From: a virus | Lineage: Duplodnaviria; Caudoviricetes | Strand: one strand, 5' to 3' | DNA: 64,000 bases | IMG/VR virus record: IMGVR_UViG_3300028909_000001 | Part shown: piece by piece, positions 1 through 64,000 of the stretch | Layout: every line of letters starts with the position of its first letter | How positions within the stretch are numbered: the first letter of the stretch is position 1 | Position numbers and translations under genes: made by a program | The notes under the pieces: generated by a model | The model's input: the letters and a program-made list of their open reading frames with translations, nothing else | Told to the model about the DNA's origin: nothing | The model's database searches: none

Positions 1-2
1 TG

Positions 3-617
3 TATAATGCTGCTATCTTCAATGATTATGGCGCTGGTGTTCATGTTTTGGATTTGCCTCAATCTGGTGGTGCTAGTGTGATTGATGAACATGTGAGAGG
101 GAAGCAGGCAGATGGTTCACCAAATCTAGATATTACTGACTATGAGCATGCTGTTCCAATCAATATCAAGCTAGACTTGAAAGTGAAGGGTCAACCGTGG
201 AAAATAGCTATTCAGACGCAAAAGACTTATCCTTTGCCTCGTGAATTGGCAGATACTGATTATTTGTATAATCTGGATGAAGTTATTGCATATCCTGATA
301 AACAAGCGCTTATTGATGAGCTTAAGAGTCTTGTACCTGTGGATATATTTAGAAAGGGCTTGGAAGGTTATTCAGATGGTCTCACTCCTGAATTTACATC
401 TACTCCTGAAACTCCAGAAGTAGATGTTAGGTCAGAAGTACCTCCAGTATATGAGAATCCGGTAGCTTCCATACCAAGGTCTAACACAGCTAAAACTGTG
501 GCACCAACTGTAAGTATTCCAAAAGCTAATACTGAGCCTAAAGCTTCAGAACCAGTAGCTAGTAATAGTGATGTTTTGAAACGGGCGCAGGAATTCTTGA
601 AGAATAAAGTTAAATAA
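3..617 (+). CDS. 5'-truncated protein with a Pro/Ser/Thr-rich low-complexity C-terminus; possibly an ssDNA-binding or recombination accessory protein
   Basis: The frame is open from base 3, so the TTG at 48 is probably internal. It lies directly upstream of the RecA-like gene; the function is inferred from context only. Confidence 0.35.
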   Translation, partial: YNAAIFNDYGAGVHVLDLPQSGGASVIDEHVRGKQADGSPNLDITDYEHAVPINIKLDLKVKGQPWKIAIQTQKTYPLPRELADTDYLYNLDEVIAYPDKQALIDELKSLVPVDIFRKGLEGYSDGLTPEFTSTPETPEVDVRSEVPPVYENPVASIPRSNTAKTVAPTVSIPKANTEPKASEPVASNSDVLKRAQEFLKNKVK

Positions 618-625
618 GTAACTCT

Positions 626-658
626 GGGAGCACTAATATTAATTAGTGCTCCCTTTTA
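626..658 (+). terminator. Rho-independent terminator
   Basis: GGGAGCACTAAT/ATTAGTGCTCCC 12-bp stem followed by TTTTATT. Confidence 0.75.
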
Positions 659-660
659 TT

Positions 661-1857
661 ATGCCTACAAATAACGACGAAATATTCCAGAAATTGCTGG
701 AAGCTACAGAACATCAGTTTAAGAAGAAGTTTAAAGACACCAATGCCAAGTTTATTCTAGCTAGTGAAGAAAAGCCAGCTATTGGATTAATAGTAGATAA
801 TCCGGCTCTAGAATATATATTAGATAGAAGGTTTTTAGCTTACGGCAGATTTTATCTAGTATATGGTAAAAAGAGTTCTTCCAAGACTTCCTTATTCTAT
901 GAAATTGCCAAGATATTTCAAAAGAATAATGGCAAAGTAATCTGGCTTGAGACTGAAAATGCCATTGACTTGGATTACGCTAAGAGCCAGGGTGTGGATT
1001 TGGATAGTGTAATGTTAATTCATCCTCAGACATTGGAAGAAGCATTAAGTATAGCTGAATCATTTATTAGGAATTTAAGTAAGCTAGATCCGGATGGACA
1101 GATGCCTATTTTGATTTGTTTAGATAGTATTGCTGGTAGTACAACTGAATATGAGCAAGACACCTCTAATAATGTAACTGATACAATGCCAGGAGCACAT
1201 GCTAGACTGCTAAGTAGGTTTTATCGAGAGATGGAACATCCTTTAGCAAATGAGCGTTGTGTGTTTCTGGCATTGAACCAGTTAAAGAAAGCGGTAGGTG
1301 GATTTACTCCGTTTGGTGGTGAAGCTGAGAGTATGATGGGTGGAGAAGCACCTAGATTTAGCAGTACATATCAAATTAAAATGGAAAAGATTAAGGATTT
1401 GACTGCTGAAGGAAAAGATGATGGTCCTGAGCGGAAATTTGGCTCCATTCATCAAATAACCTGTACTAGAAATAAGTTAGGGAGGGAAGGCAATACCCAA
1501 AGAATTAGATTCGATCTATATATTGAGGGTGGTATTGATTGGTATTCTCCATTAGTATCTGAAACATTAGCTAAAAGTTATAAAGACTTGGTTACTGCTA
1601 AAGGTCCTAGGTACTCATGGAACATACCTGGAATGACTTATATTGATAAAGATGGTACGGAAAAACCTCTCAGTACTGAAGAAAGTTATTATGATAGGGA
1701 TTTAGGGTATATGATAGCCCATAGTACACAAGCTAAGGAGGCTATTAGAACTGCTTTTGGAATCAGACCTCTTCCACCTCAAGCAGTAGTGGAAGAAGTT
1801 GAAGCTGAAAGACTTACTAAACGTAAGAAGAAGAAAGATGAAGAGAAATCATTATGA
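661..1857 (+). CDS. recA: RecA/UvsX-like recombinase
   Basis: Walker A-like YGKKSSSKTS, Walker B ICLDSIAG, WLETENAID, LNQL and GGEAPRF. The ATG at 661 is preferred over the GTG at 646, which lies inside the terminator stem. Confidence 0.9.
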   Translation: MPTNNDEIFQKLLEATEHQFKKKFKDTNAKFILASEEKPAIGLIVDNPALEYILDRRFLAYGRFYLVYGKKSSSKTSLFYEIAKIFQKNNGKVIWLETENAIDLDYAKSQGVDLDSVMLIHPQTLEEALSIAESFIRNLSKLDPDGQMPILICLDSIAGSTTEYEQDTSNNVTDTMPGAHARLLSRFYREMEHPLANERCVFLALNQLKKAVGGFTPFGGEAESMMGGEAPRFSSTYQIKMEKIKDLTAEGKDDGPERKFGSIHQITCTRNKLGREGNTQRIRFDLYIEGGIDWYSPLVSETLAKSYKDLVTAKGPRYSWNIPGMTYIDKDGTEKPLSTEESYYDRDLGYMIAHSTQAKEAIRTAFGIRPLPPQAVVEEVEAERLTKRKKKKDEEKSL

Positions 1858-2270
1858 AGAAATTAATCAAGAAATCTAAAGTAGTTAAACGAATTGTCAA
1901 ACCAATTGTCAAACCAGTCAAGGCTAAGGTAAAGACTAAGATAAAATCCAAGACTAAAGCTAAGCTGGTAAGAAAGAAGATCAAAGTAGAGGAACCTATT
2001 GAGCCAGTCAAGTCTCATATTGCAGTGCTTACAAATGTTGAAGTTAAAGTACCTAAGACAGCTGAACAGACTGCAAACTCAAGTACAACTACATTTGAGA
2101 AAGTAGTCAGAATTAGTAGCATGCCATTTGAGCAACAGATGTCAGTAGTCTTTAATCCGTTACAAACCATGACTAAAACTGAATCTCCTCCAAACATAAG
2201 TGAGGCCACAAAAATAATTGAACATCAAAACGAAAATGAAACAACAACTCCTGATAATAACACCCCATAG
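1854..2270 (+). CDS. Lys-rich basic hypothetical protein (histone H1-like N-terminus)
   Basis: KK/KV-rich first 45 aa; ATGA overlap with the recA stop. Confidence 0.55.
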   Translation: MKKLIKKSKVVKRIVKPIVKPVKAKVKTKIKSKTKAKLVRKKIKVEEPIEPVKSHIAVLTNVEVKVPKTAEQTANSSTTTFEKVVRISSMPFEQQMSVVFNPLQTMTKTESPPNISEATKIIEHQNENETTTPDNNTP

Positions 2271-3081
2271 TTTTGTAGACCTTATCACAAATAGTAGTAC
2301 CGAGCTATTCGTGTGTAGTACTAAGAAATCAGTTGAAATGGTCGAGGAGCTTTTAAAGAAGCTCCTCCTAAACCATAATGAGATGCTGGATACTCCTAAT
2401 CAGTATGTTTTTTCCGAAGTATTTAAGCCAGTGGAAATAGCCAAATATACATATGATAAGGAGTTATTCTCTAAAGATGTAGTAGCTAATTATCATAATT
2501 ATCATTGGGAAGACGATAATTATAAATATGTTTCACAAAGGCAAAGGCCCGATTCTTATATCCAAGCTGAAATTGAAGAAAATAAGCTGAGAAAAGAACA
2601 TCCTGCCATTGTAAATCGTCGTAAGTATGAGGAGGATGAGACAAAGGAAGAACAGAAAAAACGGGAAGAAGAAAATCGAGATTATTGGAAACAAGAGAAT
2701 AGAATTTGGACTCAGGTAGGTGTAGAAACATTAGGAACTGAAGTTGATTTGTTTATTGAATTCCTTAAATTAAACAAGGCTGAGCAGTATATTGATTTAG
2801 TGAATACTTGGGCAGATAAAGCTAAAGAAGATCACTTAAAAGAGCAAGGAGGTAAGTTTGTTGGGCTTCATAGAATAGTAAGTGAAGCTGAAGCTAACGA
2901 GGATAAAATACCCAAAGAATTGGCTGAGTTATTTGACTTCTTTACTTTGGTTAACGGATATGAATTTTCTATCCATAAAGGTCAAATTCTAATCTATTCA
3001 GCTAATGATAACACCATTCCTTATTCATTGTTTGAACAAATAGCTGAATATTTTTCAGCTAGACGATATCACATAGGTTAA
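2236..3081 (+). CDS. Hypothetical protein with N-terminal SFVDLITNSS motif
   Basis: The ATG at 2236 gives MKQQLLIITPHSFVDLITNSSTEL; the same motif opens the next gene. Confidence 0.7.
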   Translation: MKQQLLIITPHSFVDLITNSSTELFVCSTKKSVEMVEELLKKLLLNHNEMLDTPNQYVFSEVFKPVEIAKYTYDKELFSKDVVANYHNYHWEDDNYKYVSQRQRPDSYIQAEIEENKLRKEHPAIVNRRKYEEDETKEEQKKREEENRDYWKQENRIWTQVGVETLGTEVDLFIEFLKLNKAEQYIDLVNTWADKAKEDHLKEQGGKFVGLHRIVSEAEANEDKIPKELAELFDFFTLVNGYEFSIHKGQILIYSANDNTIPYSLFEQIAEYFSARRYHIG

Positions 3082-3085
3082 ATAC

Positions 3086-3487
3086 ATGATAAATACATTA
3101 AAGATTACAGTACATAGTTTCGTTGATCTAATTACGAATAGTAGCACAGAAATCTACATTCAAGCTACACAGAAGACAATAGAATCAATTACCAAACTAG
3201 TTGATAATATTTTAACTGTGGCTGGTAGTACGTTTAAGTGTGAGGATTTGTTTGATATTACCATAGATAAAGAAAGTTTCTATAAGAATTATTATCATGG
3301 TGAGGAGGAAGGTGAACCTAAAAAGACAGTAGAAGAATTTTTTGACATGGAACTTGAAGCAGATGCATATAGAGATATACATATAACTGTAAAAGCCAAG
3401 ATTAACACTTTGGCAGCTAAACAAGCAGCTGAAATATTAAGTAGCTTAACTAGTCTATTTTGTATGGAAGCTCGCTACGATGGATGA
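3086..3487 (+). CDS. Hypothetical protein with N-terminal SFVDLITNSS motif (paralog of 2236)
   Basis: MINTLKITVHSFVDLITNSSTEIY. Confidence 0.7.
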   Translation: MINTLKITVHSFVDLITNSSTEIYIQATQKTIESITKLVDNILTVAGSTFKCEDLFDITIDKESFYKNYYHGEEEGEPKKTVEEFFDMELEADAYRDIHITVKAKINTLAAKQAAEILSSLTSLFCMEARYDG

Positions 3488-3493
3488 TTAAAC

Positions 3494-4354
3494 ATGTTAA
3501 AAATAAAAAGAAGAATTGAAAAAGAAGCGAATTATAGTGCGGTATTCTTTGATGGTAAAACATTAAGAATACCGCTTAATCCTTCTAAACCAATCACAGA
3601 ATTACGATATCCAGAATTCTATGACCTTAGTTTTGGTGATAAGTGTGTAACTGGAAAATGTCCATGGTGTTATGCTAAAGGAAATCCTAAAGGTAAGCAC
3701 TATTCTAATATAGTAGGCAAGATTGAGAAGTATTTTGGTTCAATGACAGAGAACCAACGTTGTTTCCAGGTAGCTGTTGGTGGGCAGCAAGAACCATTAG
3801 AGCATCCTGAATTCTGGGATGCAATGAAGTTGCTAAAAAGTTTGGATATTGTTCCTAACTATACTACTAACGGAGTTCTATTTGATGAAAATGTAGTTAA
3901 CAAGACTAGAGAACATTGTGGTGGAGTAGCAATAACTCTACACCCTCATTTAGAAGATGATTGGAGGAAAGCGTTGGATTTGGCTATTAAGTGTAAACTT
4001 AAGGTTAATATTCATTTTATAGTATCAGATGAAGATTCAGTAGATAGGTTAATTACACTCTATAATGAATATAACGGCAAAATTGATTACTTCGTTCTAT
4101 TACCTTACATGAATGTTGGTTTTGCTGCTAAGAACCCTAAAACCATAGCTTATGATAAACTTGCTGCTTGGTTAGATAGTGTCCAGAATTACGCTAATAT
4201 TGCTTTTGGTGCTAACTTCTATAAGTTCCTTAATACTAATAAGAGGTGGGATGTCTCATTATACCCTCCAGAAATCTTGAGTAAATATCTAGTATTAGAT
4301 GACAATATGAATTTGTATAATAACAGTTTTGAAATGAAGCTAGTTAGATATTGA
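3494..4354 (+). CDS. Radical SAM protein
   Basis: CVTGKCPWCY cluster motif (CX4CX2C spacing), VAVGGQQEPL and NYTTNG. Confidence 0.85.
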   Translation: MLKIKRRIEKEANYSAVFFDGKTLRIPLNPSKPITELRYPEFYDLSFGDKCVTGKCPWCYAKGNPKGKHYSNIVGKIEKYFGSMTENQRCFQVAVGGQQEPLEHPEFWDAMKLLKSLDIVPNYTTNGVLFDENVVNKTREHCGGVAITLHPHLEDDWRKALDLAIKCKLKVNIHFIVSDEDSVDRLITLYNEYNGKIDYFVLLPYMNVGFAAKNPKTIAYDKLAAWLDSVQNYANIAFGANFYKFLNTNKRWDVSLYPPEILSKYLVLDDNMNLYNNSFEMKLVRY

Positions 4355-4386
4355 CATTAGTGTGTAGTCTGGCATATTAATCAATT

Positions 4387-4914
4387 ATGTCAGACTACAT
4401 TCTCAGCTTAGATAATGGTACAGGCAGCACAGGTATCGCTATGTTTGGACCTAATGATTTGGTTAGATACGAAAAGTTCCCTACTAAAAGTACTATAAAC
4501 TACCAGAAAGAGGAACAACATATAACTAGAGTGGATGTTCCAGCTCTTAGAATACTATTAGTTAATTGGAACATACCTAAAGATACTATTGTACTGTTAG
4601 AAAGACCACTTATTAATCCTACTAGATTTAAAGCCAGTATATCTGCTGCTAGATGTTTTGAAGCCACTATTATAGTATTAGAAGAATTAGGCCTGGATTA
4701 TAAAGTGGTTGATTCGAAAGCTTGGCAGAGAGTATTACTACCTAATATAGAAGGTAGTAATGAACTTAAGAAAGCTTCATTAGAATTAGGAAAGAAATTA
4801 TTTCCTAACTTAAAACTAAAGAAAGATGCAGATAGTTTGCTGATTGGATACTGGGCCAAAAATAAAGACAAACTAGAAACAATTAAACCTATTAAAAAGA
4901 AAATAAAATTATGA
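4387..4914 (+). CDS. RuvC-like Holliday junction resolvase
   Basis: ILSLDNG, VLLERP, KAWQR and DADSLLIG match the acidic catalytic pattern of RNase H-fold resolvases. Confidence 0.75.
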   Translation: MSDYILSLDNGTGSTGIAMFGPNDLVRYEKFPTKSTINYQKEEQHITRVDVPALRILLVNWNIPKDTIVLLERPLINPTRFKASISAARCFEATIIVLEELGLDYKVVDSKAWQRVLLPNIEGSNELKKASLELGKKLFPNLKLKKDADSLLIGYWAKNKDKLETIKPIKKKIKL

Positions 4915-4924
4915 AAACTTAACC

Positions 4925-5578
4925 ATGACTAAACCTGAAATTGAACGCTATATCTCTGAAATACCTAGACAAACTGTAACTGAATATATCAACTATTGGA
5001 ATACTATAAAACCTGTAAATAAAGATGAATACTATAATAGATTTGTATTTAGTCATCTTTCTGTGCATTGTAGTTGGCGAGCTAATATAAAAGCTTATAA
5101 GATGGTGATAGGTAGAGTAATACCTGATAAACAAACCTTAAAAGATGTAATATCTTATAGTGGGGTAGGACTTATTAACCTTAGAACCAAAGGTATGTGG
5201 GAGTTTAAGGAATCATTCTATAATAACCCTGCTCAATATTATAAGTCTGAAGCTGAGACTTGGGATTGTTTTCGAGATAGAATAATGAATCTCATACATG
5301 GATTAGGATATGCTAAAACAGCCTTCGCCCTGGAGTTATGTTATCCTAATGAAGCTGAAGTTACTTGTTTAGATGTGCATATGCTTAGATTATATGGCTA
5401 TGATAAGTCACAAACACCTAATAAAGCTTTATATAAGGAATTTGAAGAGCATTGGGTTAATACTTGTAAGACTAATAATATTCCCCCATTCATAGCTAGA
5501 TCAATATGGTGGGATAAAAATCAGGTTAATACTAATGAAAGTTTGGGTAAGTATTGGACTTATGTATTCGAAAAATAA
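4925..5578 (+). CDS. HhH-GPD family DNA glycosylase-like protein
   Basis: HhH-like IHGLGYAKTAFAL followed by CLDVHMLR. Confidence 0.7.
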   Translation: MTKPEIERYISEIPRQTVTEYINYWNTIKPVNKDEYYNRFVFSHLSVHCSWRANIKAYKMVIGRVIPDKQTLKDVISYSGVGLINLRTKGMWEFKESFYNNPAQYYKSEAETWDCFRDRIMNLIHGLGYAKTAFALELCYPNEAEVTCLDVHMLRLYGYDKSQTPNKALYKEFEEHWVNTCKTNNIPPFIARSIWWDKNQVNTNESLGKYWTYVFEK

Positions 5579-5803
5579 TGAATATTTTCTAGTCAGTTAA
5601 TTAAAACTAAAGTTAATTGACTAGAGAGTATATGGATAAACTAACCCAATTCAAAAATCTAACTTGTATTAGAGAGTTACCTATGAGATGTTATAGTAAG
5701 AAATTTAGAATATTACACGAACACCTGCCTAATATAGATAATGAAGTCTATTATCATTTAGAATGTCTGGAATGTAATATGCAATTTGCTGTAAAGGAAC
5801 TAT

Positions 5804-6103
5804 ATGATAAGTGACCCTAAAAAACAAATAGTGGATATTAATAAAACTTTTGCCAAAGAACTGACTGTCAAATACGATAAAGGTCAAAGAGAACATGGTG
5901 GTAATTTCTATGCCAAACCTACAGTAAGTAATATTAGGGAAGAGGTGGTTGATCTAGTAGCTTATACTCATGTTCTGGAAAAGCATAAAGATAAAGTGGT
6001 TCAAGATTTATGTGAGTTATGGGATAAATTGAAAGAAGCCAAATGTAAAAAAGAATTGTTAGATAGGCTAAGTGTTATTATAACTAACACTAAATATATT
6101 TGA
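5804..6103 (+). CDS. Putative all-alpha nucleotide pyrophosphohydrolase-like protein
   Basis: KYDKG...REEVVDLVAY acidic helix pattern. Confidence 0.4.
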   Translation: MISDPKKQIVDINKTFAKELTVKYDKGQREHGGNFYAKPTVSNIREEVVDLVAYTHVLEKHKDKVVQDLCELWDKLKEAKCKKELLDRLSVIITNTKYI

Positions 6104-6128
6104 CATATCATATTCTATTAATTATATT
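6100..6128 (+). promoter_or_regulatory. Sigma70-type promoter
   Basis: TTGACA-17 nt-TATATT upstream of the tRNA and small-gene region. Confidence 0.55.
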
Positions 6129-6216
6129 GAACTTAATGCAAAGTTTAGTTACATCAATTAAAACTACCTACTCCCCTAATAAGGAAGGTAGTTGACAGGG
6201 TGTATTGATATTTTAC

Positions 6217-6246
6217 ACCCTAGGTTTAAGTACCTAGGGTTTTTTT
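6217..6246 (+). terminator. Rho-independent terminator
   Basis: ACCCTAGG/CCTAGGGT stem followed by a T run. Confidence 0.7.
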
Positions 6247-6449
6247 GTGACAATTTGTTTGAGGCGTTACTCTTGTATTGCAGATATTGGCAAGACCAAT
6301 ACTCTAGTCAATATAGGTGGGATTCGTTCCTGCTAGCTGTTGTGCCTTTAAATTAACAGCTCGGTTATTATAATGTATGGTGATGAACCTAGAGTATAAT
6401 AGCGTGCGGTGAATATTGATTTATTCTATAACTAATTTCTGATCTTTAA

Positions 6450-6522
6450 GCAGGGGTGATGTAATGGTAGCATGGACGCTTTCTTGTGTCTTGTATTGGT
6501 GTAAACCCAATCCCCTGCTCCA
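6450..6522 (+). tRNA. Degenerate tRNA (Gly-like body, anticodon loop not resolvable)
   Basis: Acceptor GCAGGGG/CCCCTGC-T-CCA, D and T arms present; 6-nt anticodon loop TTTCTT and T loop TGTAAAC are non-canonical. Confidence 0.5.
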
Positions 6523-6525
6523 ACT

Positions 6526-6600
6526 GCTCGTGTCGTATAGTGGCTAATACCTCTGTCTTTCCAACAGAAAAAAGCGGGTCGGAACCGCTCACGAGTACCA
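6526..6600 (+). tRNA. tRNA-Glu(TTC)
   Basis: Cloverleaf; anticodon arm TCTGT-CTTTCCA-ACAGA; CCA end; atypical T loop GTCGGAA. Confidence 0.7.
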
Positions 6601-6609
6601 ATTAACATT

Positions 6610-6882
6610 ATGATTGCTGATATTTATGCTTTTTCTAGAGATGGATTTAGACATGATACTTTTCAAAATTTTTTAAACGGTGATTTTCATGGTGTGTTTC
6701 AGTTTGACCGGTCTACTATACCACCATATAATCTGTTTAAAGTATCAATCAATTTAGATGATTATGATATAAGTTGTGGACCTGGTGTTGTATATAATCA
6801 TACTGTCTTACATTTTAGAAAGAAAACTATAAACTCCAGACCTGCAGAAAGTGGTGAACGGAGGCTTGAACCTTATTTATGA
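6610..6882 (+). CDS. Hypothetical protein with C-terminal RxLExxL tail (ERRLEPYL)
   Basis: ORF with the shared tail; ATGA coupling to the next gene. Confidence 0.7.
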   Translation: MIADIYAFSRDGFRHDTFQNFLNGDFHGVFQFDRSTIPPYNLFKVSINLDDYDISCGPGVVYNHTVLHFRKKTINSRPAESGERRLEPYL

Positions 6883-7148
6883 ATGAATATATAGTAGGAG
6901 ATGAAGTTTCTGTAACTCTTAATTCTGGTAATCGAGTTAAAGCAAAGATTATAAGTATTGATAATGACGAGCTTGCACTAAAGTTTGTAGAGTATACAGA
7001 GCTTGTAAACATTGATGCAAGCGGTGGTTCAAGCGGTGGTTCAGGCGGTTGGCCTACTATTCATAGACACATAAATGAGGTAATCTCTTTAGTATCTAAA
7101 ACTAGAAAAGAAAATCCTTTTGATAGGAAACTGGAGTTTGATTTATGA
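6879..7148 (+). CDS. KOW/SH3-like small protein with tail (DRKLEFDL)
   Basis: MNEYIVGDEVSV N-terminus; shared tail. Confidence 0.7.
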   Translation: MNEYIVGDEVSVTLNSGNRVKAKIISIDNDELALKFVEYTELVNIDASGGSSGGSGGWPTIHRHINEVISLVSKTRKENPFDRKLEFDL

Positions 7149-7612
7149 AAATAACAAAAATAGCTAATAGATGGTATGACGAAAACAATAATAGTTGGTC
7201 TACAGAAGAACTAGCTACTCTATACTCACCTACCCTAACTAATTGTAGATGGTGTAGAGATTGTAGAGATTGTAATTATTGTTGTCTTTGTAGTGATTGT
7301 AGTAATTGTAGTAATTGTAGTGGTTGTAGTGGTTGTAGTGGTTGTAGTAATTGTTATAATTGTAATTGGTGTAGTAGTTGTGGTAGTTGTAATAGTTGTT
7401 ATAAATGTACTGATTGTAATGATTGTAGAGGTTGTAGTAATTGTAGTAGTTGTTATAGTTGTAGTTATTGTGGTAATTGTAAAGATTGTTTTCACTGCTA
7501 TTTATGTAAAATTTGTAGTAACCTTAGATTTTATGAAAAAGGATCACAATTAAATACTATTATAAGAGTGGAGGCTAATGCTTTTGACAGAAAATTAGAA
7601 ATAGACTTATGA
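7145..7612 (+). CDS. Cys-x-x repeat protein with tail (DRKLEIDL)
   Basis: Conserved head MKITKIANRWYDENNNSW...YSPTLTNC, (CxX)n repeats, tail. Confidence 0.85.
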   Translation: MKITKIANRWYDENNNSWSTEELATLYSPTLTNCRWCRDCRDCNYCCLCSDCSNCSNCSGCSGCSGCSNCYNCNWCSSCGSCNSCYKCTDCNDCRGCSNCSSCYSCSYCGNCKDCFHCYLCKICSNLRFYEKGSQLNTIIRVEANAFDRKLEIDL

Positions 7613-7914
7613 AAAAAGACACACTTGTAACATTAACCAAATTAAAACCCCTTGAAAATCCAGAGTATCCAACTCCAAATAAAGCAGACTACAGACCAGG
7701 ACAATTTAATGGAAATGTAAGTTTACCAATAGATTATACAGCTACTGGAATCTTATTAAAAGATATTGAGGTTGGAGAGCCTATTCTTATGTTCAGACAT
7801 ATTAGAAATGGGATTAAAACTCCTGGTCATTTTTCTTCTAGCCGAGTCTCTAAAATAGAAGGTAATTTGTTATACACTAATAACAGTATTTATAAAATTG
7901 AAATATTAACTTAA
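7609..7914 (+). CDS. Hypothetical phage protein
   Basis: ATGA-coupled ORF. Confidence 0.65.
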   Translation: MKKDTLVTLTKLKPLENPEYPTPNKADYRPGQFNGNVSLPIDYTATGILLKDIEVGEPILMFRHIRNGIKTPGHFSSSRVSKIEGNLLYTNNSIYKIEILT

Positions 7915-7919
7915 ACTAT

Positions 7920-8342
7920 ATGGAACAACTATATAAAAAGACAAAAAAGAACGGTAAGACTAAATATGCTAAGGTAAATTTAAAAGACTTGGCTGATAAT
8001 TTACTAGTTGATAGAATGACTCTAAGCCCAGGTCTTTGGCTGGTTAAAGAAGTTCCTAATTGTAAGTCATTAAGTTCAGTTTCTAAAGTATCTAGAATAC
8101 CGGATTACCCCTACGATTTTACTAGTATAATCATGAATCGTGACGAACTGGCCGATTTCCTCGTCAAATTTAACAATGATTATTCTAAAAAACATCCTAG
8201 CTCAGGGAATGGATGGCAAATATTTCCGAGTTATTCCGAACTAGCTGAGGCTATTTTAAATGAATTGATTAGACTGGCTGGCCTAGGATTTGGTGAAAAG
8301 CGAGAAGTACCTGTAACTAGAAAATTAGATTTAGAGTTATAA
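7920..8342 (+). CDS. Hypothetical protein with tail (TRKLDLEL)
   Basis: Paralog of 8344 (LSPGLWLVK vs LEAGIYLVK). Confidence 0.7.
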   Translation: MEQLYKKTKKNGKTKYAKVNLKDLADNLLVDRMTLSPGLWLVKEVPNCKSLSSVSKVSRIPDYPYDFTSIIMNRDELADFLVKFNNDYSKKHPSSGNGWQIFPSYSELAEAILNELIRLAGLGFGEKREVPVTRKLDLEL

Positions 8343-8343
8343 T

Positions 8344-8784
8344 ATGGCAGACCTATACTATAAAGTTGGAAAAAGATATAGAGTAGCTTTATCTGATGTA
8401 AGTGAAGGAGCTATGACAACATTTTTATCAGAAGATGGAATAAGACCTACCTTTCTAACTATAGGAAATTTGGAGGCAGGTATATATTTGGTAAAACCAC
8501 TACCTAATACTACTTTAGTGAGCATAATCTCTAAACTAGCTAAATATCCGGATAAACCTGAATTACTGGCTCAAATAAAAGTTACCCAGTCTGAAATGGA
8601 ATATTTTATTGCTGAGTATAGAAGAACTAGGATTACTAGAATAGGAACTGATACATTAAGTAATCAAGAAATAGCCAAGGTTATTTTTGATTATCTTATA
8701 GCTAAATCTGGTATTAAATTTTCGGAGAAGCCGGTTGAAAAAGTTGAACATATAGTAGAACGAAAACTAGAACTGGATTTATAA
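8344..8784 (+). CDS. Hypothetical protein with tail (ERKLELDL)
   Basis: Paralog of 7920; shared tail. Confidence 0.7.
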   Translation: MADLYYKVGKRYRVALSDVSEGAMTTFLSEDGIRPTFLTIGNLEAGIYLVKPLPNTTLVSIISKLAKYPDKPELLAQIKVTQSEMEYFIAEYRRTRITRIGTDTLSNQEIAKVIFDYLIAKSGIKFSEKPVEKVEHIVERKLELDL

Positions 8785-8794
8785 CGGGGCTATA

Positions 8795-9211
8795 GTGATA
8801 ATAGTAGCACGGAAGTTTTGCAAACTTCAGGACACAGAGCGTAACTGTGTAGTTCCAATCCGGTCTGGAAGCATTAAAGTGATGCAGAGAACTCTTAATT
8901 CTCAGAATAGGGAGCGTTACCCTAGCAGACCACCAATTAAAACGAATGATCAAATTGAACATGTAGAACTTATTACTATACCTCTGCCTATAGTACTAGA
9001 AATAGTAAAGGAGTATATAGAAGCTAAATATAATCTAACTGGTGGAGAAATATTTTTAAGAAAACAAAAAGGACCAACACCTGCTACAGGATATATGAAA
9101 CTAAATGAGCCTGAATTGTATGATTTAAAATATAGAACTGTTGCAACACAAGCTGATATACATAAAGATTTATCAGAATTGCTGGAAAGAAAGTTAGAAA
9201 TTGATTTGTAA
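8795..9211 (+). CDS. Hypothetical protein with tail (ERKLEIDL)
   Basis: Shared tail; the true start may be the ATG near 8881. Confidence 0.6.
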   Translation: MIIVARKFCKLQDTERNCVVPIRSGSIKVMQRTLNSQNRERYPSRPPIKTNDQIEHVELITIPLPIVLEIVKEYIEAKYNLTGGEIFLRKQKGPTPATGYMKLNEPELYDLKYRTVATQADIHKDLSELLERKLEIDL

Positions 9212-9217
9212 GTCATT

Positions 9218-9294
9218 GCAAACGAAGCTTATATGGATAAGCAACCGACTTTTAATCGGTAGATAGCTTGGTTCGAATCCAGCCGTTTGCACCA
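9218..9294 (+). tRNA. tRNA-Lys(TTT)
   Basis: Cloverleaf; ACCGA-CTTTTAA-TCGGT; TTCGAAT; ACCA. Confidence 0.9.
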
Positions 9295-9306
9295 ATTTAA
9301 TAATTT

Positions 9307-9392
9307 GCACTGTTATCCCGTAGAGGTAGCGGATTCGACTGTAGATCGAATGCTAAATAGCTCGGGTGGTTCAACTCCATCACAGTGCACCA
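9307..9392 (+). tRNA. tRNA-Tyr(GTA)
   Basis: TTCGA-CTGTAGA-TCGAA, long variable arm, ACCA. Confidence 0.9.
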
Positions 9393-9404
9393 AACCAAAA
9401 CAAA

Positions 9405-9662
9405 ATGAAAATAAAACTAAAATATAATGCAACGGGTGCAATGAAAATTATCATGCACATCTTAAAAAGATCTACTAAACGGCATAAGGCCCTAACTTTT
9501 AAACAAATAATGAGAGAAGGTTTAAGACTTTTTGGACCGTATCTTTATAGTGAAGACTATATGAGAAAAGGTATGGCTGACCTTAGAAGAATAAAATTTA
9601 GACTTGTTAATCATAAACCAAAAGATTTAAGGATACAATATAGTTATAGGTACATATACTAA
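9405..9662 (+). CDS. Basic hypothetical protein
   Basis: The ATG after tRNA-Tyr (MKIKLKYN...) is preferred over the GTG inside the tRNA. Confidence 0.5.
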   Translation: MKIKLKYNATGAMKIIMHILKRSTKRHKALTFKQIMREGLRLFGPYLYSEDYMRKGMADLRRIKFRLVNHKPKDLRIQYSYRYIY

Positions 9663-9677
9663 TATAGTATAGTGACA

Positions 9678-10691
9678 TTACGAAACATTTTTATGCAAGT
9701 GTAATTCAATGGTAGAATGAGGCTCCTCCAAAGCTTTAATGGGCGTTCGACTCGCCTCACTTGCTTGTAATTGTTTAATTAATAAATTAGGTTCTTTTAC
9801 TATTTCCTCCCAATTACCACCATATTTTTTAGTCTTAATGATAACTAGATTTGGCACTTTAGCTGTTTTCATTTTGTACTCTGCTTCTTTAGTAATATAT
9901 CCTTTCAATTCAACGAAAATATTGTTTAAAATAAAGTCAGGATAGTAATTGCGGGATTTACCGTCTAACGTAGTATAAGGAAATCCTTTTAAGTTTCTAG
10001 AATAAGATAGATTTAATTGTTCGGCTATTTTGCAAAAATTATATTCCATAGTTGACTGACAGTGTATTATTGTACCATCTTTTTTGGTATAGTCTGAGTG
10101 TTTACCCCAACCTCCACCTTTACGAGGGCCTCCGGTTTTACCTTTCAATACTTTTGATTGCAGTAACTTATAACAAGCTGAAGAACATGTTGACTTTCTG
10201 CAGTGTGTTTTAAATGGGTTAAGACATATTATACATATTTTATTCACTATTTTAACGACTTGTCCATTTTTATATCTAAAACGAGGAATACCGTCGTTTT
10301 CGTAACGATTTTTTAATGCTAAACTTATGTTCATATTTTTAGTTTTAATTTGTTTTGTTGTTAGATGACTATTCCTATATTTAGCGCTGCAAGACTTATT
10401 GCAAAAATTTAGTTTTGTTCGTTTGATTTCCTTCTGTAATTTATATCTTGTTTTTCCACACTGAGCACAAGTTACAAGTTTTGCAGCATTAGGTTTGCAT
10501 TGTTTTGAACAATAATCGGACACACGACAACTAAGTTTATTTGCAATCTGACGTTGCACTTCATTTTTATTTTTGTAGTATGTTTTATGACAATTACAAC
10601 ATTCTAAAGGTATAAGATCTCTAGAACCACAAGTGTCAAATATAGCTTGTAACATCAATATCTTCATATGAGTTATATTACCACTATCCAC
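9678..10691 (-). mobile_element. Free-standing homing endonuclease-like gene (Zn-ribbon repeats plus a PD-(D/E)xK-like domain)
   Basis: Multiple CxxC...CSxxC repeats and C-terminal YYPDFILNNIFVELKG; inverted orientation within the tRNA array. Confidence 0.7.
9695..9765 (+). tRNA. tRNA-Gly(TCC)
   Basis: GCAAGTG/CACTTGC acceptor; AGGCT-CCTCCAA-AGCTT; no encoded CCA. Confidence 0.8.
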
Positions 10692-10714
10692 TCCAAACTA
10701 GCAACAACGATTAT

Positions 10715-10790
10715 GCTCTATTAATGTAAGGGTTAGCAATGCCGACCTGTCACGCCGGAAGAACGGATTCGAGTTCCGTATAGAGCGCCA
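10715..10790 (+). tRNA. tRNA-Asp(GTC)
   Basis: GCTCTAT/ATAGAGC-G-CCA; anticodon loop CTGTCAC. Confidence 0.85.
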
Positions 10791-10800
10791 CTAAAACAAA

Positions 10801-11325
10801 ATGACAATAACTAAAAGAGACGATAGATGGTATGATGAACGAGGTAATAGTTGGAGAACAGAAGAATCAGCTACTACATACTCACTTACCCTAATTAATT
10901 GTAGAGATTGTAGTAATTGTAATAATTGTATAGGTTGTAGTAGTTGTAGTAGTTGTAGTGGTTGTAATAGTTGTAGTGGTTGTAGTACTTGTTATAATTG
11001 TAGTGGTTGTAGTGCTTGTAATATTTTTAATTATTGTCATGATTGCAGTAGTTGTTTTAATTGTTATAGTTGTACTGATTGTAGTAATTGTAGTGATTGT
11101 AATTATTGTAGTCGTTGTAGTGATTGTAGTAGTTGCAGTAATTGTATTGATTGTAATATTTGTAGTGATTGTAGTTATTGTAGTAGTTGTAGTAGTTGTA
11201 CTAACTGTAATCATTGTGAATTGTGTGGAAAATTAGTTGATCAAAAGTTTCAAGAAAAGATTAAAGACCCATTAATTAGGACAGAGTTTAATGTAGAAAA
11301 CAGGTTACTAGAACCAGACTTATAA
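10801..11325 (+). CDS. Cys-x-x repeat protein with tail (NRLLEPDL)
   Basis: Head, repeats and tail. Confidence 0.85.
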   Translation: MTITKRDDRWYDERGNSWRTEESATTYSLTLINCRDCSNCNNCIGCSSCSSCSGCNSCSGCSTCYNCSGCSACNIFNYCHDCSSCFNCYSCTDCSNCSDCNYCSRCSDCSSCSNCIDCNICSDCSYCSSCSSCTNCNHCELCGKLVDQKFQEKIKDPLIRTEFNVENRLLEPDL

Positions 11326-11329
11326 ATTT

Positions 11330-11611
11330 ATGCAGTTAATTGAACAAACAATACTAGACTATATTGTAAAACCTGATAAACTTGAAACTAAGTTGTCTCA
11401 TATTATTGGATTTAATATAGTCAAAAACAAGCTATCACCAACCTCAATCAAATGTGTTACTACAATACTAGAACAGGAAAAGGATGCAGTGGATTATTTT
11501 ACTGTTCATCCATATACTAGGCTAGGTTGTGATAATACCAATTATGATAGGCAAAATGATTCTTTGTACCAATCACCTAACCAATTTCGTTACTTAACAT
11601 ACACTGATTAA
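11330..11611 (+). CDS. Hypothetical protein
   Basis: ORF between coupled genes. Confidence 0.55.
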   Translation: MQLIEQTILDYIVKPDKLETKLSHIIGFNIVKNKLSPTSIKCVTTILEQEKDAVDYFTVHPYTRLGCDNTNYDRQNDSLYQSPNQFRYLTYTD

Positions 11612-12384
11612 TGACCTGGCGCTTCTCACATTCAAGTATAGGAAGTTACAAGCAATGTCCTAAGAAGTATGAACTTACCTACCTTCAAAAAGGTAAAGTA
11701 CAAAAAGAGGATACAGTTGAACTATTCTTAGGAAAAAGGGTGCATGAATGTTTAGAAGTATTATATCACTATGCTAATTTAGGCAATACCTGGCTTTTAA
11801 AAGATTTGACTGATCTATTTATCGTTTTATGGGAAGAGAAATGGAATAATGATATAAAGATAGTTAGATTCGGCCTACCTGCTCTACATTACCTTGATTT
11901 AGGTATAAAACAACTAACTGACTACTATAATAAGTATCATCCTTTCAACCAACACAAATCCCTGAGTTTAGAGCAGAAGCTATATTTTAATTTAGCCCAA
12001 GATGAAAAGTATGTAATGTCTGGAGTAATTGATAGGATAGAAGAAATTGAGCCTGACTATCTAGCTATTCATGATTATAAGACTGGTAAGAATATGATGA
12101 GTCAGAAAGAATGTGACTCAGACCGACAACTTGCTACTTATGCTATTGGGGTTTTAAATAAATATCCTGCTACTCAAAAAATTGATTTAGTCTGGCATTA
12201 TCTACTATATAATGTTGAAGTTGTATCTAGTAGGACTGCTGAACAATTAGAAAAGTTAAAGGTTGAACTGATAACAGATATTGATACTATATCTAAAGCT
12301 GTTACAGATAATAACTTCAAAACTAATATATCACGTTTATGTGATTGGTGTGAAGTTAAGAAATTTTGTCCTGCTCACAAATAA
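11611..12384 (+). CDS. PD-(D/E)xK nuclease (RecB/Cas4-like, PDDEXK_1)
   Basis: SHSSIGSYKQCP, GVIDRIE, HDYKTG, QLATYA and C-terminal CDWC...C. Confidence 0.85.
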   Translation: MTWRFSHSSIGSYKQCPKKYELTYLQKGKVQKEDTVELFLGKRVHECLEVLYHYANLGNTWLLKDLTDLFIVLWEEKWNNDIKIVRFGLPALHYLDLGIKQLTDYYNKYHPFNQHKSLSLEQKLYFNLAQDEKYVMSGVIDRIEEIEPDYLAIHDYKTGKNMMSQKECDSDRQLATYAIGVLNKYPATQKIDLVWHYLLYNVEVVSSRTAEQLEKLKVELITDIDTISKAVTDNNFKTNISRLCDWCEVKKFCPAHK

Positions 12385-12389
12385 TTTTA

Positions 12390-12465
12390 GGCTGTATAGT
12401 GAAAGTGGATATCATACAATTCTTCTAAATTTGAGTTCCTGGTTCGATCCCAGGTACAGCCACCA
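12390..12465 (+). tRNA. tRNA-Arg(TCT)
   Basis: GGCTGTA/TACAGCC-A-CCA; loop CTTCTAA. Confidence 0.85.
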
Positions 12466-12529
12466 TTTTAAAACCGAAGCCGTTGAACTTCATTAAATCT
12501 TCAACAAACAACAAATAAACACTAACTAT

Positions 12530-13072
12530 ATGAATAAAGTACCTATTACTAAAACCGCCCTACAAGCACTTTCAACTCCTACTAAAGATGTGATTGACAA
12601 GGCTTCACCACTAATTAAACGCTTTGCTGAAATTATCATGGGTTATTATAGCCCTGAAGAACCAGCTGTTTTTGAGTCTGAAGGAGATAAGACAGTCCAA
12701 GCTTTGTTTGATAAATGGCCTAAAGATGATACTACTTTGCGGCTAGCTGAATTGACTGAGGCTATTTACGGATATAAGCCTGTTGTTAAAGATAATAAGA
12801 CGATTAAATTTGGAGAATTGATTAAGTACAATAGTGACGTCTATGTAACTGTGCATAGTGATAGTAATAGTTTTTATGTTGCTTCAGTGAATGGAGCAAA
12901 TTGTCTACGTCTATATCCAAATAATGCTATTAATAAAGTTACGGCTGCTGAAGCTGGTATTTTTGTTAAAGAATTCTTGAAAGTTAAACCTAGTATATTA
13001 CTTACTACGCTAGGTAAGGTAGCTATCAGTATTGTTTTAGAGTTTTTGGAACAGGTTGGAGATAATATTTAA
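12530..13072 (+). CDS. Hypothetical protein
   Basis: 180-aa ORF. Confidence 0.65.
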   Translation: MNKVPITKTALQALSTPTKDVIDKASPLIKRFAEIIMGYYSPEEPAVFESEGDKTVQALFDKWPKDDTTLRLAELTEAIYGYKPVVKDNKTIKFGELIKYNSDVYVTVHSDSNSFYVASVNGANCLRLYPNNAINKVTAAEAGIFVKEFLKVKPSILLTTLGKVAISIVLEFLEQVGDNI

Positions 13073-13078
13073 TCTAGT

Positions 13079-13154
13079 TGGTGTGTAGCTCAATTGGTAG
13101 AGCAATCGATTGTTACTCGATAGGTTCTTGGTCCGACTCCAAGCACACCAGCCA
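13079..13154 (+). tRNA. tRNA-Asn(GTT)
   Basis: ATCGA-TTGTTAC-TCGAT; TGGTGTG/CACACCA-G-CCA. Confidence 0.85.
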
Positions 13155-13495
13155 ACATTTGCTAGGTAGTTTAATATTATGTGTTATAATGATGACTTCA
13201 ATAGACTATCTGCTAGCGTAGTTGCGACCCATTATTAAACGCACTTGTAAAACCACAGCTTTCTAAGCTGTTGATGTCGTGTCAAGAACGACCCTGGCTG
13301 TCAATTTATGAATGAACAACAACGTAAGAAAAAACTAGTAGATGTAATAAATCTGGTTGATGATGAACTTAGACTAGTTATCAAAGCAACTTATGCTAAA
13401 GAGCGTACAACTGAGGAAAGACTAGCAATTGCAGATATAATAGAGGCTCAAGGCCGACTATTAGATGCACAGTCACGTCTCGAAAAATAAACTTT

Positions 13496-13572
13496 TGCGG
13501 GAGGGTAGGTTAGATCTACAGAAGTCTCATAAGCTTCTTTAAACTAGGTGCAATTCCTAGTCTCCGCACCCA
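13496..13572 (+). tRNA. tRNA-Met(CAT), initiator-like
   Basis: TGCGGGA... body resembling tRNA-fMet; loop CTCATAA; T loop TGCAATT. Confidence 0.7.
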
Positions 13573-13579
13573 TTTAAAT

Positions 13580-14005
13580 ATGAACCATAACCTTTGTCCT
13601 AACTGTAATAATACTGGAAAATATCTTGAATACTTTGATTCTTTCTATTGTCCTGACTGTGATAACTGGCTTGAACCAATTTGTGAGGATAAAGAATGTA
13701 GATATTGTAGTGATAGGCCGGAAAAGCCTAGTTTACAATTTTTACCTAATAAAAAGACTTATTCTGACTTAATAGGTGATTTAATGGAATATAATCATTT
13801 CGTAGCTCTAACCGTATCTGGTTCTATAATAACTGAAGATGGTTATGTCGAATCTGTATTTATTGATGGTATTCATAGACCGGAGATATATATTGAGGGT
13901 GGCTGGACATTGGAACCGGATAGTAAATTTTATAAACACTACGAATTATTAGAGTTGGGTAAAGCATTTCCTGATAAGGTAATTCAATTAGAATGGTGTA
14001 CCTAG
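13580..14005 (+). CDS. Hypothetical protein with N-terminal Cys cluster (Zn finger-like)
   Basis: CPNC...CPDC...CEDKECRYC. Confidence 0.6.
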   Translation: MNHNLCPNCNNTGKYLEYFDSFYCPDCDNWLEPICEDKECRYCSDRPEKPSLQFLPNKKTYSDLIGDLMEYNHFVALTVSGSIITEDGYVESVFIDGIHRPEIYIEGGWTLEPDSKFYKHYELLELGKAFPDKVIQLEWCT

Positions 14006-14006
14006 T

Positions 14007-14414
14007 ATGACAATAACTAAAAGAGACGATAGATGGTATGATGAACGAGGTAATAGCTGGGATACTGAAGAAGCAGCTACTTTATACTCACCTACCCTAA
14101 CCGATTGTACTAATTGTTATAATTGTTATAGTTGTACTAATTGTAGTCATTGTAGTAGTAGTTGTATTAATTGTAAAGATTGTAGTAGTTGTAGAGATTG
14201 TTATAATTGTAGTAATTGTAGTAGTTGTAGAGATTGTTATTATTGTAGTAATTGTATTAATTGTAATAGTTGTAGAAGATGTAGTCGTTGTGATAGCTGT
14301 AGTGATTGTAGTGAGTGTATTGGTTGTAATGACTGGACTAATAATAAGAAATATGAACCAGTAATTAGACCATTTATAGATTGTAGAGATAGACTATTAG
14401 ACCCTTATTTATGA
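14007..14414 (+). CDS. Cys-x-x repeat protein with tail (DRLLDPYL)
   Basis: Head, repeats and tail. Confidence 0.85.
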   Translation: MTITKRDDRWYDERGNSWDTEEAATLYSPTLTDCTNCYNCYSCTNCSHCSSSCINCKDCSSCRDCYNCSNCSSCRDCYYCSNCINCNSCRRCSRCDSCSDCSECIGCNDWTNNKKYEPVIRPFIDCRDRLLDPYL

Positions 14415-14788
14415 ATTCCAAATTTGAACAATTATTACGAACTAAAGGCTGGGTAGTTGAAAATAACAATATTTATGTCAAGGATTACCATTTTATATTG
14501 AATAATATGGATAAGTTAGTATCCATCAATGTATACTTTTCAGGCTATACCAATGATGGATTTCCCAAGTTTGCTAGATATTCAGCTTTAAATAAATCAA
14601 GTATCTATTTATCCAAAGCTAATGCATATACTATAATTAAGAGTAAAGATAGAATTATATTAATGTTGGATCTAGCTGGGCAAGAATGTGCTATTAAATT
14701 TTTAATGTATAGTGAAGCAGTCCATACACTTATGCATCAAGCTAAACTAATATTGGACCAAGCTAATCAAACTTATGCAAGTATCTAG
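14411..14788 (+). CDS. Hypothetical protein
   Basis: ATGA-coupled ORF. Confidence 0.6.
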   Translation: MNSKFEQLLRTKGWVVENNNIYVKDYHFILNNMDKLVSINVYFSGYTNDGFPKFARYSALNKSSIYLSKANAYTIIKSKDRIILMLDLAGQECAIKFLMYSEAVHTLMHQAKLILDQANQTYASI

Positions 14789-15518
14789 TAATAAGCAAAG
14801 AGTGTTAGTACTATCAGATGTTCATCAAGATATAGCTAGACTAAGATATATTTTAACCCACGAAGACTACGATTTTATAGTTAATTTAGGGGATTTGTTT
14901 GATTCATTTGATTATAGGAGAGAAGATGATATAGTAGATACTTGTAAATTCATAACTGAGTATATAGATAATCCTAACTATATTTCACTTCAAGGCAATC
15001 ATGACCTACATTATCTATACAGTAGTCCTATGACTTGGTGCTCTGGTTATCATAAAAATAAAGAGAAAGTAATTAATAGGTACTTTAAACAGGATAAAAT
15101 AGAAGTAAGAAAGAAGTTTCGATGGTATTGTTGGATAGATGACTTTCTTTGTACCCATGCTGGACTACATCCTTATTACCTAAGCCCTATGCAATCTTTA
15201 AATAAGGAAGAGTTATCAATTTGGTTAGACAATGAAAGTAAGAAGGCTGAAACTAATTTACTCATAGAACAACCTCATTGGTTTTATAGTGCTGGAAAAG
15301 CTAGAGGTGGTAGAGCTAGTGTAGGAGGGATTGTTTGGTTAGATTTTAATCAAGAATTTGTAGCAATAGATGGCCTAAATCAGTTATGCGGTCATACTCC
15401 TTACAATAACATAACTCAATACAAGAATACTAATAGTTATGATATTGATTGTCATGTAGCTCAATATCTTATAATACAGAATGGTAAGTTAGAAATTAAA
15501 GACTATGTAGATTTATGA
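14775..15518 (+). CDS. Calcineurin-like metallophosphoesterase
   Basis: SDVH, GDLFD, GNHD, THAG and GHT motifs. Confidence 0.9.
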   Translation: MQVSSNKQRVLVLSDVHQDIARLRYILTHEDYDFIVNLGDLFDSFDYRREDDIVDTCKFITEYIDNPNYISLQGNHDLHYLYSSPMTWCSGYHKNKEKVINRYFKQDKIEVRKKFRWYCWIDDFLCTHAGLHPYYLSPMQSLNKEELSIWLDNESKKAETNLLIEQPHWFYSAGKARGGRASVGGIVWLDFNQEFVAIDGLNQLCGHTPYNNITQYKNTNSYDIDCHVAQYLIIQNGKLEIKDYVDL

Positions 15519-15706
15519 AATATTTCGTCACTTATAAAGAGGCTAACTATCCTAAAACTTGGACTTGTTCTAATGAACCTGCTTGGGAATCTAGTTTTCG
15601 TGAATTCAATAATCTTAAAGATGCCGAAGATCTGATAAATGGTATAATTAATCAAACTGAATATTTTAAAGATATTAATTTATCTGTTGCAGTAGTTATG
15701 TAATTT

Positions 15707-15793
15707 GGCAGCATCGCATAATGGTATTGCCCCTCATTTGAAGTGAGAGTGCGGGTAACACCGGTGAGGGTTCGAGTCCTTCTGCTGCCTCCA
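15707..15793 (+). tRNA. tRNA-Ser(TGA)
   Basis: Long variable arm; loop TTTGAAG; GGCAGCA/TGCTGCC-T-CCA. Confidence 0.85.
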
Positions 15794-15799
15794 ATTTAA

Positions 15800-15873
15800 C
15801 CAGATATAGCGTAATAGTAGCGTACAAGCCCTGGGAGCTTGTGGTGTCTGTGCAACTCAGACTATCTGGACCA
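15800..15873 (+). tRNA. tRNA-Pro(TGG)
   Basis: CCAGATA/TATCTGG-A-CCA; loop CCTGGGA. Confidence 0.85.
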
Positions 15874-15878
15874 TTATT

Positions 15879-16164
15879 TACTAGTTACCGGGTCCGAAAC
15901 TGTCCTTAACCAGACAAAGTAGGTACCAAATACAGATAGAGAACTGTAGTCAACAACGCACACTTAGTAAATGGAGTGTGGACGGAAATGAGCCAGGGAA
16001 TCTGGATGATACCGTGCAGCCAACAACTTAGTAATAAGTCTGTGGACATGATAGGTGAAGGTCAGGATAACAACCTGGACAAGTCCTAAAGGGTTATGTA
16101 AATAGTATAGCAATATACAGCCCAGTACCTTGAAATATAGGTGTGTTGAGCCTGGTAATTAGTA
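15879..16164 (+). ncRNA. Putative structured ncRNA (~285 nt) between tRNA-Pro and tRNA-Ile
   Basis: 14-bp terminal helix TACTAGTTACCGGG/CCTGGTAATTAGTA; internal hairpins, two with GNRA loops (GTAA, GCAA); no ORF in the track. Confidence 0.6.
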
Positions 16165-16170
16165 AAACAT

Positions 16171-16244
16171 ACACACGTAATTTAATAGTAGAATATTTGC
16201 CTGATTAGCGAATTGTACTTGTGCAACTCAAGTCGTGTGTACCA
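16171..16244 (+). tRNA. tRNA-Ile(GAT)
   Basis: ACACACG/CGTGTGT-A-CCA; TTTGC-CTGATTA-GCGAA. Confidence 0.8.
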
Positions 16245-16269
16245 ATTTAAACGAACAAAACAAACATCC

Positions 16270-16581
16270 ATGAACAAATTTAATACAACAATGATAAAAT
16301 TTATTCCAGCAATGGTAACATTAGCAGTATTATACTTTATTGCTGCTATTTTCGTTGGTTATTATACGGCAAACAGAGACAAACTACTTCAAAAGCAGAG
16401 AGAAGAACAATATAAAGTGATATTAATAAATGCATATCTCACAGGTTATGAAGATGCACAAGATGTTTATGGTAAGATGATTAAGAATGAATTCCATAAT
16501 CATACTGACTTAACAAATTATTCACAAACAGCCTATGATAACTTTTGTACTAACACAGTGAATAAGTATCCGTTACCATGA
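16270..16581 (+). CDS. Membrane-anchored hypothetical protein
   Basis: Hydrophobic segment MVTLAVLYFIAAIFVGYY; the ATG near 16270 is preferred over a start inside the tRNA. Confidence 0.55.
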   Translation: MNKFNTTMIKFIPAMVTLAVLYFIAAIFVGYYTANRDKLLQKQREEQYKVILINAYLTGYEDAQDVYGKMIKNEFHNHTDLTNYSQTAYDNFCTNTVNKYPLP

Positions 16582-16913
16582 AAAAGACAACTATTAATGT
16601 AATAATGGGCTTAAAAGTGATGGACGACCTTATGCACGCAACTGGTGTGTTTGAATCTTTTAAGAGATTTGGCGAACATCAAGTTATAGAGTATGAAATG
16701 CAGAAAAGTGAACCAGATTTAGATTTCATAACCAGGTTTAAAGAATCAGCTGAAAAAGAAGGCTATATAATTACAGCTATCTGGGTAGGTGAAAATCCTC
16801 AAGTCAATTTAGTGGATTGGTCAATTAAAGCAATTAGTGATGGACAAAAATGGAGTATGTTAGAACCATATTTAAACCATTTCGGTATACAAAAACAAGA
16901 AAAAACTATATAA
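16578..16913 (+). CDS. Hypothetical protein
   Basis: Coupled ORF. Confidence 0.6.
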   Translation: MKKTTINVIMGLKVMDDLMHATGVFESFKRFGEHQVIEYEMQKSEPDLDFITRFKESAEKEGYIITAIWVGENPQVNLVDWSIKAISDGQKWSMLEPYLNHFGIQKQEKTI

Positions 16914-16920
16914 TTAAAAT

Positions 16921-17217
16921 ATGAACGCTACTGAACTATTAGATAAGTTTGAAAAAGAACTCCCCAATCTAGGAACTTGGTACTGGACTGAAAAGACAGG
17001 CTCCAAACCTAGAATATTAGTATGCATCACTAAAATGCTTAAAGCAGGGCTGGAAGAAGAAACTGTTAAAGATATTATTATTAGTATGATGTATACTGGT
17101 TATGTAGAGCATGAAAGACAGGTTAAAGCCGAGACTGGTTTAAGTGTAGAAAAGTTTATGCAGAAAAAGCTTGAATCTTTGCCTGTTGAACAAGAACATT
17201 GTCTTACTAACGAATAA
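16921..17217 (+). CDS. Hypothetical protein
   Basis: ORF. Confidence 0.6.
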   Translation: MNATELLDKFEKELPNLGTWYWTEKTGSKPRILVCITKMLKAGLEEETVKDIIISMMYTGYVEHERQVKAETGLSVEKFMQKKLESLPVEQEHCLTNE

Positions 17218-17223
17218 TTTAAT

Positions 17224-17299
17224 CCGGTTCTGGTGTAGTAGGTCTGCACGCTTGACTGAAAATCAAGAGGTCGTTTTTCGATTAAACGGAACCGGGCCA
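17224..17299 (+). tRNA. tRNA-Phe(GAA)
   Basis: CTTGA-CTGAAAA-TCAAG; CCGGTTC/GAACCGG-G-CCA. Confidence 0.85.
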
Positions 17300-17310
17300 A
17301 CCTATAATTT

Positions 17311-17619
17311 ATGCTGCAAAAACTGCCAAAAAGCGTAGGTGATTCCATTACTTTGGGTTCTTTAATATGTATAGGAATTGCCCCAACTAGTAATTCTTCT
17401 TTTGTTCCATTTGCCTCTTTCGAAAGAGATGGAGAGTTAATTAGTTATGAAATAAAGAATCAAGCGTTAATAGATCAGTTATCTGATACCTTAACCGATA
17501 TGCTTATGTCTAATATGAAAGACATTGACGTTAGAATTGATTATAAGTATGTAGTAAAAGCAGGTTACATAGAATTACTCTATAATAACAACACTATAGA
17601 AATTCAAAATGAAAACTAA
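17311..17619 (+). CDS. Hypothetical protein
   Basis: ORF. Confidence 0.55.
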   Translation: MLQKLPKSVGDSITLGSLICIGIAPTSNSSFVPFASFERDGELISYEIKNQALIDQLSDTLTDMLMSNMKDIDVRIDYKYVVKAGYIELLYNNNTIEIQNEN

Positions 17620-17954
17620 AATAAACACTAGTACTCTACCTAGTCTGGCTCTTCTTTCTATATTAGGTGAGGATGCAATAAAAATATTAATAACTCATGC
17701 TTTAGATAAAAAAAGAAGATGAGAAGCATATATTTGATATTGACCTTAAAATTGATGGTAAAGAGTATGATTTTCTTGTGTTGGTAGAACAATATCAAAA
17801 AAATCTGGAGCGTATGATCGATCTTGAAGTTAATAGCAGACTTGAATCTAAGTTTAATGAGCTAACCGACAAGTTATCTTTTATATCTAGCATGTTTGAT
17901 GCAGCTAAGGCAAAAATTAAGAGTGAACTTAATTTAACTGAGGATGATTATTGA
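17609..17954 (+). pseudogene. Frameshifted hypothetical gene (+1 at the A7 run, 17708-17714)
   Basis: MKTKINTS...ALDKK stops at TGA in frame 0, while the +1 frame continues EDEKHIFDIDLKIDG...EDDY* with no good start of its own. Confidence 0.55.
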
Positions 17955-17962
17955 TAGTTAAT

Positions 17963-18036
17963 GGGGGATTAAGCTAGTAGTAGACGCAGGCTTTTACACA
18001 GCCTGAGGATTGGTGCGATTCCAATATCCCCTACCA
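17963..18036 (+). tRNA. tRNA-Val(TAC)
   Basis: CAGGCT-TTTACAC-AGCCTG; GGGGGAT/ATCCCCT-A-CCA. Confidence 0.8.
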
Positions 18037-18041
18037 TTTAT

Positions 18042-18353
18042 ATGCCTACAAAAATACAAGATTGTAAAGGTTTATCTGTTTGTATTAATAATCATGTCTT
18101 CAAATCTAATGAGGTTAGATTAATACCATTTAGTGCTGCTGAAAAAGAATGTAAATGTGTTCTTTATACTGATAGTGACTATGTTATAAAAAGACGAGAG
18201 CCAGTAGATCTAGAATTTCCTGGATTTTTATTAGCTTGTCCAGTCTGTAATGTTATTCAGATAGACGGTTTTAGAAATGCCCCTACTAATTCAACACCAA
18301 TAAAAGGTGTTGATAATACAATACCTGAGAGGAGATTAGAAATAGATTTATGA
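18042..18353 (+). CDS. Hypothetical Zn-binding protein with tail (ERRLEIDL)
   Basis: CKC and CPVC; shared tail. Confidence 0.65.
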   Translation: MPTKIQDCKGLSVCINNHVFKSNEVRLIPFSAAEKECKCVLYTDSDYVIKRREPVDLEFPGFLLACPVCNVIQIDGFRNAPTNSTPIKGVDNTIPERRLEIDL

Positions 18354-18779
18354 ATTTAGAAGCAGCTATAAACAAGATAAAAGGCAAGACTATCTATGTC
18401 TGGGTGCCTTATAATAGAATAGATCAATGTGCAGTTGAAGTTGACTATGTTAGTGCAGTTAATTGGTTAAAACACGTATATAAAGAAGAGAATGATATTG
18501 ATCCAATACTAATCTCTGATCTTAATAAAGATGTTGTGTTAGGGAATGTACAAAGATTGTTGTTATGAGTGATGAGCCCAAACCAGTAAATATGGATAAA
18601 CTTAGGGAAGCTGTGGAGTATTGTGATTTGCAAGGTAACTGTGATTACGATAATAGTATAGTTCAAGGATATGCTGGTAACTATTTGGAAGAAGTAATTA
18701 AGACTTATGAACGTGGAGATGAACAGTGGCCTATTCCTCATCCTTTGATTAAAGTACAACCGTTTTAGTAAATTTAGCA

Positions 18780-18850
18780 GGCAGACGAACTTAGGTTCAG
18801 CTAACTCTCATAAGGTAAGTGGCTGAGTGCAAATCTCAGGTTTGCCACCA
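18780..18850 (+). tRNA. tRNA-Met/Ile2(CAT) with shortened D arm
   Basis: GGCAGAC/GTTTGCC-A-CCA; loop CTCATAA; D region only GAACTTAGGTTC. Confidence 0.65.
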
Positions 18851-18915
18851 TAATTCACACAATTAAATTTGTGATAGGGCAGGCTTAAATTAGCTTGCAA
18901 AACAACAGAAAATAA

Positions 18916-19152
18916 ATGAATACAAATAATACAAATACAGAAGTTAGTCATCCTTCACCTACTGTCGAAAGTTTGATGGATGAACAAAATTCCACTTGTT
19001 GCATTGATAGTTATAAAGGGAGACCTACTTTTGCTATTAATAAAGAAAGTCCATATCCTTTTAGTTTTGGTCTATTAAAAGCTAGATTAATTGTAAAACA
19101 TATGGAGGCTTTGCAGAAGTTCGTAGAATCAGATGGTAGAAGCTTGGTTTAA
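18916..19152 (+). CDS. Hypothetical phage protein
   Basis: ORF with an A-rich leader. Confidence 0.6.
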   Translation: MNTNNTNTEVSHPSPTVESLMDEQNSTCCIDSYKGRPTFAINKESPYPFSFGLLKARLIVKHMEALQKFVESDGRSLV

Positions 19153-19158
19153 TATTTC

Positions 19159-19232
19159 GCTTCTGTAGTTTAAGAGTAAAACTCAGGTTTTGTAAACCTG
19201 GTATCCTGGTGCAAGTCCTGGCAGAAGCTCCA
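19159..19232 (+). tRNA. tRNA-Thr(TGT)
   Basis: CAGGT-TTTGTAA-ACCTG; GCTTCTG/CAGAAGC-T-CCA. Confidence 0.85.
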
Positions 19233-19272
19233 TTCCGAGGCAAGAATAACTATTATTCTTGCCTTTTATTAT

Positions 19273-19725
19273 ATGAAGATAACAAAACGAGAAGATAGAT
19301 GGTATGACGAAAACGGTAATAGTTGGTCTACAGAAGAACTAGCTACTAGATACTCTCCTACTCTAACCAATTGTAGTAATTGTAATAATTGTAATTATTG
19401 TAGAGATTGTAGTTATTGTAGTAGTTGTATTTATTCTAATGGTTGTAGTAGTTGTAGTGAGTGTAATGGTTGTAGGAATTCTCTTAATTGTATTAGTTGT
19501 AATTGGTGTAGTAGTTGTGGTAGTTGTAATAGTTGTATTAGTTGTAGTGTTTGTAGTCTTTGTAGAGATTGTACTTATTGTAGTAATTGTAATAATTGTA
19601 GAAAATGTGAAAATTGTTATTTCGTTAGTAGTCTTGAAAATTACGCCCCACTTCTTAAATTTGAACCATCTTCAACTAGACCAGAATTAGATATTAATGA
19701 TAGAAAACTAGAACCAGACTTATGA
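19273..19725 (+). CDS. Cys-x-x repeat protein with tail (DINDRKLEPDL)
   Basis: Head, repeats and tail. Confidence 0.85.
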   Translation: MKITKREDRWYDENGNSWSTEELATRYSPTLTNCSNCNNCNYCRDCSYCSSCIYSNGCSSCSECNGCRNSLNCISCNWCSSCGSCNSCISCSVCSLCRDCTYCSNCNNCRKCENCYFVSSLENYAPLLKFEPSSTRPELDINDRKLEPDL

Positions 19726-20096
19726 CTTTAAGAGACATATTAGACAATGATTTAATTGAACGTATTAGAAACCATAACGAAAAAGAAGTAAACCCTGAAT
19801 CTTCTAGATTTAGTTCGGATGCTGATTTAACCTTATTTCATAAATGGGCTTACAAAGTAGAGAAAGGTTGGTATGGATTTGATTTAGGTAATAAAGTCCC
19901 GTATTGCTGGGTACTTGCCATAGATAAAGTATTAAAAAAGATCGAAGAACTAGACCCAGAATTTACTATTCAACAAATAAAGTTAAAGTACGGTCAATTA
20001 TGTTTCTATATTGATTATAATAAGAACATAGATGAGATTAATCAATTAGCCAAGGAATTACTGGAATTATGTTGTAGTAGGCACTTAATTTATTAA
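19722..20096 (+). CDS. Conserved hypothetical phage protein
   Basis: GW...W...QIKLKYGQLCFY resembles the common phage QxKEKFGxLRFY motif. Confidence 0.6.
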   Translation: MTLRDILDNDLIERIRNHNEKEVNPESSRFSSDADLTLFHKWAYKVEKGWYGFDLGNKVPYCWVLAIDKVLKKIEELDPEFTIQQIKLKYGQLCFYIDYNKNIDEINQLAKELLELCCSRHLIY

Positions 20097-20135
20097 TTGC
20101 TAGTAAATGTAGTTTTATACCTTTAAAATATAAGT

Positions 20136-20417
20136 ATGAAGTTACCAAGGATTAATCGTTATATCCCTAAAGATACACCGGTAATTAAAGGTATGATTCT
20201 TAGAGGATTGTGTGACTATGAAGAAAAAGCAATATATATTAACCCCAAACAAAGTGATAAAGAACGGCTTATTACAGCATGCCACGAGTCAACACATTAC
20301 TTATTTCCATCTTTGACTGAAAAGAAAGTAGAAGAATACGGTTGTCTAATAGGTGAAGTGTTGTGGCGGTTAGGATATAGAAGCAGAATTAGAAAGAAAC
20401 GAAAAGCTAGTATTTAA
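20136..20417 (+). CDS. HExxH metallopeptidase-like protein
   Basis: IYINPKQS...TACHESTHY...VEE. Confidence 0.6.
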   Translation: MKLPRINRYIPKDTPVIKGMILRGLCDYEEKAIYINPKQSDKERLITACHESTHYLFPSLTEKKVEEYGCLIGEVLWRLGYRSRIRKKRKASI

Positions 20418-20441
20418 TTTAAGCTTTAATATAATATCAGA

Positions 20442-21233
20442 ATGCGTGAAATGTATGATATTGTATTAAAGAAATCTATATTTATTTTAGATAAAAAGTT
20501 AATGTCGGTTAGTCGAGAACTTGGTCTGGATTATACTGCAGTCTCCAAACTTCTACACAAAGAACAATTCCACGTAGTTGGTAGATATATACTACCAGAG
20601 AATAAAGATAAGATATTTACTTTAGTTAATTATGATACTGGTGAAGAGTATGACTGTATAACTAATAAGAGTTTAAAACATCATTTTAATCAAGAACTTA
20701 CAGAGAATGAAATTAAGTATGTATATGAATTATTATCTGGCAGGCAATATTTAGCTTCTATTTGTGATCGAGCTCTTATTAAGAAGGGTGTAATTAAAGA
20801 TGGAAATTTCGTTAATATCAAAGCTTCTTCTATTAGATATAATAAGGAAAGAGAAGCACAGTTATATCGATGTACAACTGCCAGAGATTTGAGAGGCAGG
20901 TTGGCTAATATAATACAAGCAGTAATAAATAAAAGAAAAAACTCAGCCATAAAATCATTAGTTGGTTGCACTTATAATGAATTAGCTCAACATCTATCTA
21001 ATCGATTTACTTCACAAATGACTTGGGGTAACTATGGAGAATGGGTAGTGGACCATATAATACCGTTGTCATTGTTCGATTTAAGTAATAAAGAAGAAGT
21101 ATTAAGAGCTAATCACTATACTAATTTACAACCTTTATGGTCTTCTAAAAATATTGCTGAGAAATACGGTGAGTTTAATTATATCAGCAATAGTGAGAAG
21201 AATTGTAAGAATATACTAGGCGGAAGAATTTAA
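20442..21233 (+). mobile_element. HNH/endonuclease VII-like homing endonuclease
   Basis: C-terminal WGNYGEWVVDHIIPLSLFDL...NHYTNLQPLW; abuts tRNA-Gln. Confidence 0.75.
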
Positions 21234-21234
21234 T

Positions 21235-21308
21235 TGGGATGTTGCATAATGGTAGTGCCAGGGTCTTTGGAGCCTTAGGTGAAGGTTCGATTCCTTCCAT
21301 CCCAGCCA
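21235..21308 (+). tRNA. tRNA-Gln(TTG)
   Basis: TGGGATG/CATCCCA-G-CCA; loop CTTTGGA. Confidence 0.9.
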
Positions 21309-21541
21309 TTTACAATATAAACGAAATCAAGTCACGTCAATATTAACTGAAGGTACGTTGCTCTGGCTCTATGTATCAACTAGAATAAGTTAATAAATCC
21401 CCGAAATTTATAGAGATAAAGTACGGGCAGAACCTCATTGAAAGACCACCCTTTAAAGCAATTTTATTGTGTAGACTAGGTGGGAGTTAAGCTAGAGTTG
21501 TGCCTAGCATATTGTATTTAAAACCATAAAACCATAAAACT

Positions 21542-21994
21542 ATGAAACGACCTACAAGAAAAGCAACATTAGAAGATTCAGTAACGTATATTCTAGCAGA
21601 GATTAAAGAATTAGAAGCTTGTCAATATCTGCTTACGCAGATCATTTATAAACTTACTAATGATTATGCACCGGATGATACTCTTTCTGATAGTGTAGCT
21701 AAGATAACTGAAAGAATAACTCGTAAAAAGTGCAGGCTGTTTGAACAATTAGCCACAATTTCTGTTCTTAGCCCAACTGCTGAAGCTAAGTTAAAACAAA
21801 GATTAATCGATAAATTAAATAAATCTGGTTCATATTTCAGCAATTTTGTTAATCAATCTTGGACTGATATCTCTACCAACCCTGAAGAATTAAAGCAAAC
21901 TATAAAAGATCAGATGAGTAAAGCATTACAAGTAAGAGAGGATGAGGTAGATATGATAGCAGTACCTAAAAGGAAGTTAGAACCAGATCTATGA
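21542..21994 (+). CDS. Helical hypothetical protein with tail (KRKLEPDL)
   Basis: Shared tail; ATGA coupling. Confidence 0.7.
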   Translation: MKRPTRKATLEDSVTYILAEIKELEACQYLLTQIIYKLTNDYAPDDTLSDSVAKITERITRKKCRLFEQLATISVLSPTAEAKLKQRLIDKLNKSGSYFSNFVNQSWTDISTNPEELKQTIKDQMSKALQVREDEVDMIAVPKRKLEPDL

Positions 21995-22446
21995 AGATAA
22001 CTAAACGAGAAAATGATAGATGGTATGACGAAAACAATAATAGTTGGGAAACTAAAAAATTAGCTACTTTACACTCACCTACCCTAACTAATTGTAGTTG
22101 GTGTGGTGGTTGTAGAGATTGTAGAGATTGTAGAGATTGTAGAGATTGTAGAGATTGTAGTAATTGTAGTGATTGTAGTAATTGTAGTTGGTGTGGTGGT
22201 TGTAGTTATTGTATTTGTTGTAATCAGTGTATAAGTTGTAGTTATTGTAGTGGTTGTAGTAATTGTAGTTATTGTAGTCATTGTAATAATTGTAGTGATT
22301 GTGGTTATTGTCATTATTGTAGAAAATGTGAAAATTGTTATCTCGTTAGTAGTCTTGAAAATTACGCCCCACTTCTTAAATTTGAACCATCTTCAACTAG
22401 ACCAGAATTAGATATTAATGATAGAAAACTAGAACCAGATCTATGA
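21991..22446 (+). CDS. Cys-x-x repeat protein with tail (DINDRKLEPDL)
   Basis: Head, repeats and tail; 3' end nearly identical to 19273. Confidence 0.85.
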   Translation: MKITKRENDRWYDENNNSWETKKLATLHSPTLTNCSWCGGCRDCRDCRDCRDCRDCSNCSDCSNCSWCGGCSYCICCNQCISCSYCSGCSNCSYCSHCNNCSDCGYCHYCRKCENCYLVSSLENYAPLLKFEPSSTRPELDINDRKLEPDL

Positions 22447-22817
22447 AGATAACTAAACGAGAAAATGATAGATGGTATGACGAAAACAATAATAGCTGGG
22501 ATAGTGAAGAACTAGCTACTTTCTATTCACCTACCCTAACTACTTGTAGTTATTGTAGTGGTTGTAGTTATTGTAGTAATTGTAGTAGTTGTAGAGATTG
22601 TAGTTATTGTAATCTTTGTAATGATTGTACTCGTTGTACTAATTGTGATTATTGTGATAATTGTAGTCATTGTGGTTATTGTAGTGATTGTAGTGATTGT
22701 TTAGGTTTATATAATTATCGAGATAAAGAAAATTTAGAACCTCAAGTAAGAATATTACCTCCAACATCAAGAATAGAATTAGATATTAATGATAGGAAAT
22801 TAGAACCAGACTTATGA
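22443..22817 (+). CDS. Cys-x-x repeat protein with tail (DINDRKLEPDL)
   Basis: Tandem paralog. Confidence 0.85.
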   Translation: MKITKRENDRWYDENNNSWDSEELATFYSPTLTTCSYCSGCSYCSNCSSCRDCSYCNLCNDCTRCTNCDYCDNCSHCGYCSDCSDCLGLYNYRDKENLEPQVRILPPTSRIELDINDRKLEPDL

Positions 22818-23019
22818 CTATAGATCAAAGAATAACTAGATTGGAGAAGAAGGCTGGAAGGCCAGATTTACCAGGAACTACAATTAGTAGAATACTTTAT
22901 AAGAAGAAAGGGTTTGGCTGGACTGTAGGAGTTGGAGCAATGCATTTATCTAGAATATGGTTTCATGCTAAAACTATAGAATCAGCACTATCCAAAGCTG
23001 AAAAACACTTTAAAATAAA

Positions 23020-24168
23020 ATGACTAAATTTAATACACTTTATAAGCGGGCTAGTAATGGGAAGATACAGGAATGGACCATAGTTGTAGATGATAATTCT
23101 TACATAGTTACGGAAGGCATGAAAGATGGAAAGCTAACTACTACCGCTCCTCATACATGTGAAGGTAAGAATCCTGGAAAGAAGAATGAAACTTTAGCAA
23201 CAGAACAAGCTCTGAAAGAAGCCAAAGCAGTTTATGATAAGAAACTTCGTAGAGGTTATGTAGAAAGTATTGGTGACGTTGATAATACTACTTTTGAAAA
23301 ACCTATGAAAGGTTCTAAGTTTCAGGATTATGAAAACGAAGTTGAATACCCTGTAGGTTATGACGATAAAATTAATGGGGTGAACTTTAGAATTAAGGCT
23401 AAAGGGATTGAAAGTACGGGTGGGGAATTCTTTTTAACTGCTCCTCACATCATTAATAGCCTAAAACCTTTATTCACTAAGTATCCAAATCTAGTATTGA
23501 TGGGTGAAGGTTATAATCCTAAAGCTGAGTTCCTTCATCAAATAACTGAGATTCTTACAGTAACTAAGAAAAACAAAGACATTACACCAGAATTATTAGC
23601 ATTAAGTGAGAAAGTTTGTGAATGCTGGTTATTTGATGGGTACGGCTTTGATAATATTGATGAAAATACTAATTGGATGAAGAGGAGAGAAGCAGTTAAA
23701 AAATTAGTCAAAGGTTATAAGTATGTTTATGTTTTGCCTTATAAGACAGCTAATAATAAGGCTGAGTTGGATATTGCTTTGGCTGAAAATAAGACTAGAG
23801 GTGGTGAAGGTCTTATGGTTCGTTGGAAAAATTGTGAGATAAAACATGGTAAAAGCAAATATCTACTCAAGCTAAAACATTGGGAAGATGAGGAGTTTGA
23901 ATTGGTGGATTTCGCTCTAGGGAACGGAAATTGGAGCACATTTCCTAAAAAAGCAATTTTCAAATTACCTGAACCTTGTAAAGATAGAGATGGTAATATC
24001 TTAACTACTTTTGCATCCAATATAGAAGGAGGAGAAGAATATCTTGCTAAATTATGGAAAGACCGTAAAGACTTGATAGGTAAGAAATTTACTGTGAAAT
24101 ACCAGCTTAAAAGTGCTTATGGTATTCCTCAAATTCCTTGGTTAATTGTACCTAGAACATATGAATAA
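23020..24168 (+). CDS. ATP-dependent DNA ligase
   Basis: Motif I-like DKINGV, GEGY, WLFDG, GEGLMVR, LLKLK and a C-terminal OB fold. Confidence 0.8.
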   Translation: MTKFNTLYKRASNGKIQEWTIVVDDNSYIVTEGMKDGKLTTTAPHTCEGKNPGKKNETLATEQALKEAKAVYDKKLRRGYVESIGDVDNTTFEKPMKGSKFQDYENEVEYPVGYDDKINGVNFRIKAKGIESTGGEFFLTAPHIINSLKPLFTKYPNLVLMGEGYNPKAEFLHQITEILTVTKKNKDITPELLALSEKVCECWLFDGYGFDNIDENTNWMKRREAVKKLVKGYKYVYVLPYKTANNKAELDIALAENKTRGGEGLMVRWKNCEIKHGKSKYLLKLKHWEDEEFELVDFALGNGNWSTFPKKAIFKLPEPCKDRDGNILTTFASNIEGGEEYLAKLWKDRKDLIGKKFTVKYQLKSAYGIPQIPWLIVPRTYE

Positions 24169-24346
24169 ACAAATAATGAAACAAGCAGGGTTTACTGAAG
24201 AACTTAAACAAATAGAAGTAGGTAATTGTCCTATCTGTCGTAAACCGATAAATTTAGAAGATTTCAGAAATGCTTTGTCTAAAAGAGAATATGAGATCTC
24301 GAAAATGTGTAATGCCTGTCAGGACTTAATCTTTGGCCCATGATTT

Positions 24347-24652
24347 ATGTGGATAAAATGGAAATATAATGATCATGGCTGGCCTGATTTTAAAGAACTT
24401 GAGATCCCTGATGATTTTGATGGTTGTGATTCGATAGAGGATTATCTTTGTGAGCGCGGATATGTTCCAATAGGTATTAAAAGATTTCTGTCGAGTAAGA
24501 TAAAGTGGGAGAAGATAGACCTTACTTCTCAAGAAATTAAAGCTAGAAAGATAACTTCATTAAAGAATGAAATCCACTATCATACAATGTGTTTAGCTGA
24601 CTATAAGAAAGAATTAGAGGAATTACTTAGAGATGATGTCAAAACCACTTAA
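24347..24652 (+). CDS. Hypothetical protein
   Basis: ORF. Confidence 0.55.
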   Translation: MWIKWKYNDHGWPDFKELEIPDDFDGCDSIEDYLCERGYVPIGIKRFLSSKIKWEKIDLTSQEIKARKITSLKNEIHYHTMCLADYKKELEELLRDDVKTT

Positions 24653-24980
24653 AATGTATATCTTTGTGAGAAAATCGCTACCGTCCCACAAAGTAATTAG
24701 TGTAGCTCATGGTGTATTAATAGCGCATTTAAAATTCAGTCCACTCACACCTTTAGTATATAGTAATGAAAACCAGAGAGTATATAATGAATGGCTTAAT
24801 ACCTCATTTCGCAAAGTAGTATGTGAAGTGACTGATGCGGAGTTTACGGAGCTAAAGAAGGAATCTGATTATATAACAGTAACAGAATCAGCCTTACCTG
24901 GAGAAGAATTAACACTGGTATTCTGTCCTAGATATGAATGGCCGGTAAAGTTTAAAACTTACCCTTTATTCAATATATGA
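24633..24980 (+). CDS. Peptidyl-tRNA hydrolase II-like protein
   Basis: KMYIFVRKSL...VAHG...W....RKVVCEV...TE......T...CPR pattern. Confidence 0.7.
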   Translation: MMSKPLKMYIFVRKSLPSHKVISVAHGVLIAHLKFSPLTPLVYSNENQRVYNEWLNTSFRKVVCEVTDAEFTELKKESDYITVTESALPGEELTLVFCPRYEWPVKFKTYPLFNI

Positions 24981-25221
24981 TAAAAGTAACTATAATATAC
25001 GTGGATAGCTGGTTACAAGGAAGTCATATGGTAAATTTAACTAAAATGGCTAGGGTTGAAGCCTCATCTATCAAAGCTATAATGGAATCTAAATATAGAG
25101 ATTCGATTGTCTATATGTTTGAAGGTTGGCCGCTTATGGTAGGTGAAACGATAGAAGACTTAAACAAATCTGAAATTATAACAATAAACGAAGACAGTAC
25201 TAAAATATAAATAATTAACTT

Positions 25222-25298
25222 GGGTGAGTAGACCAGTGGAAGGAGTCACATGTCTTAGGAACATGGCAGGGTGGGTTCGAATCCCATCTCACCCACCA
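25222..25298 (+). tRNA. tRNA-Leu(TAG) with short variable loop
   Basis: CATGT-CTTAGGA-ACATG; GGGTGAG/CTCACCC-A-CCA. Confidence 0.8.
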
Positions 25299-25327
25299 AA
25301 CTAATAACAACAATAATAACTAAACTT

Positions 25328-26038
25328 ATGGAACAAACATTACAATTACAACATTTAACAAATAATTCTGACAGCGCATTACCTTCTTTCTCTACTTTTA
25401 CTGAACCAGGTATGTCACAATCAGAGCTATTACTAACTAGAATAGATACTCTGGAAGCTGGGATTAGGGAGATTAAAAATATAGGAGCAACTATAGATAA
25501 AACGTTAAATAGTATACTTGATTTGATTGAACTTAAAGAAGCTAATCAACCAGCTACTACTGAAAACTTTACGCTAACTCCTACACCATCAACTAACGAT
25601 GTAGCAGTTTCAATTATACCTACAGCAACTAAAAAATTGCTTAAGAAGGCAGAACAAGAAGGTGTTGTAGAAAAAATGCATGATGCTTTTTCAAATAATC
25701 CAATATTGAATGCTAATAAAAATAAATTGGTTCACGCATCTCTACATAAATTGTTTGTATTGTCCTTGGTATTTGATGGCCGCTTTTCGAGTCAAGATGC
25801 TAAGAAGGCCTTGTTAGAATATGGCTTCAATTATGCTGAACAAAATGGACCTACCGCCTTATTACATGATTTTGCTAAACGAGATTGGTTGACCGAAGTT
25901 GCACCTGGAGATACTACTCAGAATAAAAAACTTTCGTTCTATATCGTGAATCAAAAAATCCTCTCTGTTATTGCAATATTGTTAAACCCGGCTATTTTTA
26001 TTGAATTGTATGATGATAGTAGAATAACTACTGCATAG
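25328..26038 (+). CDS. Hypothetical protein, possible winged-helix C-terminus
   Basis: The ATG at about 25328 (MEQTLQL) is preferred over the GTG inside the tRNA. Confidence 0.55.
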   Translation: MEQTLQLQHLTNNSDSALPSFSTFTEPGMSQSELLLTRIDTLEAGIREIKNIGATIDKTLNSILDLIELKEANQPATTENFTLTPTPSTNDVAVSIIPTATKKLLKKAEQEGVVEKMHDAFSNNPILNANKNKLVHASLHKLFVLSLVFDGRFSSQDAKKALLEYGFNYAEQNGPTALLHDFAKRDWLTEVAPGDTTQNKKLSFYIVNQKILSVIAILLNPAIFIELYDDSRITTA

Positions 26039-26083
26039 TTCTACATAATAGTGATTTAATAATCGAAGACTAGACCCTTTCTT

Positions 26084-26491
26084 ATGACAATAACAAAAAT
26101 AGCTAATAGATGGTATGACGAAAACAATAATAGCTGGTTATCAGAAGAAGCAGCTACTCAATACTCACTTACCCTAACTAATTGTAGTAGGTGTAGTGAT
26201 TGTAGTAATTGTATTGATTGTAGAGATTGTAGTAATTGGTGTAGTAATTGTAATAATTGTAGAGATTGTAGTTATTGTATATATTGTAGTGATTGTAGTT
26301 ATTGTATATATTGTATTGATTGTAATATTTGTAGTGATTGTAGTAGTTGTATTAATTGTAGTAATTGTAGTGATTGTAGAGATTGTAGTAGTTGTATTGA
26401 TTGTAGTGATTGTACTAATAATAAGAAGTATGAACCAGTAACTAGACCATTTATAGACTGTACTAACAGACTATTAGAACCAGATTTATGA
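26084..26491 (+). CDS. Cys-x-x repeat protein with tail (TNRLLEPDL)
   Basis: Head, repeats and tail. Confidence 0.85.
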   Translation: MTITKIANRWYDENNNSWLSEEAATQYSLTLTNCSRCSDCSNCIDCRDCSNWCSNCNNCRDCSYCIYCSDCSYCIYCIDCNICSDCSSCINCSNCSDCRDCSSCIDCSDCTNNKKYEPVTRPFIDCTNRLLEPDL

Positions 26492-26736
26492 CAAATATCA
26501 CAGTACGAGATAAATATGACCAATCTATAGAAGTAGGAAATAATGTTATAGTAAAGTATTATGGCAGTATTTATAAAGGAACTGTCATTAATATTAAACT
26601 AATAAATAGTACTGGGACTAGTACCAGTGATTTTTGTGCTCATTTAAGAGATTATTGGATTAAAGTTATCATCCATTCACCTATTAGAGGAGATAAAGAG
26701 ATAACTAGTAAATCAGGAGAAATAATAAGAATATGA
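26488..26736 (+). CDS. KOW/SH3-like small protein (no tail)
   Basis: IEVGNNVIVKYYGSIYKGTV. Confidence 0.55.
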   Translation: MTNITVRDKYDQSIEVGNNVIVKYYGSIYKGTVINIKLINSTGTSTSDFCAHLRDYWIKVIIHSPIRGDKEITSKSGEIIRI

Positions 26737-27005
26737 AATATAATCTAGTTCAAATTCGTAGTCATATAAAGAATCAACTTCGTGTTTCCTTTGAAGAAAT
26801 TGAAATAGAAGGTGAAGTAATAGAAATCAGTTCACCAATGAATACTGGATTTTATTATTGCCTGGCTAAAAGAGGCAAGAAATATGCTTTTGATAGATTA
26901 AAGAAACATTTAATAAAAATGTATGATAAAGAAATTACAAAGATAACAAAAGAGTTAGACATGCTTAAAGCCGTAGAATATCCACATCGAAAAATAAGAC
27001 ATTAA
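26733..27005 (+). CDS. Hypothetical protein whose tail lies out of frame
   Basis: DINDRKLEPDL* is encoded at 26998-27033 in the +1 frame. Confidence 0.6.
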   Translation: MKYNLVQIRSHIKNQLRVSFEEIEIEGEVIEISSPMNTGFYYCLAKRGKKYAFDRLKKHLIKMYDKEITKITKELDMLKAVEYPHRKIRH

Positions 27006-27029
27006 TGATAGAAAGTTGGAACCAGACTT

Positions 27030-27461
27030 ATGACAATAACAAAAAGAGCTGATAGATGGTATGACGAAAACGGTAATAGTTGGATAACTGAAGAACTAGC
27101 TACTACTGACTCTCCTACCCTAACTAATTGTTATAATTGTAGAGGTTGTAGTAATTGTAGAGATTGTAGTTATTGTATATATTGTAGTGATTGTAGTAAT
27201 TGTATTAGTTGTATTAGTTGTAGTGATTGTAGTAATTGTAGTAATTGTTATAGTTGTATTGATTGTAGTAATTGTAGTGATTGTTATAGTTGTAGAGATT
27301 GTAGTAGTTGTATTGATTGTAGTAGTTGTAGTGGTTGTAGAGATTGTAGTAATTGTAATAATTGTATTTATTGTAGTGATTGTACTAATAATAAGAAGTA
27401 TGAACCAGTAACTAGACCATTTATAGACTGTACTAACAGACTATTAGAACCAGATTTATGA
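27030..27461 (+). CDS. Cys-x-x repeat protein with tail (TNRLLEPDL)
   Basis: Last 92 nt identical to those of 26084. Confidence 0.85.
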   Translation: MTITKRADRWYDENGNSWITEELATTDSPTLTNCYNCRGCSNCRDCSYCIYCSDCSNCISCISCSDCSNCSNCYSCIDCSNCSDCYSCRDCSSCIDCSSCSGCRDCSNCNNCIYCSDCTNNKKYEPVTRPFIDCTNRLLEPDL

Positions 27462-28303
27462 AAGCACATTGGATCATAGAAAATTTTACAGATTCGGAGG
27501 ATTACAGGGATTTAATTAAAGCAGTAAAAGATTTAGGCAAGGAATGCTTTGTAATAGATAAACGTAATCATTTTGATTTTAATCCTGCCTCATTTGTGGA
27601 AAATGAATGTGTAATAGTTCAAGGGTCAATTCAAATGGTTAAGAATATAGAATCTAGGTTACCTAAAAATTGCTTTCCCATCAAATATTGCACCTTCAAC
27701 AATTATCTTTGCTCGGTTTACTATCCTAAATTAAAAGACTTCCTATTTAATGATAAGTATGTATTACTTCCGCTAAAAGAACTTAAAGAGAATAAGTTTG
27801 ATTATTATCAGAAGTTTGGAAAAGAAGCACTTATATTTGTAAGACCGGATAGTGGAGAAAAGACATTTCAAGCCCAACTCTTAGATTTGCAGGATTTCGA
27901 CAGATTTTGGACTAACTCTATAGCTTCCAGTACTTTAGATGATGATTTAGTACTAGTTTCTACGCCTAAAGATATAATAGGTGAGTGGCGTTTTATATGT
28001 TCAAAGTATAACGATGGGGAAATCATAACTCAATCTACTTATCGATATCAAGGCAAGTTATGTTATATACCTGCTGCACCTGTTAAAGCAACTGAACTTT
28101 GTAAAAATATATTAAAGGTTCAATATTACCCAGACTCTGTTTTTTGCATAGATATCTGCCAGGCTGGGGATAACAAGTTCTATTTATTAGAATTAACCTC
28201 CTTTTCTAGTGCTGGTCTATATGCTACCGATAAAAAGAAGATAGCAACTAGAGTAAGTGAAATAACCGAATTTGAATATGGAAGAGAAATATTCTATAGG
28301 TGA
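27458..28303 (+). CDS. ATP-grasp domain protein (R2K/DUF4343-like)
   Basis: FVRPDSGEKTF, EWRFIC and IDIC..GDNKFYLLELTSFSSAGLY. Confidence 0.75.
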   Translation: MKAHWIIENFTDSEDYRDLIKAVKDLGKECFVIDKRNHFDFNPASFVENECVIVQGSIQMVKNIESRLPKNCFPIKYCTFNNYLCSVYYPKLKDFLFNDKYVLLPLKELKENKFDYYQKFGKEALIFVRPDSGEKTFQAQLLDLQDFDRFWTNSIASSTLDDDLVLVSTPKDIIGEWRFICSKYNDGEIITQSTYRYQGKLCYIPAAPVKATELCKNILKVQYYPDSVFCIDICQAGDNKFYLLELTSFSSAGLYATDKKKIATRVSEITEFEYGREIFYR

Positions 28304-28520
28304 TCTTGTTGAATTATTAAATTTAGGTGAAGGGGAGATCGTCTCTATAAAAAACACTTATTATCATATGAGAATGTTGAATCATGTATCTATTGGTAAA
28401 CGTGATTTAGATCCGGGAGATATACTTAATGTGTGGCCTGACGAAATAGTAAAAAAGATAGTAATTCTAAGACCTGATTATAGTAACTTAGATGAAAGAA
28501 GAATTGATATTGAATTATGA
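28272..28520 (+). CDS. KOW/SH3-like small protein with tail (ERRIDIEL)
   Basis: YSIGDLVEL; tail variant. Confidence 0.65.
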   Translation: MNMEEKYSIGDLVELLNLGEGEIVSIKNTYYHMRMLNHVSIGKRDLDPGDILNVWPDEIVKKIVILRPDYSNLDERRIDIEL

Positions 28521-28765
28521 ATGATTATAAGGTAGGTGATGTGATTGAGGCTTTTTATGTAGCATCTATTTATTGTACAGGTAAAATAGTAGAATTTAAG
28601 TTTAAGGGAGTTCTCATACGTATACTAGAAGACATGAATTACAATGATATAATATGTTATCCTAGTAATACACAGTTATTTCTCCCATTTGAAAATATCA
28701 TAGGGTTTAGTCAACTTATTAGAACAGAAAACATATATGAACGAAACCTTGACCCATATTTATAA
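28517..28765 (+). CDS. KOW/SH3-like small protein with tail (ERNLDPYL)
   Basis: MNDYKVGDVI. Confidence 0.7.
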   Translation: MNDYKVGDVIEAFYVASIYCTGKIVEFKFKGVLIRILEDMNYNDIICYPSNTQLFLPFENIIGFSQLIRTENIYERNLDPYL

Positions 28766-29003
28766 TATAGGTGATGAAGTTAGTGGGAATTATGCACAAT
28801 TAGCTGAGTTTAAAGGATTTATAGTATCATATAAATTTTATTTCAATAAACCTTGGTATTATGTACAGCTAACTGAACGCATATTTATACACAAAGAATT
28901 ACCTATAGGTTGGATCATAGCTGTTTCAGAGATGGAAATTAAGGAAGTTAAAAAATTAAGAAAAGAAAACATATATGAGCGAAACCTTGACCCATATTTA
29001 TAA
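28737..29003 (+). CDS. KOW/SH3-like small protein with tail (ERNLDPYL)
   Basis: YNIGDEV; 29-nt overlap with the previous gene. Confidence 0.65.
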   Translation: MNETLTHIYNIGDEVSGNYAQLAEFKGFIVSYKFYFNKPWYYVQLTERIFIHKELPIGWIIAVSEMEIKEVKKLRKENIYERNLDPYL

Positions 29004-29193
29004 TATAGGTGATGAGGTGGCATTTTATAGAGGTACTCATAGGTTTGAAGGTAGAATAATAAATAGCGCAGCATTTCATGATCATTGGTGTGTTCAATTA
29101 TTGAACTCTAAATTTATGTCAGTACATAAACAATGTTGTAATAAAATTAGAAAAGAAAATCCTTTAGATAGGAAACTAGAGCTTGATTTATGA
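28975..29193 (+). CDS. KOW/SH3-like small protein with tail (DRKLELDL)
   Basis: YNIGDEV; 29-nt overlap with the previous gene. Confidence 0.65.
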   Translation: MSETLTHIYNIGDEVAFYRGTHRFEGRIINSAAFHDHWCVQLLNSKFMSVHKQCCNKIRKENPLDRKLELDL

Positions 29194-29747
29194 CAATAAC
29201 TAAAAGAGATAATAGATGGTTTGACGAAAACAATAATAGCTGGGATAGTGAAGAAGAAGCTACTCTATACTCACCTACCCTAACCGATTGTACTAGTTGT
29301 TTTAATTGTTATAGTTGTATTGATTGTAGTAGTTGTATTGATTGTAGAGATTGTAGTAGTTGTATTGATTGTAGTAATTGTAGAGATTGTACTAGTTGTG
29401 ATAGTTGTAGTGGTTGCATTGATTGTAGTGGTTGTGTTGATTGTAGAGATTGTAGTGGTTGTAGTGGTTGTATTTATTGTATATATTGTAGTGATTGTAG
29501 TGAGTGTTATGGATGTAGAGATTGTAGTAATTGTAGTAATTGTTATAGTTGTATTGATTGTAGTAATTGTAGTGATTGTAGAGATTGTAATAATTGTAGA
29601 GATTGTAGTAGTTGTATTGATTGTAGAGATTGTAGTTATTGTAGTAGTTGTATTGGTTGTAATGACTGGACTAATAACATGAAATATGAACCGGTAATTA
29701 GACCATTTATAGACTGTACTAACAGACTATTAGAACCAGACTTATGA
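29190..29747 (+). CDS. Cys-x-x repeat protein with tail (TNRLLEPDL), longest repeat tract
   Basis: Head, repeats and tail. Confidence 0.85.
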   Translation: MTITKRDNRWFDENNNSWDSEEEATLYSPTLTDCTSCFNCYSCIDCSSCIDCRDCSSCIDCSNCRDCTSCDSCSGCIDCSGCVDCRDCSGCSGCIYCIYCSDCSECYGCRDCSNCSNCYSCIDCSNCSDCRDCNNCRDCSSCIDCRDCSYCSSCIGCNDWTNNMKYEPVIRPFIDCTNRLLEPDL

Positions 29748-29986
29748 CACAAAAGGAATATAAAGTAGGAGATGTGGTTGATTTTGAGGTTAGTAATTTG
29801 AAAGGAATAGGAACTATAACACCATATAATGGAGACATAATGTATGCTGTAATTATAGAGGAATTTCCCGGTATACCTAGTAGAACTAAATGGCATATAT
29901 TTCCTGATGAAATAACAGGTATACATGTTGAACCTAGAATAGAATTTGACATCACAAAAGATAGAAGATTAGAGTTAGAACTATGA
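29744..29986 (+). CDS. KOW/SH3-like small protein with tail (DRRLELEL)
   Basis: EYKVGDVVDF. Confidence 0.7.
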   Translation: MTQKEYKVGDVVDFEVSNLKGIGTITPYNGDIMYAVIIEEFPGIPSRTKWHIFPDEITGIHVEPRIEFDITKDRRLELEL

Positions 29987-30237
29987 ATGAATTTGAAGAA
30001 GGAATGAAAGTTATAGTTACTTTTTATAGCGGTAATAAAGCTGTAGGAATAATAATATGGTATGCTGATGATACTTCCTATGAAGTTGAAGTCTTGCATT
30101 ATACAGAAATTAATGATAAAGAGAAAACGGTGGAGACATTTCCAAATCCTTATAGTAACATTAACTTCATAAATACCGAAGCAATACCAAGTAGAACAGA
30201 GAATCCTTTTGATAGAAAATTGGAACCAGATCTATGA
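29983..30237 (+). CDS. KOW/SH3-like small protein with tail (DRKLEPDL)
   Basis: Paralog of 6879 (VTFYSGNKA...ENPFDRKLE). Confidence 0.7.
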   Translation: MNEFEEGMKVIVTFYSGNKAVGIIIWYADDTSYEVEVLHYTEINDKEKTVETFPNPYSNINFINTEAIPSRTENPFDRKLEPDL

Positions 30238-30485
30238 GTGAATATAAAGTAGGAGATGTTGTAGTTTATTGGTCTATTAGTTCTAACTCAGAGGCAGTTG
30301 CTAAGATAGTCGAAACCGATTGGACTAGTTTTAATTATTTAAGGGTAATTATAATAAAACATGATCATCTTAGTGCAGGTACATCAATTTATTTAACAGA
30401 GAGTGAAATAATAAGATTGGACGGTCCCATTATAAAACACTGTTTTGATATTATGTTAGATAGAAGATTAGATTTGGAACTATAA
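30234..30485 (+). CDS. KOW/SH3-like small protein with tail (DRRLDLEL)
   Basis: MSEYKVGDVV. Confidence 0.7.
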   Translation: MSEYKVGDVVVYWSISSNSEAVAKIVETDWTSFNYLRVIIIKHDHLSAGTSIYLTESEIIRLDGPIIKHCFDIMLDRRLDLEL

Positions 30486-31328
30486 GTAACTGTTTTACCT
30501 TATATACCACATTCTCTACTCCAATCTACCACTCTCTCCCCATAATCCTCCCCATCACTCACAATTTCAACTACTTACGAAACTTGTATTAACTCTATAT
30601 AATAACTTTCCAACTATATGAATCCTAAAGTAGAACTAATAAAAATAAACAAAATCCCAATTAGTATAGGTGTGGATAAATACGTATTCCCTATTAAAAA
30701 TAGTATAGTACATCATAACCAAGACTCACTACTAGGCTCTACTATAGTATCAGATCCAGGTTATAGTGTATTAGGATTTCGCCGTGACCCTAAAGCTCTA
30801 TCCAACCATAATCTAGCCTTTGAACTAGCAGAACTAGCCTGGAAAATACAAGAATTTGATCTTATATATGAAAACACTAGCTAACTACCTCAATGACCCG
30901 GATAATGACTTAACTGTTGAACTTGATGCTGAATTATTAAAGAAGATTCAACTAGATACTCTTTATAGTCTATTAATTAAGAGTACTGAAGCCTTAAATC
31001 TGCCTGCTATCTCTAAGGAGCATACTGATATAATGGTAATTCATTTAATCCTTAATGAAATAGAACTTTTGAAATATGGATTCAACATTAAAGAAGTGTA
31101 AGAAACTAATAACCTGGGCTGAGCATGAAATTAAAGATTGAATACTTGAAACTACTATATAAAAGAGTACTTAACTGTATATACTATGCTTGTTTGACTG
31201 ACCAATACTTAAGTTGTATAGTACTAATTATAGTTTATCCTATATCTCTTATTATAGTGAATCTATATAACAAAGTTGTAATTAAAGATAGTAAACCTAA
31301 TTGTTGGAATGATTTTTTCTTCTAAGAT

Positions 31329-31652
31329 ATGACAATAACAAAAAGAGCTGATAGATGGTATGACGAACGAGGTAATAGTTGGTTATCAGAAGAATTAGCT
31401 ACTTTATACTCACCTACCTTAACTAATTGTAGTTATTGTGATGATTGTAGTAATTGTAGAAATTGTAGTAGTTGTAGTAATTGTAGTAGTTGTAGAGATT
31501 GTATTAGTTGTTATGATTGTAACGATTGTAAATATGTCTGTTGCCTGACAGACAGAACAAGATTTACTGCTCAATTCGAACCTGCTACAGAAGATACTAT
31601 AATAAGACCTGAACTTGACATTAATAATAGAAGACTTGAAATTGAACTATGA
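31329..31652 (+). CDS. Cys-x-x repeat protein with tail (DINNRRLEIEL)
   Basis: Head, repeats and tail. Confidence 0.85.
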   Translation: MTITKRADRWYDERGNSWLSEELATLYSPTLTNCSYCDDCSNCRNCSSCSNCSSCRDCISCYDCNDCKYVCCLTDRTRFTAQFEPATEDTIIRPELDINNRRLEIEL

Positions 31653-31915
31653 ATGAATTTAATATAGGTGACATTATTTCTGTAACATTTACTTTTTCTG
31701 GTAATCAAGCTATTGGTGTTGTAATTGACGATGATAATTTTATGATCACGTCTTATACTAAAGTACTTAAACCAGACTATGTAGTTAAAGGTTTATCAGA
31801 CCGTGAACCTCTTTATGGATGTAATATAAGGAATATTCAACTAGTATCACGGAGTATTAGACAAGAAGTTAGACAAGAAGACCCATTTTCCCGTAACCTA
31901 GACCCATATCTATGA
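31649..31915 (+). CDS. KOW/SH3-like small protein with tail (SRNLDPYL)
   Basis: MNEFNIGDIISV. Confidence 0.7.
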   Translation: MNEFNIGDIISVTFTFSGNQAIGVVIDDDNFMITSYTKVLKPDYVVKGLSDREPLYGCNIRNIQLVSRSIRQEVRQEDPFSRNLDPYL

Positions 31916-32361
31916 ATGAAGAATACCTTAAACTAGTTAAAGAACTGCAAACTACAGTAAAAATTGAATTGGACAAAGCTCCACTAAAAGATAATTACTC
32001 CCCAAACTATCCTGAAGCATCTGTTAATACCTTGGCAGTTAATATAGGTATTATTATAGATGATAGATTTAGTGTTAATGACTTATCCAATACTAACACT
32101 ATAAACCCTCCTATTAAGCTCTATTGGCTCCAGGTCACGTCCTATAATGATTTTGAAGTCTTCCTGTCTACTAGAGGTATTCCAGCCTATATCTCATTTG
32201 ACGGTGATCTAGGCCCTAAAGTAAAGGATGGTGAGGATTGCGCCAAACTACTTGTAAAGGTATGTAAGGCCAATAAGTTGAAAGAACTACCTCAATACGA
32301 ATGTCACTCCCCTACCCTCTCTAAGAAACAGAAGATAGAAGAGATACTATTAAACTATTGA
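31912..32361 (+). CDS. Cyclic-phosphate-processing receiver-like domain protein
   Basis: ISFDGDLG...DGEDCAKLL...CHS pattern. Confidence 0.6.
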   Translation: MNEEYLKLVKELQTTVKIELDKAPLKDNYSPNYPEASVNTLAVNIGIIIDDRFSVNDLSNTNTINPPIKLYWLQVTSYNDFEVFLSTRGIPAYISFDGDLGPKVKDGEDCAKLLVKVCKANKLKELPQYECHSPTLSKKQKIEEILLNY

Positions 32362-32364
32362 TTA

Positions 32365-32664
32365 ATGAGAACAGAGCTTGAATGTAATAAGAGAGACTTG
32401 GAGGATCATCTATTATCAGAAGCTATTGAAAGCTTTAGTAATATTCTCTCTAATAATGGTTGTAATGATCTTTATATACCGAATACTGAGGAAGCTAGGC
32501 TACTTTGGGATGAATATCAAGCTTGGAACCTCAAAACTCCTTTAACCGAGCTTAAAGGACATGTAGATTACTGGCCACCCTACGTCGATTCCAAGAATAG
32601 GTTAGTAGTATATGATTCTTTATTCATATACTTATTGCGAAAACGTACAGGTTTGCTAGATTAG
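32365..32664 (+). CDS. Hypothetical protein
   Basis: ORF. Confidence 0.55.
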   Translation: MRTELECNKRDLEDHLLSEAIESFSNILSNNGCNDLYIPNTEEARLLWDEYQAWNLKTPLTELKGHVDYWPPYVDSKNRLVVYDSLFIYLLRKRTGLLD

Positions 32665-32671
32665 ACTTTAT

Positions 32672-32760
32672 GCCTATGTGGTGGAATTGCTAGACACCCG
32701 GGAATTAAGATCCCGTGACCTTCAAAAGTCGTGCAGGTTGAAGTCCTGCCATGGGCACCA
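32672..32760 (+). tRNA. tRNA-Leu(TAA)
   Basis: CGGGA-ATTAAGA-TCCCG, long variable arm, ACCA. Confidence 0.85.
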
Positions 32761-32968
32761 ATTTAAATAACATTATGGCTCAATTAATAATAAAGAATAT
32801 TACCATGAATCAAGCCAAAGTATTAGCTAGTTACTACCAAAGACAAGGGGAACAACACGCTGAAGTATGGTTTGAAGACAGAAACGAAGAAACACCAATA
32901 GTAGATGTATCAAAATGTCCTTGGTTAATAGTAGATGAAAAAGAAGAAACTGTAACTATTATTTGTAA

Positions 32969-33301
32969 ATGAAACTAACAAAACGAGAAAATGATAGATT
33001 CTATGATGAAAACAATAATAGTTGGATAACAGAACAACTAGCTACTGTATATTCACCTACGCTGATTAATTGTAGATATTGTAGTGATTGTAGTAATTGT
33101 AGTAATTGTAGTAGTTGTATTAGTTGTTATATATGTGTTAATTGTAGTAATTGTAGTGAGTGTTATAGATGTAGAGATTGTATTAGTTTGTATAGACATT
33201 ACAACGAAGAAAAATTAAAACCTCAGAAGTATGACACTGAAGATACTATAATAAGACCTGAACTTGACATTAATAATAGAAGACTTGAAATTGAACTATG
33301 A
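32969..33301 (+). CDS. Cys-x-x repeat protein with tail (DINNRRLEIEL)
   Basis: Tail DNA shared with 31329. Confidence 0.85.
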   Translation: MKLTKRENDRFYDENNNSWITEQLATVYSPTLINCRYCSDCSNCSNCSSCISCYICVNCSNCSECYRCRDCISLYRHYNEEKLKPQKYDTEDTIIRPELDINNRRLEIEL

Positions 33302-34278
33302 CCACCAATAATTTAGAAGAATTTGGTACTAAACTACCAGAACATACAGCTAAATCTAATCAGATTATGATACCTGATGCTATCCTTTATGCTGCACCAG
33401 AAGAAATCAATGTAGCTAATGGATCAGCTCAAACTCCTACTCAATGGACGGAGCCAGTTTCAGGAATGTTTTTATCCACACCTGAAACAATTAAGAAGTT
33501 ACCGTCTAATGTATATAAGTATGTAGCTTATTCAGATAATAAATGGGGTTTTCTGAAAGTTAATATCAATGTTGACGAACTACTATTACTACCTGATAGT
33601 ACTTCAGATCTAGTACTTCAAGAGATTCAAACCTTTCTAGACAATGCGGAAACCTTTAAATACTATGATGTATTGCATAGAAGAGGGTTCTTATTCTATG
33701 GTCCAGCAGGTTCAGGCAAGACTTGCTTAGTACAACAAATCATTAAGAAGGTGATTGACCAGAATGGAGTGATTTTGCTTTGTGATAACCCACAAGCTAT
33801 CGAACTAGGTTTAAGAGACCTTAGAGCAGTTGAGCCAGATAGATTCATAGTTTGTCTATTCGAAGATATTGATGCCTTGATTCAGAGATATGGAGAGAAG
33901 GAGATTCTTGCTATATTAGATGGTGAAAGTCAAATCAACAAAGTCTTGAATATAGGAACAACTAATTACCCTGAAGTATTGGATAGGAGAATCATTAGAC
34001 CTCGTAGATTTGATATGGTGATTAAGATTGACTGGCCTAGTGAAGCAGTTAGACGACATTATTTTAAGAATAAGCTTAAGATTGATGACAAAGAACTGGG
34101 TAAGTGGGTTAACGCCACGGATAAGTTCTCCTTCGCTGCTTGTGCTGAGTTGATGATTAGTGTTAAATGTCTGGGTAAGGATTTTGAGAAAGCAGTGGAA
34201 CATTTACGTGAATTAATGAAACATAAACCAGATAGCCGGGATTTTAACAGCCCTGCAGACTTTAATATAGGACATTAG
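33298..34278 (+). CDS. AAA+ ATPase
   Basis: GPAGSGKT, LFEDID, TTNYPE and IRPRRFD. Confidence 0.9.
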   Translation: MTTNNLEEFGTKLPEHTAKSNQIMIPDAILYAAPEEINVANGSAQTPTQWTEPVSGMFLSTPETIKKLPSNVYKYVAYSDNKWGFLKVNINVDELLLLPDSTSDLVLQEIQTFLDNAETFKYYDVLHRRGFLFYGPAGSGKTCLVQQIIKKVIDQNGVILLCDNPQAIELGLRDLRAVEPDRFIVCLFEDIDALIQRYGEKEILAILDGESQINKVLNIGTTNYPEVLDRRIIRPRRFDMVIKIDWPSEAVRRHYFKNKLKIDDKELGKWVNATDKFSFAACAELMISVKCLGKDFEKAVEHLRELMKHKPDSRDFNSPADFNIGH

Positions 34279-34382
34279 TTTTAAAGGATAGTTAACTAGT
34301 AAAGTTACTAGAACAGTTTACTAAACTGATTGCTCCTTAACTGGAGTGGGGAGCATTACCTCAGCTATCCTCCAATTTACTT

Positions 34383-34850
34383 ATGAAACTAACAAAAAGA
34401 TATAATAGATGGTATGACGAAAATTATAATAGTTGGGATACTGAAGAATCAGCTACTCAATACTCACCTACCCTAACTAATTGTAGTAGGTGTAGTGATT
34501 GTAGATATTGTAGTCTTTGTAATTATTGTAGTAATTGTAGTAATTGTAATGATTGTATTACTTGTATTAATTGTAGTGATTGTACTCGTTGTATTAATTG
34601 TAGAGGTTGTATTTGTTGTAATCAGTGTATAAGTTGTAGTGATTGTAGTAATTGTAGTAGGTGTACTAGTTGTAATCGTTGTAGCGGTTGTAGCGGTTGT
34701 AGTGATTGTACTCGTTGTATTGATTGTAGTTGGTGTAGTTTACTTATAGATAGAATAAGATTTTTCCCACAAACTGGCCCTGACAACTCGGAACTAATAA
34801 CTAGAAAAGAAATAGCATTAACAGATCGAAATCTGGAACCATTTTTATGA
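34383..34850 (+). CDS. Cys-x-x repeat protein with tail (DRNLEPFL)
   Basis: Head, repeats and tail. Confidence 0.85.
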   Translation: MKLTKRYNRWYDENYNSWDTEESATQYSPTLTNCSRCSDCRYCSLCNYCSNCSNCNDCITCINCSDCTRCINCRGCICCNQCISCSDCSNCSRCTSCNRCSGCSGCSDCTRCIDCSWCSLLIDRIRFFPQTGPDNSELITRKEIALTDRNLEPFL

Positions 34851-35176
34851 AAATAAAACCAGGCTTTGAAGAAGAATTTGAAGTAGCCAAGACTTTAATA
34901 CATAAACATACTGATGCTATAATCAAATATGTTAATGATTGGAGTTTGGCGATGGAGAACTGTATAGCTGAAGGTCAATCATTAAAAGATATAGCCATGC
35001 CTTTAAGTGAACAGATTTCTATTATAGATAGCAGGCCTGACCATGTTAAAGTTATGGCCGCTATACTATTAATGAACTGTTGGATTTATGGGGATGAGTT
35101 GACTGAGATATTTCATCCTAGCCACCTTAACTTTGAGCTGGAACTGCTAAAACAATTAAAGTTTGCTAATTACTAG
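34847..35176 (+). CDS. Hypothetical protein
   Basis: Coupled ORF. Confidence 0.6.
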   Translation: MKIKPGFEEEFEVAKTLIHKHTDAIIKYVNDWSLAMENCIAEGQSLKDIAMPLSEQISIIDSRPDHVKVMAAILLMNCWIYGDELTEIFHPSHLNFELELLKQLKFANY

Positions 35177-35179
35177 AAT

Positions 35180-35255
35180 GAGGGTGTAGTGAAATAGCAT
35201 ATAATAACTCTTTCCTAAAGAGTAGTTACAGGTTGAAATCCTGTCATCCTTACCA
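35180..35255 (+). tRNA. tRNA-Arg(CCT)
   Basis: ACTCT-TTCCTAA-AGAGT; ACCA. Confidence 0.8.
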
Positions 35256-35264
35256 AATTAAACC

Positions 35265-35357
35265 ATGAAACTAGACGATCAAACAAAAGACAACATTATT
35301 GAAATCTTATGGGCAGTATTCTTTGTATTATTGCTCTTAAAGATATTCATATTTTAA
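35265..35357 (+). CDS. Small membrane peptide (30 aa)
   Basis: MKLDDQTKDNIIEILWAVFFVLLLLKIFIF; below the ORF-track cutoff. Confidence 0.5.
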   Translation: MKLDDQTKDNIIEILWAVFFVLLLLKIFIF

Positions 35358-35361
35358 CTTT

Positions 35362-35505
35362 ATGAAACTGCAAAAAATACTAGAAGCCTGTTTATGGATA
35401 ACTCTTATTATCTTCATAAGTGCTATAGCGGCTCTTACACATCACTTTTTACTAACTATTCTGTTTTCGATTTTTTGTTTACTCTTTATTGGTTATAAAA
35501 CTTGA
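35362..35505 (+). CDS. Small membrane peptide (47 aa, two hydrophobic segments)
   Basis: MKLQKILEACLWITLIIFISAIAALTHHFLLTILFSIFCLLFIGYKT. Confidence 0.5.
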   Translation: MKLQKILEACLWITLIIFISAIAALTHHFLLTILFSIFCLLFIGYKT

Positions 35506-35569
35506 AAATATCATTATCATTGTTGTATATAATAACACTATTCACAAAAACCTTGAATTTACAAACTAA

Positions 35570-35734
35570 ATGAAACCAGACAAAAAGAAGAAAGACCTTT
35601 TAATGCTACTATGCGTTATTGGTGGGATGAGCTTGTTTGCAGGCATGACACATACCCCAATACTATTAGTAGCAATTCCGGTTTACCTTTATCTCTATCT
35701 AGACGACCTTGATAAAGATATCAATGAAGATTAA
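35570..35734 (+). CDS. Small membrane peptide (54 aa)
   Basis: MKPDKKKKDLLMLLCVIGGMSLFAG... Confidence 0.5.
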   Translation: MKPDKKKKDLLMLLCVIGGMSLFAGMTHTPILLVAIPVYLYLYLDDLDKDINED

Positions 35735-35740
35735 CACAAA

Positions 35741-36325
35741 ATGAACAATAAACTAACTGTATTTTTAGACTTGGATGGCACTATTGTAGACTGGTTGGAT
35801 AAGATGAGAAAAGAATGTAAATTACCAATCAGTGCATTTACTCAATTTTATGAGAATCCAGACTCTCTAACTGAGGAAGCAATTACTGAATTATTTGGAG
35901 GAGAAAATAAATTTCGCAAACTAATGTATAACAGAAGTGCTAAATTCTGGTATACTCTTGATAGCTTTTGGTGGATGGAATATCTGATAGTCCAGTTAAA
36001 AAATAACTTTAATGAAGTTGCCTTCTTTACTAGCCCTGGAGATAACCCTGAAGCTGGGAAGGGTAAGATTTTATGGCAACAAAAGCATTATCCAGAGATT
36101 CCTCTTATTATGGGGAAACACAAGCATTTATGTGCTGGTCCTAATAAAGTATTAATAGATGATAACTATAGGAAGATTGGTAGGTTTATTGAATATGGAG
36201 GTTATGGCATTCTTTGGCCTAATCAGTTTCATGTAGCTAAGTTTAATGCCGGTAGAACGTACTCACTTATTTCTGATATAGTAGCTGAAATTCTAGCTTA
36301 CCAGAAATACCATACCTTGATTTAA
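35741..36325 (+). CDS. HAD-family 5'(3')-deoxyribonucleotidase
   Basis: LDLDGTIVD, FTSP, GK..W and LIDD. Confidence 0.85.
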   Translation: MNNKLTVFLDLDGTIVDWLDKMRKECKLPISAFTQFYENPDSLTEEAITELFGGENKFRKLMYNRSAKFWYTLDSFWWMEYLIVQLKNNFNEVAFFTSPGDNPEAGKGKILWQQKHYPEIPLIMGKHKHLCAGPNKVLIDDNYRKIGRFIEYGGYGILWPNQFHVAKFNAGRTYSLISDIVAEILAYQKYHTLI

Positions 36326-36326
36326 T

Positions 36327-36998
36327 ATGTCTGACCTCATTTTTAGTCGTGAAGTGCTTAAGTTGAATAAAAATCATTTACCTATAGGATTCTTCACGCC
36401 TAAAGATGTATTTACAGCTTTGGCTAATTATATGGTTGATAGAAGACAGAACTATATACTGGATGTTAAAGGTAATAAAATGCGCAAGATGCTGGCTTAT
36501 GATATTACTTATGAACAGATAGATGATGACCTATACGACTTCTCCAAACTTCTTAATATGCGGGTAGTTGACTGGGATGAATGGATAACCTTGCCAGTAA
36601 GGAGTTATGATCTATTCGTACATACCCCTAACCTTGTAGTAAGAGTGCCTAGAGTAGTTGTAAGTCTGGCTTGTGAAGAAATGCCTAAAGTTCGATATAA
36701 TACTAGCTTAAAATCTGTTTATAACCTGTATGAAGGTATTTGTCAGATAAGTAAGAAAAGATTAACAATGAAGGAGGCTAGTCGTGATCATGTAATACCT
36801 GTCTCTAAAGGTGGCGAAAATAAGCTAAATAACATCATCTTGGTCGATAGATGTATTAATAGCAGAATGGGTAATAAGTATAAACATGAGTTAGGATTGC
36901 CAGAGATTAAACCTAAAACCCCTAAAACCATGCCGGTAAAAGATACATTAAGAAATATTAAAGGTGTTCCGGAATGGGAATACTGGTTAAAAAGATGA
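36327..36998 (+). CDS. HNH endonuclease (McrA-like)
   Basis: SRDHVIPVSKGGENKLNNI...CINSRMGN. Confidence 0.8.
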   Translation: MSDLIFSREVLKLNKNHLPIGFFTPKDVFTALANYMVDRRQNYILDVKGNKMRKMLAYDITYEQIDDDLYDFSKLLNMRVVDWDEWITLPVRSYDLFVHTPNLVVRVPRVVVSLACEEMPKVRYNTSLKSVYNLYEGICQISKKRLTMKEASRDHVIPVSKGGENKLNNIILVDRCINSRMGNKYKHELGLPEIKPKTPKTMPVKDTLRNIKGVPEWEYWLKR

Positions 36999-37372
36999 GT
37001 ACTATATTAAAGAGTGAATATCTTTATAATGATAATGATAATCATGATAAAGTATATAATGTGACGCTAAAAGAAGTGGAAGGACAAATCACAACAGGTA
37101 CAGTTATTGATTTTGTAGTTACTGCCGAATATGGTAGGAGAGGTTCGGTTTTAAAGACCATAACTAAATATGATGGCATTAGCTATGGTAAAGCTAAAGA
37201 AATTTATACATCTTTAATAGCAGAAAAAATAGCCAAAGGTTACAATAAAGGACCTAAAAGAAAGAAGGTCAAATCCGAACCTGAATTGAAACCTAAACTG
37301 AAACCAAAGAAGTTGGAAACCCAGGAGCTAAACGATGTACCTTTTAGAAGATTAGACTTTGGTGACTTATGA
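36974..37372 (+). CDS. WGR domain protein with tail variant (RRLDFGDL)
   Basis: DKVYNV...AEYGRRG...KIAKGY. Confidence 0.75.
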   Translation: MGILVKKMSTILKSEYLYNDNDNHDKVYNVTLKEVEGQITTGTVIDFVVTAEYGRRGSVLKTITKYDGISYGKAKEIYTSLIAEKIAKGYNKGPKRKKVKSEPELKPKLKPKKLETQELNDVPFRRLDFGDL

Positions 37373-37875
37373 ATAACAACCTTACTCTTTTTAGTTATGT
37401 TGATAATACTACTTTAACTTTGGCTCAAGGTAGGTTAATTAGTAGTTTTGCCAGACATTTTGGGTATCCTAATAAAGTTATGAGAGGATTGATAGATATG
37501 GATAGGGCGGTACAGGAAAGACTTATTCACTTTGATTTGCCAAATTACGTTATTAGAGATACCTATTATGTAGTTAATGTTAAATTATCCATTAATAAGC
37601 TGTTTTCTGAGAAGTCTTTCTATAAAAGCGATCTGTATTGCCAGTATACCTTAAAAGCCTCAGACCCGGCTAAAACAGATTCGGTATTGGTTGTTTCCAG
37701 CCCAGATCTTTATATAGTTGTTCCTTATGATATTATAGTTAATGGTAAAACAGCTTTGGATCTTTATGGAGGGGGTATATTTTTGAATTATGAAGGCTGT
37801 ACTGGTCAGGTTCTTATACCTATTAAGCACTATTTAGATGGTAAGTTCCCAGACCCCTCCCCTCCCTCAGAATAA
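37369..37875 (+). CDS. Hypothetical protein
   Basis: Coupled ORF. Confidence 0.55.
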   Translation: MNNNLTLFSYVDNTTLTLAQGRLISSFARHFGYPNKVMRGLIDMDRAVQERLIHFDLPNYVIRDTYYVVNVKLSINKLFSEKSFYKSDLYCQYTLKASDPAKTDSVLVVSSPDLYIVVPYDIIVNGKTALDLYGGGIFLNYEGCTGQVLIPIKHYLDGKFPDPSPPSE

Positions 37876-38102
37876 TGGTTTTTTTAGGTATAATAATCTG
37901 AATAGGAGTTTTTTGACTTGCAGATTCATTTTTAGTACCTAACAAGTACTGGTTTATCTTCAAATCATTAAACATGCCTGATAGACAAATTAGACAAACC
38001 AAACAAATTGGCCCAAAAGAGAAAGGCTTCATATGAAATTCGGTTAGCTACTAAACTAGGCAAAAAGACCTTCGGCTTTAAAATTAAATTTGAACCTTAA
38101 CC

Positions 38103-38150
38103 CTCCCCTCCATCAATTGTTGTAGTGATTGATGGAGGGGAGCTTATTTT
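38103..38150 (+). terminator. Rho-independent terminator
   Basis: CTCCCCTCCATCAAT/ATTGATGGAGGGGAG 15-bp stem followed by CTTATTTT. Confidence 0.75.
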
Positions 38151-38397
38151 AACCTATTTTAACCTATTTTAACTTATGTTTAACCATACTTGTACACAAT
38201 GTAAGAAAGATTTCCAGACTCAGGACAATAAGCCTACCAAAATTGTAGCTGGTATTGCAATCCATCACCTCTATCCAAAAACTGACACCCCTAACACTTT
38301 TTGCACTATTAGATGTGCTAGACAATTTTGTGCTGACATTGCTACTAAAGATATGGTAGTGGATGCAGCTATTCTAAGGTAAACCCTATTAAATACT

Positions 38398-38787
38398 ATG
38401 ACTAGAAAAGAACGTAAACTTGCTGCTGAAAATAAGAAGGCAGGGGTTGTCCAAGATTTTATCTCTACATTCGACCGGTATCCTGAGCTATCTGTTAAAG
38501 CCAGGTTACTCAAAGTTGCTGACCTAGCTCAAAATTTGTGTAAACAACATCCTCAAGAAAAATCGATAGTGGATGAAGCATTTAATGCAGCTCTTGAACG
38601 CTTAAAAGAACAAGTTGCTAATTTAACTAAGAAAGAGGAAGACTCAGTCAAACTAACTCCTGAGCAAATAGCTAATTGGAGACTAGTACTTATGTCTGAT
38701 TTTCAAATAGGCCCTTACGCCATGATAGCCCCTGATCATGAAATTCAAGCTATTAGGGATAACATTCAAAAACACCTTAACACATAG
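38398..38787 (+). CDS. Hypothetical protein
   Basis: ORF. Confidence 0.6.
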   Translation: MTRKERKLAAENKKAGVVQDFISTFDRYPELSVKARLLKVADLAQNLCKQHPQEKSIVDEAFNAALERLKEQVANLTKKEEDSVKLTPEQIANWRLVLMSDFQIGPYAMIAPDHEIQAIRDNIQKHLNT

Positions 38788-38790
38788 AAT

Positions 38791-39438
38791 ATGAAATCTA
38801 TATTTAAAACAAAAATCGAACCAACCCTCAAAATTGTCTCTTTCAGAGAGTTTGCTACTGAGGTTGTTCCAGCTATTATAAGGGAACAGCCTTCTTTCAA
38901 GTTCACTGATGGTTGGTGTTTAGGTGAAATTGAAAGAATCACATTGGATCGAGGAATTGATACGTTAATGGGTGGTGGAGATAATAACTATCATTATACT
39001 GAACTTGATCCTGATACCAAAGTGCATATTACTACTACAGGCTTTCGTGTATCTCAAGATAAGTTACAATTCATCCTTGTTCTTCCTACAAAAGCTCTTG
39101 GAAACTTTAGAACCCTCGCTGAATTGGCAGCATATCAGAAGGAAAACAGATTTCACATGTTGATTGATTGTAAGTTTAATGAGTCTGGAGATATGGCTTG
39201 GATTTTTGAAAAGACTAAGAAAGGCATTATTACTCATGTGTTAACTGCTTTTGAAGACTTTGACACTGATCCTACTGTAAATCTTAACAAACAACCAGTT
39301 CATTTTTTACGTTCTGGCAGTATCCAAATCGACTTGCAACTGAGTCAGCTAGATCAATATACATCCGGAGAAGGAATCTTCACATTTATGTCACCTCCTT
39401 CTTGGAATGCCTGGGAAGGAATCTTTAAACGGCTCTGA
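38791..39438 (+). CDS. Hypothetical protein
   Basis: 215-aa ORF. Confidence 0.65.
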   Translation: MKSIFKTKIEPTLKIVSFREFATEVVPAIIREQPSFKFTDGWCLGEIERITLDRGIDTLMGGGDNNYHYTELDPDTKVHITTTGFRVSQDKLQFILVLPTKALGNFRTLAELAAYQKENRFHMLIDCKFNESGDMAWIFEKTKKGIITHVLTAFEDFDTDPTVNLNKQPVHFLRSGSIQIDLQLSQLDQYTSGEGIFTFMSPPSWNAWEGIFKRL

Positions 39439-39469
39439 GATTAAGTTTTCTGAAAAGTCAAATTTGGTG

Positions 39470-39975
39470 GGGAAACATACTAATACTGAATAAAGTGTGA
39501 GCTTTGAGTAAGCTCTTCAGTGTTGGTGCTAGGTAGGTGATTGGTTGTTTGTTAGGAATTTTCCAATCACCTACCTTTAATATTTTTAGCTTTGAACTGG
39601 TGCTGTATTAAATCTGGCTTACTAGACTGAATAGCAATATGGCATGAGCTGTTTATGTTGTCCACTCTTAACCAACTGTCCCGAATTGTCAATACAAGGA
39701 TAGTTCTGTTAAGACGATTGAGTCAGTAAGAAGGGTTCCTTGGCCGGGAATTCTTCTGTTGCAGCATCAGTTCTTTAATTTAGGCAGCATTGCAATAATT
39801 TTTAACTAGAAAAGCTGGTAGAGCGCGGATTCTTGACTAGCTGTATGTAGAGTTGCAGGATTAAACCGTGATCGCTGCAAACCAATCAGTATTAGTTAAA
39901 TGGACTAATTCTTGCTAGTTAGGCATTAAGATACCTCCTATTATTGCAGTGCTGTCTTCTTTTAGTCTTCTTTTT
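39470..39975 (+). ncRNA. Putative large structured non-coding RNA region
   Basis: No ORF in the track; long helices 39531-44/39563-76 (14 bp), 39594-605/39762-73 (12 bp) and 39783-99/39940-56 (17 bp). Confidence 0.5.
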
Positions 39976-40066
39976 TAAGCGGTGTGTAACAGGAACCTCT
40001 AGTTTTAAAGCAAAAAACGGATTGATGAGGTAGTTGCATATTGGTGCTTCTTAAAGGAGAAGGCTT

Positions 40067-40098
40067 GCACCTAGTCTAGTACTAGGTGCTTCAATTTT
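40067..40098 (+). terminator. Terminator-like hairpin just upstream of purA
   Basis: GCACCTAGT/ACTAGGTGC followed by TTCAATTTT. Confidence 0.55.
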
Positions 40099-40130
40099 AG
40101 TTAACATTAACAACCACAATTACTTAAACT

Positions 40131-41573
40131 ATGCAAAAAATAAAAGCTATAATCTTAGTTGGATTGAACTATGGTGATGAGGGGAAGGGATCTGTAACTG
40201 ATAGTCTAGTCCAACACTTCAAGTCAGATTTGGTGGTTCGCTATAATGGTGGATTCCAAGCTGCCCACAATGTCCACAATGAGACAGGACATCACACCTT
40301 CCATCAGTTCGGTTCTGGTACCTTGAGTGGGGCTAGGACTTATATAGGTAGTGAAGTTATTATCTCGCCTAAATTGATGATGGATGAGGCTGACAGCTTG
40401 TATAAGCTTGGAGTAGATAAACCATTATCTCTCATACATATATCGCCTAACTGCAGGATTACTACGCTATACCATATAGCGTTGAATCAAATGAGAGAAT
40501 TAGCTCGCACAAATGTACACGGCAGTACTGGAAATGGTATTGGAGTTACTGCAGAATTAGCTAGACAACGTAGTAGTTGGGTCTTGAGAGTAAGAGATTT
40601 AAGTAAACATAAAAGTGATGTCCTCCAGATTCTTAATTCAATCTATGAATACTGTTTTTTGAAATGCGTTGAATTGCAACATGATTATAAATTGGAAAGT
40701 CAAGCAGTAGAGGACTTGATGCTTACCTTTAACATACCTCAATTAAACAACCAACTATACGATATTTACCTTGAATGGTTAAATCAGGTCAACGTTTGCC
40801 ATAGTCTTGATATTATCAAAGACAGTAACCTTCCTATTTTTGAAGGAGCACAAGGAGTATTGTTGGATAAACTTCATGGTTTTCATCCTTACACTACCTG
40901 GTCTGATACTACTCCTACCTATGCTATGGATATGTTGTATATATTAGGTATCCCTATACAGAATACTTATAAGTTAGGCATTACCAGGACTTTTATGACT
41001 AGGCATGGTAATGGTCCTCTTCTGACTGAAACAAATGATTTGAATGCTTTAATAGCACATGATCATAATAAGACAGGTAAATTCCAAGGATGTCTTAGGG
41101 TAGGTAATTTAGACTTGATGGCTTTGCAATATGCTATTCAAAAGTGCGGTGGTCTTAATGGTCTGGCAGTTACTCACTGTGATTATTTAAGTAATCGTGA
41201 AGTACGTACAGTTTGCTGGACTTATGCTGGTATAGATTTGCTTAGTTACAATTGCAAGGAAGAAGCTGGTTTGGAAGCCTGGAATCTTACTAAGGCCTAC
41301 TCTAAGAATAAGGCCCTGCTATATGAAGTTCCAGATTTATTAGCTGAAATTCAAAAGGTTACGAAGTTACCTATAGTAATAACTTCACACAGTAAATTCA
41401 CAAAAGACAAATTATATATGGGACTAGAACAAAATGAACTCCCGGCAACGTATACTCCAGTTAAAACTGCAGTACCGATTGTTGAGGAAGTGAGCAATCC
41501 TGAAGAAATTCAGATTAAACAAGCTGATACGTTTCAACAAACTGAAGCAGCAAAACCAACAACAACTAATTAA
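40131..41573 (+). CDS. purA: Adenylosuccinate synthetase-like protein
   Basis: GLNYGDEGKG, VRYNGG.QAAH, HGSTGNGIG, FEGAQG and TRHGNGP. Confidence 0.85.
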   Translation: MQKIKAIILVGLNYGDEGKGSVTDSLVQHFKSDLVVRYNGGFQAAHNVHNETGHHTFHQFGSGTLSGARTYIGSEVIISPKLMMDEADSLYKLGVDKPLSLIHISPNCRITTLYHIALNQMRELARTNVHGSTGNGIGVTAELARQRSSWVLRVRDLSKHKSDVLQILNSIYEYCFLKCVELQHDYKLESQAVEDLMLTFNIPQLNNQLYDIYLEWLNQVNVCHSLDIIKDSNLPIFEGAQGVLLDKLHGFHPYTTWSDTTPTYAMDMLYILGIPIQNTYKLGITRTFMTRHGNGPLLTETNDLNALIAHDHNKTGKFQGCLRVGNLDLMALQYAIQKCGGLNGLAVTHCDYLSNREVRTVCWTYAGIDLLSYNCKEEAGLEAWNLTKAYSKNKALLYEVPDLLAEIQKVTKLPIVITSHSKFTKDKLYMGLEQNELPATYTPVKTAVPIVEEVSNPEEIQIKQADTFQQTEAAKPTTTN

Positions 41574-41575
41574 TT

Positions 41576-42523
41576 ATGGGTTTTTCACATTATGATGCAA
41601 CTATAACTAGAAGTTACATCTCTTCTAGAACTGCTGCTGGCGTATCTGTAATGGATCATGCCGTAGCAGTGAATGAAGGAAGAGCTGAAAATAAGGCTCA
41701 TCCAACGCTTGATATGAGAATTCCTAACCGGGCTGGTAGGATAATTAGAGAGAGTCTTGATAGTGAGGCTCATCCTAATAGTTTGCCAATCGCTGTATGT
41801 CTTGATACTACTGGTTCGATGAGCACAATACCTTCCAAAGTAGTTTTGCAGTTGCCTAAGCTGATGGATTTGCTAATTAAAGCAAAGTATGTCTCTGATC
41901 CTCATATTCTGTTCGGGGCTGTAAATGATGCAACTACTTATCCTGCAGCTGCTCTTGAAGTCGGCCAGTTTGAGTCCGGTAATCAGATGGATGGTTGTCT
42001 TACCAATATTTTAGTCTCCCAAGGTGGCGGAGGTGGTACTCAATGCGAAAGCTATGAGTTAATCATGTTTGTGCTGGCAAGATTGACTGAATTGGATAGC
42101 CTGAAAAAACGTAATAAGAAAGGCTACTGTTTTATTTTGGGTGATGAAAAACCCTATTCTTTTGTTAGTAAGCTAGAGGTTAAGGAGTGGATTGGAATTG
42201 ACATTGAAGCTGACATTCCTACTACCACAATTTTGGAGGAATTGAAGCAGAAGTTCAATGTTTACTGGTTGTTCCCTAGTAATGCTCAGAATAGCCGAGA
42301 TAGAGGAGTTAAGGCTCATCTTCAAGGATTGTTTGGGCAGAATCTTATCATGCTGAAAGATGAAGAGACTATCTGTACTACCATAGCAGCTACTATTGCT
42401 ATTAATGAAGGTAGAGATCCCCGTACTGTAACCGAAGAATTGAAGGATGGATTTAAGGACAATCCTGATGATATCCAAGTCATCATTGACTCCATACCGC
42501 CTCGTAGATTTGATGACTTGTAA
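41576..42523 (+). CDS. vWA-like domain protein
   Basis: CLDTTGSM MIDAS-like motif and LGDE; adjacent to purA; ends RRFDDL. Confidence 0.7.
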   Translation: MGFSHYDATITRSYISSRTAAGVSVMDHAVAVNEGRAENKAHPTLDMRIPNRAGRIIRESLDSEAHPNSLPIAVCLDTTGSMSTIPSKVVLQLPKLMDLLIKAKYVSDPHILFGAVNDATTYPAAALEVGQFESGNQMDGCLTNILVSQGGGGGTQCESYELIMFVLARLTELDSLKKRNKKGYCFILGDEKPYSFVSKLEVKEWIGIDIEADIPTTTILEELKQKFNVYWLFPSNAQNSRDRGVKAHLQGLFGQNLIMLKDEETICTTIAATIAINEGRDPRTVTEELKDGFKDNPDDIQVIIDSIPPRRFDDL

Positions 42524-42621
42524 TTGAGCAATTCGTTGCTCTGGTGGAGGCTGGCTTTAACTAGTTAGCCCTGGTGCAGTATATTCTATGTTTCTGAGTG
42601 TACTGCACTTTTAATTTTGAT

Positions 42622-42693
42622 GGTGCTATAGCTCAGTGGTAGAGCAAGCTCTTTATAAGGGTTAGGTCGATGGTTCGAATCCATCTAGCACTA
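42622..42693 (+). tRNA. tRNA-Ile(TAT)
   Basis: Canonical D arm GCTCAGTGGTAGAGC; AGCTC-TTTATAA-GGGTT; TTCGAAT; ends A-CTA, not CCA. Confidence 0.8.
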
Positions 42694-43144
42694 CTACTTT
42701 CCATACACTCCCGTATAGTAACTTTTACACAAAATAACAATGTCCTTCCCTATAATAATTAATGGTGGTGTAATGGGTATTTCTACCCAAACATGTATAG
42801 TTTGTGGCTTTCTAGCTGATGGTTTCAATGTTTTAGGTTCATTTTGTAGTGCTCATAAACACATTCTAGTAAGAGAATTCTTACTAGAAGAGGATCTGGT
42901 TGTGCTAGATATTATTCCAGATCAAGAACTTAGAGAACATATTAAGAATTATATCAGGAAAACCAGCATAGATGATAGTAATGCTGAATGGTGGTGTAAA
43001 GCATCAAATAAAGGTAAAAGAGAATTTCGAAAACAACATCCAGAACTATTTAAATAACATATAATTCTATTCTTACCAAGCGAGAAATGTGATAATAGAG
43101 TAAGAGTACTTGCAATAGTACTCATTTTATTCATAGTAGTAGTT

Positions 43145-43624
43145 TTGACATTAGTAGTATTAGCTCCTCTATCTTCTATTAAAACAATGAAAATAACATC
43201 AGATACCACGATAACAGCTAGTGAAGGTGAACTAGAAGTACGAATGGGTAAAGGTATGACTTCAGTTTATGTCAAGAAGCAAGAAAAACTTGTTTTGTAT
43301 ACTAATGAAGTATCAACTCTTATTCAACTTCTACAAACTGCTAACACTAATACTCCTGAAGCGAACAGGGATAGAGCATTATTACTACAAGAACTTGTAG
43401 CTACTGATCCTATTATAAGTAAGTTTCCTACTCATCATGTAGTAGATGCTTACCAACAAATGCTTAGAATTGCTCCAGAATTAAGTAGTGAGAAGGAAAT
43501 TACTAGAGCATTCCTTAGACAAGCTGGTGCGAGTCAGGCCATTTCACCATTTGAGGCAGCTGACTTAATTAAGGCGAATACAGGTTTATTTAAGCAACAT
43601 CAACTACAAAGAGGACTAAACTGA
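43145..43624 (+). CDS. Hypothetical protein
   Basis: ORF; the ATG near 43188 is the likely start. Confidence 0.55.
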   Translation: MTLVVLAPLSSIKTMKITSDTTITASEGELEVRMGKGMTSVYVKKQEKLVLYTNEVSTLIQLLQTANTNTPEANRDRALLLQELVATDPIISKFPTHHVVDAYQQMLRIAPELSSEKEITRAFLRQAGASQAISPFEAADLIKANTGLFKQHQLQRGLN

Positions 43625-44153
43625 ATGAAGTTAAAGTTCAATAAACTAAATATGCCATACAAAACCTTAAAATTAGTTCAGATGTTTAACACGGACGGAC
43701 AAATATATGCATTCGGTAATGTAGTTAACATGGAAGTTACACGAGCTGGAGTAAAACTTACAGTATTGGAACGAAATGTAGGTAAAAAATTGAATACAAG
43801 AAAACTAAAGCATTATAACTATCTTAGAAAGGATGGTTTTGACCGAATGTTAATTGGAATATAAACATATGATTAAACCTAATATTTATAAACTGTTAAT
43901 TTCTATAATTCAGCATCAAAGCTTTGCATGTACGCAAGCTGTTGAAGTGGATTATCATGAATATGCTGCTTATGAAAAACTCTAATTTTATAGGCTGGTT
44001 GGTTGTTTTTATGGGCTTGTATTATTGTTTAACCGAAACAATTTTCCATGGTTCCAAAATATTTCCACAATCAGATGCAGAACTGATTGAAGATGGAATT
44101 AGTGGTGTTTTAGCCGCTATCGGATTTGTAATTCTCTCACTCCCTACTAAAAG

Positions 44154-44636
44154 ATGAAAAAGGAAACAATTTCTGGTCTATTAATGTGTTTTGGTTGGAT
44201 GTGTGGATTTTTTGTAGCCTGGCTCATCTCAATTCACCAATTTAAACACATTCCTACACCTAGTTATCAAGAACAAACCCAACCTTTTTGTGGGCCTGCT
44301 ACTCTATCCATGTTTGCAGCAGAGGGACTTAACATGGATATTGAGGCTAGTACATGGAATCTGACTAATGAACCAATGACTGCTATAAAAGCAGCTTGGT
44401 TTAAACAGACTGGACAGACTTTAAAATTCGTAGGTAAGATAAAATTTAATCAACCTTATGTTTGGGTTGGTTATTACAATACCAATCCACATGCTTGTCT
44501 AGTCTATTTTACTAGTACATATGTAGTATTAAAACACGGTCTTTACAATCCTTGGACCAGAACTAATTATATGGTTACCTGGCCTTATGAACAATTCTTT
44601 AGCAATACACTTGCAGTTTACACTACTACACTATGA
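44154..44636 (+). CDS. Membrane-anchored papain-like (C39-type) peptidase-like protein
   Basis: N-terminal transmembrane segment; QPFCGPA (Cys), NPHAC (His) and YNPW. Confidence 0.55.
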   Translation: MKKETISGLLMCFGWMCGFFVAWLISIHQFKHIPTPSYQEQTQPFCGPATLSMFAAEGLNMDIEASTWNLTNEPMTAIKAAWFKQTGQTLKFVGKIKFNQPYVWVGYYNTNPHACLVYFTSTYVVLKHGLYNPWTRTNYMVTWPYEQFFSNTLAVYTTTL

Positions 44637-45028
44637 AACTAACAAAAAGAGGTAATAGATGGTATGACAAAAACGATAATAGTTGGGATACGGAAGAACT
44701 AGCTACTCTACACTCACCTACCCTAACTAATTGTAGATGTTGTAGTGATTGTAGTAGTTGTAGTTATTGTAGATGGTGTAGTAGTTGTAGTAGTTGTGCT
44801 TATTGTAGTAATTGTAGTAGTTGTATTGATTGTAGTTATTGTGGTCATTGTAGTGATTGTAATAATTGTAGTGGTTGTACATATTGTAGAGATCGTAAAG
44901 ATTATCATCATAACGTCAATTCTATACAGGACCGAAATAAATATCCTTATTTCGTTTTAAAACTATTTCTTGTATTGCTTGGAGGAACCTTGATACTTAT
45001 GTTAGTAAACTATTTAACAAAACACTAA
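44633..45028 (+). CDS. Cys-x-x repeat protein ending in a transmembrane helix instead of the tail
   Basis: Head and repeats followed by FVLKLFLVLLGGTLILMLVNYL. Confidence 0.8.
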   Translation: MKLTKRGNRWYDKNDNSWDTEELATLHSPTLTNCRCCSDCSSCSYCRWCSSCSSCAYCSNCSSCIDCSYCGHCSDCNNCSGCTYCRDRKDYHHNVNSIQDRNKYPYFVLKLFLVLLGGTLILMLVNYLTKH

Positions 45029-45032
45029 AACT

Positions 45033-45170
45033 ATGCTTGACTACAAGAAAAAAGCGATCAAATACCTAATTTTAGGTTGGGTGATTACAGTAACAATCTA
45101 TTTAACTATACTGTGCGGGGTTATTTACTTTATTTTCTGGTGCCTTAAACATTTTGGAGTAATACACTAA
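45033..45170 (+). CDS. Small membrane peptide (45 aa)
   Basis: MLDYKKKAIKYLILGWVITVTIYLTILCGVIYFIFWCLKHFGVIH. Confidence 0.5.
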   Translation: MLDYKKKAIKYLILGWVITVTIYLTILCGVIYFIFWCLKHFGVIH

Positions 45171-45174
45171 AATC

Positions 45175-45342
45175 ATGAAACACACAAAACTAGTCGAAGT
45201 ACCAACCACCTGCCTTAATTGTGGTGGGAGAGGGATTGTTGGCAAGCATCACGTAACCAACAAAAGAAACAAGCAAAAATGTCCAGTCTGTAAAGGAACT
45301 GGTGAAACAAAAAGAAACGAAGAACGGGAAGTATATTCCTGA
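45175..45342 (+). CDS. Small DnaJ-type Zn-finger protein
   Basis: CLNCGGRG...CPVCKGTG. Confidence 0.6.
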   Translation: MKHTKLVEVPTTCLNCGGRGIVGKHHVTNKRNKQKCPVCKGTGETKRNEEREVYS

Positions 45343-45354
45343 ACTAACACTAAG

Positions 45355-45390
45355 CTAAAACTCAAACTAAACATTAAACTCAAACTAATT
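45355..45390 (+). repeat. Hexamer tandem repeat in the 5' leader
   Basis: CTAAAA-CTCAAA-CTAAAC-ATTAAA-CTCAAA-CTAATT immediately before the ATG at 45391. Confidence 0.7.
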
Positions 45391-46134
45391 ATGGCTAAAC
45401 TACATGAAATCCTGGCAGTAAAGTCAGGTGTCGTTGGTAAGCTCACAAAGCTAATCAGTGACTTGACTGAACTCTTCACTAAGAAGCACCTTCACTTTGT
45501 TGAAGAACATGTTATATTCAAACCTTTGGGCGAAAATCAACAGGATGTGGTGGAGAAGAACGTGAAGCGGCAAACTACAGTACGGAAAGAACTGAGCTGG
45601 ATCGGCAATGATTTTGCTAATGTTCTGGATGTCTGTAATCGAATCAATTCCACAAATTGTCTGGCTAAGGCAGATGTAATTGTGGATGGTACAGTTCTAC
45701 TCAAGGACATTCCGGCTACTGGTCTGCTGGAACTTGAAAAGCATATTCAGACCTTCAAAAGTCTGCTCGAAAAGATCCCAACTCTTGATCCAGTCAAAAA
45801 CTTCAAGCCTGACCATGATCAAGGTGAAGATGTTTATAAAGCTGAACCTCGGGTCACTTCCAGGACTACCAAGGAGTTCTATCCTTTCGTACTGGTTCCT
45901 GCCACAGCTCAACATCCGGCCCAGGCTACGAAAGAAGTAAGGGATGTGATAATAGGTTATAAGCATGAAACGGAGTGGTCTGGCATGCTCACACCAGCTG
46001 AAAAAAGTGATCTTTTGTCTCGTTGTGAGGACTTGGTGGCCGCTATCAAGTCAGCACAAGCACGCGCCAACAATATTGATGTTGTGGGCGAGAAAATCGG
46101 CCAGGACATAGTCAAATACATCCTTGGTAAGTGA
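45391..46134 (+). CDS. Conserved uncharacterised 247-aa protein (coiled coil plus beta hairpin)
   Basis: MAKLHEILAVK, AKADVIVDG, LLELEK, AT.QHPAQ and SG.L...EK..LL.RCE.L..AIK.A.A.AN; I recall homologs as an uncharacterised bacterial/phage family but have not verified this. Confidence 0.8.
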   Translation: MAKLHEILAVKSGVVGKLTKLISDLTELFTKKHLHFVEEHVIFKPLGENQQDVVEKNVKRQTTVRKELSWIGNDFANVLDVCNRINSTNCLAKADVIVDGTVLLKDIPATGLLELEKHIQTFKSLLEKIPTLDPVKNFKPDHDQGEDVYKAEPRVTSRTTKEFYPFVLVPATAQHPAQATKEVRDVIIGYKHETEWSGMLTPAEKSDLLSRCEDLVAAIKSAQARANNIDVVGEKIGQDIVKYILGK

Positions 46135-46145
46135 TCAAACAATTT

Positions 46146-46420
46146 GGGTGAGCAGAGACATAGATATACTATGCTCTGCAACTCAAGCTCAAGTTAAAGT
46201 TAAAGATAAGGTTGAAGCTCAAGTTTTCACCCTAAGTTCAAAATTAGTTTAGGTAGTTAATTACAATAACAGATGTACTAAAGTAAAGACCTCGGTTCAA
46301 ATCCGAGCTGGGCAGCCATTTTATTCCACTTCACAGAATTGCCCGGTAGCTTAGCGGTAGAGCGTTATGATTAAGTTAAACATTTGTTGCATTGTGATTA
46401 ATAAGTTGATTAGCCTAGAC
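46146..46420 (+). ncRNA. Structured RNA with hexamer repeats and a circularly permuted tRNA-like domain
   Basis: T arm, acceptor 3' strand and GCCA (46291-46318) precede the acceptor 5' strand and D arm (46340-46364); flanking long helix; seven hexamers at 46182-46223. Confidence 0.75.
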
Positions 46421-46442
46421 GTTATATCTGAAATATAATTAT

Positions 46443-46481
46443 GGGGAGTGGATACCGTGCTAAGGGTCCACTCCCTCCTTT
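46443..46481 (+). terminator. Rho-independent terminator
   Basis: GGGGAGTGGA/TCCACTCCCT stem followed by CCTTT. Confidence 0.65.
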
Positions 46482-46507
46482 GAACAACAGCCAAAACAAA
46501 ACAAATA

Positions 46508-47299
46508 ATGAACACATTAACACCAGAACAACGTAAAGAAAGAATTCAAGCAATTGTAAAAATTGGAGGACTTTGCTTAACCGCATTGATAGTTGCTCCA
46601 TTTATATTCACCATTATCCAAGGATTGGTGGGTATGATAGTTGCTTTCGGTATCAGTTACTCCACCCTCTACTTCTGGCCTTATATCGGCATGAAATTTG
46701 CTAATTGGAGGTTGAAGGCTATTAGGGCTGAAGCTAATAAAAACCCAGTAGAAACTCTATTAGTGGAACAGCAGCGTAAGCAGAAATTGTGGGATGCTGC
46801 TAAAGTTGCAGTAGAGAATATTGGTGCCCAGTGCAAGAATTTTGACAGTAAATTGGATGGTTTTATTAAAGACTATCCTGATAGAGCAGCAGCTTATCGG
46901 GATGAGAGTGTGAAACTCCATCAAATCTATAAAGCCAGGACCCAGAAATTAATGGCGGCTAAGGATGAATTGCAGAAGTTTGGCAAGACTATTGAAAGAG
47001 TCGATGCTGAATGGCAATTAGCTCAAGCTGCTAGAGAAGCTAATGAGGCAGCTGGATTCAATGATAATGATATTTTTGCCAAGATAAAGACTACTACAGC
47101 TCTGGATAGCGTGCAGACTAGTCTTAATCAGGCATTCAGTAGTTTGGAGATCAGTCTAGCTGAGGAAGAGGCGGATAAACAGAAAGCTATTGTTAGCTCA
47201 ACCCCTAAAGCCTTAAAAGATGCTGAGATTTGGGATGCGGAAGTTACTTCAACTAGTAACAATGACATCGTGAGAATACCTAAACAAAAAATCACATGA
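46508..47299 (+). CDS. PspA/IM30-like coiled-coil membrane protein
   Basis: Two N-terminal transmembrane segments, NPVETL and a long heptad coil. Confidence 0.55.
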   Translation: MNTLTPEQRKERIQAIVKIGGLCLTALIVAPFIFTIIQGLVGMIVAFGISYSTLYFWPYIGMKFANWRLKAIRAEANKNPVETLLVEQQRKQKLWDAAKVAVENIGAQCKNFDSKLDGFIKDYPDRAAAYRDESVKLHQIYKARTQKLMAAKDELQKFGKTIERVDAEWQLAQAAREANEAAGFNDNDIFAKIKTTTALDSVQTSLNQAFSSLEISLAEEEADKQKAIVSSTPKALKDAEIWDAEVTSTSNNDIVRIPKQKIT

Positions 47300-47433
47300 A
47301 ACACTATAAACTGATGGGGTCAATTGTTATCATAGTCATCTTGATTTTGGTAGCTTTGGCCTTAAACCGTGCTCAACAACAACAAGATAGTCAAGCTGTT
47401 ATGCCTGACCAAAACCAACAACAAAACTAATAC

Positions 47434-48510
47434 ATGAACACACATCTTTGGAAAATCAACAGCTTACTCCTATCACTTCTTTTTGTGCTCGGAGTATCGG
47501 CTCAAACACCTCCCTCACCCTTATTCATTAAAGGGACAATGGACATTAAATTCAATACCTTCAATTCACCCAACATACCTGGTGTGAGGGATGTGTATAA
47601 TCTGAATTTCAACGTAGCCAATAGTGTCTTATTTCACGGTACTATTCAAGACACTCCACAAATCATTAGTGGTTGGGTGAGCAAGGCTGTGACTCAACAT
47701 CGAGCATTGGCTTATAACGTTGATTGTGATGTAGTTAACCCACATAATCCTGCTCAAACCAAGAATATTGGATCATTACATGGTATTGTACCTATTAATG
47801 ATAATGGGGTATATAACTATGATTCAGGTAGTCTAGTATTTGATATTCTACCAATGGGACAAGCTGGAGGATTTACTAGCTACTTTAAAGGAACTGCTGC
47901 TGGCAAGATACCTAATAAACCGGATAATTGGGCTGATAGTCTAAGCCTGATTAACATTACCAGATGTATTAATGGTAAGACAACTACAGTACAACTAAAG
48001 AAGTATGATAAGATGTCGTTTAATCAAGTCATAATTGGTCAAGGCCCGTTAGGTTATTATGATTCCGTTACTGTCAATGGTGAGCTGTTATATGATTATG
48101 ATAAGAAATGTTGGTTTCTTAATAATCTGACTGCTCAATACAATGATATAAGTGGTGTGAAAATTGATCGAATTGCTGGTATTTTTAGGTGGGTTCCTGA
48201 TCCTAATCGAGAATCAAATGGTTTGGGTGAATATGACTTCGATATCAGAGTTAATGAACCTCTACCTAATCCTGATGCAGCTTTTAGTGTATCAACATCT
48301 GATGAATCCTCTTTCTTTGATACTGATACCAAGATTGCAGGATTGACCGGTACGATAAAATATAAAGATACGTTGCCATTAGTAGATGATGCAACGTCAC
48401 ATTCAGCAGTTACAATTGATCTGACAGGTAACAATATTAGTAAGCAGCAATTGATGGTGCTTTTTAAGGTCATTATTCTACAATCCATCATCCCAGTAAA
48501 TTCAAACTAA
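47434..48510 (+). CDS. Secreted beta-rich protein
   Basis: Signal peptide ...LLLSLLFVLGVSA-Q. Confidence 0.65.
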   Translation: MNTHLWKINSLLLSLLFVLGVSAQTPPSPLFIKGTMDIKFNTFNSPNIPGVRDVYNLNFNVANSVLFHGTIQDTPQIISGWVSKAVTQHRALAYNVDCDVVNPHNPAQTKNIGSLHGIVPINDNGVYNYDSGSLVFDILPMGQAGGFTSYFKGTAAGKIPNKPDNWADSLSLINITRCINGKTTTVQLKKYDKMSFNQVIIGQGPLGYYDSVTVNGELLYDYDKKCWFLNNLTAQYNDISGVKIDRIAGIFRWVPDPNRESNGLGEYDFDIRVNEPLPNPDAAFSVSTSDESSFFDTDTKIAGLTGTIKYKDTLPLVDDATSHSAVTIDLTGNNISKQQLMVLFKVIILQSIIPVNSN

Positions 48511-48525
48511 AACAAAACAAAAGCA

Positions 48526-49095
48526 ATGATAAAAACTACAATCTTGCTGGCAATTACTATATTGTCAGCAATTACAACATTGGCCGAAACCAATACTAAC
48601 CACACACCAATTATACTCAGTCCGCCTACATTGAGTGAAACTAATGTAGGTAGTGTTGACTATAATAAGATCGACATTACATTTGGTGGTGCCGGTACTT
48701 CATATAACAACCACAATACAGTAGGATTTGATACCTCCTTCTCTATTGATCCGTTCAAACAGGTTCCGAGTATCTGGGTTGGTGCTAGTCAGAGCATTTA
48801 CTGGCAGCCTTTGTTTGGTGGGGCTACAGATATTGATGCAGATTGGAACCAGCAGATTTGGAGGAACCTATACTTTAACGGAGGTTGGAGTATAGGTAAC
48901 GTTTATGGTGCTGGTGTTTCTGATTTGTGGAGAACCGGGCCTGAAATCTTGCTGCAATGGTATTTTAACGATCATACCTATTCTTATGCCGGCGCTAATT
49001 ATGACTTGTTTACTCAAGAATCAGGTAAGAGTTGGCGTACTAGTGGGAGTGATAATGGAGTTCGTTGGCAGGCAGGGATCGGTCTTGAATTCTAA
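48526..49095 (+). CDS. Outer-membrane beta-barrel-like protein
   Basis: Signal peptide, alternating aromatic/Gly strands and C-terminal WQAGIGLEF (BAM-type terminal Phe). Confidence 0.65.
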   Translation: MIKTTILLAITILSAITTLAETNTNHTPIILSPPTLSETNVGSVDYNKIDITFGGAGTSYNNHNTVGFDTSFSIDPFKQVPSIWVGASQSIYWQPLFGGATDIDADWNQQIWRNLYFNGGWSIGNVYGAGVSDLWRTGPEILLQWYFNDHTYSYAGANYDLFTQESGKSWRTSGSDNGVRWQAGIGLEF

Positions 49096-49104
49096 TAAAC
49101 CAAT

Positions 49105-49608
49105 ATGCATACTTTATTCACATTGTTCGCAGTTGGCACCTTAGCTTTCTGGTTGCTACTCATAATTGCCAATCTGATATTGGCAGCCGCTATTGATCAC
49201 AATAAACCAGTATTTGGAAGTATAGTTCTGGCTAGTTTGATTTTTATGTGTTGGGAACCTATTCATCATCATTTAACTTTGGGTTCAGTCATTCTTTATT
49301 CTTTCTGTTATTTAGTGATAGGAATGCTTTGGTCCATTTTTCGGTGGTTCAAGTTTTCTGCAAAAATAATAGAAAAATTTAAAACAGCATACGGCAATGA
49401 ATTAAGTGAAGTTCAATTAATGAGTTTAAAAAGTGAGCTATCCTTGTCTTATTGGAAGTCTAAGATTATAACTTGGATTGCTTATTGGCCTTGGAGTGTG
49501 TTTTGGAATTTGTTCGGTGATATATTTGAAGCAATTTACAACAACCTCAGTAAGGTCTATTCTAGTGTTTCTCAGTATCAATTACGTAAGTTTAAGTCTA
49601 AGGAATAG
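49105..49608 (+). CDS. Multi-pass membrane protein
   Basis: 3-4 hydrophobic segments; WIAYWPWS. Confidence 0.65.
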   Translation: MHTLFTLFAVGTLAFWLLLIIANLILAAAIDHNKPVFGSIVLASLIFMCWEPIHHHLTLGSVILYSFCYLVIGMLWSIFRWFKFSAKIIEKFKTAYGNELSEVQLMSLKSELSLSYWKSKIITWIAYWPWSVFWNLFGDIFEAIYNNLSKVYSSVSQYQLRKFKSKE

Positions 49609-49612
49609 TTTT

Positions 49613-49746
49613 GCAGGTAGTGGTGGAATTGGCAGACGCAACGGATAGTAGGCTTACCTGACTTCAATCAGTAGCCGGTCTCCGTCGACGAACGTAGCAT
49701 TGAAGATATTAGATTCGTCTTGTAGGTTCGAATCCTACCTCCTGCA
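49613..49746 (+). ncRNA. Oversized tRNA-like RNA (Leu/Ser-type scaffold, 35-nt insert in the anticodon loop)
   Basis: D arm GGTGGAATTGGCAGAC, stem ACGGA/TCCGT, long variable arm, GTAGG-TTCGAAT-CCTAC, CTCCTGC-A. Confidence 0.7.
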
Positions 49747-49903
49747 CTAAATAATAAAGCCCCCTTAGTCGAAAACCTGATTCAATTATCAGGAGAATAA
49801 CAAAAATAAAGGATAAGTTCTTTAATAGAATCAAATCCTTCTTTAACTAAATTATACTAGCATATTATAATTTAGTAGTGTAACATTTTCTTATATGCTT
49901 TAT

Positions 49904-50315
49904 GGGCGTGTAACATAATCGACTTATTTTAGAAAGATATGACAGCAAGCGGTAGAAGCATTCTCGGCTACCTAAAAATGAATGCAAACGTTAAATGCTA
50001 ACAAAATGAGCATTCTTGATGAAGCGATGGCGATTTCTGCGCAAGCGGATGAGTTCGTTCCCTCCGTCAATGAAGTGTTGGTTTAACCAATACCGGTTCC
50101 TGGTCTGAAACTTATGGGACTAACGAACCGTAATCTATAAGTGAGTTGTGATAGTTTAGTCTATGTACTATTACAATCTAATTAACAAGGACAAAATACT
50201 GGAATAGCTAAGGTTGAGTCAGTTCCTTATTCTAGTATTAAAATTCTGGCTAAGCTTGTAGAAATCATATTGTTTTGAAGTAAACACGTTGGTGAGAATC
50301 CAACCACGTCCACCA
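49904..50315 (+). ncRNA. ssrA: tmRNA
   Basis: GGGCGTG/CACGTCC-A-CCA with G3:U70; 5' ...ATCGAC; tag ORF 49997-50086 ANKMSILDEAMAISAQADEFVPSVNEVLV*. Confidence 0.85.
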
Positions 50316-50352
50316 CTTTCCCTGTCAATTTCATTATTTGACAGGCCTTAAT

Positions 50353-50492
50353 GCCGTGAATTATTAACTGTACGTTGTTGGCTAGAGCGCGCGTTAATCT
50401 AGCTAATTAATGTCTTTTGAAAAAGTAGCTCAATAAGAAGAGCACCGAAGTAAATTCGGCCGATGTCGGTTCAAATCCGGCCCACGGCTCCG
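50353..50492 (+). ncRNA. Aberrant tRNA-like element
   Basis: D arm, 5-nt-loop anticodon-like arm CCGAA-GTAAA-TTCGG, T arm and CCACGGC; the matching 5' strand GCCGTG lies about 65 nt upstream of the D arm. Confidence 0.45.
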
Positions 50493-50605
50493 CTTTCATC
50501 ATTATAGGTCACGAATATTATGATGATATTACAGTACTTCATACTCGTTCCTGCTAAATATTTAGTCATCACGTAAGCTGAAGTACTGTACTAATTTTAA
50601 TCCTA

Positions 50606-50679
50606 GACGGTATGGCTGAATGGCAAAGCACTTGTCTGCAAAACAAGTTTCATAGGTTCAATTCCTATTACCGTCTCCA
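50606..50679 (+). tRNA. tRNA-Cys(GCA)
   Basis: CTTGT-CTGCAAA-ACAAG; GACGGTA/TACCGTC-T-CCA. Confidence 0.9.
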
Positions 50680-50702
50680 ACCAAAGCAACAAAACTAAAA
50701 CA

Positions 50703-50954
50703 ATGAAAAATTCTAAAATTATATTTATAGATGGACATAGGTTAGTTTTATCAGCTATAACTAATTATTATGCATATAATGAGTTTGATAGTCCATCACC
50801 TCAACCTAGAGATCTACTTAAAGCATGGTTGTATATTGGACTTACTGGTAATAAAGGTATTAATCTCAAGTATAAGGAAGGGTCAAAACGTGACCAGGCT
50901 TTAAAACAATTAGATGAAGCTTTTGAATACTATGAAAATAACAAAAAGATATAA
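50703..50954 (+). CDS. Hypothetical protein
   Basis: ORF. Confidence 0.55.
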   Translation: MKNSKIIFIDGHRLVLSAITNYYAYNEFDSPSPQPRDLLKAWLYIGLTGNKGINLKYKEGSKRDQALKQLDEAFEYYENNKKI

Positions 50955-51447
50955 TAGATGGTATGACGAAAACAATAATAGCTGGTTATCAGAAGAATTA
51001 GCTACTCTATACTCACCTACCCTAACCGGTTGTACTAGTTGTATTGATTGTGGTTGGTGTGATAATTGTAGTAGTTGTAATAATTGTAGTAATTGTAGAT
51101 ATTGCAATGATTGTATTTATTGTAAAGGTTGTAATGGTTGCTATGATTGTAGAGATTGTAATAGTTGTAATTATTGTAGAGATTGTAGAGATTGTATAAG
51201 TTGTATTACTTGTATTGGTTTCAAATCTAACCCACAAAGATTTACTTCTTCTAAAATTGGTTCTAGAAACGCTCAAACTACCATTTATTGGGTAGGAAAG
51301 AATGTTCAAGTAGATTGTGGTTGTTTTACAGGAAATTTGACTGAGTTCAAAAACAAAGTAGAAAAGACTCATAAAAACAATAAGTTTGGTAAGCAGTATA
51401 AGAAGTTAATCAATCTGGTTGAACACATTATCAAAACCAAAATCTGA
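50932..51447 (+). CDS. Cys-x-x repeat protein fused to a GSR...CGCF C-terminal domain (no tail)
   Basis: Head from the ATG at 50932; C-terminal IGSRNAQTTIYW...CGCFTGNLTEFKNKV...Y, a domain common after phage repeat proteins. Confidence 0.8.
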   Translation: MKITKRYNRWYDENNNSWLSEELATLYSPTLTGCTSCIDCGWCDNCSSCNNCSNCRYCNDCIYCKGCNGCYDCRDCNSCNYCRDCRDCISCITCIGFKSNPQRFTSSKIGSRNAQTTIYWVGKNVQVDCGCFTGNLTEFKNKVEKTHKNNKFGKQYKKLINLVEHIIKTKI

Positions 51448-51450
51448 TTT

Positions 51451-52437
51451 ATGGAAGAGCCAAAAACTGAAAAAATAACTATAGTGACCCATACAGGAAT
51501 TTTTCACGCCGATGAAGTATTTGCTTGTGCCACCCTTCAACTACTTTATTCTGAAGAGATCCCTGTAACGGTAATAAGAAGTCGTGATCCTGTTGATTGG
51601 ATAGGTGCTGATTATTTGGTAGACGTTGGGGGTGAGTATGATGCTCTTAATGGTAAGTTTGATCATCACCAACCTGGATTTAATAGTTGTAGGGAGGATG
51701 GGACACTCTATAGCTCATTTGGTCTAGTCTGGTTAGCTCATGGTTGGCAAGTTGTAAGTTATCTTCTTTATGATTGTATGCAGAAGTTAAAGATTTATGA
51801 CTCCAACTTAGAATTTGATGTTGTTGATAAAGTTGATAACTTCGTCAAAAGTATTGATTGGCAGGACCAAGGTCAACTAAACATTGTAGCTAGAAATAGT
51901 AGTCATTCAGAACTCATTTGTGAAGTAGCTACAATTCAATCAATTATAAGTAGTTTTAATCCAATTCCTTTAGTAGGCTATGATTTAGATGATGATGCAT
52001 TTAAACTAGCGGTTGGTACTGCTGGTATTGTGCTTACTAGATTGATCTTAAAGAAGGCTAGTGAGATTCTGGCCAAGCCTTATATCGAAGCTAGGATTAG
52101 CAAGCATAGTCCTTTCTTATACTTAGAGGAGTTTTGTACTTGGTATGATGTGGTAAAAGACCATCCTCATATAACCCATGTAATATTTCCTAACCAGGAA
52201 AAAACTGCTCATGTAGTCACAGCAGTCAGAATGGATGGCAATCAAAGTAATGGCCCGGAAAATCTTAGAATACCATTTCCTAAAGAATGGGCAGGATTAA
52301 CTGACCAAAAACTTCAAGCAATTTCGGGAGTAGAAGAGGCAATATTCTGTCATTCTGCTCAATTCCTGGCAACCGCAAAAACAATAGAAGGAGCAACAAA
52401 ACTAGCAATAGCAGCAACCAAACAAAATGAATTATGA
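51451..52437 (+). CDS. MYG1 (UPF0160) family metal-dependent hydrolase/exonuclease
   Basis: THTGIFHADEV, DVGGEYD, FDHHQ, SSFGLVW and FCHSAQF. Confidence 0.85.
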   Translation: MEEPKTEKITIVTHTGIFHADEVFACATLQLLYSEEIPVTVIRSRDPVDWIGADYLVDVGGEYDALNGKFDHHQPGFNSCREDGTLYSSFGLVWLAHGWQVVSYLLYDCMQKLKIYDSNLEFDVVDKVDNFVKSIDWQDQGQLNIVARNSSHSELICEVATIQSIISSFNPIPLVGYDLDDDAFKLAVGTAGIVLTRLILKKASEILAKPYIEARISKHSPFLYLEEFCTWYDVVKDHPHITHVIFPNQEKTAHVVTAVRMDGNQSNGPENLRIPFPKEWAGLTDQKLQAISGVEEAIFCHSAQFLATAKTIEGATKLAIAATKQNEL

Positions 52438-53084
52438 ATGAAAAAGTAGAAGACAAACAAAAGAAACCAGCAAAAAGGAAATGGCTTGGCAAAGTTACAG
52501 ATACAAATGTGATTGTGCTGGCTGACATTTTTGAGAATCTGGAAAAGCCAACCACAATTCGTACTACTCTGGAAAAATTGAATTACACTGTAAACGTTGA
52601 AGTAAAGCGGTTTAGTGACTGGGATGGTGTATCATTGACAAATGTGTGGAAGGAAAAATTGAGAAGATTGGGGGCAACCAATAAAGCTCAATATGTCCAT
52701 GCCCTTTCAAAGTTTAAGCGTATGTGCCAGGATGTACTTCAACCAGTACATCAACTTCATGCAAGACGAGAATTGGATGTTCTGAATGAAATTGCTGGTG
52801 GTATAGCTGAAAATTATGCCCGGCATACTAATTATATTTTTCCTAACGGCGGATCAACCAAAGTATCATTTACACATCCAGTTACTGGTAAGGTATATAC
52901 TGGAGAGTCTAAATGTTTTGTTCTTGATCCTTTTAATCATACGAAAGGTTTGCAAAGTGCCTGGGGTCAGCTTTACGGGTCACTTCTCGAAGATTTTCCT
53001 ACCGGTAAAAAGTTAGCGAAGCGGATGGTTAAACAGATAGTTAATGATTCTACGGAACACACACAAAACACACAAAACCAGTAA
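52434..53084 (+). CDS. Hypothetical protein
   Basis: 216-aa ORF. Confidence 0.65.
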   Translation: MNEKVEDKQKKPAKRKWLGKVTDTNVIVLADIFENLEKPTTIRTTLEKLNYTVNVEVKRFSDWDGVSLTNVWKEKLRRLGATNKAQYVHALSKFKRMCQDVLQPVHQLHARRELDVLNEIAGGIAENYARHTNYIFPNGGSTKVSFTHPVTGKVYTGESKCFVLDPFNHTKGLQSAWGQLYGSLLEDFPTGKKLAKRMVKQIVNDSTEHTQNTQNQ

Positions 53085-53118
53085 ACCAAAGTTAGTAAAC
53101 CACAAACAAAAATAGTAT

Positions 53119-53907
53119 ATGGAAACACAAAACTTGCCGGAAACTGAAGTCACACCCTCTCTTACAGAGGTCATTCTCACTGCTTATCGTAATGCAGTGA
53201 ACAACCTGGAAAACATTCAAAGCAAGGAGGAATTCGAAATTGAGAAAATCCGGCTAGCTCATGGATACCGGGAAGGCTCTGCGGTTGTTGGTGTTACTGA
53301 CTTCCTCTCAGTAGAAGCCATGTTTATGGAGGTCATTTCTCATCCTACCAGTATGGATAAGAATTTGACCTCTGTTACGGCTGATGGTGACATGGCCTGG
53401 GTCTTCAACTTGGTGGATTCTTATAAGGGGAAAGGTCACAGCACCATCGCTACTATTGCGGAAATCGAAAAGGCGAACTGGGGCAAATCTTTGGGTATTG
53501 CCAAGGACTATGATCCGGAGCATAACACCTACTCCTATGTAGCCCATGCAGCCGGGTTCAGGTTCTTGAAGTGTGATGTGATTACGATCATCACATCCCA
53601 GGACCAGCAGACTTTCCTGGCCTGGTTCTGCGGTAAACCGAAGAAAATATGGACACCCAGCAATGTGCATACTCTTCTCTCCAAGAATGGTAATATCGAT
53701 ATAGGAGAGTTGGAGGTACATATCGGCGTGGATTACGAGAAGCGGAACGAATTCCGGCGCAACCAGTTTAAAGGGAGCTATAACTTCAGCAAGGTGAAAT
53801 CCAAGCCCAAAATCAAGTTCGTTGCCCCTCCTCCAATCAACTCGATGCAGGAGGCTATGGCGGATTTGGATAAGGTGTTGGAGGAATCTGAACAGCACAA
53901 ATCATAA
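53119..53907 (+). CDS. Hypothetical protein with elevated GC content
   Basis: 262-aa ORF with many C/G-ending codons. Confidence 0.65.
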   Translation: METQNLPETEVTPSLTEVILTAYRNAVNNLENIQSKEEFEIEKIRLAHGYREGSAVVGVTDFLSVEAMFMEVISHPTSMDKNLTSVTADGDMAWVFNLVDSYKGKGHSTIATIAEIEKANWGKSLGIAKDYDPEHNTYSYVAHAAGFRFLKCDVITIITSQDQQTFLAWFCGKPKKIWTPSNVHTLLSKNGNIDIGELEVHIGVDYEKRNEFRRNQFKGSYNFSKVKSKPKIKFVAPPPINSMQEAMADLDKVLEESEQHKS

Positions 53908-53918
53908 CCTTCTCCTAC

Positions 53919-54149
53919 ATGCCTAAACATAAAAAGGGATCAGGTTGGAAAAGGTCCTACTACGAAGCCCAAAAATCAGTCACTATCCGTCATAAAAAGC
54001 AGCAGTTGGCTAAACGAGTTGCTAAACGGGATATGTGGATTAAGAAGGGTGTGAAGAAGAATGGTAAGAAAGTGTTGAGTTTGGCTGATCGGAAAGCCCA
54101 AAAGCTTAATCACAATACCGGTCACAAATCAAAGCCTGAAAAGGCCTAG
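53919..54149 (+). CDS. Small basic protein
   Basis: K/R-rich ORF. Confidence 0.5.
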   Translation: MPKHKKGSGWKRSYYEAQKSVTIRHKKQQLAKRVAKRDMWIKKGVKKNGKKVLSLADRKAQKLNHNTGHKSKPEKA

Positions 54150-54535
54150 ATATGTTCTTGTAGAAACATCATTAATTGCTGATAGAATTCGGGAGGTAGC
54201 CAGGTTTTAATAGCTAAAGCTGCCTCCCGAATTGCTTGTAAGGAACGTGTGCTGGTTATTTGCCACATAACATTATGGTGTTTATCACGGTTTATTCTAC
54301 TAACCGTCCCACCCCACTCTTGCTGCAAAGCTAGAGCCAAATACCTTTTAGTTTCAGGTAGATAAATTCGCATTCGTTTCTTATTATGGTTTATACACCA
54401 TTTAGAGGCAATTATACCTAATAAGAAAATGAACAAGAAGTTAACTTCCTCTGGTTGGTTGGCATTATTTATTCTAGTAGCTGGTTTATATGAAACTGGT
54501 TTGTTATTTAAAGTAGTAGTTATAGTATTTTCCAT
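54146..54535 (-). CDS. Degenerate LAGLIDADG-like protein
   Basis: FLLGIIAS helix followed by RIYL...LQQEWGGTV...WQITS; ATG at 54535. Confidence 0.4.
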   Translation of the reverse strand: MENTITTTLNNKPVSYKPATRINNANQPEEVNFLFIFLLGIIASKWCINHNKKRMRIYLPETKRYLALALQQEWGGTVSRINRDKHHNVMWQITSTRSLQAIREAALAIKTWLPPEFYQQLMMFLQEHI

Positions 54536-54665
54536 AAAAATAATGTGGGCGATTTTTAAGTATGATTGGTGTGCTGCTGATACAATCAAAAAACCTAGAG
54601 AGAAAGTGAAACTTCCTGCACCTTTGGCAGAAAAACTGGCTAAAAGGAACAAAACATAATTTTGC

Positions 54666-54693
54666 GCCCCTCCTATTCTTTAGTAGGAGGGGC
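54666..54693. terminator. GC-rich hairpin, likely terminator of the - strand block
   Basis: GCCCCTCCTAT/GTAGGAGGGGC. Confidence 0.55.
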
Positions 54694-54779
54694 CTAGTAT
54701 TGAACTGCTTTAGTTTGACTACAAGATGGAGAACTGTAGGGAAATTTTCTCTATAAGTTTTCCAGCTCATTTTTATTTT

Positions 54780-55574
54780 TTAGCTAGCAGATATAGTTAA
54801 GGTATTAGTAGCTGGATTTAAACTTAATGTAATATTAGCCCCAGCAACTATGGTTAAGGTAGTATTAGTAGATGATAATGCGTTATTGCCACCTACAGTA
54901 ACTTGATTGAAGGGTAGTCCGGTATCTAAAGTAGTAGCCGAATTAGCGTGTAGAGCATTATTAGCAGTAACAGCAGTACTGGCAGATTGCACACTAATAT
55001 TATATGCACCACTAAGCAAGCTTGATCCGATAGTACCATTAACTAGATTAGATGCATTAGTAAAGTAATCTCCTCGCTGACTACCAATTACACTATTAAC
55101 ATAAAGATAATTTGCTGTTAAATTAGTTACTAGACTAGCATTAGAAACACTGAATGGAGGATTATTAGTGAATGAGACTAAACCTGTTATTGTACCTCCA
55201 GTATTAAGCAAGGTTTTCCCTGCTAATTCATTTATCGCAGCTTGAACATTAGTGCTGGAAAACCCAGCTCCAGTAAAAGGTAATACTCCAGAACCAGTAT
55301 AGCTTATCAATAACCAACCACTTAAGGAGTAAACATAGACTGAAGAACTATCTAATATAGCTATTTCACAAGTTTTAGGACTAGTAATACTTCCTAATCC
55401 ACCACCAATAGTCGTTACTTGATATACTGATTGGGTACTAGTGAATAAGGTTGCATCTATTACTCCAGAGTTATTAGTAGATACAAGATAGTTGGGAAAA
55501 TTGATGCCACCTAAAGTTGTGGCACCATTTATATTTAATCTACTAAGTATTTCTTGTAGTGATGGACTAGACAT
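54780..55574 (-). CDS. Virion fibre/structural-like protein
   Basis: T/S/N/G-rich; VQAAINELA and GGTITG patterns typical of tail-fibre proteins. Confidence 0.5.
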   Translation of the reverse strand: MSSPSLQEILSRLNINGATTLGGINFPNYLVSTNNSGVIDATLFTSTQSVYQVTTIGGGLGSITSPKTCEIAILDSSSVYVYSLSGWLLISYTGSGVLPFTGAGFSSTNVQAAINELAGKTLLNTGGTITGLVSFTNNPPFSVSNASLVTNLTANYLYVNSVIGSQRGDYFTNASNLVNGTIGSSLLSGAYNISVQSASTAVTANNALHANSATTLDTGLPFNQVTVGGNNALSSTNTTLTIVAGANITLSLNPATNTLTISAS

Positions 55575-55577
55575 AGG

Positions 55578-55913
55578 TTAGACTTTTTCCTCTTCACTAT
55601 TATCTTCTAAATCAGTCTCTGCACTCTTAAATACACTTCTAACTGAGTCATTATATACTCTAGTACAGATCTGTAATTGACTAGTTCCACTCTCACCCAA
55701 GTATAAACCTTTAACTTTACTTACCTGACTACAACCAATACAAGTCCATCTATCTCTAGTAGTATTCATTAACTTAAGTGCCTCTAACCTTTCAGCTGGT
55801 ATGGTCTTTTCACAGATCAGACAGGTAGTAGGATAAGTTACTTCTTTAAGTATTTTAGCCTTACCTAGAATAGCGTCAGTAGTTGTAGTTTTGGGTTTGT
55901 TTGGTTTAGACAT
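55578..55913 (-). CDS. DksA/TraR C4-type zinc-finger protein
   Basis: CLICEKTIPAERLEAL...CIGC. Confidence 0.7.
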   Translation of the reverse strand: MSKPNKPKTTTTDAILGKAKILKEVTYPTTCLICEKTIPAERLEALKLMNTTRDRWTCIGCSQVSKVKGLYLGESGTSQLQICTRVYNDSVRSVFKSAETDLEDNSEEEKV

Positions 55914-55915
55914 AA

Positions 55916-57670
55916 TTATTGTTGCTGCCCGCCTTGAGCTTGTTGTTTGCTTCCTTGTACTCCCTGTGACTTAGCCTGACTAGTCATATCGTCCAAAGCA
56001 GATTTAACACTAGACCATAATGTTTGATTAGTAGCTTTAATCTTCTGCAATTCAGTTCTGCGTTGTGCTCCATCTAACGGGAATAGTTGTTGAGCAATAG
56101 TCTGGGCTTGTTGCAATACATCACCTGGACTAGAACCACCTTGTTGATTAGATTGACCAGATTCAGCCATTTGCTTAAGTTGATCTTTAATTTGTTGTTC
56201 TTCCTGCAATTCTTTTGTAATCTCATCTTCTTCCATCTTCTTCTTGAGCTGGTCTTTGAAGTCGAGATGGTAAATGTCGAGCAAGGTACTTCTAGCAATT
56301 GAATTAGCACTGACTAATTGACCAATAATACTCTTACGTTCAATATCATCTGAAAGAGTGACTGGCAATATACTCACCTTAGCCTTGGCATATCCTTGAA
56401 TTTTACTAATGATATCTGCTATTTCTTGTAATAAGTTATTATATACATCAATCATAAAAGACCAGCTATTCTCAAATAATCTAAGTGCTGGACTCATAGC
56501 TTGTACTTGTAGATTCATGGTATATAGTTCTTGAGGTATATTAAGGGCATTAAGAATATTACCTATAGTGTTCTGAATAAGCTCAGTAGGTGCAATTTGT
56601 TTACCATCACCACCTAAATGGTCATATTGAAATGGAAAGGGGAACATATGATAAGCACCTGGGTCTTGTCTATGCTTCTCTATCATATTATTTATGTGTG
56701 CCTTCCATTGACTTGCATTTTGATGAATAACAGGACTTGTTTGCCTATTATCTCCACCAGGTTGAGCCATGCTAAATACTCTAAAAGGAACTATATCTTC
56801 AAACATTATAGTTTCATTATAACGTTCTAATACTTTAAGCATGAAGAACGAATCCCATAAATAAATACAAAGTGGAATACCCTTACCAGTTTGAGGCATA
56901 AGAACTGGAGTAGGTGTTTTAATATGTACAAAGTTCTTATTGTTAAATGCAAACAATCTTTTATTATAAATAGCATCAAATATAGGTTTAGGAGTAACCT
57001 TGCTAAAAAACTTATTGTTTACTTGAGTGACTTTACTGCTGTATTCTTGAGGAATATCCCACAAGTATTCTGAGGTATTGGTAGTTCTATCAAATCTAAT
57101 CTGAATTTCCCTAGGATTCCAGAAAATAAGGTTAAGTCTTTCCAGATCTTTACTAGGTTTATCTATGCATAAATGATCACCTTTAACCTGGCATTGAGGG
57201 CATTGAAGAATATAATGTCCTTTTGCTGTAAATTCATAATTGTCTATCTTTTGTATATTAGTAATTCTCTTACAACCTTCAGTCTGACATTGAAGGAATC
57301 TATCAAATCCCTGGGCTACAGAGACCATAAGATTGCCGGAAGACAACAAGTTTAATCCTGATTCTGCAAGTCTTTCTTTCCACTTAAGTTTTTCAAAGGC
57401 ATCTTCATATTTCTGTTTAGTATCAATATCATCACATTCTATCTTAAGAGAAGTAATGAAATAGTTAGCTATTCTCTCCAATGCGGTTCTGTAAAAGCCA
57501 AAGCGTACCAAAAAATGTGCAGACCACCAAATTTGATGGTCAATATTTAATGGTAGAAATTGCTGCGGGACCCCGTAGAAGGGATTAGAATATCTTAATG
57601 GTCCTGCACCAGCTCCAAAAAAGTTAGGTATCTGTGCATTATCAATTTCAGTTAAGTGGCCTTGGCTCAT
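55916..57670 (-). CDS. Putative portal protein
   Basis: 584 aa, mostly helical, ILNALNIPQEL-type segment, Q-rich tail; next to a fibre-like gene. Confidence 0.5.
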   Translation of the reverse strand: MSQGHLTEIDNAQIPNFFGAGAGPLRYSNPFYGVPQQFLPLNIDHQIWWSAHFLVRFGFYRTALERIANYFITSLKIECDDIDTKQKYEDAFEKLKWKERLAESGLNLLSSGNLMVSVAQGFDRFLQCQTEGCKRITNIQKIDNYEFTAKGHYILQCPQCQVKGDHLCIDKPSKDLERLNLIFWNPREIQIRFDRTTNTSEYLWDIPQEYSSKVTQVNNKFFSKVTPKPIFDAIYNKRLFAFNNKNFVHIKTPTPVLMPQTGKGIPLCIYLWDSFFMLKVLERYNETIMFEDIVPFRVFSMAQPGGDNRQTSPVIHQNASQWKAHINNMIEKHRQDPGAYHMFPFPFQYDHLGGDGKQIAPTELIQNTIGNILNALNIPQELYTMNLQVQAMSPALRLFENSWSFMIDVYNNLLQEIADIISKIQGYAKAKVSILPVTLSDDIERKSIIGQLVSANSIARSTLLDIYHLDFKDQLKKKMEEDEITKELQEEQQIKDQLKQMAESGQSNQQGGSSPGDVLQQAQTIAQQLFPLDGAQRRTELQKIKATNQTLWSSVKSALDDMTSQAKSQGVQGSKQQAQGGQQQ

Positions 57671-57806
57671 ATATTATTCTTTATAATTTGTGGATTACCA
57701 ATGATTTATTACTTTTCTCTGAATTCCCTACATAGCTATCCATAATGGTTGTAAATTAGTGTAGTTTAACTTAAGTACTCTTCTTTCATTTCTTCAGAAT
57801 TGTTAT

Positions 57807-58031
57807 TCACGCTTCACTAAAATCTACATAGAACACTTGTCCTGGTTTAAACTTGTCTGTTAAAGCTGGATTAGTAATAGTAAGTGAAGCTGAAGCTACG
57901 GGTGTATATTTAGAATAGCTATTATCTTCAGGATTGTCAGAATACTTAACAGTTAAGTTTAGTATTTGTCCATATTCAGTTAAAGTGATTGAATCTACTT
58001 TAAGCTTAGCTCTCATTATTGGATTATTCAT
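57807..58031 (-). CDS. Conserved small phage protein
   Basis: MRAKLKV...YSKYTP...ITNP...FKPG..FYVDF. Confidence 0.6.
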   Translation of the reverse strand: MNNPIMRAKLKVDSITLTEYGQILNLTVKYSDNPEDNSYSKYTPVASASLTITNPALTDKFKPGQVFYVDFSEA

Positions 58032-58542
58032 ATATTATTGTAGTTATCTAGTTAGTTGCATTAACTCCCAAACTAGGGTCCTGATGCAACAGAAACAGGT
58101 AGCTTTTTTAACTAGATAACTTAATGTTTTACGGTATCAGATAACAAATAAAAGTCAAGAAGATTTTTGCTTAGTAGGTTCAATTTCTATCAATTTAGGT
58201 TCTTTAAGCTTATCTTTGTTCTGCTCATCAGCAATCTCAGTACCTAGTTCATCATAGTACTTGGCCTTTTTAGTAAGGTCGAAATCTGAATGAGAGTCTT
58301 TATCTACGATGCCATATTTAATCATATAGTTTTTGGTGGTGCTTTTTGATCTAATGAATTTAGACTAGCAATACCTGCCACTACACCACTACCTAAAACT
58401 GTAGCACTATTAGATACAGCATCATATACTTTTCTGGTAGGAGAATGTTGTTCTTCTAGTTTTTCAGGTTCTGGTTCCATTGCCATCTTGATTAAATCAT
58501 TAATATCAATCATAGAATTAATTATAGCATCATTACTTATGT

Positions 58543-59199
58543 TTAGCTAACTTTTTCCTGTTTAAGGAATAATAATATTTGTTGATTAGTATTGTACCAA
58601 TCTAATTGAGAGCCTGAAAAAACTACATTTAATTGTCTTTTATCAGGTAACAATAATTTTAATGGACTGCCTTGTTCTGGTACATAAGTTACTGATCCCT
58701 CATTATTAAATACTAGTGCCAGGAATAATTCATCTTCCAATACTGCATCTATCATACCCTTGATCTTACCTGACTCAATAATGAAAGTGACAGGGTATTC
58801 TGTTTTAGTAGGCATAGTTTCTTCCATAATAGGTAATGATTCAATTTCTTGTAGTTTAGCTTTCTTACCTTTTTTAGGTTTGGTTAAGTTTTGTACTTCT
58901 TCAGTTGCTTGCTTAGTAAATTTAATAGTTAAAGGTTCCTGCTTAGCATGTACTGCTTTTATAGGGCCAGTAGGAGTCATTACAAACCCCGGCATCAAAG
59001 AACCTCTATTCTGCATACTATCTAACATTAATCTTTTTAGTTTCTCTGCTTCTTTACTACCACCTACCATTTCACCATTTACTTTCTTTTTACCAAAATT
59101 ATCGAATTTAGGAACAATATAACTTTTAGGTGGAGCAGAAGCATCAGGGCTTACTTCAACGATTTCCGGGTCATAAGGTATGCTTAAAATACTTGCCAT
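58543..59199 (-). CDS. Hypothetical protein
   Basis: 218-aa ORF. Confidence 0.6.
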   Translation of the reverse strand: MASILSIPYDPEIVEVSPDASAPPKSYIVPKFDNFGKKKVNGEMVGGSKEAEKLKRLMLDSMQNRGSLMPGFVMTPTGPIKAVHAKQEPLTIKFTKQATEEVQNLTKPKKGKKAKLQEIESLPIMEETMPTKTEYPVTFIIESGKIKGMIDAVLEDELFLALVFNNEGSVTYVPEQGSPLKLLLPDKRQLNVVFSGSQLDWYNTNQQILLFLKQEKVS

Positions 59200-59202
59200 A
59201 AT

Positions 59203-59625
59203 TTGTTTAATATAATAATTTGTGGTATGACATCCATAACATTAACACAACAGACTGCTCAATCAACCAGACCGAGCAACTACTTATTAAATATTACCGT
59301 CACTTCTTCTAATAATATAGATTCTCATATATTTGTCAAACAACGTATTGTTAGAGCTGATGGTACTTTTGACGATACTTTCTATACTGTAGCTTCACCT
59401 ACTGAGATGGAGGATTTGCCTTATAGTAGTCCTAATCAAGGCAATATGTTTTTCAGAGATAGTGCCATATCTTTAATATCAGAAGATCCCACTTTATTAA
59501 CTGATATAAGTACACACATATATTCTGACATTCAAATTCTATGTCAACAAACGGATGATTTAAGTACTTTATCCACTCCTGAAACCGTTACCATCAATAG
59601 TTCCTCAATTACTGTCTCTCCTTGA
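59203..59625 (+). CDS. Hypothetical (possibly structural) protein
   Basis: S/T-rich ORF. Confidence 0.55.
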   Translation: MFNIIICGMTSITLTQQTAQSTRPSNYLLNITVTSSNNIDSHIFVKQRIVRADGTFDDTFYTVASPTEMEDLPYSSPNQGNMFFRDSAISLISEDPTLLTDISTHIYSDIQILCQQTDDLSTLSTPETVTINSSSITVSP

Positions 59626-59832
59626 CATATAAATAGGTTAGTATAGATTTCCTTAATGCTGGATCAAATATTAAGTATTGGCTTATTTGATTCAGCTCTA
59701 CTATTTTATACGATAAAAATTAACTCATTAGCAGACAATACTCTGCTTATAAATCAACAACTTAGGCTTAAAATATCAAATATTAAGCTTAAATCTAAAG
59801 GGGCTGGAGGGTTGGGGGTAAATTCATAATTT

Positions 59833-60360
59833 ATGTTAAACAAACTCAAAGCTAAATTCATTAATTGGTTATTCAACAGTATTAAACCTGAAACTAAAGG
59901 CGCTGATATAACTTATGTAGGTAAGCATATAATTTACATAGGTAAGAGTAATGAAGTATGTAGTTTACCTACTCATCAATTTTCGGCCCAGTCTGAATTA
60001 AAAGGACTTAAAAGTAATTTAGATAGTCGTTATAGAGACGTATGTGAACTAAGATCTAATATAGAATTATTAGCAAATTCGATTAATTCTTTAAGGACAG
60101 AGATGGAATATATAAGGCAGGTAAGCAATATTATGAGAAGAGATACTGTCGTTGGAGTTCCTGCTAGCGTAGGAGGAGTACTACAAGGAATTAGAGGATC
60201 TGAAATTGTAGTTGATACTAGAAGTGTTGTTCCATCATTAAATGAAGATCCTACAAATTATACAGCCTCTCTAAGACCTACAGTAAGACCAGTAGACGAG
60301 CAATCTACTACTAGAACTATGTATTCAGATGAAGATAGAAATTTAGATCCAAATCTATGA
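59833..60360 (+). CDS. Coiled-coil protein with tail (DRNLDPNL)
   Basis: Shared tail; ATGA coupling. Confidence 0.7.
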   Translation: MLNKLKAKFINWLFNSIKPETKGADITYVGKHIIYIGKSNEVCSLPTHQFSAQSELKGLKSNLDSRYRDVCELRSNIELLANSINSLRTEMEYIRQVSNIMRRDTVVGVPASVGGVLQGIRGSEIVVDTRSVVPSLNEDPTNYTASLRPTVRPVDEQSTTRTMYSDEDRNLDPNL

Positions 60361-60728
60361 CAATAATTAAAAGAAATAATAGATACTTTGATGAAAACAA
60401 TAATAGTTGGATAACTGAAGAAGAAGCTACTCAATACTCACCTACCCTAACTAATTGTAGTAGTTGTAGAGATTGTAGTTATTGTAGAGAGTGTAGAGAT
60501 TGTAGAGATTGTAGTCGTTGTAGTTGGTGTAATGATTGTATTGCGTGTATTAATTGTTATGATTGTAGTAATTGCAGAGATTGTTATGCTTGTCATGCTT
60601 GTAGAAGTTGCATACATTGCGCTAATTATTTAAATAAAATAAACCTAGAACCCCAAGAAATTGTTCGTGAATCAACTTTAAGAGAAGAATTTGACCCGGC
60701 CCAGAGACTTTTAGAACCAGACTTATGA
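60357..60728 (+). CDS. Cys-x-x repeat protein with tail (QRLLEPDL)
   Basis: Head, repeats and tail. Confidence 0.85.
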   Translation: MTIIKRNNRYFDENNNSWITEEEATQYSPTLTNCSSCRDCSYCRECRDCRDCSRCSWCNDCIACINCYDCSNCRDCYACHACRSCIHCANYLNKINLEPQEIVRESTLREEFDPAQRLLEPDL

Positions 60729-61537
60729 GTAATACAAATTATACACATATCGTAGTATTAGTAGACAATAGTGGTAGCATGTTTAATACTAGACAAGCTA
60801 CCGTAGATGGCATAAATAACTTCTTGAATCAACAGAAGGTATTGCCAAGCCAGGATAGAAATCTTAGTTTTGCAGAAGATTTAAGTGATAGTAGTAATAA
60901 TGTTAAATGTACTACTTCGGTAGTATTCTTTAGTAGTGTTAGTCATCCTAGTAATTGGTTTACTAACTATAATTCTAATCATGGAGAACCTGTTGATGTT
61001 AATTTCAATTATGTAGTTCATTTCGATAAAGTTAATATTAACGACATCACTCCTATTCAAGAGATAAGTCCTGTAGGTGGAACTCCATTAATAGATGCAT
61101 TTTGTAAAGCTATTGATGATTGCACACAGTTTATTAATGTGACTAAAGAAGAAGACAGGCCTGGTAGGATTATTTTTCTAGTCATTACTGATGGGGCGGA
61201 AAATAGCAGTACTAAGTTTAAGAAGGATGATCTGTCTAGAAGGATAGCGGATAAACAAAGTCTTAATTGGCAGTTTATCTATCTAGGTGCTAATCAGGAT
61301 GCAATTCAAGAAAGTTCACAATATAGTGTAGCTCCAGGGCAAAGTTTGAATTATCAGCAAACTAGTAGTGGTATTGCATATGCTTATAGTTTAGCTTCTT
61401 CCAATGTCCTACAAAAGCGTTGTGTCGATACTGTTGCCATGTTTACTTGTTCTATTGATGCCCTGGATAAAGTCACAAGTACTAGTCAGATAAGTTTCAT
61501 CACTAATCCAACTTCAACTAATGATACTAAAATATGA
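60725..61537 (+). CDS. vWA domain protein
   Basis: VLVDNSGSM, GTPLIDA and VITDGAENSS. Confidence 0.85.
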   Translation: MSNTNYTHIVVLVDNSGSMFNTRQATVDGINNFLNQQKVLPSQDRNLSFAEDLSDSSNNVKCTTSVVFFSSVSHPSNWFTNYNSNHGEPVDVNFNYVVHFDKVNINDITPIQEISPVGGTPLIDAFCKAIDDCTQFINVTKEEDRPGRIIFLVITDGAENSSTKFKKDDLSRRIADKQSLNWQFIYLGANQDAIQESSQYSVAPGQSLNYQQTSSGIAYAYSLASSNVLQKRCVDTVAMFTCSIDALDKVTSTSQISFITNPTSTNDTKI

Positions 61538-61792
61538 CTTATAAAATCTGTGAAGAAATAACTAGTAAAGGTTGGAATTATGGTGTGACTAATGCTCCAG
61601 CAGAGTTAGTTACCAAAGCTAAAAGTATGATTGACGATGAAATGCCAGTAGTATTTGGAATGATACTGAATACAGATAAACCTAAATGGGTATTGCTAAG
61701 CGTAAATAAAGATAATCAACTTTATGTTGCGGCTAGAGGTGTTGATAGCTAAAAATAAGATGGGAGGATAGTTACTATCTTCCCCTTAATAT

Positions 61793-62245
61793 ATGACAAT
61801 AACAAAAATAAACAATAGATGGTATGACGAAAACAATAATAGCTGGTTATCAGAAGAAGCAGCTACTCAATACTCACCTACCCTAACTAATTGTAGAGAT
61901 TGTAGAGGTTGTAGTAATTGTGATGATTGTAGTTATTGTGATGATTGTAGTAATTGTAGTGGTTGTAGTACTTGTAGAGGTTGTATTAGTTGTAGTGTTT
62001 GTAGTGTTTGTAGTGATTGTAGTAGTTGTAGTAGTTGTAGTGGTTGTAATAGTTGTAGTGGTTGTAGTACTTGTTATAATTGTAGTGGTTGTAATAGTTG
62101 TAGTAGTTGGTGTGATCATTGTATTAATTGTAATAATTGTAGTAGTTGTAGTGGTTGTAATGACTGGACTAATAACATGAAATATGAACCGGTAATTAGA
62201 CCATTTATAGACTGTACTAACAGACTATTAGAACCAGACTTATGA
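61793..62245 (+). CDS. Cys-x-x repeat protein with tail (TNRLLEPDL)
   Basis: Last 94 nt identical to those of 29190. Confidence 0.85.
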   Translation: MTITKINNRWYDENNNSWLSEEAATQYSPTLTNCRDCRGCSNCDDCSYCDDCSNCSGCSTCRGCISCSVCSVCSDCSSCSSCSGCNSCSGCSTCYNCSGCNSCSSWCDHCINCNNCSSCSGCNDWTNNMKYEPVIRPFIDCTNRLLEPDL

Positions 62246-62495
62246 ACAATCCAAACATATCAATAGTTATAGCTAAAAATATAGTAAATGGTAATACTAT
62301 AACCTCAGAATTTAAGCTTAAACCTGAAGAAACAGCTATTATAACTGAACCAGATCACCTAGAATTTACAAACTTCATACCTAATGAAACAGTATTCATG
62401 GAAGCTGATATGAATTTAAGGATGATGAATTCCTTCCTAGAAAAGATTAAAATTTTACCAACTAAACAAAGTATTAATATAAAAATGATAAATAT

Positions 62496-62816
62496 ATGAA
62501 TTATTTCCTCATCGTAGCCAAACCTACCAAAGAGCTAGTCCCACTTAGTATTATAAAAGATTTGTTTGATGGATTTAGTGGATCTACAAATATTTCAAAG
62601 GTATTGGACGAATCAACCGTATATATTAGAATTTCGAGTAAAGAATCACTAAAGAAGGTGGAACTTGATAATAATGATACAGTCTATTTAGCTGCTAAAG
62701 TAGATTCCACTTATTATAAAGTAATAGATAAAGATGATTTTGAATTAGCTACACAGATTTATGCTGAGCTTAAATTGAATAAATGTAGAATACACCCTAA
62801 AATATTGTTTATATGA
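62496..62816 (+). CDS. Hypothetical protein
   Basis: Coupled ORF. Confidence 0.55.
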   Translation: MNYFLIVAKPTKELVPLSIIKDLFDGFSGSTNISKVLDESTVYIRISSKESLKKVELDNNDTVYLAAKVDSTYYKVIDKDDFELATQIYAELKLNKCRIHPKILFI

Positions 62817-63292
62817 CTTTCCTAGAACAATGCTTCCAAGACCATAATAGTACAATAGTTAAAATTAATATAGATTTAGTTAATAGATTGGTTCAAATAT
62901 GGAATACTAATAATACTTATTCTAATTTAACTTTTGGTGGGATAGAACAAAAAAATAACAATAAATTAAAAGTAGGTCAATGTAGAGACATTAACATCTA
63001 TTTAGAGATTCCAATAATAAGTTCTCTTCTATATTTTGAGTTTGATAGATTAACCTATAATTACCACTATTTTAGTCCTGGTTCGGAATATATAGAAGTT
63101 GATAATAGTCTGATTAAAATACAAAGGTCGATTGTACATTATAGTAGTGTTATTCCAGCATTGATCCGAAAAGCAAAAGATATTGAAAAGAAGAAGAAAC
63201 ATTATGCTAAACTAACTACCAGAAGCATAAAAACAGCTCAGCAAGAACTCAAGAATTTCCAGGATGCTATTAAACCAAAAACCAAAAAGTAA
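62813..63292 (+). CDS. Hypothetical protein
   Basis: Coupled ORF. Confidence 0.55.
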   Translation: MTFLEQCFQDHNSTIVKINIDLVNRLVQIWNTNNTYSNLTFGGIEQKNNNKLKVGQCRDINIYLEIPIISSLLYFEFDRLTYNYHYFSPGSEYIEVDNSLIKIQRSIVHYSSVIPALIRKAKDIEKKKKHYAKLTTRSIKTAQQELKNFQDAIKPKTKK

Positions 63293-63325
63293 ACAACCAA
63301 ACCAACAAACCAACAAACTAATATT

Positions 63326-63613
63326 ATGCCTATATCACCATTACCAGCCCTAGTCTCTGACCCTAAAGATGCCATTCTTTGGGCAGTTTTAAATCAATTA
63401 GAGAATATCGATGACACTACCGGTACTAGAATGGCTTTTGCAACTAGTGTAGCTTATAACATTCACTTAGGTCTGGATCGTCCTATATTTGAAGATATTA
63501 TTAGAGAAATTAGAACTGTACTCAAGGTTCCAGAGCCGGTTATCAGTGAAGTTGAAGAACCAGGAACTATGCGGGCTGATATAACTGAATTCGATACTAT
63601 GCGTGACCTTTAA
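63326..63613 (+). CDS. Hypothetical protein
   Basis: ORF with an AAAC-rich leader. Confidence 0.6.
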   Translation: MPISPLPALVSDPKDAILWAVLNQLENIDDTTGTRMAFATSVAYNIHLGLDRPIFEDIIREIRTVLKVPEPVISEVEEPGTMRADITEFDTMRDL

Positions 63614-63625
63614 TTAAGAAGTAGT

Positions 63626-63892
63626 ATGAAAACTTATGACTATAAAGTAATACTAATAAATCATGATGGTTGTAATGATTGCTACAATTGTAGTGATTGT
63701 ATTGATTGTTGGGATTGTAGTGGTTGTAATGATTGTAATAATTGTAGTAATGGTATTAATTGTAGTGATTGTGAAGGACTTTATAATTTTATAAATAAGA
63801 AAAATTGGTCAGCGCAACCTAGCATTGATACAACAAATGAAAAACGACCTATCTTAGACATTAATGATAGAAATCTAGACCCTTTCTTATGA
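63626..63892 (+). CDS. Headless Cys-x-x repeat protein with tail (DINDRNLDPFL)
   Basis: Repeats and tail with a different N-terminus. Confidence 0.8.
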   Translation: MKTYDYKVILINHDGCNDCYNCSDCIDCWDCSGCNDCNNCSNGINCSDCEGLYNFINKKNWSAQPSIDTTNEKRPILDINDRNLDPFL

Positions 63893-64000
63893 CAATAACA
63901 AAAATAAACAATAGATGGTATGACGAAAACAATAATAGCTGGTTATCAGAAGAAGCAGCTACTCAATACTCACCTACCCTAACTAATTGTAGAGATTGTA
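63889..64000 (+). CDS. Cys-x-x repeat protein (3'-truncated by the window)
   Basis: First 112 nt identical to those of 61793. Confidence 0.85.
   Translation, partial: MTITKINNRWYDENNNSWLSEEAATQYSPTLTNCRDC

Follow-up and report, generated by a model that had tools for sequence, protein, structure and literature searches.

The bacterial beta-clamp motif (QL[SD]LF or QLxLxL) and the PIP box of archaea and eukaryotes are often C-terminal and are found on many DNA-metabolism proteins, and an archaeal AAA+ clamp-loader subunit carries such a clamp-binding motif. In the PolA-type replisome of T7, the similar hydrophobic-ended C-terminal tails of gp2.5 and gp4 bind the same polymerase site. The cargo-loading peptides of encapsulins and the peroxisomal PTS1 are short C-terminal peptides of unrelated cargo that are read by one receptor. 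The ankyrin-repeat proteins of poxviruses form a large, fast-evolving paralog family in which variable binding modules accompany a conserved C-terminal PRANC/F-box-like element. In T4, gp43, gp33, and gp55 have interchangeable hydrophobic-acidic C termini that bind one clamp, gp45, and these C-terminal epitopes are joined by a divergent flexible linker (PMC2988020).

A shared C-terminal tail and its carriers

The initial annotation listed 31 ORFs with a common C-terminal tail in a 64,000-nucleotide stretch of DNA from an uncultivated jumbo phage, the window. In all 31, we found R-x-[LI]-[ED]-x-x-L immediately before the stop codon. A six-frame regular-expression scan of the window returned 36 plus-strand matches, 34 of which abut a stop codon: the 31 ORFs, two remnants outside ORFs, and one chance match. 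The minus strand gave a single match with no stop after it. Given the amino acid composition of the window, chance would produce about 0.01 matches at C termini and 1.4 at internal positions; one internal match was observed (at 32392). Only the last seven residues (R-x-L-D/E-x-x-L) are common to all 31 carriers; in the Cys-repeat and SH3-like families the motif reaches about 16 residues, [IT]-R-x-E-...-[DN]-R-x-L-[ED]-x-x-L. The weaker tails reported for a WGR-domain and a vWA-like protein are also real. Eight tails, rather than the five first counted, end in TAA, and at least two of these (ends 9211 and 30485) have no close downstream gene.

6610..6882, +: orphan ORF, 90 aa, tail RRLEPYL
6879..7148, +: SH3-like ORF, 89 aa, tail RKLEFDL
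7145..7612, +: Cys-repeat, tail RKLEIDL
7920..8342, +: 7920/8344 pair member, tail RKLDLEL, TAA stop
8344..8784, +: 7920/8344 pair member, tail RKLELDL, TAA stop
8795..9211, +: orphan, start uncertain, tail RKLEIDL, TAA stop, downstream gene not coupled
10801..11325, +: Cys-repeat, tail RLLEPDL
14007..14414, +: Cys-repeat, tail RLLDPYL
18042..18353, +: orphan ORF, 103 aa, tail RRLEIDL
19273..19725, +: Cys-repeat, tail RKLEPDL
21542..21994, +: orphan helical ORF, 150 aa, tail RKLEPDL
21991..22446, +: Cys-repeat, tail RKLEPDL
22443..22817, +: Cys-repeat, tail RKLEPDL, AlphaFold2 model
26055..26087, +: untranslated remnant FNNRRLDPFL-stop, upstream of ATG 26084
26084..26491, +: Cys-repeat, tail RLLEPDL
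26998..27033, +: untranslated remnant DINDRKLEPDL-stop, upstream of ATG 27030
27030..27461, +: Cys-repeat, tail RLLEPDL
27458-28303: R2K-clade ATP-grasp ligase (Pfam R2K_2, 3.5e-8), inside the tagged cluster
28272..28520, +: SH3-like, tail RRIDIEL
28517..28765, +: SH3-like, tail RNLDPYL, TAA stop
28737..29003, +: SH3-like, tail RNLDPYL, TAA stop
28975..29193, +: SH3-like, tail RKLELDL
29190..29747, +: Cys-repeat, longest of the family (185 aa), tail RLLEPDL
29744..29986, +: SH3-like, tail RRLELEL
29983..30237, +: SH3-like, tail RKLEPDL, AlphaFold2 model
30234..30485, +: SH3-like, tail RRLDLEL, TAA stop, downstream gene not coupled
31329..31652, +: Cys-repeat, tail RRLEIEL
31649..31915, +: SH3-like, tail RNLDPYL
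32969..33301, +: Cys-repeat, tail RRLEIEL, ATGA-coupled to the AAA ATPase gene
33298-34278: AAA ATPase, inside the tagged cluster
34383..34850, +: Cys-repeat, tail RNLEPFL, ATGA-coupled to a Tad4 homolog
36974..37372, +: WGR-domain protein, long-form tail RRLDFGDL
40709, +: chance motif match, alternative frame of the adenylosuccinate synthetase gene
41576..42523, +: vWA-like protein (phrog_2971), weak tail PRRFDDL
50914..51447, +: Cys-repeat paralog, ancestral C-domain of about 75 aa, no tail
59833..60360, +: orphan ORF, 175 aa, tail RNLDPNL
60357..60728, +: Cys-repeat, tail RLLEPDL
61793..62245, +: Cys-repeat, tail RLLEPDL
63626..63892, +: Cys-repeat, short, N terminus divergent, tail RNLDPFL

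In relative L001, a 107-aa gene that this genome lacks has a tail matching the remnant at 26055-26087. Genes for vWA proteins are found alongside DUF3150 in plasmid modules.

We clustered the carriers by BLAST after removing the last 16 residues. The 31 comprise 15 Cys-repeat proteins, about nine SH3-like proteins (in several small BLAST clusters), the 7920/8344 pair, and five orphans (6610, 8795, 18042, 21542, and 59833), or about eight unrelated groups. With 24 of the 31 in two paralog families, the earlier description of the carriers as unrelated overstates how diverse they are. The Cys-repeat family is beta-solenoid-like. The SH3-like paralogs keep the tail despite overall identities of 23 to 41%.

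Selection on the tail peptide

In the tagged genes, pN/pS was 0.12 over the core seven codons, 0.48 over the next nine, and 1.42 over the bodies, and synonymous divergence was greater in the tail than in the body. The Cys-repeat family by itself gave 0.24 for the tail versus 1.14 for the body. Thus, the amino acids of the tail are constrained and its synonymous sites are not, and the tail is kept by purifying selection on amino acids. Arg and Leu codons vary, as the initial annotation had observed; the tails use five of each, in proportions similar to genome usage. The motif is missing from 19 genes with an ATGA overlap. These data agree with the earlier proposal that the peptide, rather than an RBS or the ATGA overlap, is under selection.

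The peptide could instead be a by-product of a DNA or RNA signal, namely, an RBS, a translational-coupling element, or a handle for the recombination that shuffles cassettes. This would accommodate the 22 of 29 tagged genes that end in ATGA (greedy gene set), the two untranslated remnants at cassette junctions, and the gain or loss of whole tagged genes between close relatives. However, it is largely refuted by the codon data, in which amino acids are fixed and synonymous sites vary freely. Besides the untagged ATGA genes, there are at least two tagged genes with nothing coupled to them downstream, and the motif is all but absent from the other frames and the minus strand. We find such a signal scarcely credible. 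Recombination at the repeated tail and N-terminus DNA probably drives cassette turnover, as a consequence rather than a selected function.

In place of the tail, a C-domain of about 75 aa is present in distant Cys-repeat homologs and in the 50914 paralog; therefore, the tail was acquired in this lineage. It is modular, having taken the place of an ancestral C-domain in this family. In AlphaFold2 models of the 22443 and 29983 proteins, the tail is unstructured coil (pLDDT 50 to 64) downstream of a variable linker, and the preceding folded domains score 75 to 85. The replacement of the C-domain in a beta-solenoid-like family might also point to oligomerization, since such proteins often oligomerize via their C-terminal ends. 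The motif of about 16 residues would then form a beta-hairpin that pairs with other tails in homo- or hetero-oligomers, a mini-foldon in place of the ancestral dimerization or trimerization domain, and the two similar halves of the extended motif (R-x-E-Φ-D-Φ, turn, R-x-L-E-Φ-x-L) suit this. We consider it very unlikely: just the last seven residues are common to all carriers, short-tail lineages have five residues (RRIEV), below hairpin length, and no hairpin appears in the monomer models.

All tag-bearing contigs found so far are close relatives, at 95 to 100% nucleotide identity; therefore, the tail expansion is seen in one lineage only. Tagged genes lie in strain-variable islands, beside the Tad4 anti-Thoeris homolog. 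A close relative with many tags lacks the segment 26493-29424, which holds the R2K ligase. This argues against the tail being a recognition element for a C-terminus-modifying enzyme, either that ligase or the upstream Ubl/E1 system. The position of the ligase gene within the tagged cluster favors such a role, and RimK and TTL, of the same superfamily, act on protein C termini. The R2K clade itself is predicted to ligate amino acids or peptides onto proteins (PMC4431377). However, jumbo-phage contigs that carry R2K orthologs (65 to 70% identity) show no tag within 20 kb of them, and modification is highly improbable.

The tail in core proteins of related jumbo phages

An AAA(PF00004)-DUF3150-DUF1257-DUF2997-Mre11/Rad50 module is conserved in an uncultivated jumbo-phage clade, in which DUF3150 proteins end in Y-x-R-[RK]-[LI]-[DE]...Φ-COOH. 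Among the matches listed, almost all of 54 DUF3150 homologs, mostly on large phage-like contigs of up to 237 kb, have TG-x-Y-x-R-[RK]-[LI]-[DE]-...- and a hydrophobic end. In several, the final seven residues are the tag itself (e.g., RRLDLEL), and those of the 30234 protein are identical to those of DUF3150 proteins P0338 and P0339. The WGR tail has the same form as the DUF3150 tail of this genome. Versions of the tail also end the neighboring AAA ATPase, the Mre11-Rad50 spacer protein, and a Zn-ribbon protein.

This genome: AAA, RALDPFN; DUF3150, RRLDFDEL; other, RRLDMEL
L020: AAA, RKLSLGEV; DUF3150, RRLDLSDL; other, RALVFGEL, also RKLALEL
L027: AAA, RNVELSL; DUF3150, RRLDVGDDL; other, RNISFEL
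L021: AAA, LRHIAI; DUF3150, RRIEV; Zn-ribbon, LRRIEI
L025: AAA, LRSIAI; DUF3150, RRIDV; other, LRRINL
L026: AAA, RKIKV; DUF3150, RKIDLD

Tail length and residues change together across different proteins of one phage, by lineage, in a comparison limited to short peptides from six or seven lineages. The AAA and spacer proteins are orthologs, and their BLAST alignments end at a variable linker ahead of the tail. In distant phages, some tails of the "other" class fit a loose pattern only and could be chance matches; chance is unlikely for the RRIE[VI]/LRRI pair and the long forms. On these comparisons, the tail is an old feature of the core proteins of the module. The absence of the tail from recombination and replication genes holds only inside the window, where RecA, the ligase, and the PD-(D/E)XK nuclease lack it, but the AAA ATPase, DUF3150, and the Mre11-Rad50 spacer are tagged in this genome and its relatives.

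The presence of the tail on DNA-metabolism proteins of the clade is consistent with tethering to the host sliding clamp (DnaN), as are the hydrophobic residues at -4, -2, and 0 of R-x-L-x-Φ-x-L-COOH, which resemble the hexapeptide clamp motif QLxLxL. However, the defining Gln counts against the clamp proposal of the initial annotation, since it is never at -5 (K, N, R, L, or G is there). Acidic residues at -3 and Pro at -2 are untypical, and the short-form lineages (RRIEV) do not fit. Binding to DnaN is thus very doubtful.

Hydrophobic C-terminal tails are also classic degrons and adaptor tethers (ssrA and the SspB XB peptide). As a degron, the tail would be read by a protease or AAA+ unfoldase, which could be a phage AAA or one of the host enzymes ClpXP, Lon, FtsH, and Prc, either for timed removal of early accessory proteins or with tagged adaptors delivering host targets. 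The carriers are small, numerous, and fast-evolving, and the phage encodes two classical-clade AAA ATPases with best matches to PAN, Cdc48, and FtsH. However, DUF3150, AAA, and the Mre11-Rad50 spacer, which are presumably stable, carry the tail clade-wide, which fits assembly better, and the tail is unlike LAA-type degrons. Nor is the in-window AAA family specific to the tagged lineage, since it is widely distributed, with its N-terminal region from about residue 45 (754 representatives at E <= 1e-30). We regard a degron as unlikely.

A putative docking peptide and known systems

Since selection is at the peptide level and the tail copies that of core proteins, one common partner for all carriers is most likely. 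We hold it probable, if only just, that the tail, as a short linear C-terminal peptide, docks its carriers to one hub of the DNA-metabolism module and was taken up by accessory proteins. The unstructured tail, on its variable linker, would bind one shared receptor through Arg(-6), Leu(-4), the acidic residue (-3), the hydrophobic residue (-2), and the terminal Leu carboxylate. Within one phage, every tail would dock at the same site on the hub, which would belong to, or work with, the AAA-DUF3150-Mre11/Rad50 module. About 45 small, fast-evolving accessory proteins of this lineage, including the beta-solenoid-like Cys-repeat rods and SH3-like barrels, would have captured the tail and would be recruited to the hub or compete for it; they may be anti-defense or takeover proteins. 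Candidate receptors are the untagged conserved module members DUF1257, DUF2997, and neighboring small proteins; others are the replisome (PolA-type polymerase or DnaB) or a host protein. With dozens of abundant small proteins bearing the tail, a replisome hub could become saturated, an odd outcome unless the proteins are meant to compete. The docking tag first proposed thus gains indirect support from the C-domain replacement, the AlphaFold2 coil, the core-protein tails, and the lineage co-variation, but none of the receptors named for it is supported. Capsid import as a destination found no support in this analysis.

Encapsulin cargo peptides and PTS1 are likewise short C-terminal peptides on unrelated proteins, but for the phage tail nothing points to a compartment or capsid as destination, and its core carriers are DNA-metabolism proteins. 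PRANC is a model for reading the carriers as adaptors, with one C-terminal element plugging repeat proteins into a common machine; however, it is a folded domain that binds host Skp1, and here the element is a seven-residue peptide in a prokaryotic system. T7 gp2.5 and gp4 and the SSB tip are different proteins with similar hydrophobic-ended C-terminal tails, but these are strongly acidic and Phe-ended, whereas the pattern of the phage tail requires a conserved Arg and the carriers number dozens. The beta-clamp motif and PIP box share with the tail the form of a short linear motif with spaced hydrophobic residues; in place of the defining Gln, the tail conserves Arg at -6 and an acidic residue at -3. 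For the T4 gp45 epitopes, no sequence match is established, no gp45-like clamp was seen in the phage data at hand, and there are three or four carriers versus about 45 here, most of which are small accessory proteins and not factors of replication or transcription. The two systems are alike in having a short C-terminal peptide common to unrelated proteins, a flexible linker, and, as proposed here, a hub in the DNA machinery.

The C-terminal tail and the selection acting on it

The initial annotation described 31 small ORFs that share one C-terminal motif, and translation from their listed starts confirmed this: all 31 ORFs (72 to 185 aa) close with R-x-[LI]-[ED]-x-x-L directly before the stop codon. 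In a six-frame scan of the window, the motif matched 36 times on the + strand and once on the - strand, with a stop codon directly after the motif in 34 of the 36 + strand matches. These 34 comprise the 31 ORFs, a chance match within the adenylosuccinate synthetase gene, read in an alternative frame, and two short remnants:

26055-26087, + strand: remnant with the motif and an in-frame stop upstream; it corresponds to the tail of a gene found intact in the close relative L001
26998-27033, + strand: remnant with the motif and an in-frame stop upstream

The annotation had proposed comparing C-terminal with internal positions. Within the window, 34 stop-abutting + strand matches were found versus 1 internal match, where the residue frequencies of the window predict 0.01 and 1.4, respectively. 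The tail is present on about one-quarter of the roughly 131 genes of the window. Counting from the C-terminal Leu as position 0, the hydrophobic residues alternate (L at -4; P, I, L, or F at -2; L at 0), and all 34 tails have K, R, N, L, or G at -5. The weaker versions that had been reported, RRLDFGDL at the end of the WGR protein and PRRFDDL at the end of the vWA-like protein, were as described. Homologs of the vWA-like protein occur in phages of Mycobacterium (cluster C), Rhizobium, and Vibrio, and these alignments end short of the tail.

We then considered whether the peptide or a nucleotide signal was under selection. Arg in the tail is encoded by AGA, AGG, CGA, CGG, and CGT, five Leu codons are in use at -4, and the proportions of both track genome-wide codon usage. 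We calculated pN/pS from 36 pairs of window genes and their best matches in close relatives and found values of 0.12 for the seven core codons, 0.48 for residues -8 to -16, and 1.42 for the protein bodies; pS reached 0.147 in the core, above the 0.082 of the body. For the Cys-repeat family only, with paralog pairs included, the corresponding pN/pS values were 0.24 versus 1.14. Ortholog pairs outside this family, which are too similar for power, had two synonymous changes and no nonsynonymous change in the core. The tail is also kept across SH3-like paralogs, although their overall identity is just 23 to 41%. The motif is absent from 19 ATGA-overlapped genes, and at least two tagged genes (ends 9211 and 30485) lack a downstream gene coupled to them. 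Therefore, translational coupling, a ribosome binding site, or another DNA-level signal is rejected as the selected function, and the earlier argument that selection acts on the peptide holds.

Tagged proteins and their strain-variable islands

To group the tagged proteins by their bodies, we clustered them by BLAST after removing the last 16 residues. This gave a 15-member Cys-repeat family, small clusters of SH3-like proteins, the pair encoded by the genes starting at 7920 and 8344, and five orphans. Searches of the tagged proteins against Pfam, PHROGs, and NCBIfam returned no match, and neither did a search of the ESM Atlas with protein 7920. The largest group is arranged as follows:

7145-63892: range containing the 15 Cys-repeat genes, to which a paralog at 50914-51447 is added; between 9 and about 40 repeats, with each third residue a Cys

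Cys-repeat proteins begin with a conserved N-terminal domain of ~35 residues (pLDDT of about 85 in an AlphaFold2 model). A (C-x-x)n repeat region that differs greatly in length comes next, and a linker then leads to the tail. In the ESM Atlas, one member adjoins beta-solenoid proteins of viruses, hexapeptide and pentapeptide proteins among them, both by sequence features (0.95 to clusters of its own family and about 0.8 to Hexapep clusters) and by structure (TM of 0.5 to 0.66). Because of this proximity to viral beta-solenoid proteins, the Cys repeats probably form a solenoid rod. Such proteins may act as a DNA-mimic or decoy rod. In the AlphaFold2 model of an SH3-like protein, a small barrel (pLDDT of about 75) is followed by a coil tail (pLDDT of about 52). 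Two SH3-like genes, 28737 and 28975, apparently start 29 nt within the preceding gene according to their predicted starts; given these starts, the tail codons of the preceding gene are reread in a second frame as the next N terminus (MNETLTHIYNIGDEV).

A database search found the Cys-repeat family to be widespread among uncultivated Caudoviricetes. Distant homologs and the window paralog at 50914-51447 are closed by a conserved C-terminal domain of ~75 aa, and among the members found, only those of this phage lineage have the tail. This distribution indicates that the family gained the tail, which took the place of a domain.

Relatives from IMG/VR and metagenomes share collinear blocks 95 to 100% identical to the window and differ from it by whole tagged genes gained or lost. 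The stretch at 26493-29424 (~2.9 kb), which includes several tagged genes as well as an R2K ATP-grasp gene, is absent from the relatives L001 and L003. L001, which is otherwise about 97% identical to the window, instead carries five different tagged genes, on ~1.35 kb that the window lacks. That whole tagged genes are gained and lost between relatives indicates that the tagged arrays are strain-variable islands. Cassette turnover probably occurs at repeated tail and N-terminus sequences. Pattern scans of IMG/VR and JGI metagenomes for DRKLEPDL-TGA returned close relatives and one chance match, with no second independent tagged lineage, and single-protein scans for related loci recovered near relatives alone.

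A Tad4 homolog, a cREC domain protein, the R2K ligase, and an AAA ATPase are encoded among the tagged arrays:

34847-35176: Tad4 (type I Thoeris inhibitor) homolog, 109 aa, Pfam E value of 4e-11

ATGA coupling links the Tad4 homolog gene to a tagged gene of the Cys-repeat family, which places an anti-defense gene within the tagged island. The tagged islands would thus fit accessory, possibly anti-defense, roles. Two further genes of the window were noted:

3494-4354: radical SAM protein that weakly matches peptide/cofactor maturases and prokaryotic viperin; its gene is upstream of the Cys-rich arrays
40131-41573: adenylosuccinate synthetase homolog, 480 aa, Pfam match of 1.6e-61; its score is well below the PurA cutoffs, and it has a weak PurZ match (4e-16); PurA-like and PurZ-like (2-aminoadenine genomes) assignments are both in view

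The DUF3150 module and lineage variants of the tail

The tail is also found on proteins of a DNA-metabolism module. Almost all of the 54 DUF3150 homologs listed (34 to 68% identity, many on 200- to 237-kb contigs) end in TG-x-Y-x-R-[RK]-[LI]-[DE], followed by 1 to 5 residues, the last of which is L, I, or V. The tag fits the R-[RK]-[LI]-[DE] part of this pattern with its 1 to 5 residues to a C-terminal L, I, or V. Several DUF3150 homologs have the tag itself over their last seven residues, and the tail of gene 30234 (RRLDLEL) is identical to the ends of two of them, P0338 and P0339. A DUF3150 profile search of PDB sequences and a tblastn search of cultured phages returned no match.

Six loci, L020, L021, L022, L025, L026, and L027, have the gene order AAA(PF00004)-DUF3150-x-DUF1257-x-DUF2997-x-Mre11-x-Rad50-helicase in common. 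In all six, other proteins carry a tail in the style of the DUF3150 protein of that phage, and tail length is uniform within a phage: either all carriers are long or all are short. The AAA halves and the spacer proteins (encoded between Mre11 and Rad50) are orthologs by BLAST, with alignments that end at a variable linker of ~20 residues preceding the tail.

C-terminal tails in loci with the DUF3150 module
L004 (close relative of the window; tail-like ends on larger proteins): AAA ATPase, DRALDPFN; DUF3150, YTRRLDFDEL; 166-aa spacer, NRRLDMEL
L020: AAA, RKLSLGEV; DUF3150, RRLDLSDL; spacer, RALVFGEL; 83-aa protein, RKLALEL
L021: AAA, LRHIAI; DUF3150, RRIEV; Zn-ribbon, LRRIEI
L022: AAA, RRLDEKFS; DUF3150, RRLDTEGI
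L025: AAA, LRSIAI; DUF3150, RRIDV; Zn-ribbon, LRRINL
L026: AAA, RKIKV; DUF3150, RKIDLD
L027: AAA, RNVELSL; DUF3150, RRLDVGDDL; spacer, RNISFEL

Such co-variation within each phage would be expected if the receptor is shared and co-evolves with the tails. Because the tails co-vary within each lineage, we infer that the tag shares its receptor with the DUF3150 and AAA tails. If the tail were instead an oligomerization hairpin, the proteins would pair through it; this is unlikely because the tails of some lineages are only five residues long.

The same gene set (AAA, DUF1257, DUF2997, DUF3150, vWA, and toprim) is present on large plasmids. One of two plasmids with the module has no R-R-L-D tail. 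The other, L024 (CP114559.1; locus 4854-12191), has KRKIR[IL] near the C termini of its DUF3150 protein and an 847-aa protein and QRRLRGG in its module AAA, which may be another dialect of the same tail code.

In several phages, the module AAA gene is interrupted by a LAGLIDADG-type insert (intein or intron-like) and called as 2 to 3 ORFs:

4649-6914 in L004; 7488-10004 in L021; around 6400-10000 in L025, L026, and L027

Another R-[LI] C-terminal pattern, [FL]D[FYL][SE]R[LI]..., was seen in the replication block at the end of a conserved ~185-aa protein encoded upstream of DnaB:

17783-18340 in L004; 20159-20728 in L020; 19846-20340 in L027

Candidate receptors and comparison with known C-terminal motifs

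Two genes near the tags encode candidate readers of the tail:

27458-28303: R2K-clade ATP-grasp (R2K_2/R2K_3)
33298-34278: AAA ATPase of the classical clade, with best matches to PAN, Cdc48, and FtsH

The R2K ATP-grasp is highly conserved (50 to 72% identity) across hundreds of metagenomic contigs, some of them jumbo-phage-sized and one a 5.9-Mb bacterial contig. Its orthologs at 65 to 70% identity occur in three jumbo-phage loci with no tag within 20 kb, and the gene is missing from a close tagged relative; it is therefore disfavored as the tail reader. These distribution data also argue against the reading in which the tail is a substrate of the R2K ligase or an E1 system, which we disfavor. 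The AAA ATPase belongs to a family that is large and widespread in phages and conserved from about residue 45 onward, most of the N-terminal region included, and it is disfavored as a lineage-specific reader. A complex prediction of this ATPase with the C-terminal 42 residues of the tagged protein encoded upstream scored 0.00 and was counted neither way. By their distributions, neither protein appears specific to the tagged lineage. Receptor candidates are the tail-less module proteins (DUF1257, DUF2997, and small neighbors), replisome proteins, or a host protein. No gp45-like clamp was seen in the window or in the 20-kb pieces of its relatives.

Our preferred reading of the tag is a C-terminal docking peptide from a system that would be older than this phage and tied to the DNA-metabolism module. 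Beyond this, we tentatively propose, with somewhat less than even confidence, a hub-and-tail code in an uncultivated jumbo-phage clade. Core proteins (the AAA ATPase, DUF3150, spacer, Zn-ribbon, WGR, and vWA proteins) would use co-evolving C-terminal tails of the form R-x-[LI]-[DE]...Φ (Φ, hydrophobic) to dock to one predicted receptor, and large plasmids carry a related gene module. One lineage would have copied the tail onto about 45 accessory proteins, which are hypervariable and of the beta-solenoid and SH3-like types; 31 tagged small proteins are in the window, and further ones are in the relatives L002, L004, and L005. These small proteins would be either recruited to the hub or rivals of the core proteins for it. 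They would form a plug-in library of anti-defense or takeover factors that are brought to the phage DNA machinery or compete there.

Our search of the literature on DUF3150, DUF1257, DUF2997, and a C-terminal tag common to phage proteins returned no functional description, and the tagged proteins, the AAA-DUF3150-DUF1257-DUF2997 module, and the predicted receptor are all uncharacterized in the literature searched. If the proposal is true, it would offer the first functional handle on a gene module that is conserved across many jumbo phages and large conjugative plasmids, and it would show how a virus can connect dozens of fast-evolving small proteins to one machine through copies of a 7-residue peptide. 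The peptide would then be a simple bait for the hub, and the tail would be a sequence signature for candidate accessory or anti-defense proteins of related metagenomic phages.

It is possible that the tail is a degron or an adaptor tether, but this fits poorly with the conserved core carriers. ssrA/ClpX degrons end in L-A-A or similar small nonpolar residues, whereas the tag ends in [PILF]-[DEYFN]-L and does not fit the LAA type. Nor does it fit the proteasomal HbYX docking motif, in which Tyr is penultimate; just 5 of the 31 ORFs have Tyr at -1, where D or E is commonest. The tag resembles the bacterial beta-clamp motif (QL[SD]LF or QLxLxL) in its alternate hydrophobic residues reaching the C terminus. 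However, that motif has Gln in the first position, and none of the 34 tails has Q at -5. Because Gln is absent, the tag lies outside the bacterial clamp-motif family as defined.

Replisomes are organized by shared C-terminal docking peptides, among them clamp motifs, the SSB tip, and the T7 tails; T7 gp2.5 and gp4 share tails and have the same body-linker-tail architecture as the tagged proteins. Shared docking peptides are already known as a device. The literature searched does not describe the present peptide, the module it belongs to, or the extent of its spread. T4 gp43, gp33, and gp55 carry interchangeable C-terminal clamp-binding epitopes, and the tag is like these in architecture: on several unrelated proteins, a short C terminus of hydrophobic-acidic character is attached to the folded body by a variable linker (PMC2988020).

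Follow-up and report, generated by a model that had tools for sequence, protein, structure and literature searches.

Viral multigene families that rapidly expand and contract are known from the genomic accordions of poxviruses and from the hypervariable internal-protein loci of T4-type phages, and in both cases the arms-race target is known. TmAFP, the antifreeze protein of the beetle Tenebrio molitor (PDB 1EZG), is secreted and forms a very narrow beta-helix of 12 residues per turn. Its cysteines, which occur at every sixth residue, lie in the core and form disulfides, and it carries a Thr-Cys-Thr ice-binding ladder. Cys-Xaa-Xaa repeats are also found in the heterocycloanthracin and sonorensin TOMM precursors (TIGR03601), which are 50–90 aa long and composed of a conserved N-terminal leader and strain-variable C-terminal repeats with whole-triplet indels; they are processed by a cyclodehydratase, a dehydrogenase and a scaffold protein, and the maturases may be encoded far away (Haft 2009, PMC2674419).

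The genes described here encode a module composed of a head and a (C-x-x)n tract, which sequence profiles place in PHROG 15341, a large, unnamed and mostly viral family. Its members have in common an N-terminal motif, W-x-D-x-N-x-N-x-W ... A ... S-x-T-L-x-N-C, that precedes the tract, and phrog_15341 matched all six copies tested (E 2.7e-29 to 3.3e-07). A word index gave 104 homologs, most of which consist of the head, the tract and a CGCF domain. At E<=1e-3 the head-plus-tract profile matched 1,050 cluster representatives, of which 422 passed E<=1e-10; the clusters were defined at 50% identity, and the matches include tandem modules and fusions to varied domains. No Pfam family was found for 76 Atlas clusters scoring >=0.9, and neither Pfam nor NCBIfam has a model for the module. 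We found no paper on this family, and no function has been assigned to it.

In the window, that is, the whole 64-kb stretch of DNA analysed from a giant peat-bog phage, regular-expression search, ORF scan and alignment identified 18 copies, all on the plus strand, of which 17 share a head of about 33 aa and one (63626) lacks it, as the initial annotation had stated. Sixteen copies are complete with the head, one head-bearing copy (63889) is cut by the window end, and the remaining one is the headless copy. The amplified unit is a 33-aa N-terminal domain (beta-hairpin plus helix) and then the tract, which contains 11–42 Cys with a strict three-residue period. There are 386 in-phase C-x-x-C steps; irregular spacers are rare and mostly consist of one Cys replaced or one residue inserted. 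Cys accounts for 32–37% of the tract. Such a strict pattern is not expected by chance. The net charge of the tract ranges from +1 to -11 among copies, so the tracts have no uniform surface property.

Most copies end in the tail R-x-L-[DE]-x-x-L, which was found in 15 of the 17 complete copies and serves as a C-terminal tag private to this phage lineage. The first copy (7145–7612, 155 aa; phrog_15341 E 3.1e-17) has a 91-aa tract between the head and the tagged tail, the second (10801–11325, 174 aa) has a 109-aa tract in the same arrangement, and the third (14007–14414, 135 aa) has an NDWTNN-type linker before the tag. The last 37 aa of the copy at 19273–19725 (150 aa) are the same as those of the copy at 21991–22446 (151 aa) except for one residue, and the latter is in tandem, via a stop/start overlap, with that at 22443–22817 (124 aa). 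These are followed by copies at 26084–26491 (135 aa) and 27030–27461 (143 aa, 28 perfect units). The longest tract, 124 aa with 42 Cys, is found at 29190–29747 (185 aa; phrog_15341 E 2.7e-29), and a short one with 12 Cys at 31329–31652 (107 aa). The copy at 32969–33301 (110 aa) is followed by a classical AAA+ ATPase gene with a stop/start overlap. Further copies lie at 34383–34850 (155 aa), 60357–60728 (123 aa) and 61793–62245 (150 aa). About 300 nt at the 5' end of the last of these are identical to the truncated copy (63889–64000), which overlaps the stop of the headless copy (63626–63892, 88 aa: a short tract and the tagged tail).

Two copies have other C-termini. The copy at 44633–45028 (131 aa) has no tag and ends, after the head and tract, in a hydrophobic, putatively membrane-anchoring helix (residues 107–125; best 19-aa Kyte-Doolittle mean 2.61). 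That at 50932–51447 (171 aa) is the only one here that keeps the 70-aa GSR...CGCF alpha/beta domain (phrog_20532, E 5.9e-17) of the widespread architecture. Relatives in other phages are mostly single-copy and have the CGCF or another globular domain at the C-terminus, whereas at least 26 copies occur here and most of them trade the globular domain for the private tag. The suggestion of swappable C-termini that might direct copies to different locations holds to the extent that the termini are modular; the picture differs, however, in that the CGCF form is widespread and the tagged form is confined to this lineage. The CGCF form is probably the ancestral architecture. What is new in this phage is the amplification of the family with replacement of most C-terminal domains by the tag, the head-primed mosaic exchange between copies, and the extreme codon monotony of the tracts.

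The amplification extends beyond the window. Positions 55415–64000 are 100% identical to the JGI contig L090 (212,886 bp), in which the truncated copy is a gene of 141 aa and eight further copies lie just downstream of the window. The amplification is lineage-specific, with at least 26 copies in about 72 kb. A further contig, from a different sample, matches L090 at 100% identity over 13.6 kb and carries nine copies, and exact copy proteins are recorded on 31–41 contigs each; the copies are not one-off assembly artefacts. They are also present in RNA libraries from three peat studies.

The copies sit at stop/start overlaps (TTATGA) within chains of small genes. It is conceivable that the tagged rods are structural or ejected proteins packaged in or attached to the virion, for example internal head proteins or decoration rods, and that the tag serves as an assembly address; the fold matches include the narrow beta-helices that are common in phage fibres and spikes. 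However, the copies lie among replication, nucleotide-metabolism and tRNA genes and not in a structural module, and relatives in other phages adjoin genes for SSB, helicase, primase, recombinase and methylase. We therefore consider a role in the virion very unlikely.

The initial annotation proposed that the three-residue period reflects a beta-solenoid or a metal- or Fe-S-binding rod. The beta-solenoid is supported by two independent lines. First, the AF2 model of the 27030 copy shows, with moderate confidence, a tract that forms a beta-helix of 12 residues per turn (pLDDT 57–73, DSSP period about 12). The head was modelled confidently (pLDDT 78–89). The top match of the tract model in VIA-align was TmAFP (1ezg_A, Z 9.5, rmsd 3.0, 81/82 residues, exactly the tract); the next match had Z 6.1 and the rest were almost all beta-solenoids. 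An ESM Atlas model of a relative agrees with the AF2 model (TM 0.59 over 108 residues). Of the five AF2 models, only one had a mean pLDDT as high as 62.7, with the others at 46–50, and the tract scored poorly in a second fold (44–57). A Foldseek search with the model gave no significant match, and the four-unit periodicity of the x residues is faint. Second, in relatives with the CGCF domain, the slot of the tract is occupied by ordinary solenoids, either of the YdcK type (PF18836, up to 86 bits) or built of pentapeptides (PF00805, 97.7 bits). Examples annotated as hypothetical are WAK79366.1 of Clostridium phage Amboise and QVQ56278.1 of Paenibacillus phage Pd_22F. They have a CGCF domain homologous to that of the 50932 copy (tblastn E 9e-9 and 3e-6) and share its plan of N-terminal domain, beta-solenoid repeats and CGCF domain; they differ in having a hexapeptide/YdcK or pentapeptide solenoid and another N-terminal domain.

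It is fairly likely that the tract is a very narrow beta-helix with 12 residues, or four Cys-x-x units, per turn. All cysteines would point into the core, where they may be reduced, disulfide-bonded or metal-filled; the x residues, among which Ser, Asp, Asn, Arg, Ile, Tyr and Gly predominate, would lie on the surface, and the head would cap the helix. The likeness to TmAFP is a resemblance of the predicted fold, not family membership. In the phage copies, by contrast, Cys recurs at every third residue; they lack a signal peptide and a Thr ladder, and Pfam gave no AFP match. The AF2 and ESM predictors may both simply recall TmAFP.

The abundance of cysteine may instead reflect metal or thiol chemistry. 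Rods lined with Cys could hold metal ions in a column (Zn, Cu(I), Fe or Fe-S) or serve as thiol buffers, and the many copies would then provide dosage for sequestering or storing metal, or for absorbing oxidants or electrophiles, while the phage infects cells in anoxic peat rich in metals. Cys makes up one in three tract residues, and the classic metal knuckle has the form C-x-x-C. Since no copy has a signal peptide, the proteins would be in the reducing cytoplasm, where disulfides are disfavoured. The family has 427 Cys codons, compared with 108 among 8,576 background codons, and the window encodes a tRNA-Cys, as initially noted; this tRNA-Cys(GCA) (50606–50679, plus strand) is one of 17 tRNAs in the window. 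Among the AFDB neighbours of the model, weak matches (E 0.02–0.05) bear the labels 'CXXC-type domain' and 'Metallothionein'. However, Cys-free solenoids fill the same slot in the CGCF-domain relatives, which argues that the conserved trait is the shape of the rod rather than thiol chemistry. In contrast to metallothioneins, the tracts often have aromatic or aliphatic residues (Tyr, Ile, Trp) at x. Pfam gave no match to a metallothionein or Fe-S family at E<=1, and dosage would leave it unexplained that every tract is different. This explanation is thus possible but rather unlikely.

The plan of the precursors of heterocycloanthracins, which are Cys-Xaa-Xaa bacteriocins, suggests another explanation, in which the head is a leader and the tract a core where phage or host enzymes form thiazol(in)es or thioether cross-links. 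A weak radical-SAM-like gene is present at 3494–4354 (27.2 bits, below the 29.5 cut-off), and an ATP-grasp (R2K) gene directly follows the 27030 copy, with a stop/start overlap. However, there was no match to TIGR03601 or any other NCBIfam model at E<=10, and about 40 larger ORFs scanned in the window included no YcaO, cyclodehydratase, SagB-type dehydrogenase or SPASM maturase. The tract is internal, being followed in nearly all relatives by a conserved tail or by the confidently folded 70-aa domain (AF2 pLDDT 87–96 in the 50932 copy), and at up to 124 aa it is far longer than known cores. In the prediction the head is folded and packed as a cap, and in relatives ordinary solenoid repeats occupy the place of the supposed core. 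RiPP-like precursors are accordingly unlikely in the extreme.

If the tract is such a rod, only the Cys register matters, so that in-phase recombination or slippage would yield a foldable rod; because any in-phase exchange leaves it foldable, length and surface could vary freely. The reading that we prefer, and to which we give about an even chance of being correct, is that the copies are amplified and shuffled Cys-cored beta-helix rods. More tentatively, the rods might be display or spacer scaffolds. The C-terminal tag might dock them on a partner common to the tagged small proteins, and the fast diversification might reflect an arms-race role as binders or decoys in, for example, host take-over or counter-defence.

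The hypervariability proposed for the outward residues is supported by comparison with sister phages. Between the window and sister phage G001, identity is 99.24% across 34,957 nt outside the family and 86.9% across 3,976 nt within it, and the variation falls at codon positions 1 and 2 of the x residues. Over the final 105 nt of every copy, the two are 90–100% identical. A k-mer map showed that copies in G001 are patchworks of window paralogs up to 47 kb away. G001 has nine copies where the window has 12: a single gene corresponds to the tandem pair at 21991 and 22443, and one hybrid gene to three copies beginning with 26084. All genomes compared are short-read metagenome assemblies, whose contigs break at heads and tracts, so some of the mosaics and both deletions could be assembler paths. 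Between contigs L086 and L090, non-family proteins are 97–100% identical, family pairs 75–82% and the headless copy 100%. Thus, between sister phages, the head and tract are exchanged in patches, the 3' end stays put and the copy number changes. The copy-number change and paralog recombination in otherwise near-identical genomes resemble the poxvirus and T4-type cases.

Such dynamics might also be neutral, if a recombination-prone, weakly constrained gene with little or redundant function had spread through the genome, its conserved 5' end and tag-stop-ATG junction easing copying between gene junctions. Conserved DNA of the head primes the exchange, and the headless copy remains unchanged; the copies sit at TTATGA overlaps, their number and presence differ between sister phages, and the alphabet of x residues is one or two mutational steps from AGT, AAT and GAT. 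However, all 17 complete copies retain an open frame, the Cys register and intact heads and tails, and the module is retained across about 1,000 diverged clusters. Pure drift predicts neither the variability of the third codon position (0.16–0.78 bits), far below that of the first and second (0.77–1.67 bits), nor the rough pN/pS, which is 2.5 for the tract and 0.5 for the remainder of the genes. A purely neutral origin is therefore unlikely. The hypervariability as such could be a neutral by-product of weakly constrained repeats. The third base of tract codons is T in 81–98%, compared with 41% in the background, C makes up 1.9% of tract bases, and Ser in the tract is encoded by AGT in 235 of 238 cases.

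The family genes lie in the genome of an uncultured peat phage of about 213 kb, and the window also carries 17 tRNA genes and genes for a UvsX-like recombinase, a DNA ligase and a PurZ-like adenylosuccinate synthetase. The end of the window (55415-64000) is 100% identical to a JGI contig of 212,886 bp (L090). A scan for Cys periodicity and the head motif found 16 complete plus-strand genes with the head of about 33 aa. Copy 63626 (copies are named by start coordinate) is headless, and its stop overlaps the ATG of the head-bearing copy 63889, which continues beyond the window. The initial annotation had counted 17 headed genes and one headless gene; this is correct, with 63889, cut by the window end, as the seventeenth headed gene. 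The strict three-residue Cys period that it described was also found: there are 386 in-phase C-x-x-C steps (x being the intervening residues), few irregular spacers, and 11-42 Cys per tract. The R-x-L-[DE]-x-x-L tail, here called the tag, terminates 15 of the 17 complete copies, and the other C-termini are as first described, namely a transmembrane-like helix in 44633 and a 70-aa GSR...CGCF domain in 50932. Since L090 has eight additional copies within the 8 kb beyond the window end, the genome contains at least 26.

The copies are no one-off artefacts of assembly. In a second sample, a contig matches L090 at 100% identity across 13.6 kb, nine copies included, and exact copy proteins are recorded on 31-41 contigs apiece. 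RNA-library contigs from three peat metatranscriptome studies cover 26-30 of the 30 bins of window 19000-38999, parts of family genes included; this coverage consists of contigs, which carry no strand, transcript ends or level, and DNA carry-over is possible.

PHROG 15341 (function unknown) matched all six copies tested (E 2.7e-29 to 3.3e-07). Pfam gave no family for six copies at E <= 1, and NCBIfam no match for the family copies at E <= 10. In alignments, the head motif W..D.N.N.W ... A...S.TL.NC is followed at once by in-phase Cys-x-x units. A word-indexed search returned 104 homologs. The close ones, from the same peat lineage, are composed of head, tract and tag. In most of the remaining ones, a related head (W-x-D-x-N-x-N-x-W ... 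S-x-T-L-x-N-C) precedes a Cys-x-x tract and the GSR...CGCF domain that 50932 also has. Other relatives end in a WHTC..THCRAGW domain, DUF3310 or a membrane helix. The HMM search for the head, run as a profile of the head plus eight units, matched 1,050 sequences at E <= 1e-3, each representing a cluster at 50% identity; at E <= 1e-10 the number is 422. Among the matches are proteins with the [head-tract] unit twice in tandem and fusions that carry the module internally. In the ESM Atlas, 76 clusters scored at least 0.9, and a Pfam family was found in 0 of the 76. The C-terminal GSR...(V/I)(V/I)CGCF.G domain (phrog_20532 / phrog_7964) occurs only in copy 50932 (phrog_20532, E 5.9e-17) and not in the other 16 complete copies; tblastn confirmed this domain of 50932 at 124 viral loci. 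The module is widespread in phages, and here it is amplified, re-tagged and reshuffled: in the IMG/VR loci of other phages it is mostly single-copy, with SSB, helicase, primase, recombinase and methylase genes as neighbours, that is, a generic early/replication setting, and the tagged form was found only in this peat lineage. A tblastn search of cultured phages with a whole copy gave no match, probably because of the low-complexity filter, and a search of them with a head-bearing relative gave matches to the C-terminal domain only. Of the 120 loci listed for runs of 12 in-phase TGY codons in bacterial genomes (at least this many exist), most are simple 9-nt tandem repeats and only one (L122) has a head-bearing member, which is no measure of how the module is distributed among cellular organisms.

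Short Cys-x-x runs of other kinds were observed in cellular proteins (L143, L171 and L187 in Mycobacterium, L095 in Paenibacillus chitinolyticus, L166 in Shewanella). Among them are a family from mycobacteria whose members end in ...CSGLRGAVGLRDVHA, an ORF of 90 aa that resembles heterocycloanthracin, and a CIGCADC repeat protein with a signal peptide.

Structures of two copies were predicted, and the tract matches the Tenebrio molitor antifreeze protein (TmAFP, PDB 1EZG) in one of them, at moderate confidence, and is poor in the other, 50932. For the first, a tagged copy, AlphaFold2 was given an alignment of 27 tagged relatives. The best model has a moderate mean pLDDT of 62.7 (tract 57-73, tail <50; the other four models 46-50), and its tract shows a strand pattern with a period of about 12 residues. 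In an all-against-all structural comparison, the best match was 1ezg_A, with Z 9.5 and an rmsd of 3.0 A over 81 of 82 residues, exactly the tract. The second-best match had Z 6.1, and nearly all other matches were beta-solenoids. A viral relative modelled in the ESM Atlas takes on the same shape (TM 0.59). Copy 50932, folded with 39 relatives, gave a confident head (pLDDT 78-89) and C-terminal domain (87-96) and a tract that was not confident; its C-terminal domain had no clear fold match (best Z 5.2). Foldseek found no significant match in the PDB for either model. Domain architecture offers a separate line of support for a solenoid. In the slot of the Cys tract, CGCF-domain relatives hold hexapeptide solenoid repeats of the YdcK type (PF18836, up to 86 bits, cut-off 30) or pentapeptide repeats (PF00805, 97.7 bits), and two cultured phages, Clostridium phage Amboise and Paenibacillus phage Pd_22F, are among those with such solenoid-plus-CGCF relatives. 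These repeat matches fall in CGCF-domain relatives that lack a Cys tract, and the pentapeptide and hexapeptide (LbH, YdcK) repeat HMMs gave no match in the Cys-x-x copies. Because of the predicted fold and the repeat types found in the same slot, we interpret the tract as a beta-solenoid whose turns each comprise four Cys-x-x units, in which Cys would point inside and x outside and the head would form the N-terminal cap. The x residues show a faint rise in autocorrelation at lags 4 and 8 (hydrophobic-x1 correlation about 0.10), which we do not count as evidence, and multiples of four units are not clearly preferred among tract lengths and indels.

The predicted model resembles the 12-residue-per-turn right-handed beta-helix of TmAFP, at moderate model confidence; at the sequence level, six copies had no match to the TmAFP family (PF02420) at E <= 1. 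TmAFP is secreted and has a Thr-x-Thr ice-binding ladder and core disulfides, whereas the phage copies have no signal peptide and Thr is rare at x, where Ser, Arg, Ile, Asn / Asp, Asn, Ser, Tyr predominate. Ice binding was rejected because the proteins are cytoplasmic and the Thr ladder is missing. A collagen-like triple helix, considered because the tract period is three, was rejected since Cys is too bulky for the Gly position of such a helix. DNA mimicry as a general reading was also rejected: the net charge of the tracts ranges from +1 to -11, and a DNA duplex is far thicker than a coil of 12 residues per turn.

Comparison with a sister phage from IMG/VR (G001, 41 kb) revealed that diversification is concentrated in the family. 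G001 is colinear with window 1-43202, and the identity is 99.24% over 34,957 nt of non-family sequence versus 86.9% over 3,976 nt in family genes. By part, identity is 76-94% in the heads and 66-95% in the tracts, and it reaches 90-100% over the final 105 nt of each copy. In a 21-mer map, every G001 copy is pieced together from window paralogs as distant as 47 kb, and only its 3' end is syntenic. G001 has nine copies versus 12 in the window: a single gene stands in place of the tandem pair 21991/22443, and a single hybrid gene in place of 26084...29190 plus the 3.3 kb between them (window 26045-29424 versus G001 27957-28105). In another sample (L091), 2,095 nt are missing between copies 61793 and 63889 (L090 6379-8475); these two copies have about 300 identical nt in common. 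The two block deletions (3.3 kb and 2.1 kb), each flanked by two copies, are either paralog-mediated recombination or assembler short-cuts via repeats of about 300 nt. Between L090 and a third relative (L086), non-family proteins are 97-100% identical, syntenic family pairs 75-82%, and the headless copy 100%, a pattern that fits exchange primed by conserved head DNA. Certain of the mosaic joins could be assembler paths through repeats. Many tract sequences are unique to each phage, and such paths therefore cannot account for them. Short-read DNA contigs end at heads and tracts, and the main caveat on the diversification results is that the family repeats are hard to assemble.

Contigs of RNA and DNA runs were also seen to join tract to tract (22149/34547 and 26414/26993). 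One of the two passes over 12.4 kb at depth 4; the other, at depth 53 in DNA, leaves out 578 nt. These joins are either low-frequency recombinants or assembly chimeras.

The tracts are monotonous in codon usage, which the initial annotation did not mention. Cys is encoded by TGT in 416 of 427 cases, Asp by GAT in 112 of 112, and Asn by AAT in 119 of 121; Ser is AGT in 235 of 238, versus 36% in other genes, and TCN codons are absent (0). The third base is T in 81-98% of tract codons versus 41% in the background, and C makes up 1.9% of tract bases, compared with 15.8% in the head and tail regions of these genes. Third positions have an entropy of 0.16-0.78 bits, whereas positions one and two of the x codons have 0.77-1.67 bits. 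A rough pN/pS is 2.5 for the tracts and 0.5 for the remainder of these genes; since most of the differences stem from exchange between paralogs, this is no formal test. In other phage lineages (L013, L017, L022, L032, L033, L052), the tracts are equally monotonous, each with its own fixed third base: some are all TGT plus NNT without any C, and others are all TGC plus NNC. Since these phages are unrelated, the codon monotony is a property of the family and not of this phage. Most simply, the pattern can be read as concerted evolution of short units in which variation is focused at amino-acid-changing positions; in NNY codons, changes at the two variable positions cannot yield stops. The pattern may come from selection for surface diversity, a DNA or RNA constraint, or strand-biased mutation. 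The variable codons of diversity-generating retroelements resemble the NNT-type codons at x, whereas here C is nearly absent at every position. Such elements have a reverse transcriptase and a template repeat with adenine-specific differences; the variation here traces to other paralogs, and no reverse transcriptase was found among the window ORFs scanned.

Fourteen of the 15 tagged copies (the exception is 10801) end in TTATGA or CTATGA, in which the last Leu codon and the stop hold the ATG of the next gene (junctions at 7609, 14411, 19722, 22443, 22814, 26488, 27458, 29744, 31649, 33298, 34847, 60725, 62242 and 63889). The same ending is found on the genes upstream of copies 7145, 21991, 27030, 29190 and 60357. 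Because this stop/start overlap lies inside the tag end, part of the nucleotide conservation of the tag may serve translational coupling. A classical AAA+ ATPase (33298-34278, + strand; Pfam AAA, E 2.9e-12) starts at the stop of copy 32969, and its nearest NCBIfam models are of the PAN, FtsH, Cdc48 and Mpa type. Since unfoldases of this clade recognise terminal tags, the ATPase is by analogy a candidate receptor of the shared C-terminal tag. Copy 27030 is coupled in translation to an ATP-grasp protein of the R2K clade (27458-28303, + strand; PF18299, 33.9 bits, above the cut-off), whose gene is missing from G001 together with two family copies.

Our best reading of the family is a variable-surface rod docked via its C-terminal tag, with a putative role in host interaction or counter-defence. 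The whole basis of this reading is that the copies diversify fast, lie in an early-gene setting and have modular ends. A serious rival is a metal or thiol role of the Cys tracts. For this role speak the high density of Cys, the location in the cytoplasm and weak fold neighbours in AFDB that bear the labels 'metallothionein' (E 0.046) and 'CXXC'; no metallothionein family of Pfam matched the six copies (E <= 1). Less probably, the family may reflect neutral repeat dynamics, or the proteins may be virion cargo. The nearest precedent for the sequence pattern is the heterocycloanthracin type of Cys-Xaa-Xaa bacteriocin precursors (PMC2674419), and a radical-SAM-like protein at window 3494-4354 (+ strand; 27.2 bits, below the Pfam cut-off of 29.5) is no more than a lead in the same direction. 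That the copies are RiPP precursors is, however, unlikely: no RiPP HMM, the TIGR03601 leader included, matched (NCBIfam, E <= 10), no maturase (cyclodehydratase, dehydrogenase or scaffold) was found among about 40 larger window ORFs, and the tracts reach 124 aa and are internal, with folded or conserved parts on either side. The radical-SAM-like protein itself has weak NCBIfam matches (viperin-like, maturase-like) and no PDB relative. A fuller account would join the rod reading with a metal core: a new beta-solenoid class with four inward Cys per 12-residue turn would enclose a continuous core column of metal ions or iron-sulfur centres, as a protein-sheathed metal-thiolate rod, and a repertoire of more than 26 such rods, kept by head-DNA-primed gene conversion and stop-proof NNT-only codons, would serve as tag-addressed counter-defence binders. 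We consider it improbable that all of this holds together.

Beta-solenoids, Cys-braced insect antifreeze helices and fast-evolving viral gene families are already known. In the literature, no paper was found on such phage proteins or on a one-in-three cysteine solenoid module, and about a thousand sequence clusters, mostly from phages, share this module without a database name or paper. If the predicted fold is true, it would be the narrowest kind of beta-helix, with a one-in-three Cys core, and a new repeat class beside the pentapeptide and hexapeptide repeats. The phage is a natural experiment: dozens of copies vary only in length and surface, one copy has the probably ancestral C-terminal domain and one a membrane anchor, and sister genomes have reshuffled copies with all else fixed. 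Core filling (free thiols, disulfides or metal), surface binding, and hypervariability without a dedicated mutator thus become testable. The rods could also be used as minimal, length-tunable protein scaffolds.

Several neighbouring genes deserve mention. The PurZ-like adenylosuccinate synthetase (40131-41573, + strand; phrog_1211, E 7.9e-75) is followed by a gene for a conserved 315-aa protein (41576-42523, + strand; phrog_2971), and 2-aminoadenine may replace adenine in the phage DNA. A MYG1-family (UPF0160) protein (51451-52437, + strand; E 9.5e-55) is encoded directly after the CGCF-domain copy 50932. Two HNH-type endonucleases are encoded at 36327-36998 (+ strand) and 9678-10691 (- strand), the latter lying on the opposite strand and overlapping the tRNA-Gly gene at 9695-9765.

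Follow-up and report, generated by a model that had tools for sequence, protein, structure and literature searches.

Why do phage tRNA arrays hold ornate RNAs that are not tRNAs? We take up this question with an RNA of a size practical for cryo-EM and pull-down, located in a 64,000-nt stretch of viral DNA (hereafter, the window) that is part of a large AT-rich phage genome (34% GC). ARAGORN finds 17 tRNAs in the window, and Rfam adds a tRNA-Ile(GAU) and a tmRNA (49904-50315, 78 bits; no SmpB was found among the ORFs scanned). The window also encodes a UvsX-like recombinase, a DNA ligase, an RNA ligase and Pth2. The tRNA-Ile(GAU), which ARAGORN does not call, has U at position 37 and shares with tRNA-Pro an unusual T-arm (G-U-G-C-A-A-C).

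A first-pass annotation had described the spacer between these two tRNAs (Table 1) as a discrete, ornate ncRNA embedded in the tRNA operon. The description is borne out: positions 15877-16166 overlap no ORF of at least 50 aa, are folded, and are conserved in other phages. The spacer has 41% GC and a folding z of -2.97, with 3 of 200 shuffles equally stable. Its closing helix, P1, had been put at 14 bp; the helix is real and its length was understated, at 16 bp including two G-U pairs, or 17 bp with an extra U-G pair. Among 20,000 shuffles of the spacer none reached 17 bp end to end (the maximum was 14, reached by three), and end-to-end helices of at least 14 bp at the ncRNA's spacing turn up at 18 (0.14%) of the 12,740 window positions sampled. 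The flanking tRNAs, said to bound the RNA exactly, do so to within 3-4 nt: it begins 3 nt past the tRNA-Pro CCA and ends 4 nt ahead of tRNA-Ile(GAU). All the internal hairpins named in that annotation are present where it placed them. Five of the six have counterparts in homologs (P3, P5, P6b, P7 and P8c), and the sixth, with the GCAA loop, belongs to an insertion found only in the ncRNA's own lineage. No promoter signal above chance was found near 15877-16166, which would fit transcription together with the tRNA block.

Two near-identical strains (L216/L009 and L215; identity of 97-98% in the main blocks) also carry the ncRNA, with a 1-nt indel in an unpaired linker as the sole change. A 27-codon frame starting in P6 was considered as a coding sequence and rejected, as the indel shifts it in these strains. 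Elsewhere, differences among the strains cluster in mutually similar ORFs of phrog_15341, an unknown family matched by eleven of the ORFs scanned (e.g., 14007-14414), which suggests a recombining paralog array. The repeat blocks concerned lie at 7145-7612, 10801-11325, 21991-22817, 26084-27461 and 61793-62245. The top PHROG match of the ORF at 40131-41573 is labelled PurZ; despite this label the product is probably an ordinary adenylosuccinate synthetase, because its N-terminal motif retains the PurA aspartate.

Table 1. Positions of the ncRNA, its helices and the flanking tRNA genes, in window coordinates.
Feature	Position	Strand	Description
tRNA-Pro(UGG)	15800-15873	+	Encoded CCA ending at 15873; upstream boundary of the ncRNA
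Full-length RAGATH-33-like ncRNA, 290 nt	15877-16166	+	Closed by the terminal helix P1
P1 5' strand	15877-15892	+	Pairs with 16151-16166; closing helix forms in 28/28 aligned members
P2 variable hairpin	15894-15923	+	Core 15901-15904 with 15913-15916
P3 hairpin	15931-15948	+	Conserved 8-nt purine-rich loop; compensatory pairs, including in the window sequence
P4 5' strand	15950-15954	+	Pairs with 16145-16149; closes large junction; 6/6 pairs double-changed in homologs
P5 hairpin	15959-15980	+	Loop T-loop-like in homologs, diverged in window copy
P6, most conserved element	15982-16015	+	Internal loop 15986-15992 and 16006-16011; cap hairpin 15993-16005
P7 variable hairpin	16026-16039	+	GNRA cap in window copy
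P8 helix	16044-16086	+	Conserved internal loop; 7-nt apical loop 16067-16073
Inserted lineage-specific helix, 33 nt	16091-16123	+	9-nt bulge, GCAA tetraloop; absent from the other 27 aligned members
P9 hairpin	16127-16142	+	Conserved UGAAA T-loop signature
P1 3' strand	16151-16166	+	Pairs with 15877-15892
tRNA-Ile(GAU)	16171-16244	+	Encoded CCA; Rfam 51 bits; downstream boundary of the ncRNA

Assignment to RAGATH-33

At its cut-offs Rfam returned nothing for 15877-16166, including for the families that the first-pass annotation had singled out (GOLLD, ROOL, RNase P, raiA and group I intron). A relaxed search placed RAGATH-33 (RF03102) on 15913-16013 with 17.9 bits (E 0.51), against a gathering cut-off of 120.4 bits for a model that spans 113 positions; alone, such a match would mean little. 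The pattern common to this match and the RF03102 model was used to fetch RAGATH-33 RNAs from large phage contigs. Those from gut phages are ~235-285 nt long, have a long terminal helix and extend ~120 nt beyond where the Rfam model stops. Fifteen of them give a consensus of 66 pairs, of which 25 show double changes. Two gut-type copies also occur in Mollicutes and Eubacteriales MAG contigs.

Core covariance models whose seeds exclude the window sequence, and whose calibration is rough, recover the window copy well above anything else: model R1 (gut members) scores 15956-16113 with 42 bits (E 1e-8; runner-up 11 bits), and model R2 (16 diverse members) gives the window ncRNA 52.5 bits (E 1e-9; runner-up 14.5). 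A search by nhmmer, with a model that also lacks the window sequence, gives E 5e-5. Homologs with covariation, named earlier as a way to check the RNA, were found: further patterns yielded ten divergent members below the Rfam cut-off, which share a covarying fold with the gut members. Three more patterns returned, apart from near-identical strains and gut-type members, just chance coding matches, and one returned no matches at all. Seeds were chosen with a motif from the window ncRNA, a selection bias that is offset by reciprocal recovery, as members found through the P8/P9 pattern have the P6 motif and members found through the P6 pattern have P8/P9. A GC-rich, structured-RNA-like segment on another contig (L002:7700-8350, + strand) has a P6-like pattern; the family model does not match it.

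Neither the window copy nor the ten divergent members have the 5' start motif or the P2 sequence conserved in the RF03102 seed; in all of these P2 survives only as a variable hairpin. The window copy has the P6 loop with its capped hairpin and compensatory stems, the helix order of the family and a match to the full-core model, and it is a single copy in a tRNA array. Because the RNA scores far below the RF03102 cut-off and is nonetheless homologous, we file it as a divergent relative of this Rfam orphan. The first-pass annotation could not assign a family; the window ncRNA is a divergent member of an extended RAGATH-33 family, and not a wholly new class. The name RAGATH-33 was not found in the searchable papers, which include only a minority of subscription papers. 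As far as that literature shows, the complete extent and fold of the family, its divergent branches, its occurrence in tRNA arrays or behind its own promoter, and the insertion-bearing form are new.

No cultured carrier and no named host can be given for the family, since the RNA went unmatched when the ncRNA and three of its homologs were compared by blastn with 50,697 records of cultured phages. The RecA-like protein of the window matches cultured phages at <60% identity throughout, with the top of the matches listed at 25-33%.

Fold and covariation

Members of the family are 224-303 nt long. P1 closes a first junction with P2 (variable), P3 and P4, and P4 closes a second with P5, P6, P7 (variable), P8 and P9, plus one added helix in the window copy. 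The order P3, P4, P5, P6, P7, P8, P9 inside terminal P1 holds in the window copy, where the extra helix lies between P8 and P9. We are close to certain that the locus is a single-copy ncRNA gene of a ~225-305 nt family whose 5' half is the Rfam RAGATH-33 and which is built on P1-P4 four-way and P4-P9 junctions.

Across 16 homologs and 29 named pairs, 98.7% of cells are paired and 25 of the 29 pairs show double changes, in an alignment that was fitted to the model and in which relatedness inflates double-change counts; slid controls on the same alignment give 26-41% paired. The window copy contributes compensatory pairs of its own in P3, P6a, P6b, P8b and P8c, such as G-C for C-G in P3 and P6a, C-G in P8c, and G-C in P8b. 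It retains all positions with 99% conservation or higher, although P6 and the loop anchors among these positions are partly fixed by the row alignment procedure. The P6 internal loop is the best conserved part, with a 3' strand that is invariant in 28/28 members, and ~30 loop nucleotides are conserved across lineages with fully exchanged stems. From their sequences we infer that the loops of P3, P5, P8 and P9 resemble T-loops.

With its 33-nt inserted helix, diverged P5 loop and shifted P8 base, the window copy is among the most diverged members of the extended family. Its minimum-energy fold differs from the family fold at P6-P8 (-83 vs. -78 kcal/mol), and basal P8 pairing is weak in its single-sequence ensemble. 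Since the minimum-energy fold prefers another P6-P8 arrangement by ~5 kcal/mol, the family fold would need tertiary contacts or be one of two states.

A pseudoknot between CTGTCC and downstream GGAC segments had also been suggested. These segments sit in P2 and P8, and in the window copy the pairing amounts to 5 bp, which is at chance level (p=0.14). Pairing of P2 with the 3' side of P8 is longer in some relatives: 15 of the 17 gut members have 7-10 bp and four divergent members 6-9 bp, the remainder being at chance level. It is rejected as a family feature because natural variants break it while retaining P2 and the P8b pair; in some clades it may be an alternative fold.

Genomic context and possible roles

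tRNA genes are present at 27 of 28 loci, and each genome carries one copy of the RNA. In eleven members the 5' end lies no more than ~8 nt from the 3' end of a tRNA, and five (the window copy, L530, L397, L166 and L074) exactly fill a gap between two tRNAs. Another eight lie behind an upstream sigma70-like promoter, two of them detected by a looser pattern. Flanking tRNAs are thus not essential, several relatives having their own promoter instead; together, the members flush with tRNA 3' ends and those with promoters indicate that the RNA is itself the product made. These comparisons show the RAGATH-33-like RNA to be a conserved, independently transcribable folded RNA.

We found no neighbouring protein common across lineages and no fixed protein gene after the RNA. 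ROOL occurs in the same arrays at 6 loci; a search of three near-complete carrier phages, run without a positive control, did not find it. In five near-complete carriers, RNase P RNA was found in none, tmRNA above cut-off in one, a weak Ro60/TROVE match in one, and RNA ligase above cut-off in two; the window has no TROVE match. On one contig a YrlA-like Y RNA (L057:1687-1785, + strand; 44.5 bits, below cut-off) lies ~90 nt downstream of the RAGATH-33 RNA. On another, a weak HDV-like ribozyme match (L236:6781-6849, + strand; E 1.3) begins immediately downstream of tRNA-Leu, where a theta ribozyme would be expected. Co-transcription alone may explain why the RNA lies in tRNA arrays, a caution that Weinberg et al. 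(PMC5737381) raised for ROOL and GOLLD.

Bacterial tRNA maturation combines RNase P cleavage with 3' trimming (PMC2190699). The window ncRNA would be transcribed together with the Ser-Pro-Ile tRNA block, and an RNase P cut at the 5' end of tRNA-Ile, with 3' maturation at the tRNA-Pro CCA, would free it; release by tRNA processing is plausible. The long P1 helix would then shield both ends, so that the ncRNA accumulates as a stable RNA. This sequence of co-transcription, release, end protection and accumulation is likely.

What the released RNA does is a more tentative matter. It could act in trans as a compact, protein-independent scaffold, in which conserved A-rich internal loops and T-loop-like hairpins would lock a tertiary fold that offers a stacking surface to tRNA or the ribosome, helping phage translation to continue while tRNAs are being attacked or depleted by the host. 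In RNase P, interleaved T-loops form stacking contacts with the tRNA elbow (PMC11143913). We place the scaffold first because T-loop platforms bind the tRNA elbow in that enzyme and because tRNAs are the family's only constant neighbours; the whole chain, from release to support of translation, is uncertain. The T-loop-like loops may interdigitate or face outward, or may instead all serve internally, and no conserved stretch able to pair with the tRNA CCA end was seen. Behind the scaffold we rank, in descending order, an RNA-only assembly, a protein decoy, a ribozyme and a passive spacer. Several more specific ideas were rejected. A Ro60-type site at P1, L1-stalk mimicry and S8-site mimicry are resemblances that occur only in the window copy or clash with covarying stems; a role as partner of the catalytic half of a phage RNase P finds no RNase P RNA in the five near-complete carriers.

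An RNA-only oligomer or cage, as formed by ROOL, GOLLD, manA and EGFOA RNAs, that stores or shields small cargo is unlikely, though compatible with the scaffold. The family shares the genomic niche of ROOL and GOLLD, no protein partner was found, and RNAs under 200 nt are able to form cages (10.64898/2026.07.01.735769). One subgroup (L258, L422, L513, L521 and L530) has a self-complementary stretch of 6-8 nt in its P5 loop that could drive dimerisation; this stretch is absent from the window copy and the gut clade. Moreover, Watson-Crick loop-loop pairing is conserved nowhere family-wide, and none of at least 4 nt occurs in the window copy, leaving assembly to depend on A-minor or T-loop contacts.

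The invariant strand of P6 bears on a third reading, in which the ncRNA would act as a decoy or sponge: a host protein, such as a translation factor or a defence nuclease that targets RNA, would bind the P6 internal loop. Protein-binding sites often show conservation of this kind. We nevertheless regard a decoy as improbable: no protein gene follows the RNA, Ro60/TROVE has its single weak match among the five carriers, and a kink-turn, which needs a tandem G-A/A-G after a 3-nt bulge and fits the window copy, loses the G of this tandem in six divergent members (L421, L422, L513, L521, L530 and L535).

That the RNA is a ribozyme, cutting itself or processing the flanking tRNAs, is less probable still. 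RAGATH motifs are named for proximity to genes linked to self-cleaving ribozymes, and theta ribozymes, like 11 members of this family, abut tRNA 3' ends. However, the RNA ends in variable A/U-rich helices, its junction with the tRNA shows no conserved nucleotide, a promoter replaces the upstream tRNA in eight members, no Rfam ribozyme or RNase P model matches, and RNase P RNA is missing from all five near-complete carriers. Finally, a chance structure, or a passive folded spacer acting in cis to aid processing or stability of the tRNA transcript, would fit the exactly filled gaps and is largely refuted by the loop nucleotides conserved while stems were fully exchanged and by the stand-alone, promoter-driven copies.

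Comparison with known systems

Several established RNA classes were set against the window ncRNA. RNase P RNA gives no Rfam match up to E 10, and the candidate 3' strand for the P4 pseudoknot of that class, with its conserved regions I and V, varies without compensation. There is no group I intron match, and the ncRNA sits between two complete tRNAs, not inside a host gene. The raiA motif has no Rfam match, nor do bacterial Y RNAs (YrlA/YrlB), TROVE being absent from the window and weak in one of five carriers; for self-cleaving ribozymes (theta/HDV, hammerhead, twister) Rfam gives no catalytic-core match. The RNase P S-domain, T-box stem I and the L1 stalk share several T-loop-like loops with it, an analogy on which the proposed working model draws. 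Unlike those interleaved T-loop platforms, the window ncRNA has neither a P4 pseudoknot nor a catalytic core, and does not match them in Rfam.

Like ROOL (RF03087) and GOLLD (RF02032), it is an ornate phage RNA near tRNA islands with no known protein partner. Those RNAs are larger (ROOL ~580 nt, GOLLD >800 nt) and have several pseudoknots, whereas the window ncRNA is 290 nt and matches neither model; ROOL and the family share six arrays, yet are not obligate partners. It is possible, if doubtful, that full-length RAGATH-33 RNAs make up, alongside ROOL and GOLLD, a third class of ornate phage RNA and a compact one, with T-loops forming an outward tRNA/ribosome platform (or an RNA-only assembly) that phages would send out from their tRNA arrays to protect translation during infection. 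T4 species 1 and 2, stable RNAs of ~120-140 nt cut from a phage tRNA operon, are likewise non-tRNA products of such an operon and are shorter than the window ncRNA.

The closest comparison is with RAGATH-33 (RF03102) itself, which has a homologous P3 loop, P5, and P6 internal loop and hairpin, in the same phage tRNA-array setting. The window copy differs in the missing 5' start motif of the family and in its extra 33-nt helix. RF03102 stops just past P6, without P1, the P4 3' strand and P7-P9 (~120 nt). Because it covers the front half only, any earlier test of RAGATH-33 on Rfam boundaries alone would have used half the molecule. The 113-nt orphan fragment is now extended to a whole fold of ~225-305 nt that has defined ends and strong covariation and is found as at least 28 distinct sequences spread across diverse large phages. 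By these comparisons, 15877-16166 is a real, elaborately folded ncRNA that recurs in the tRNA clusters of many large phages.
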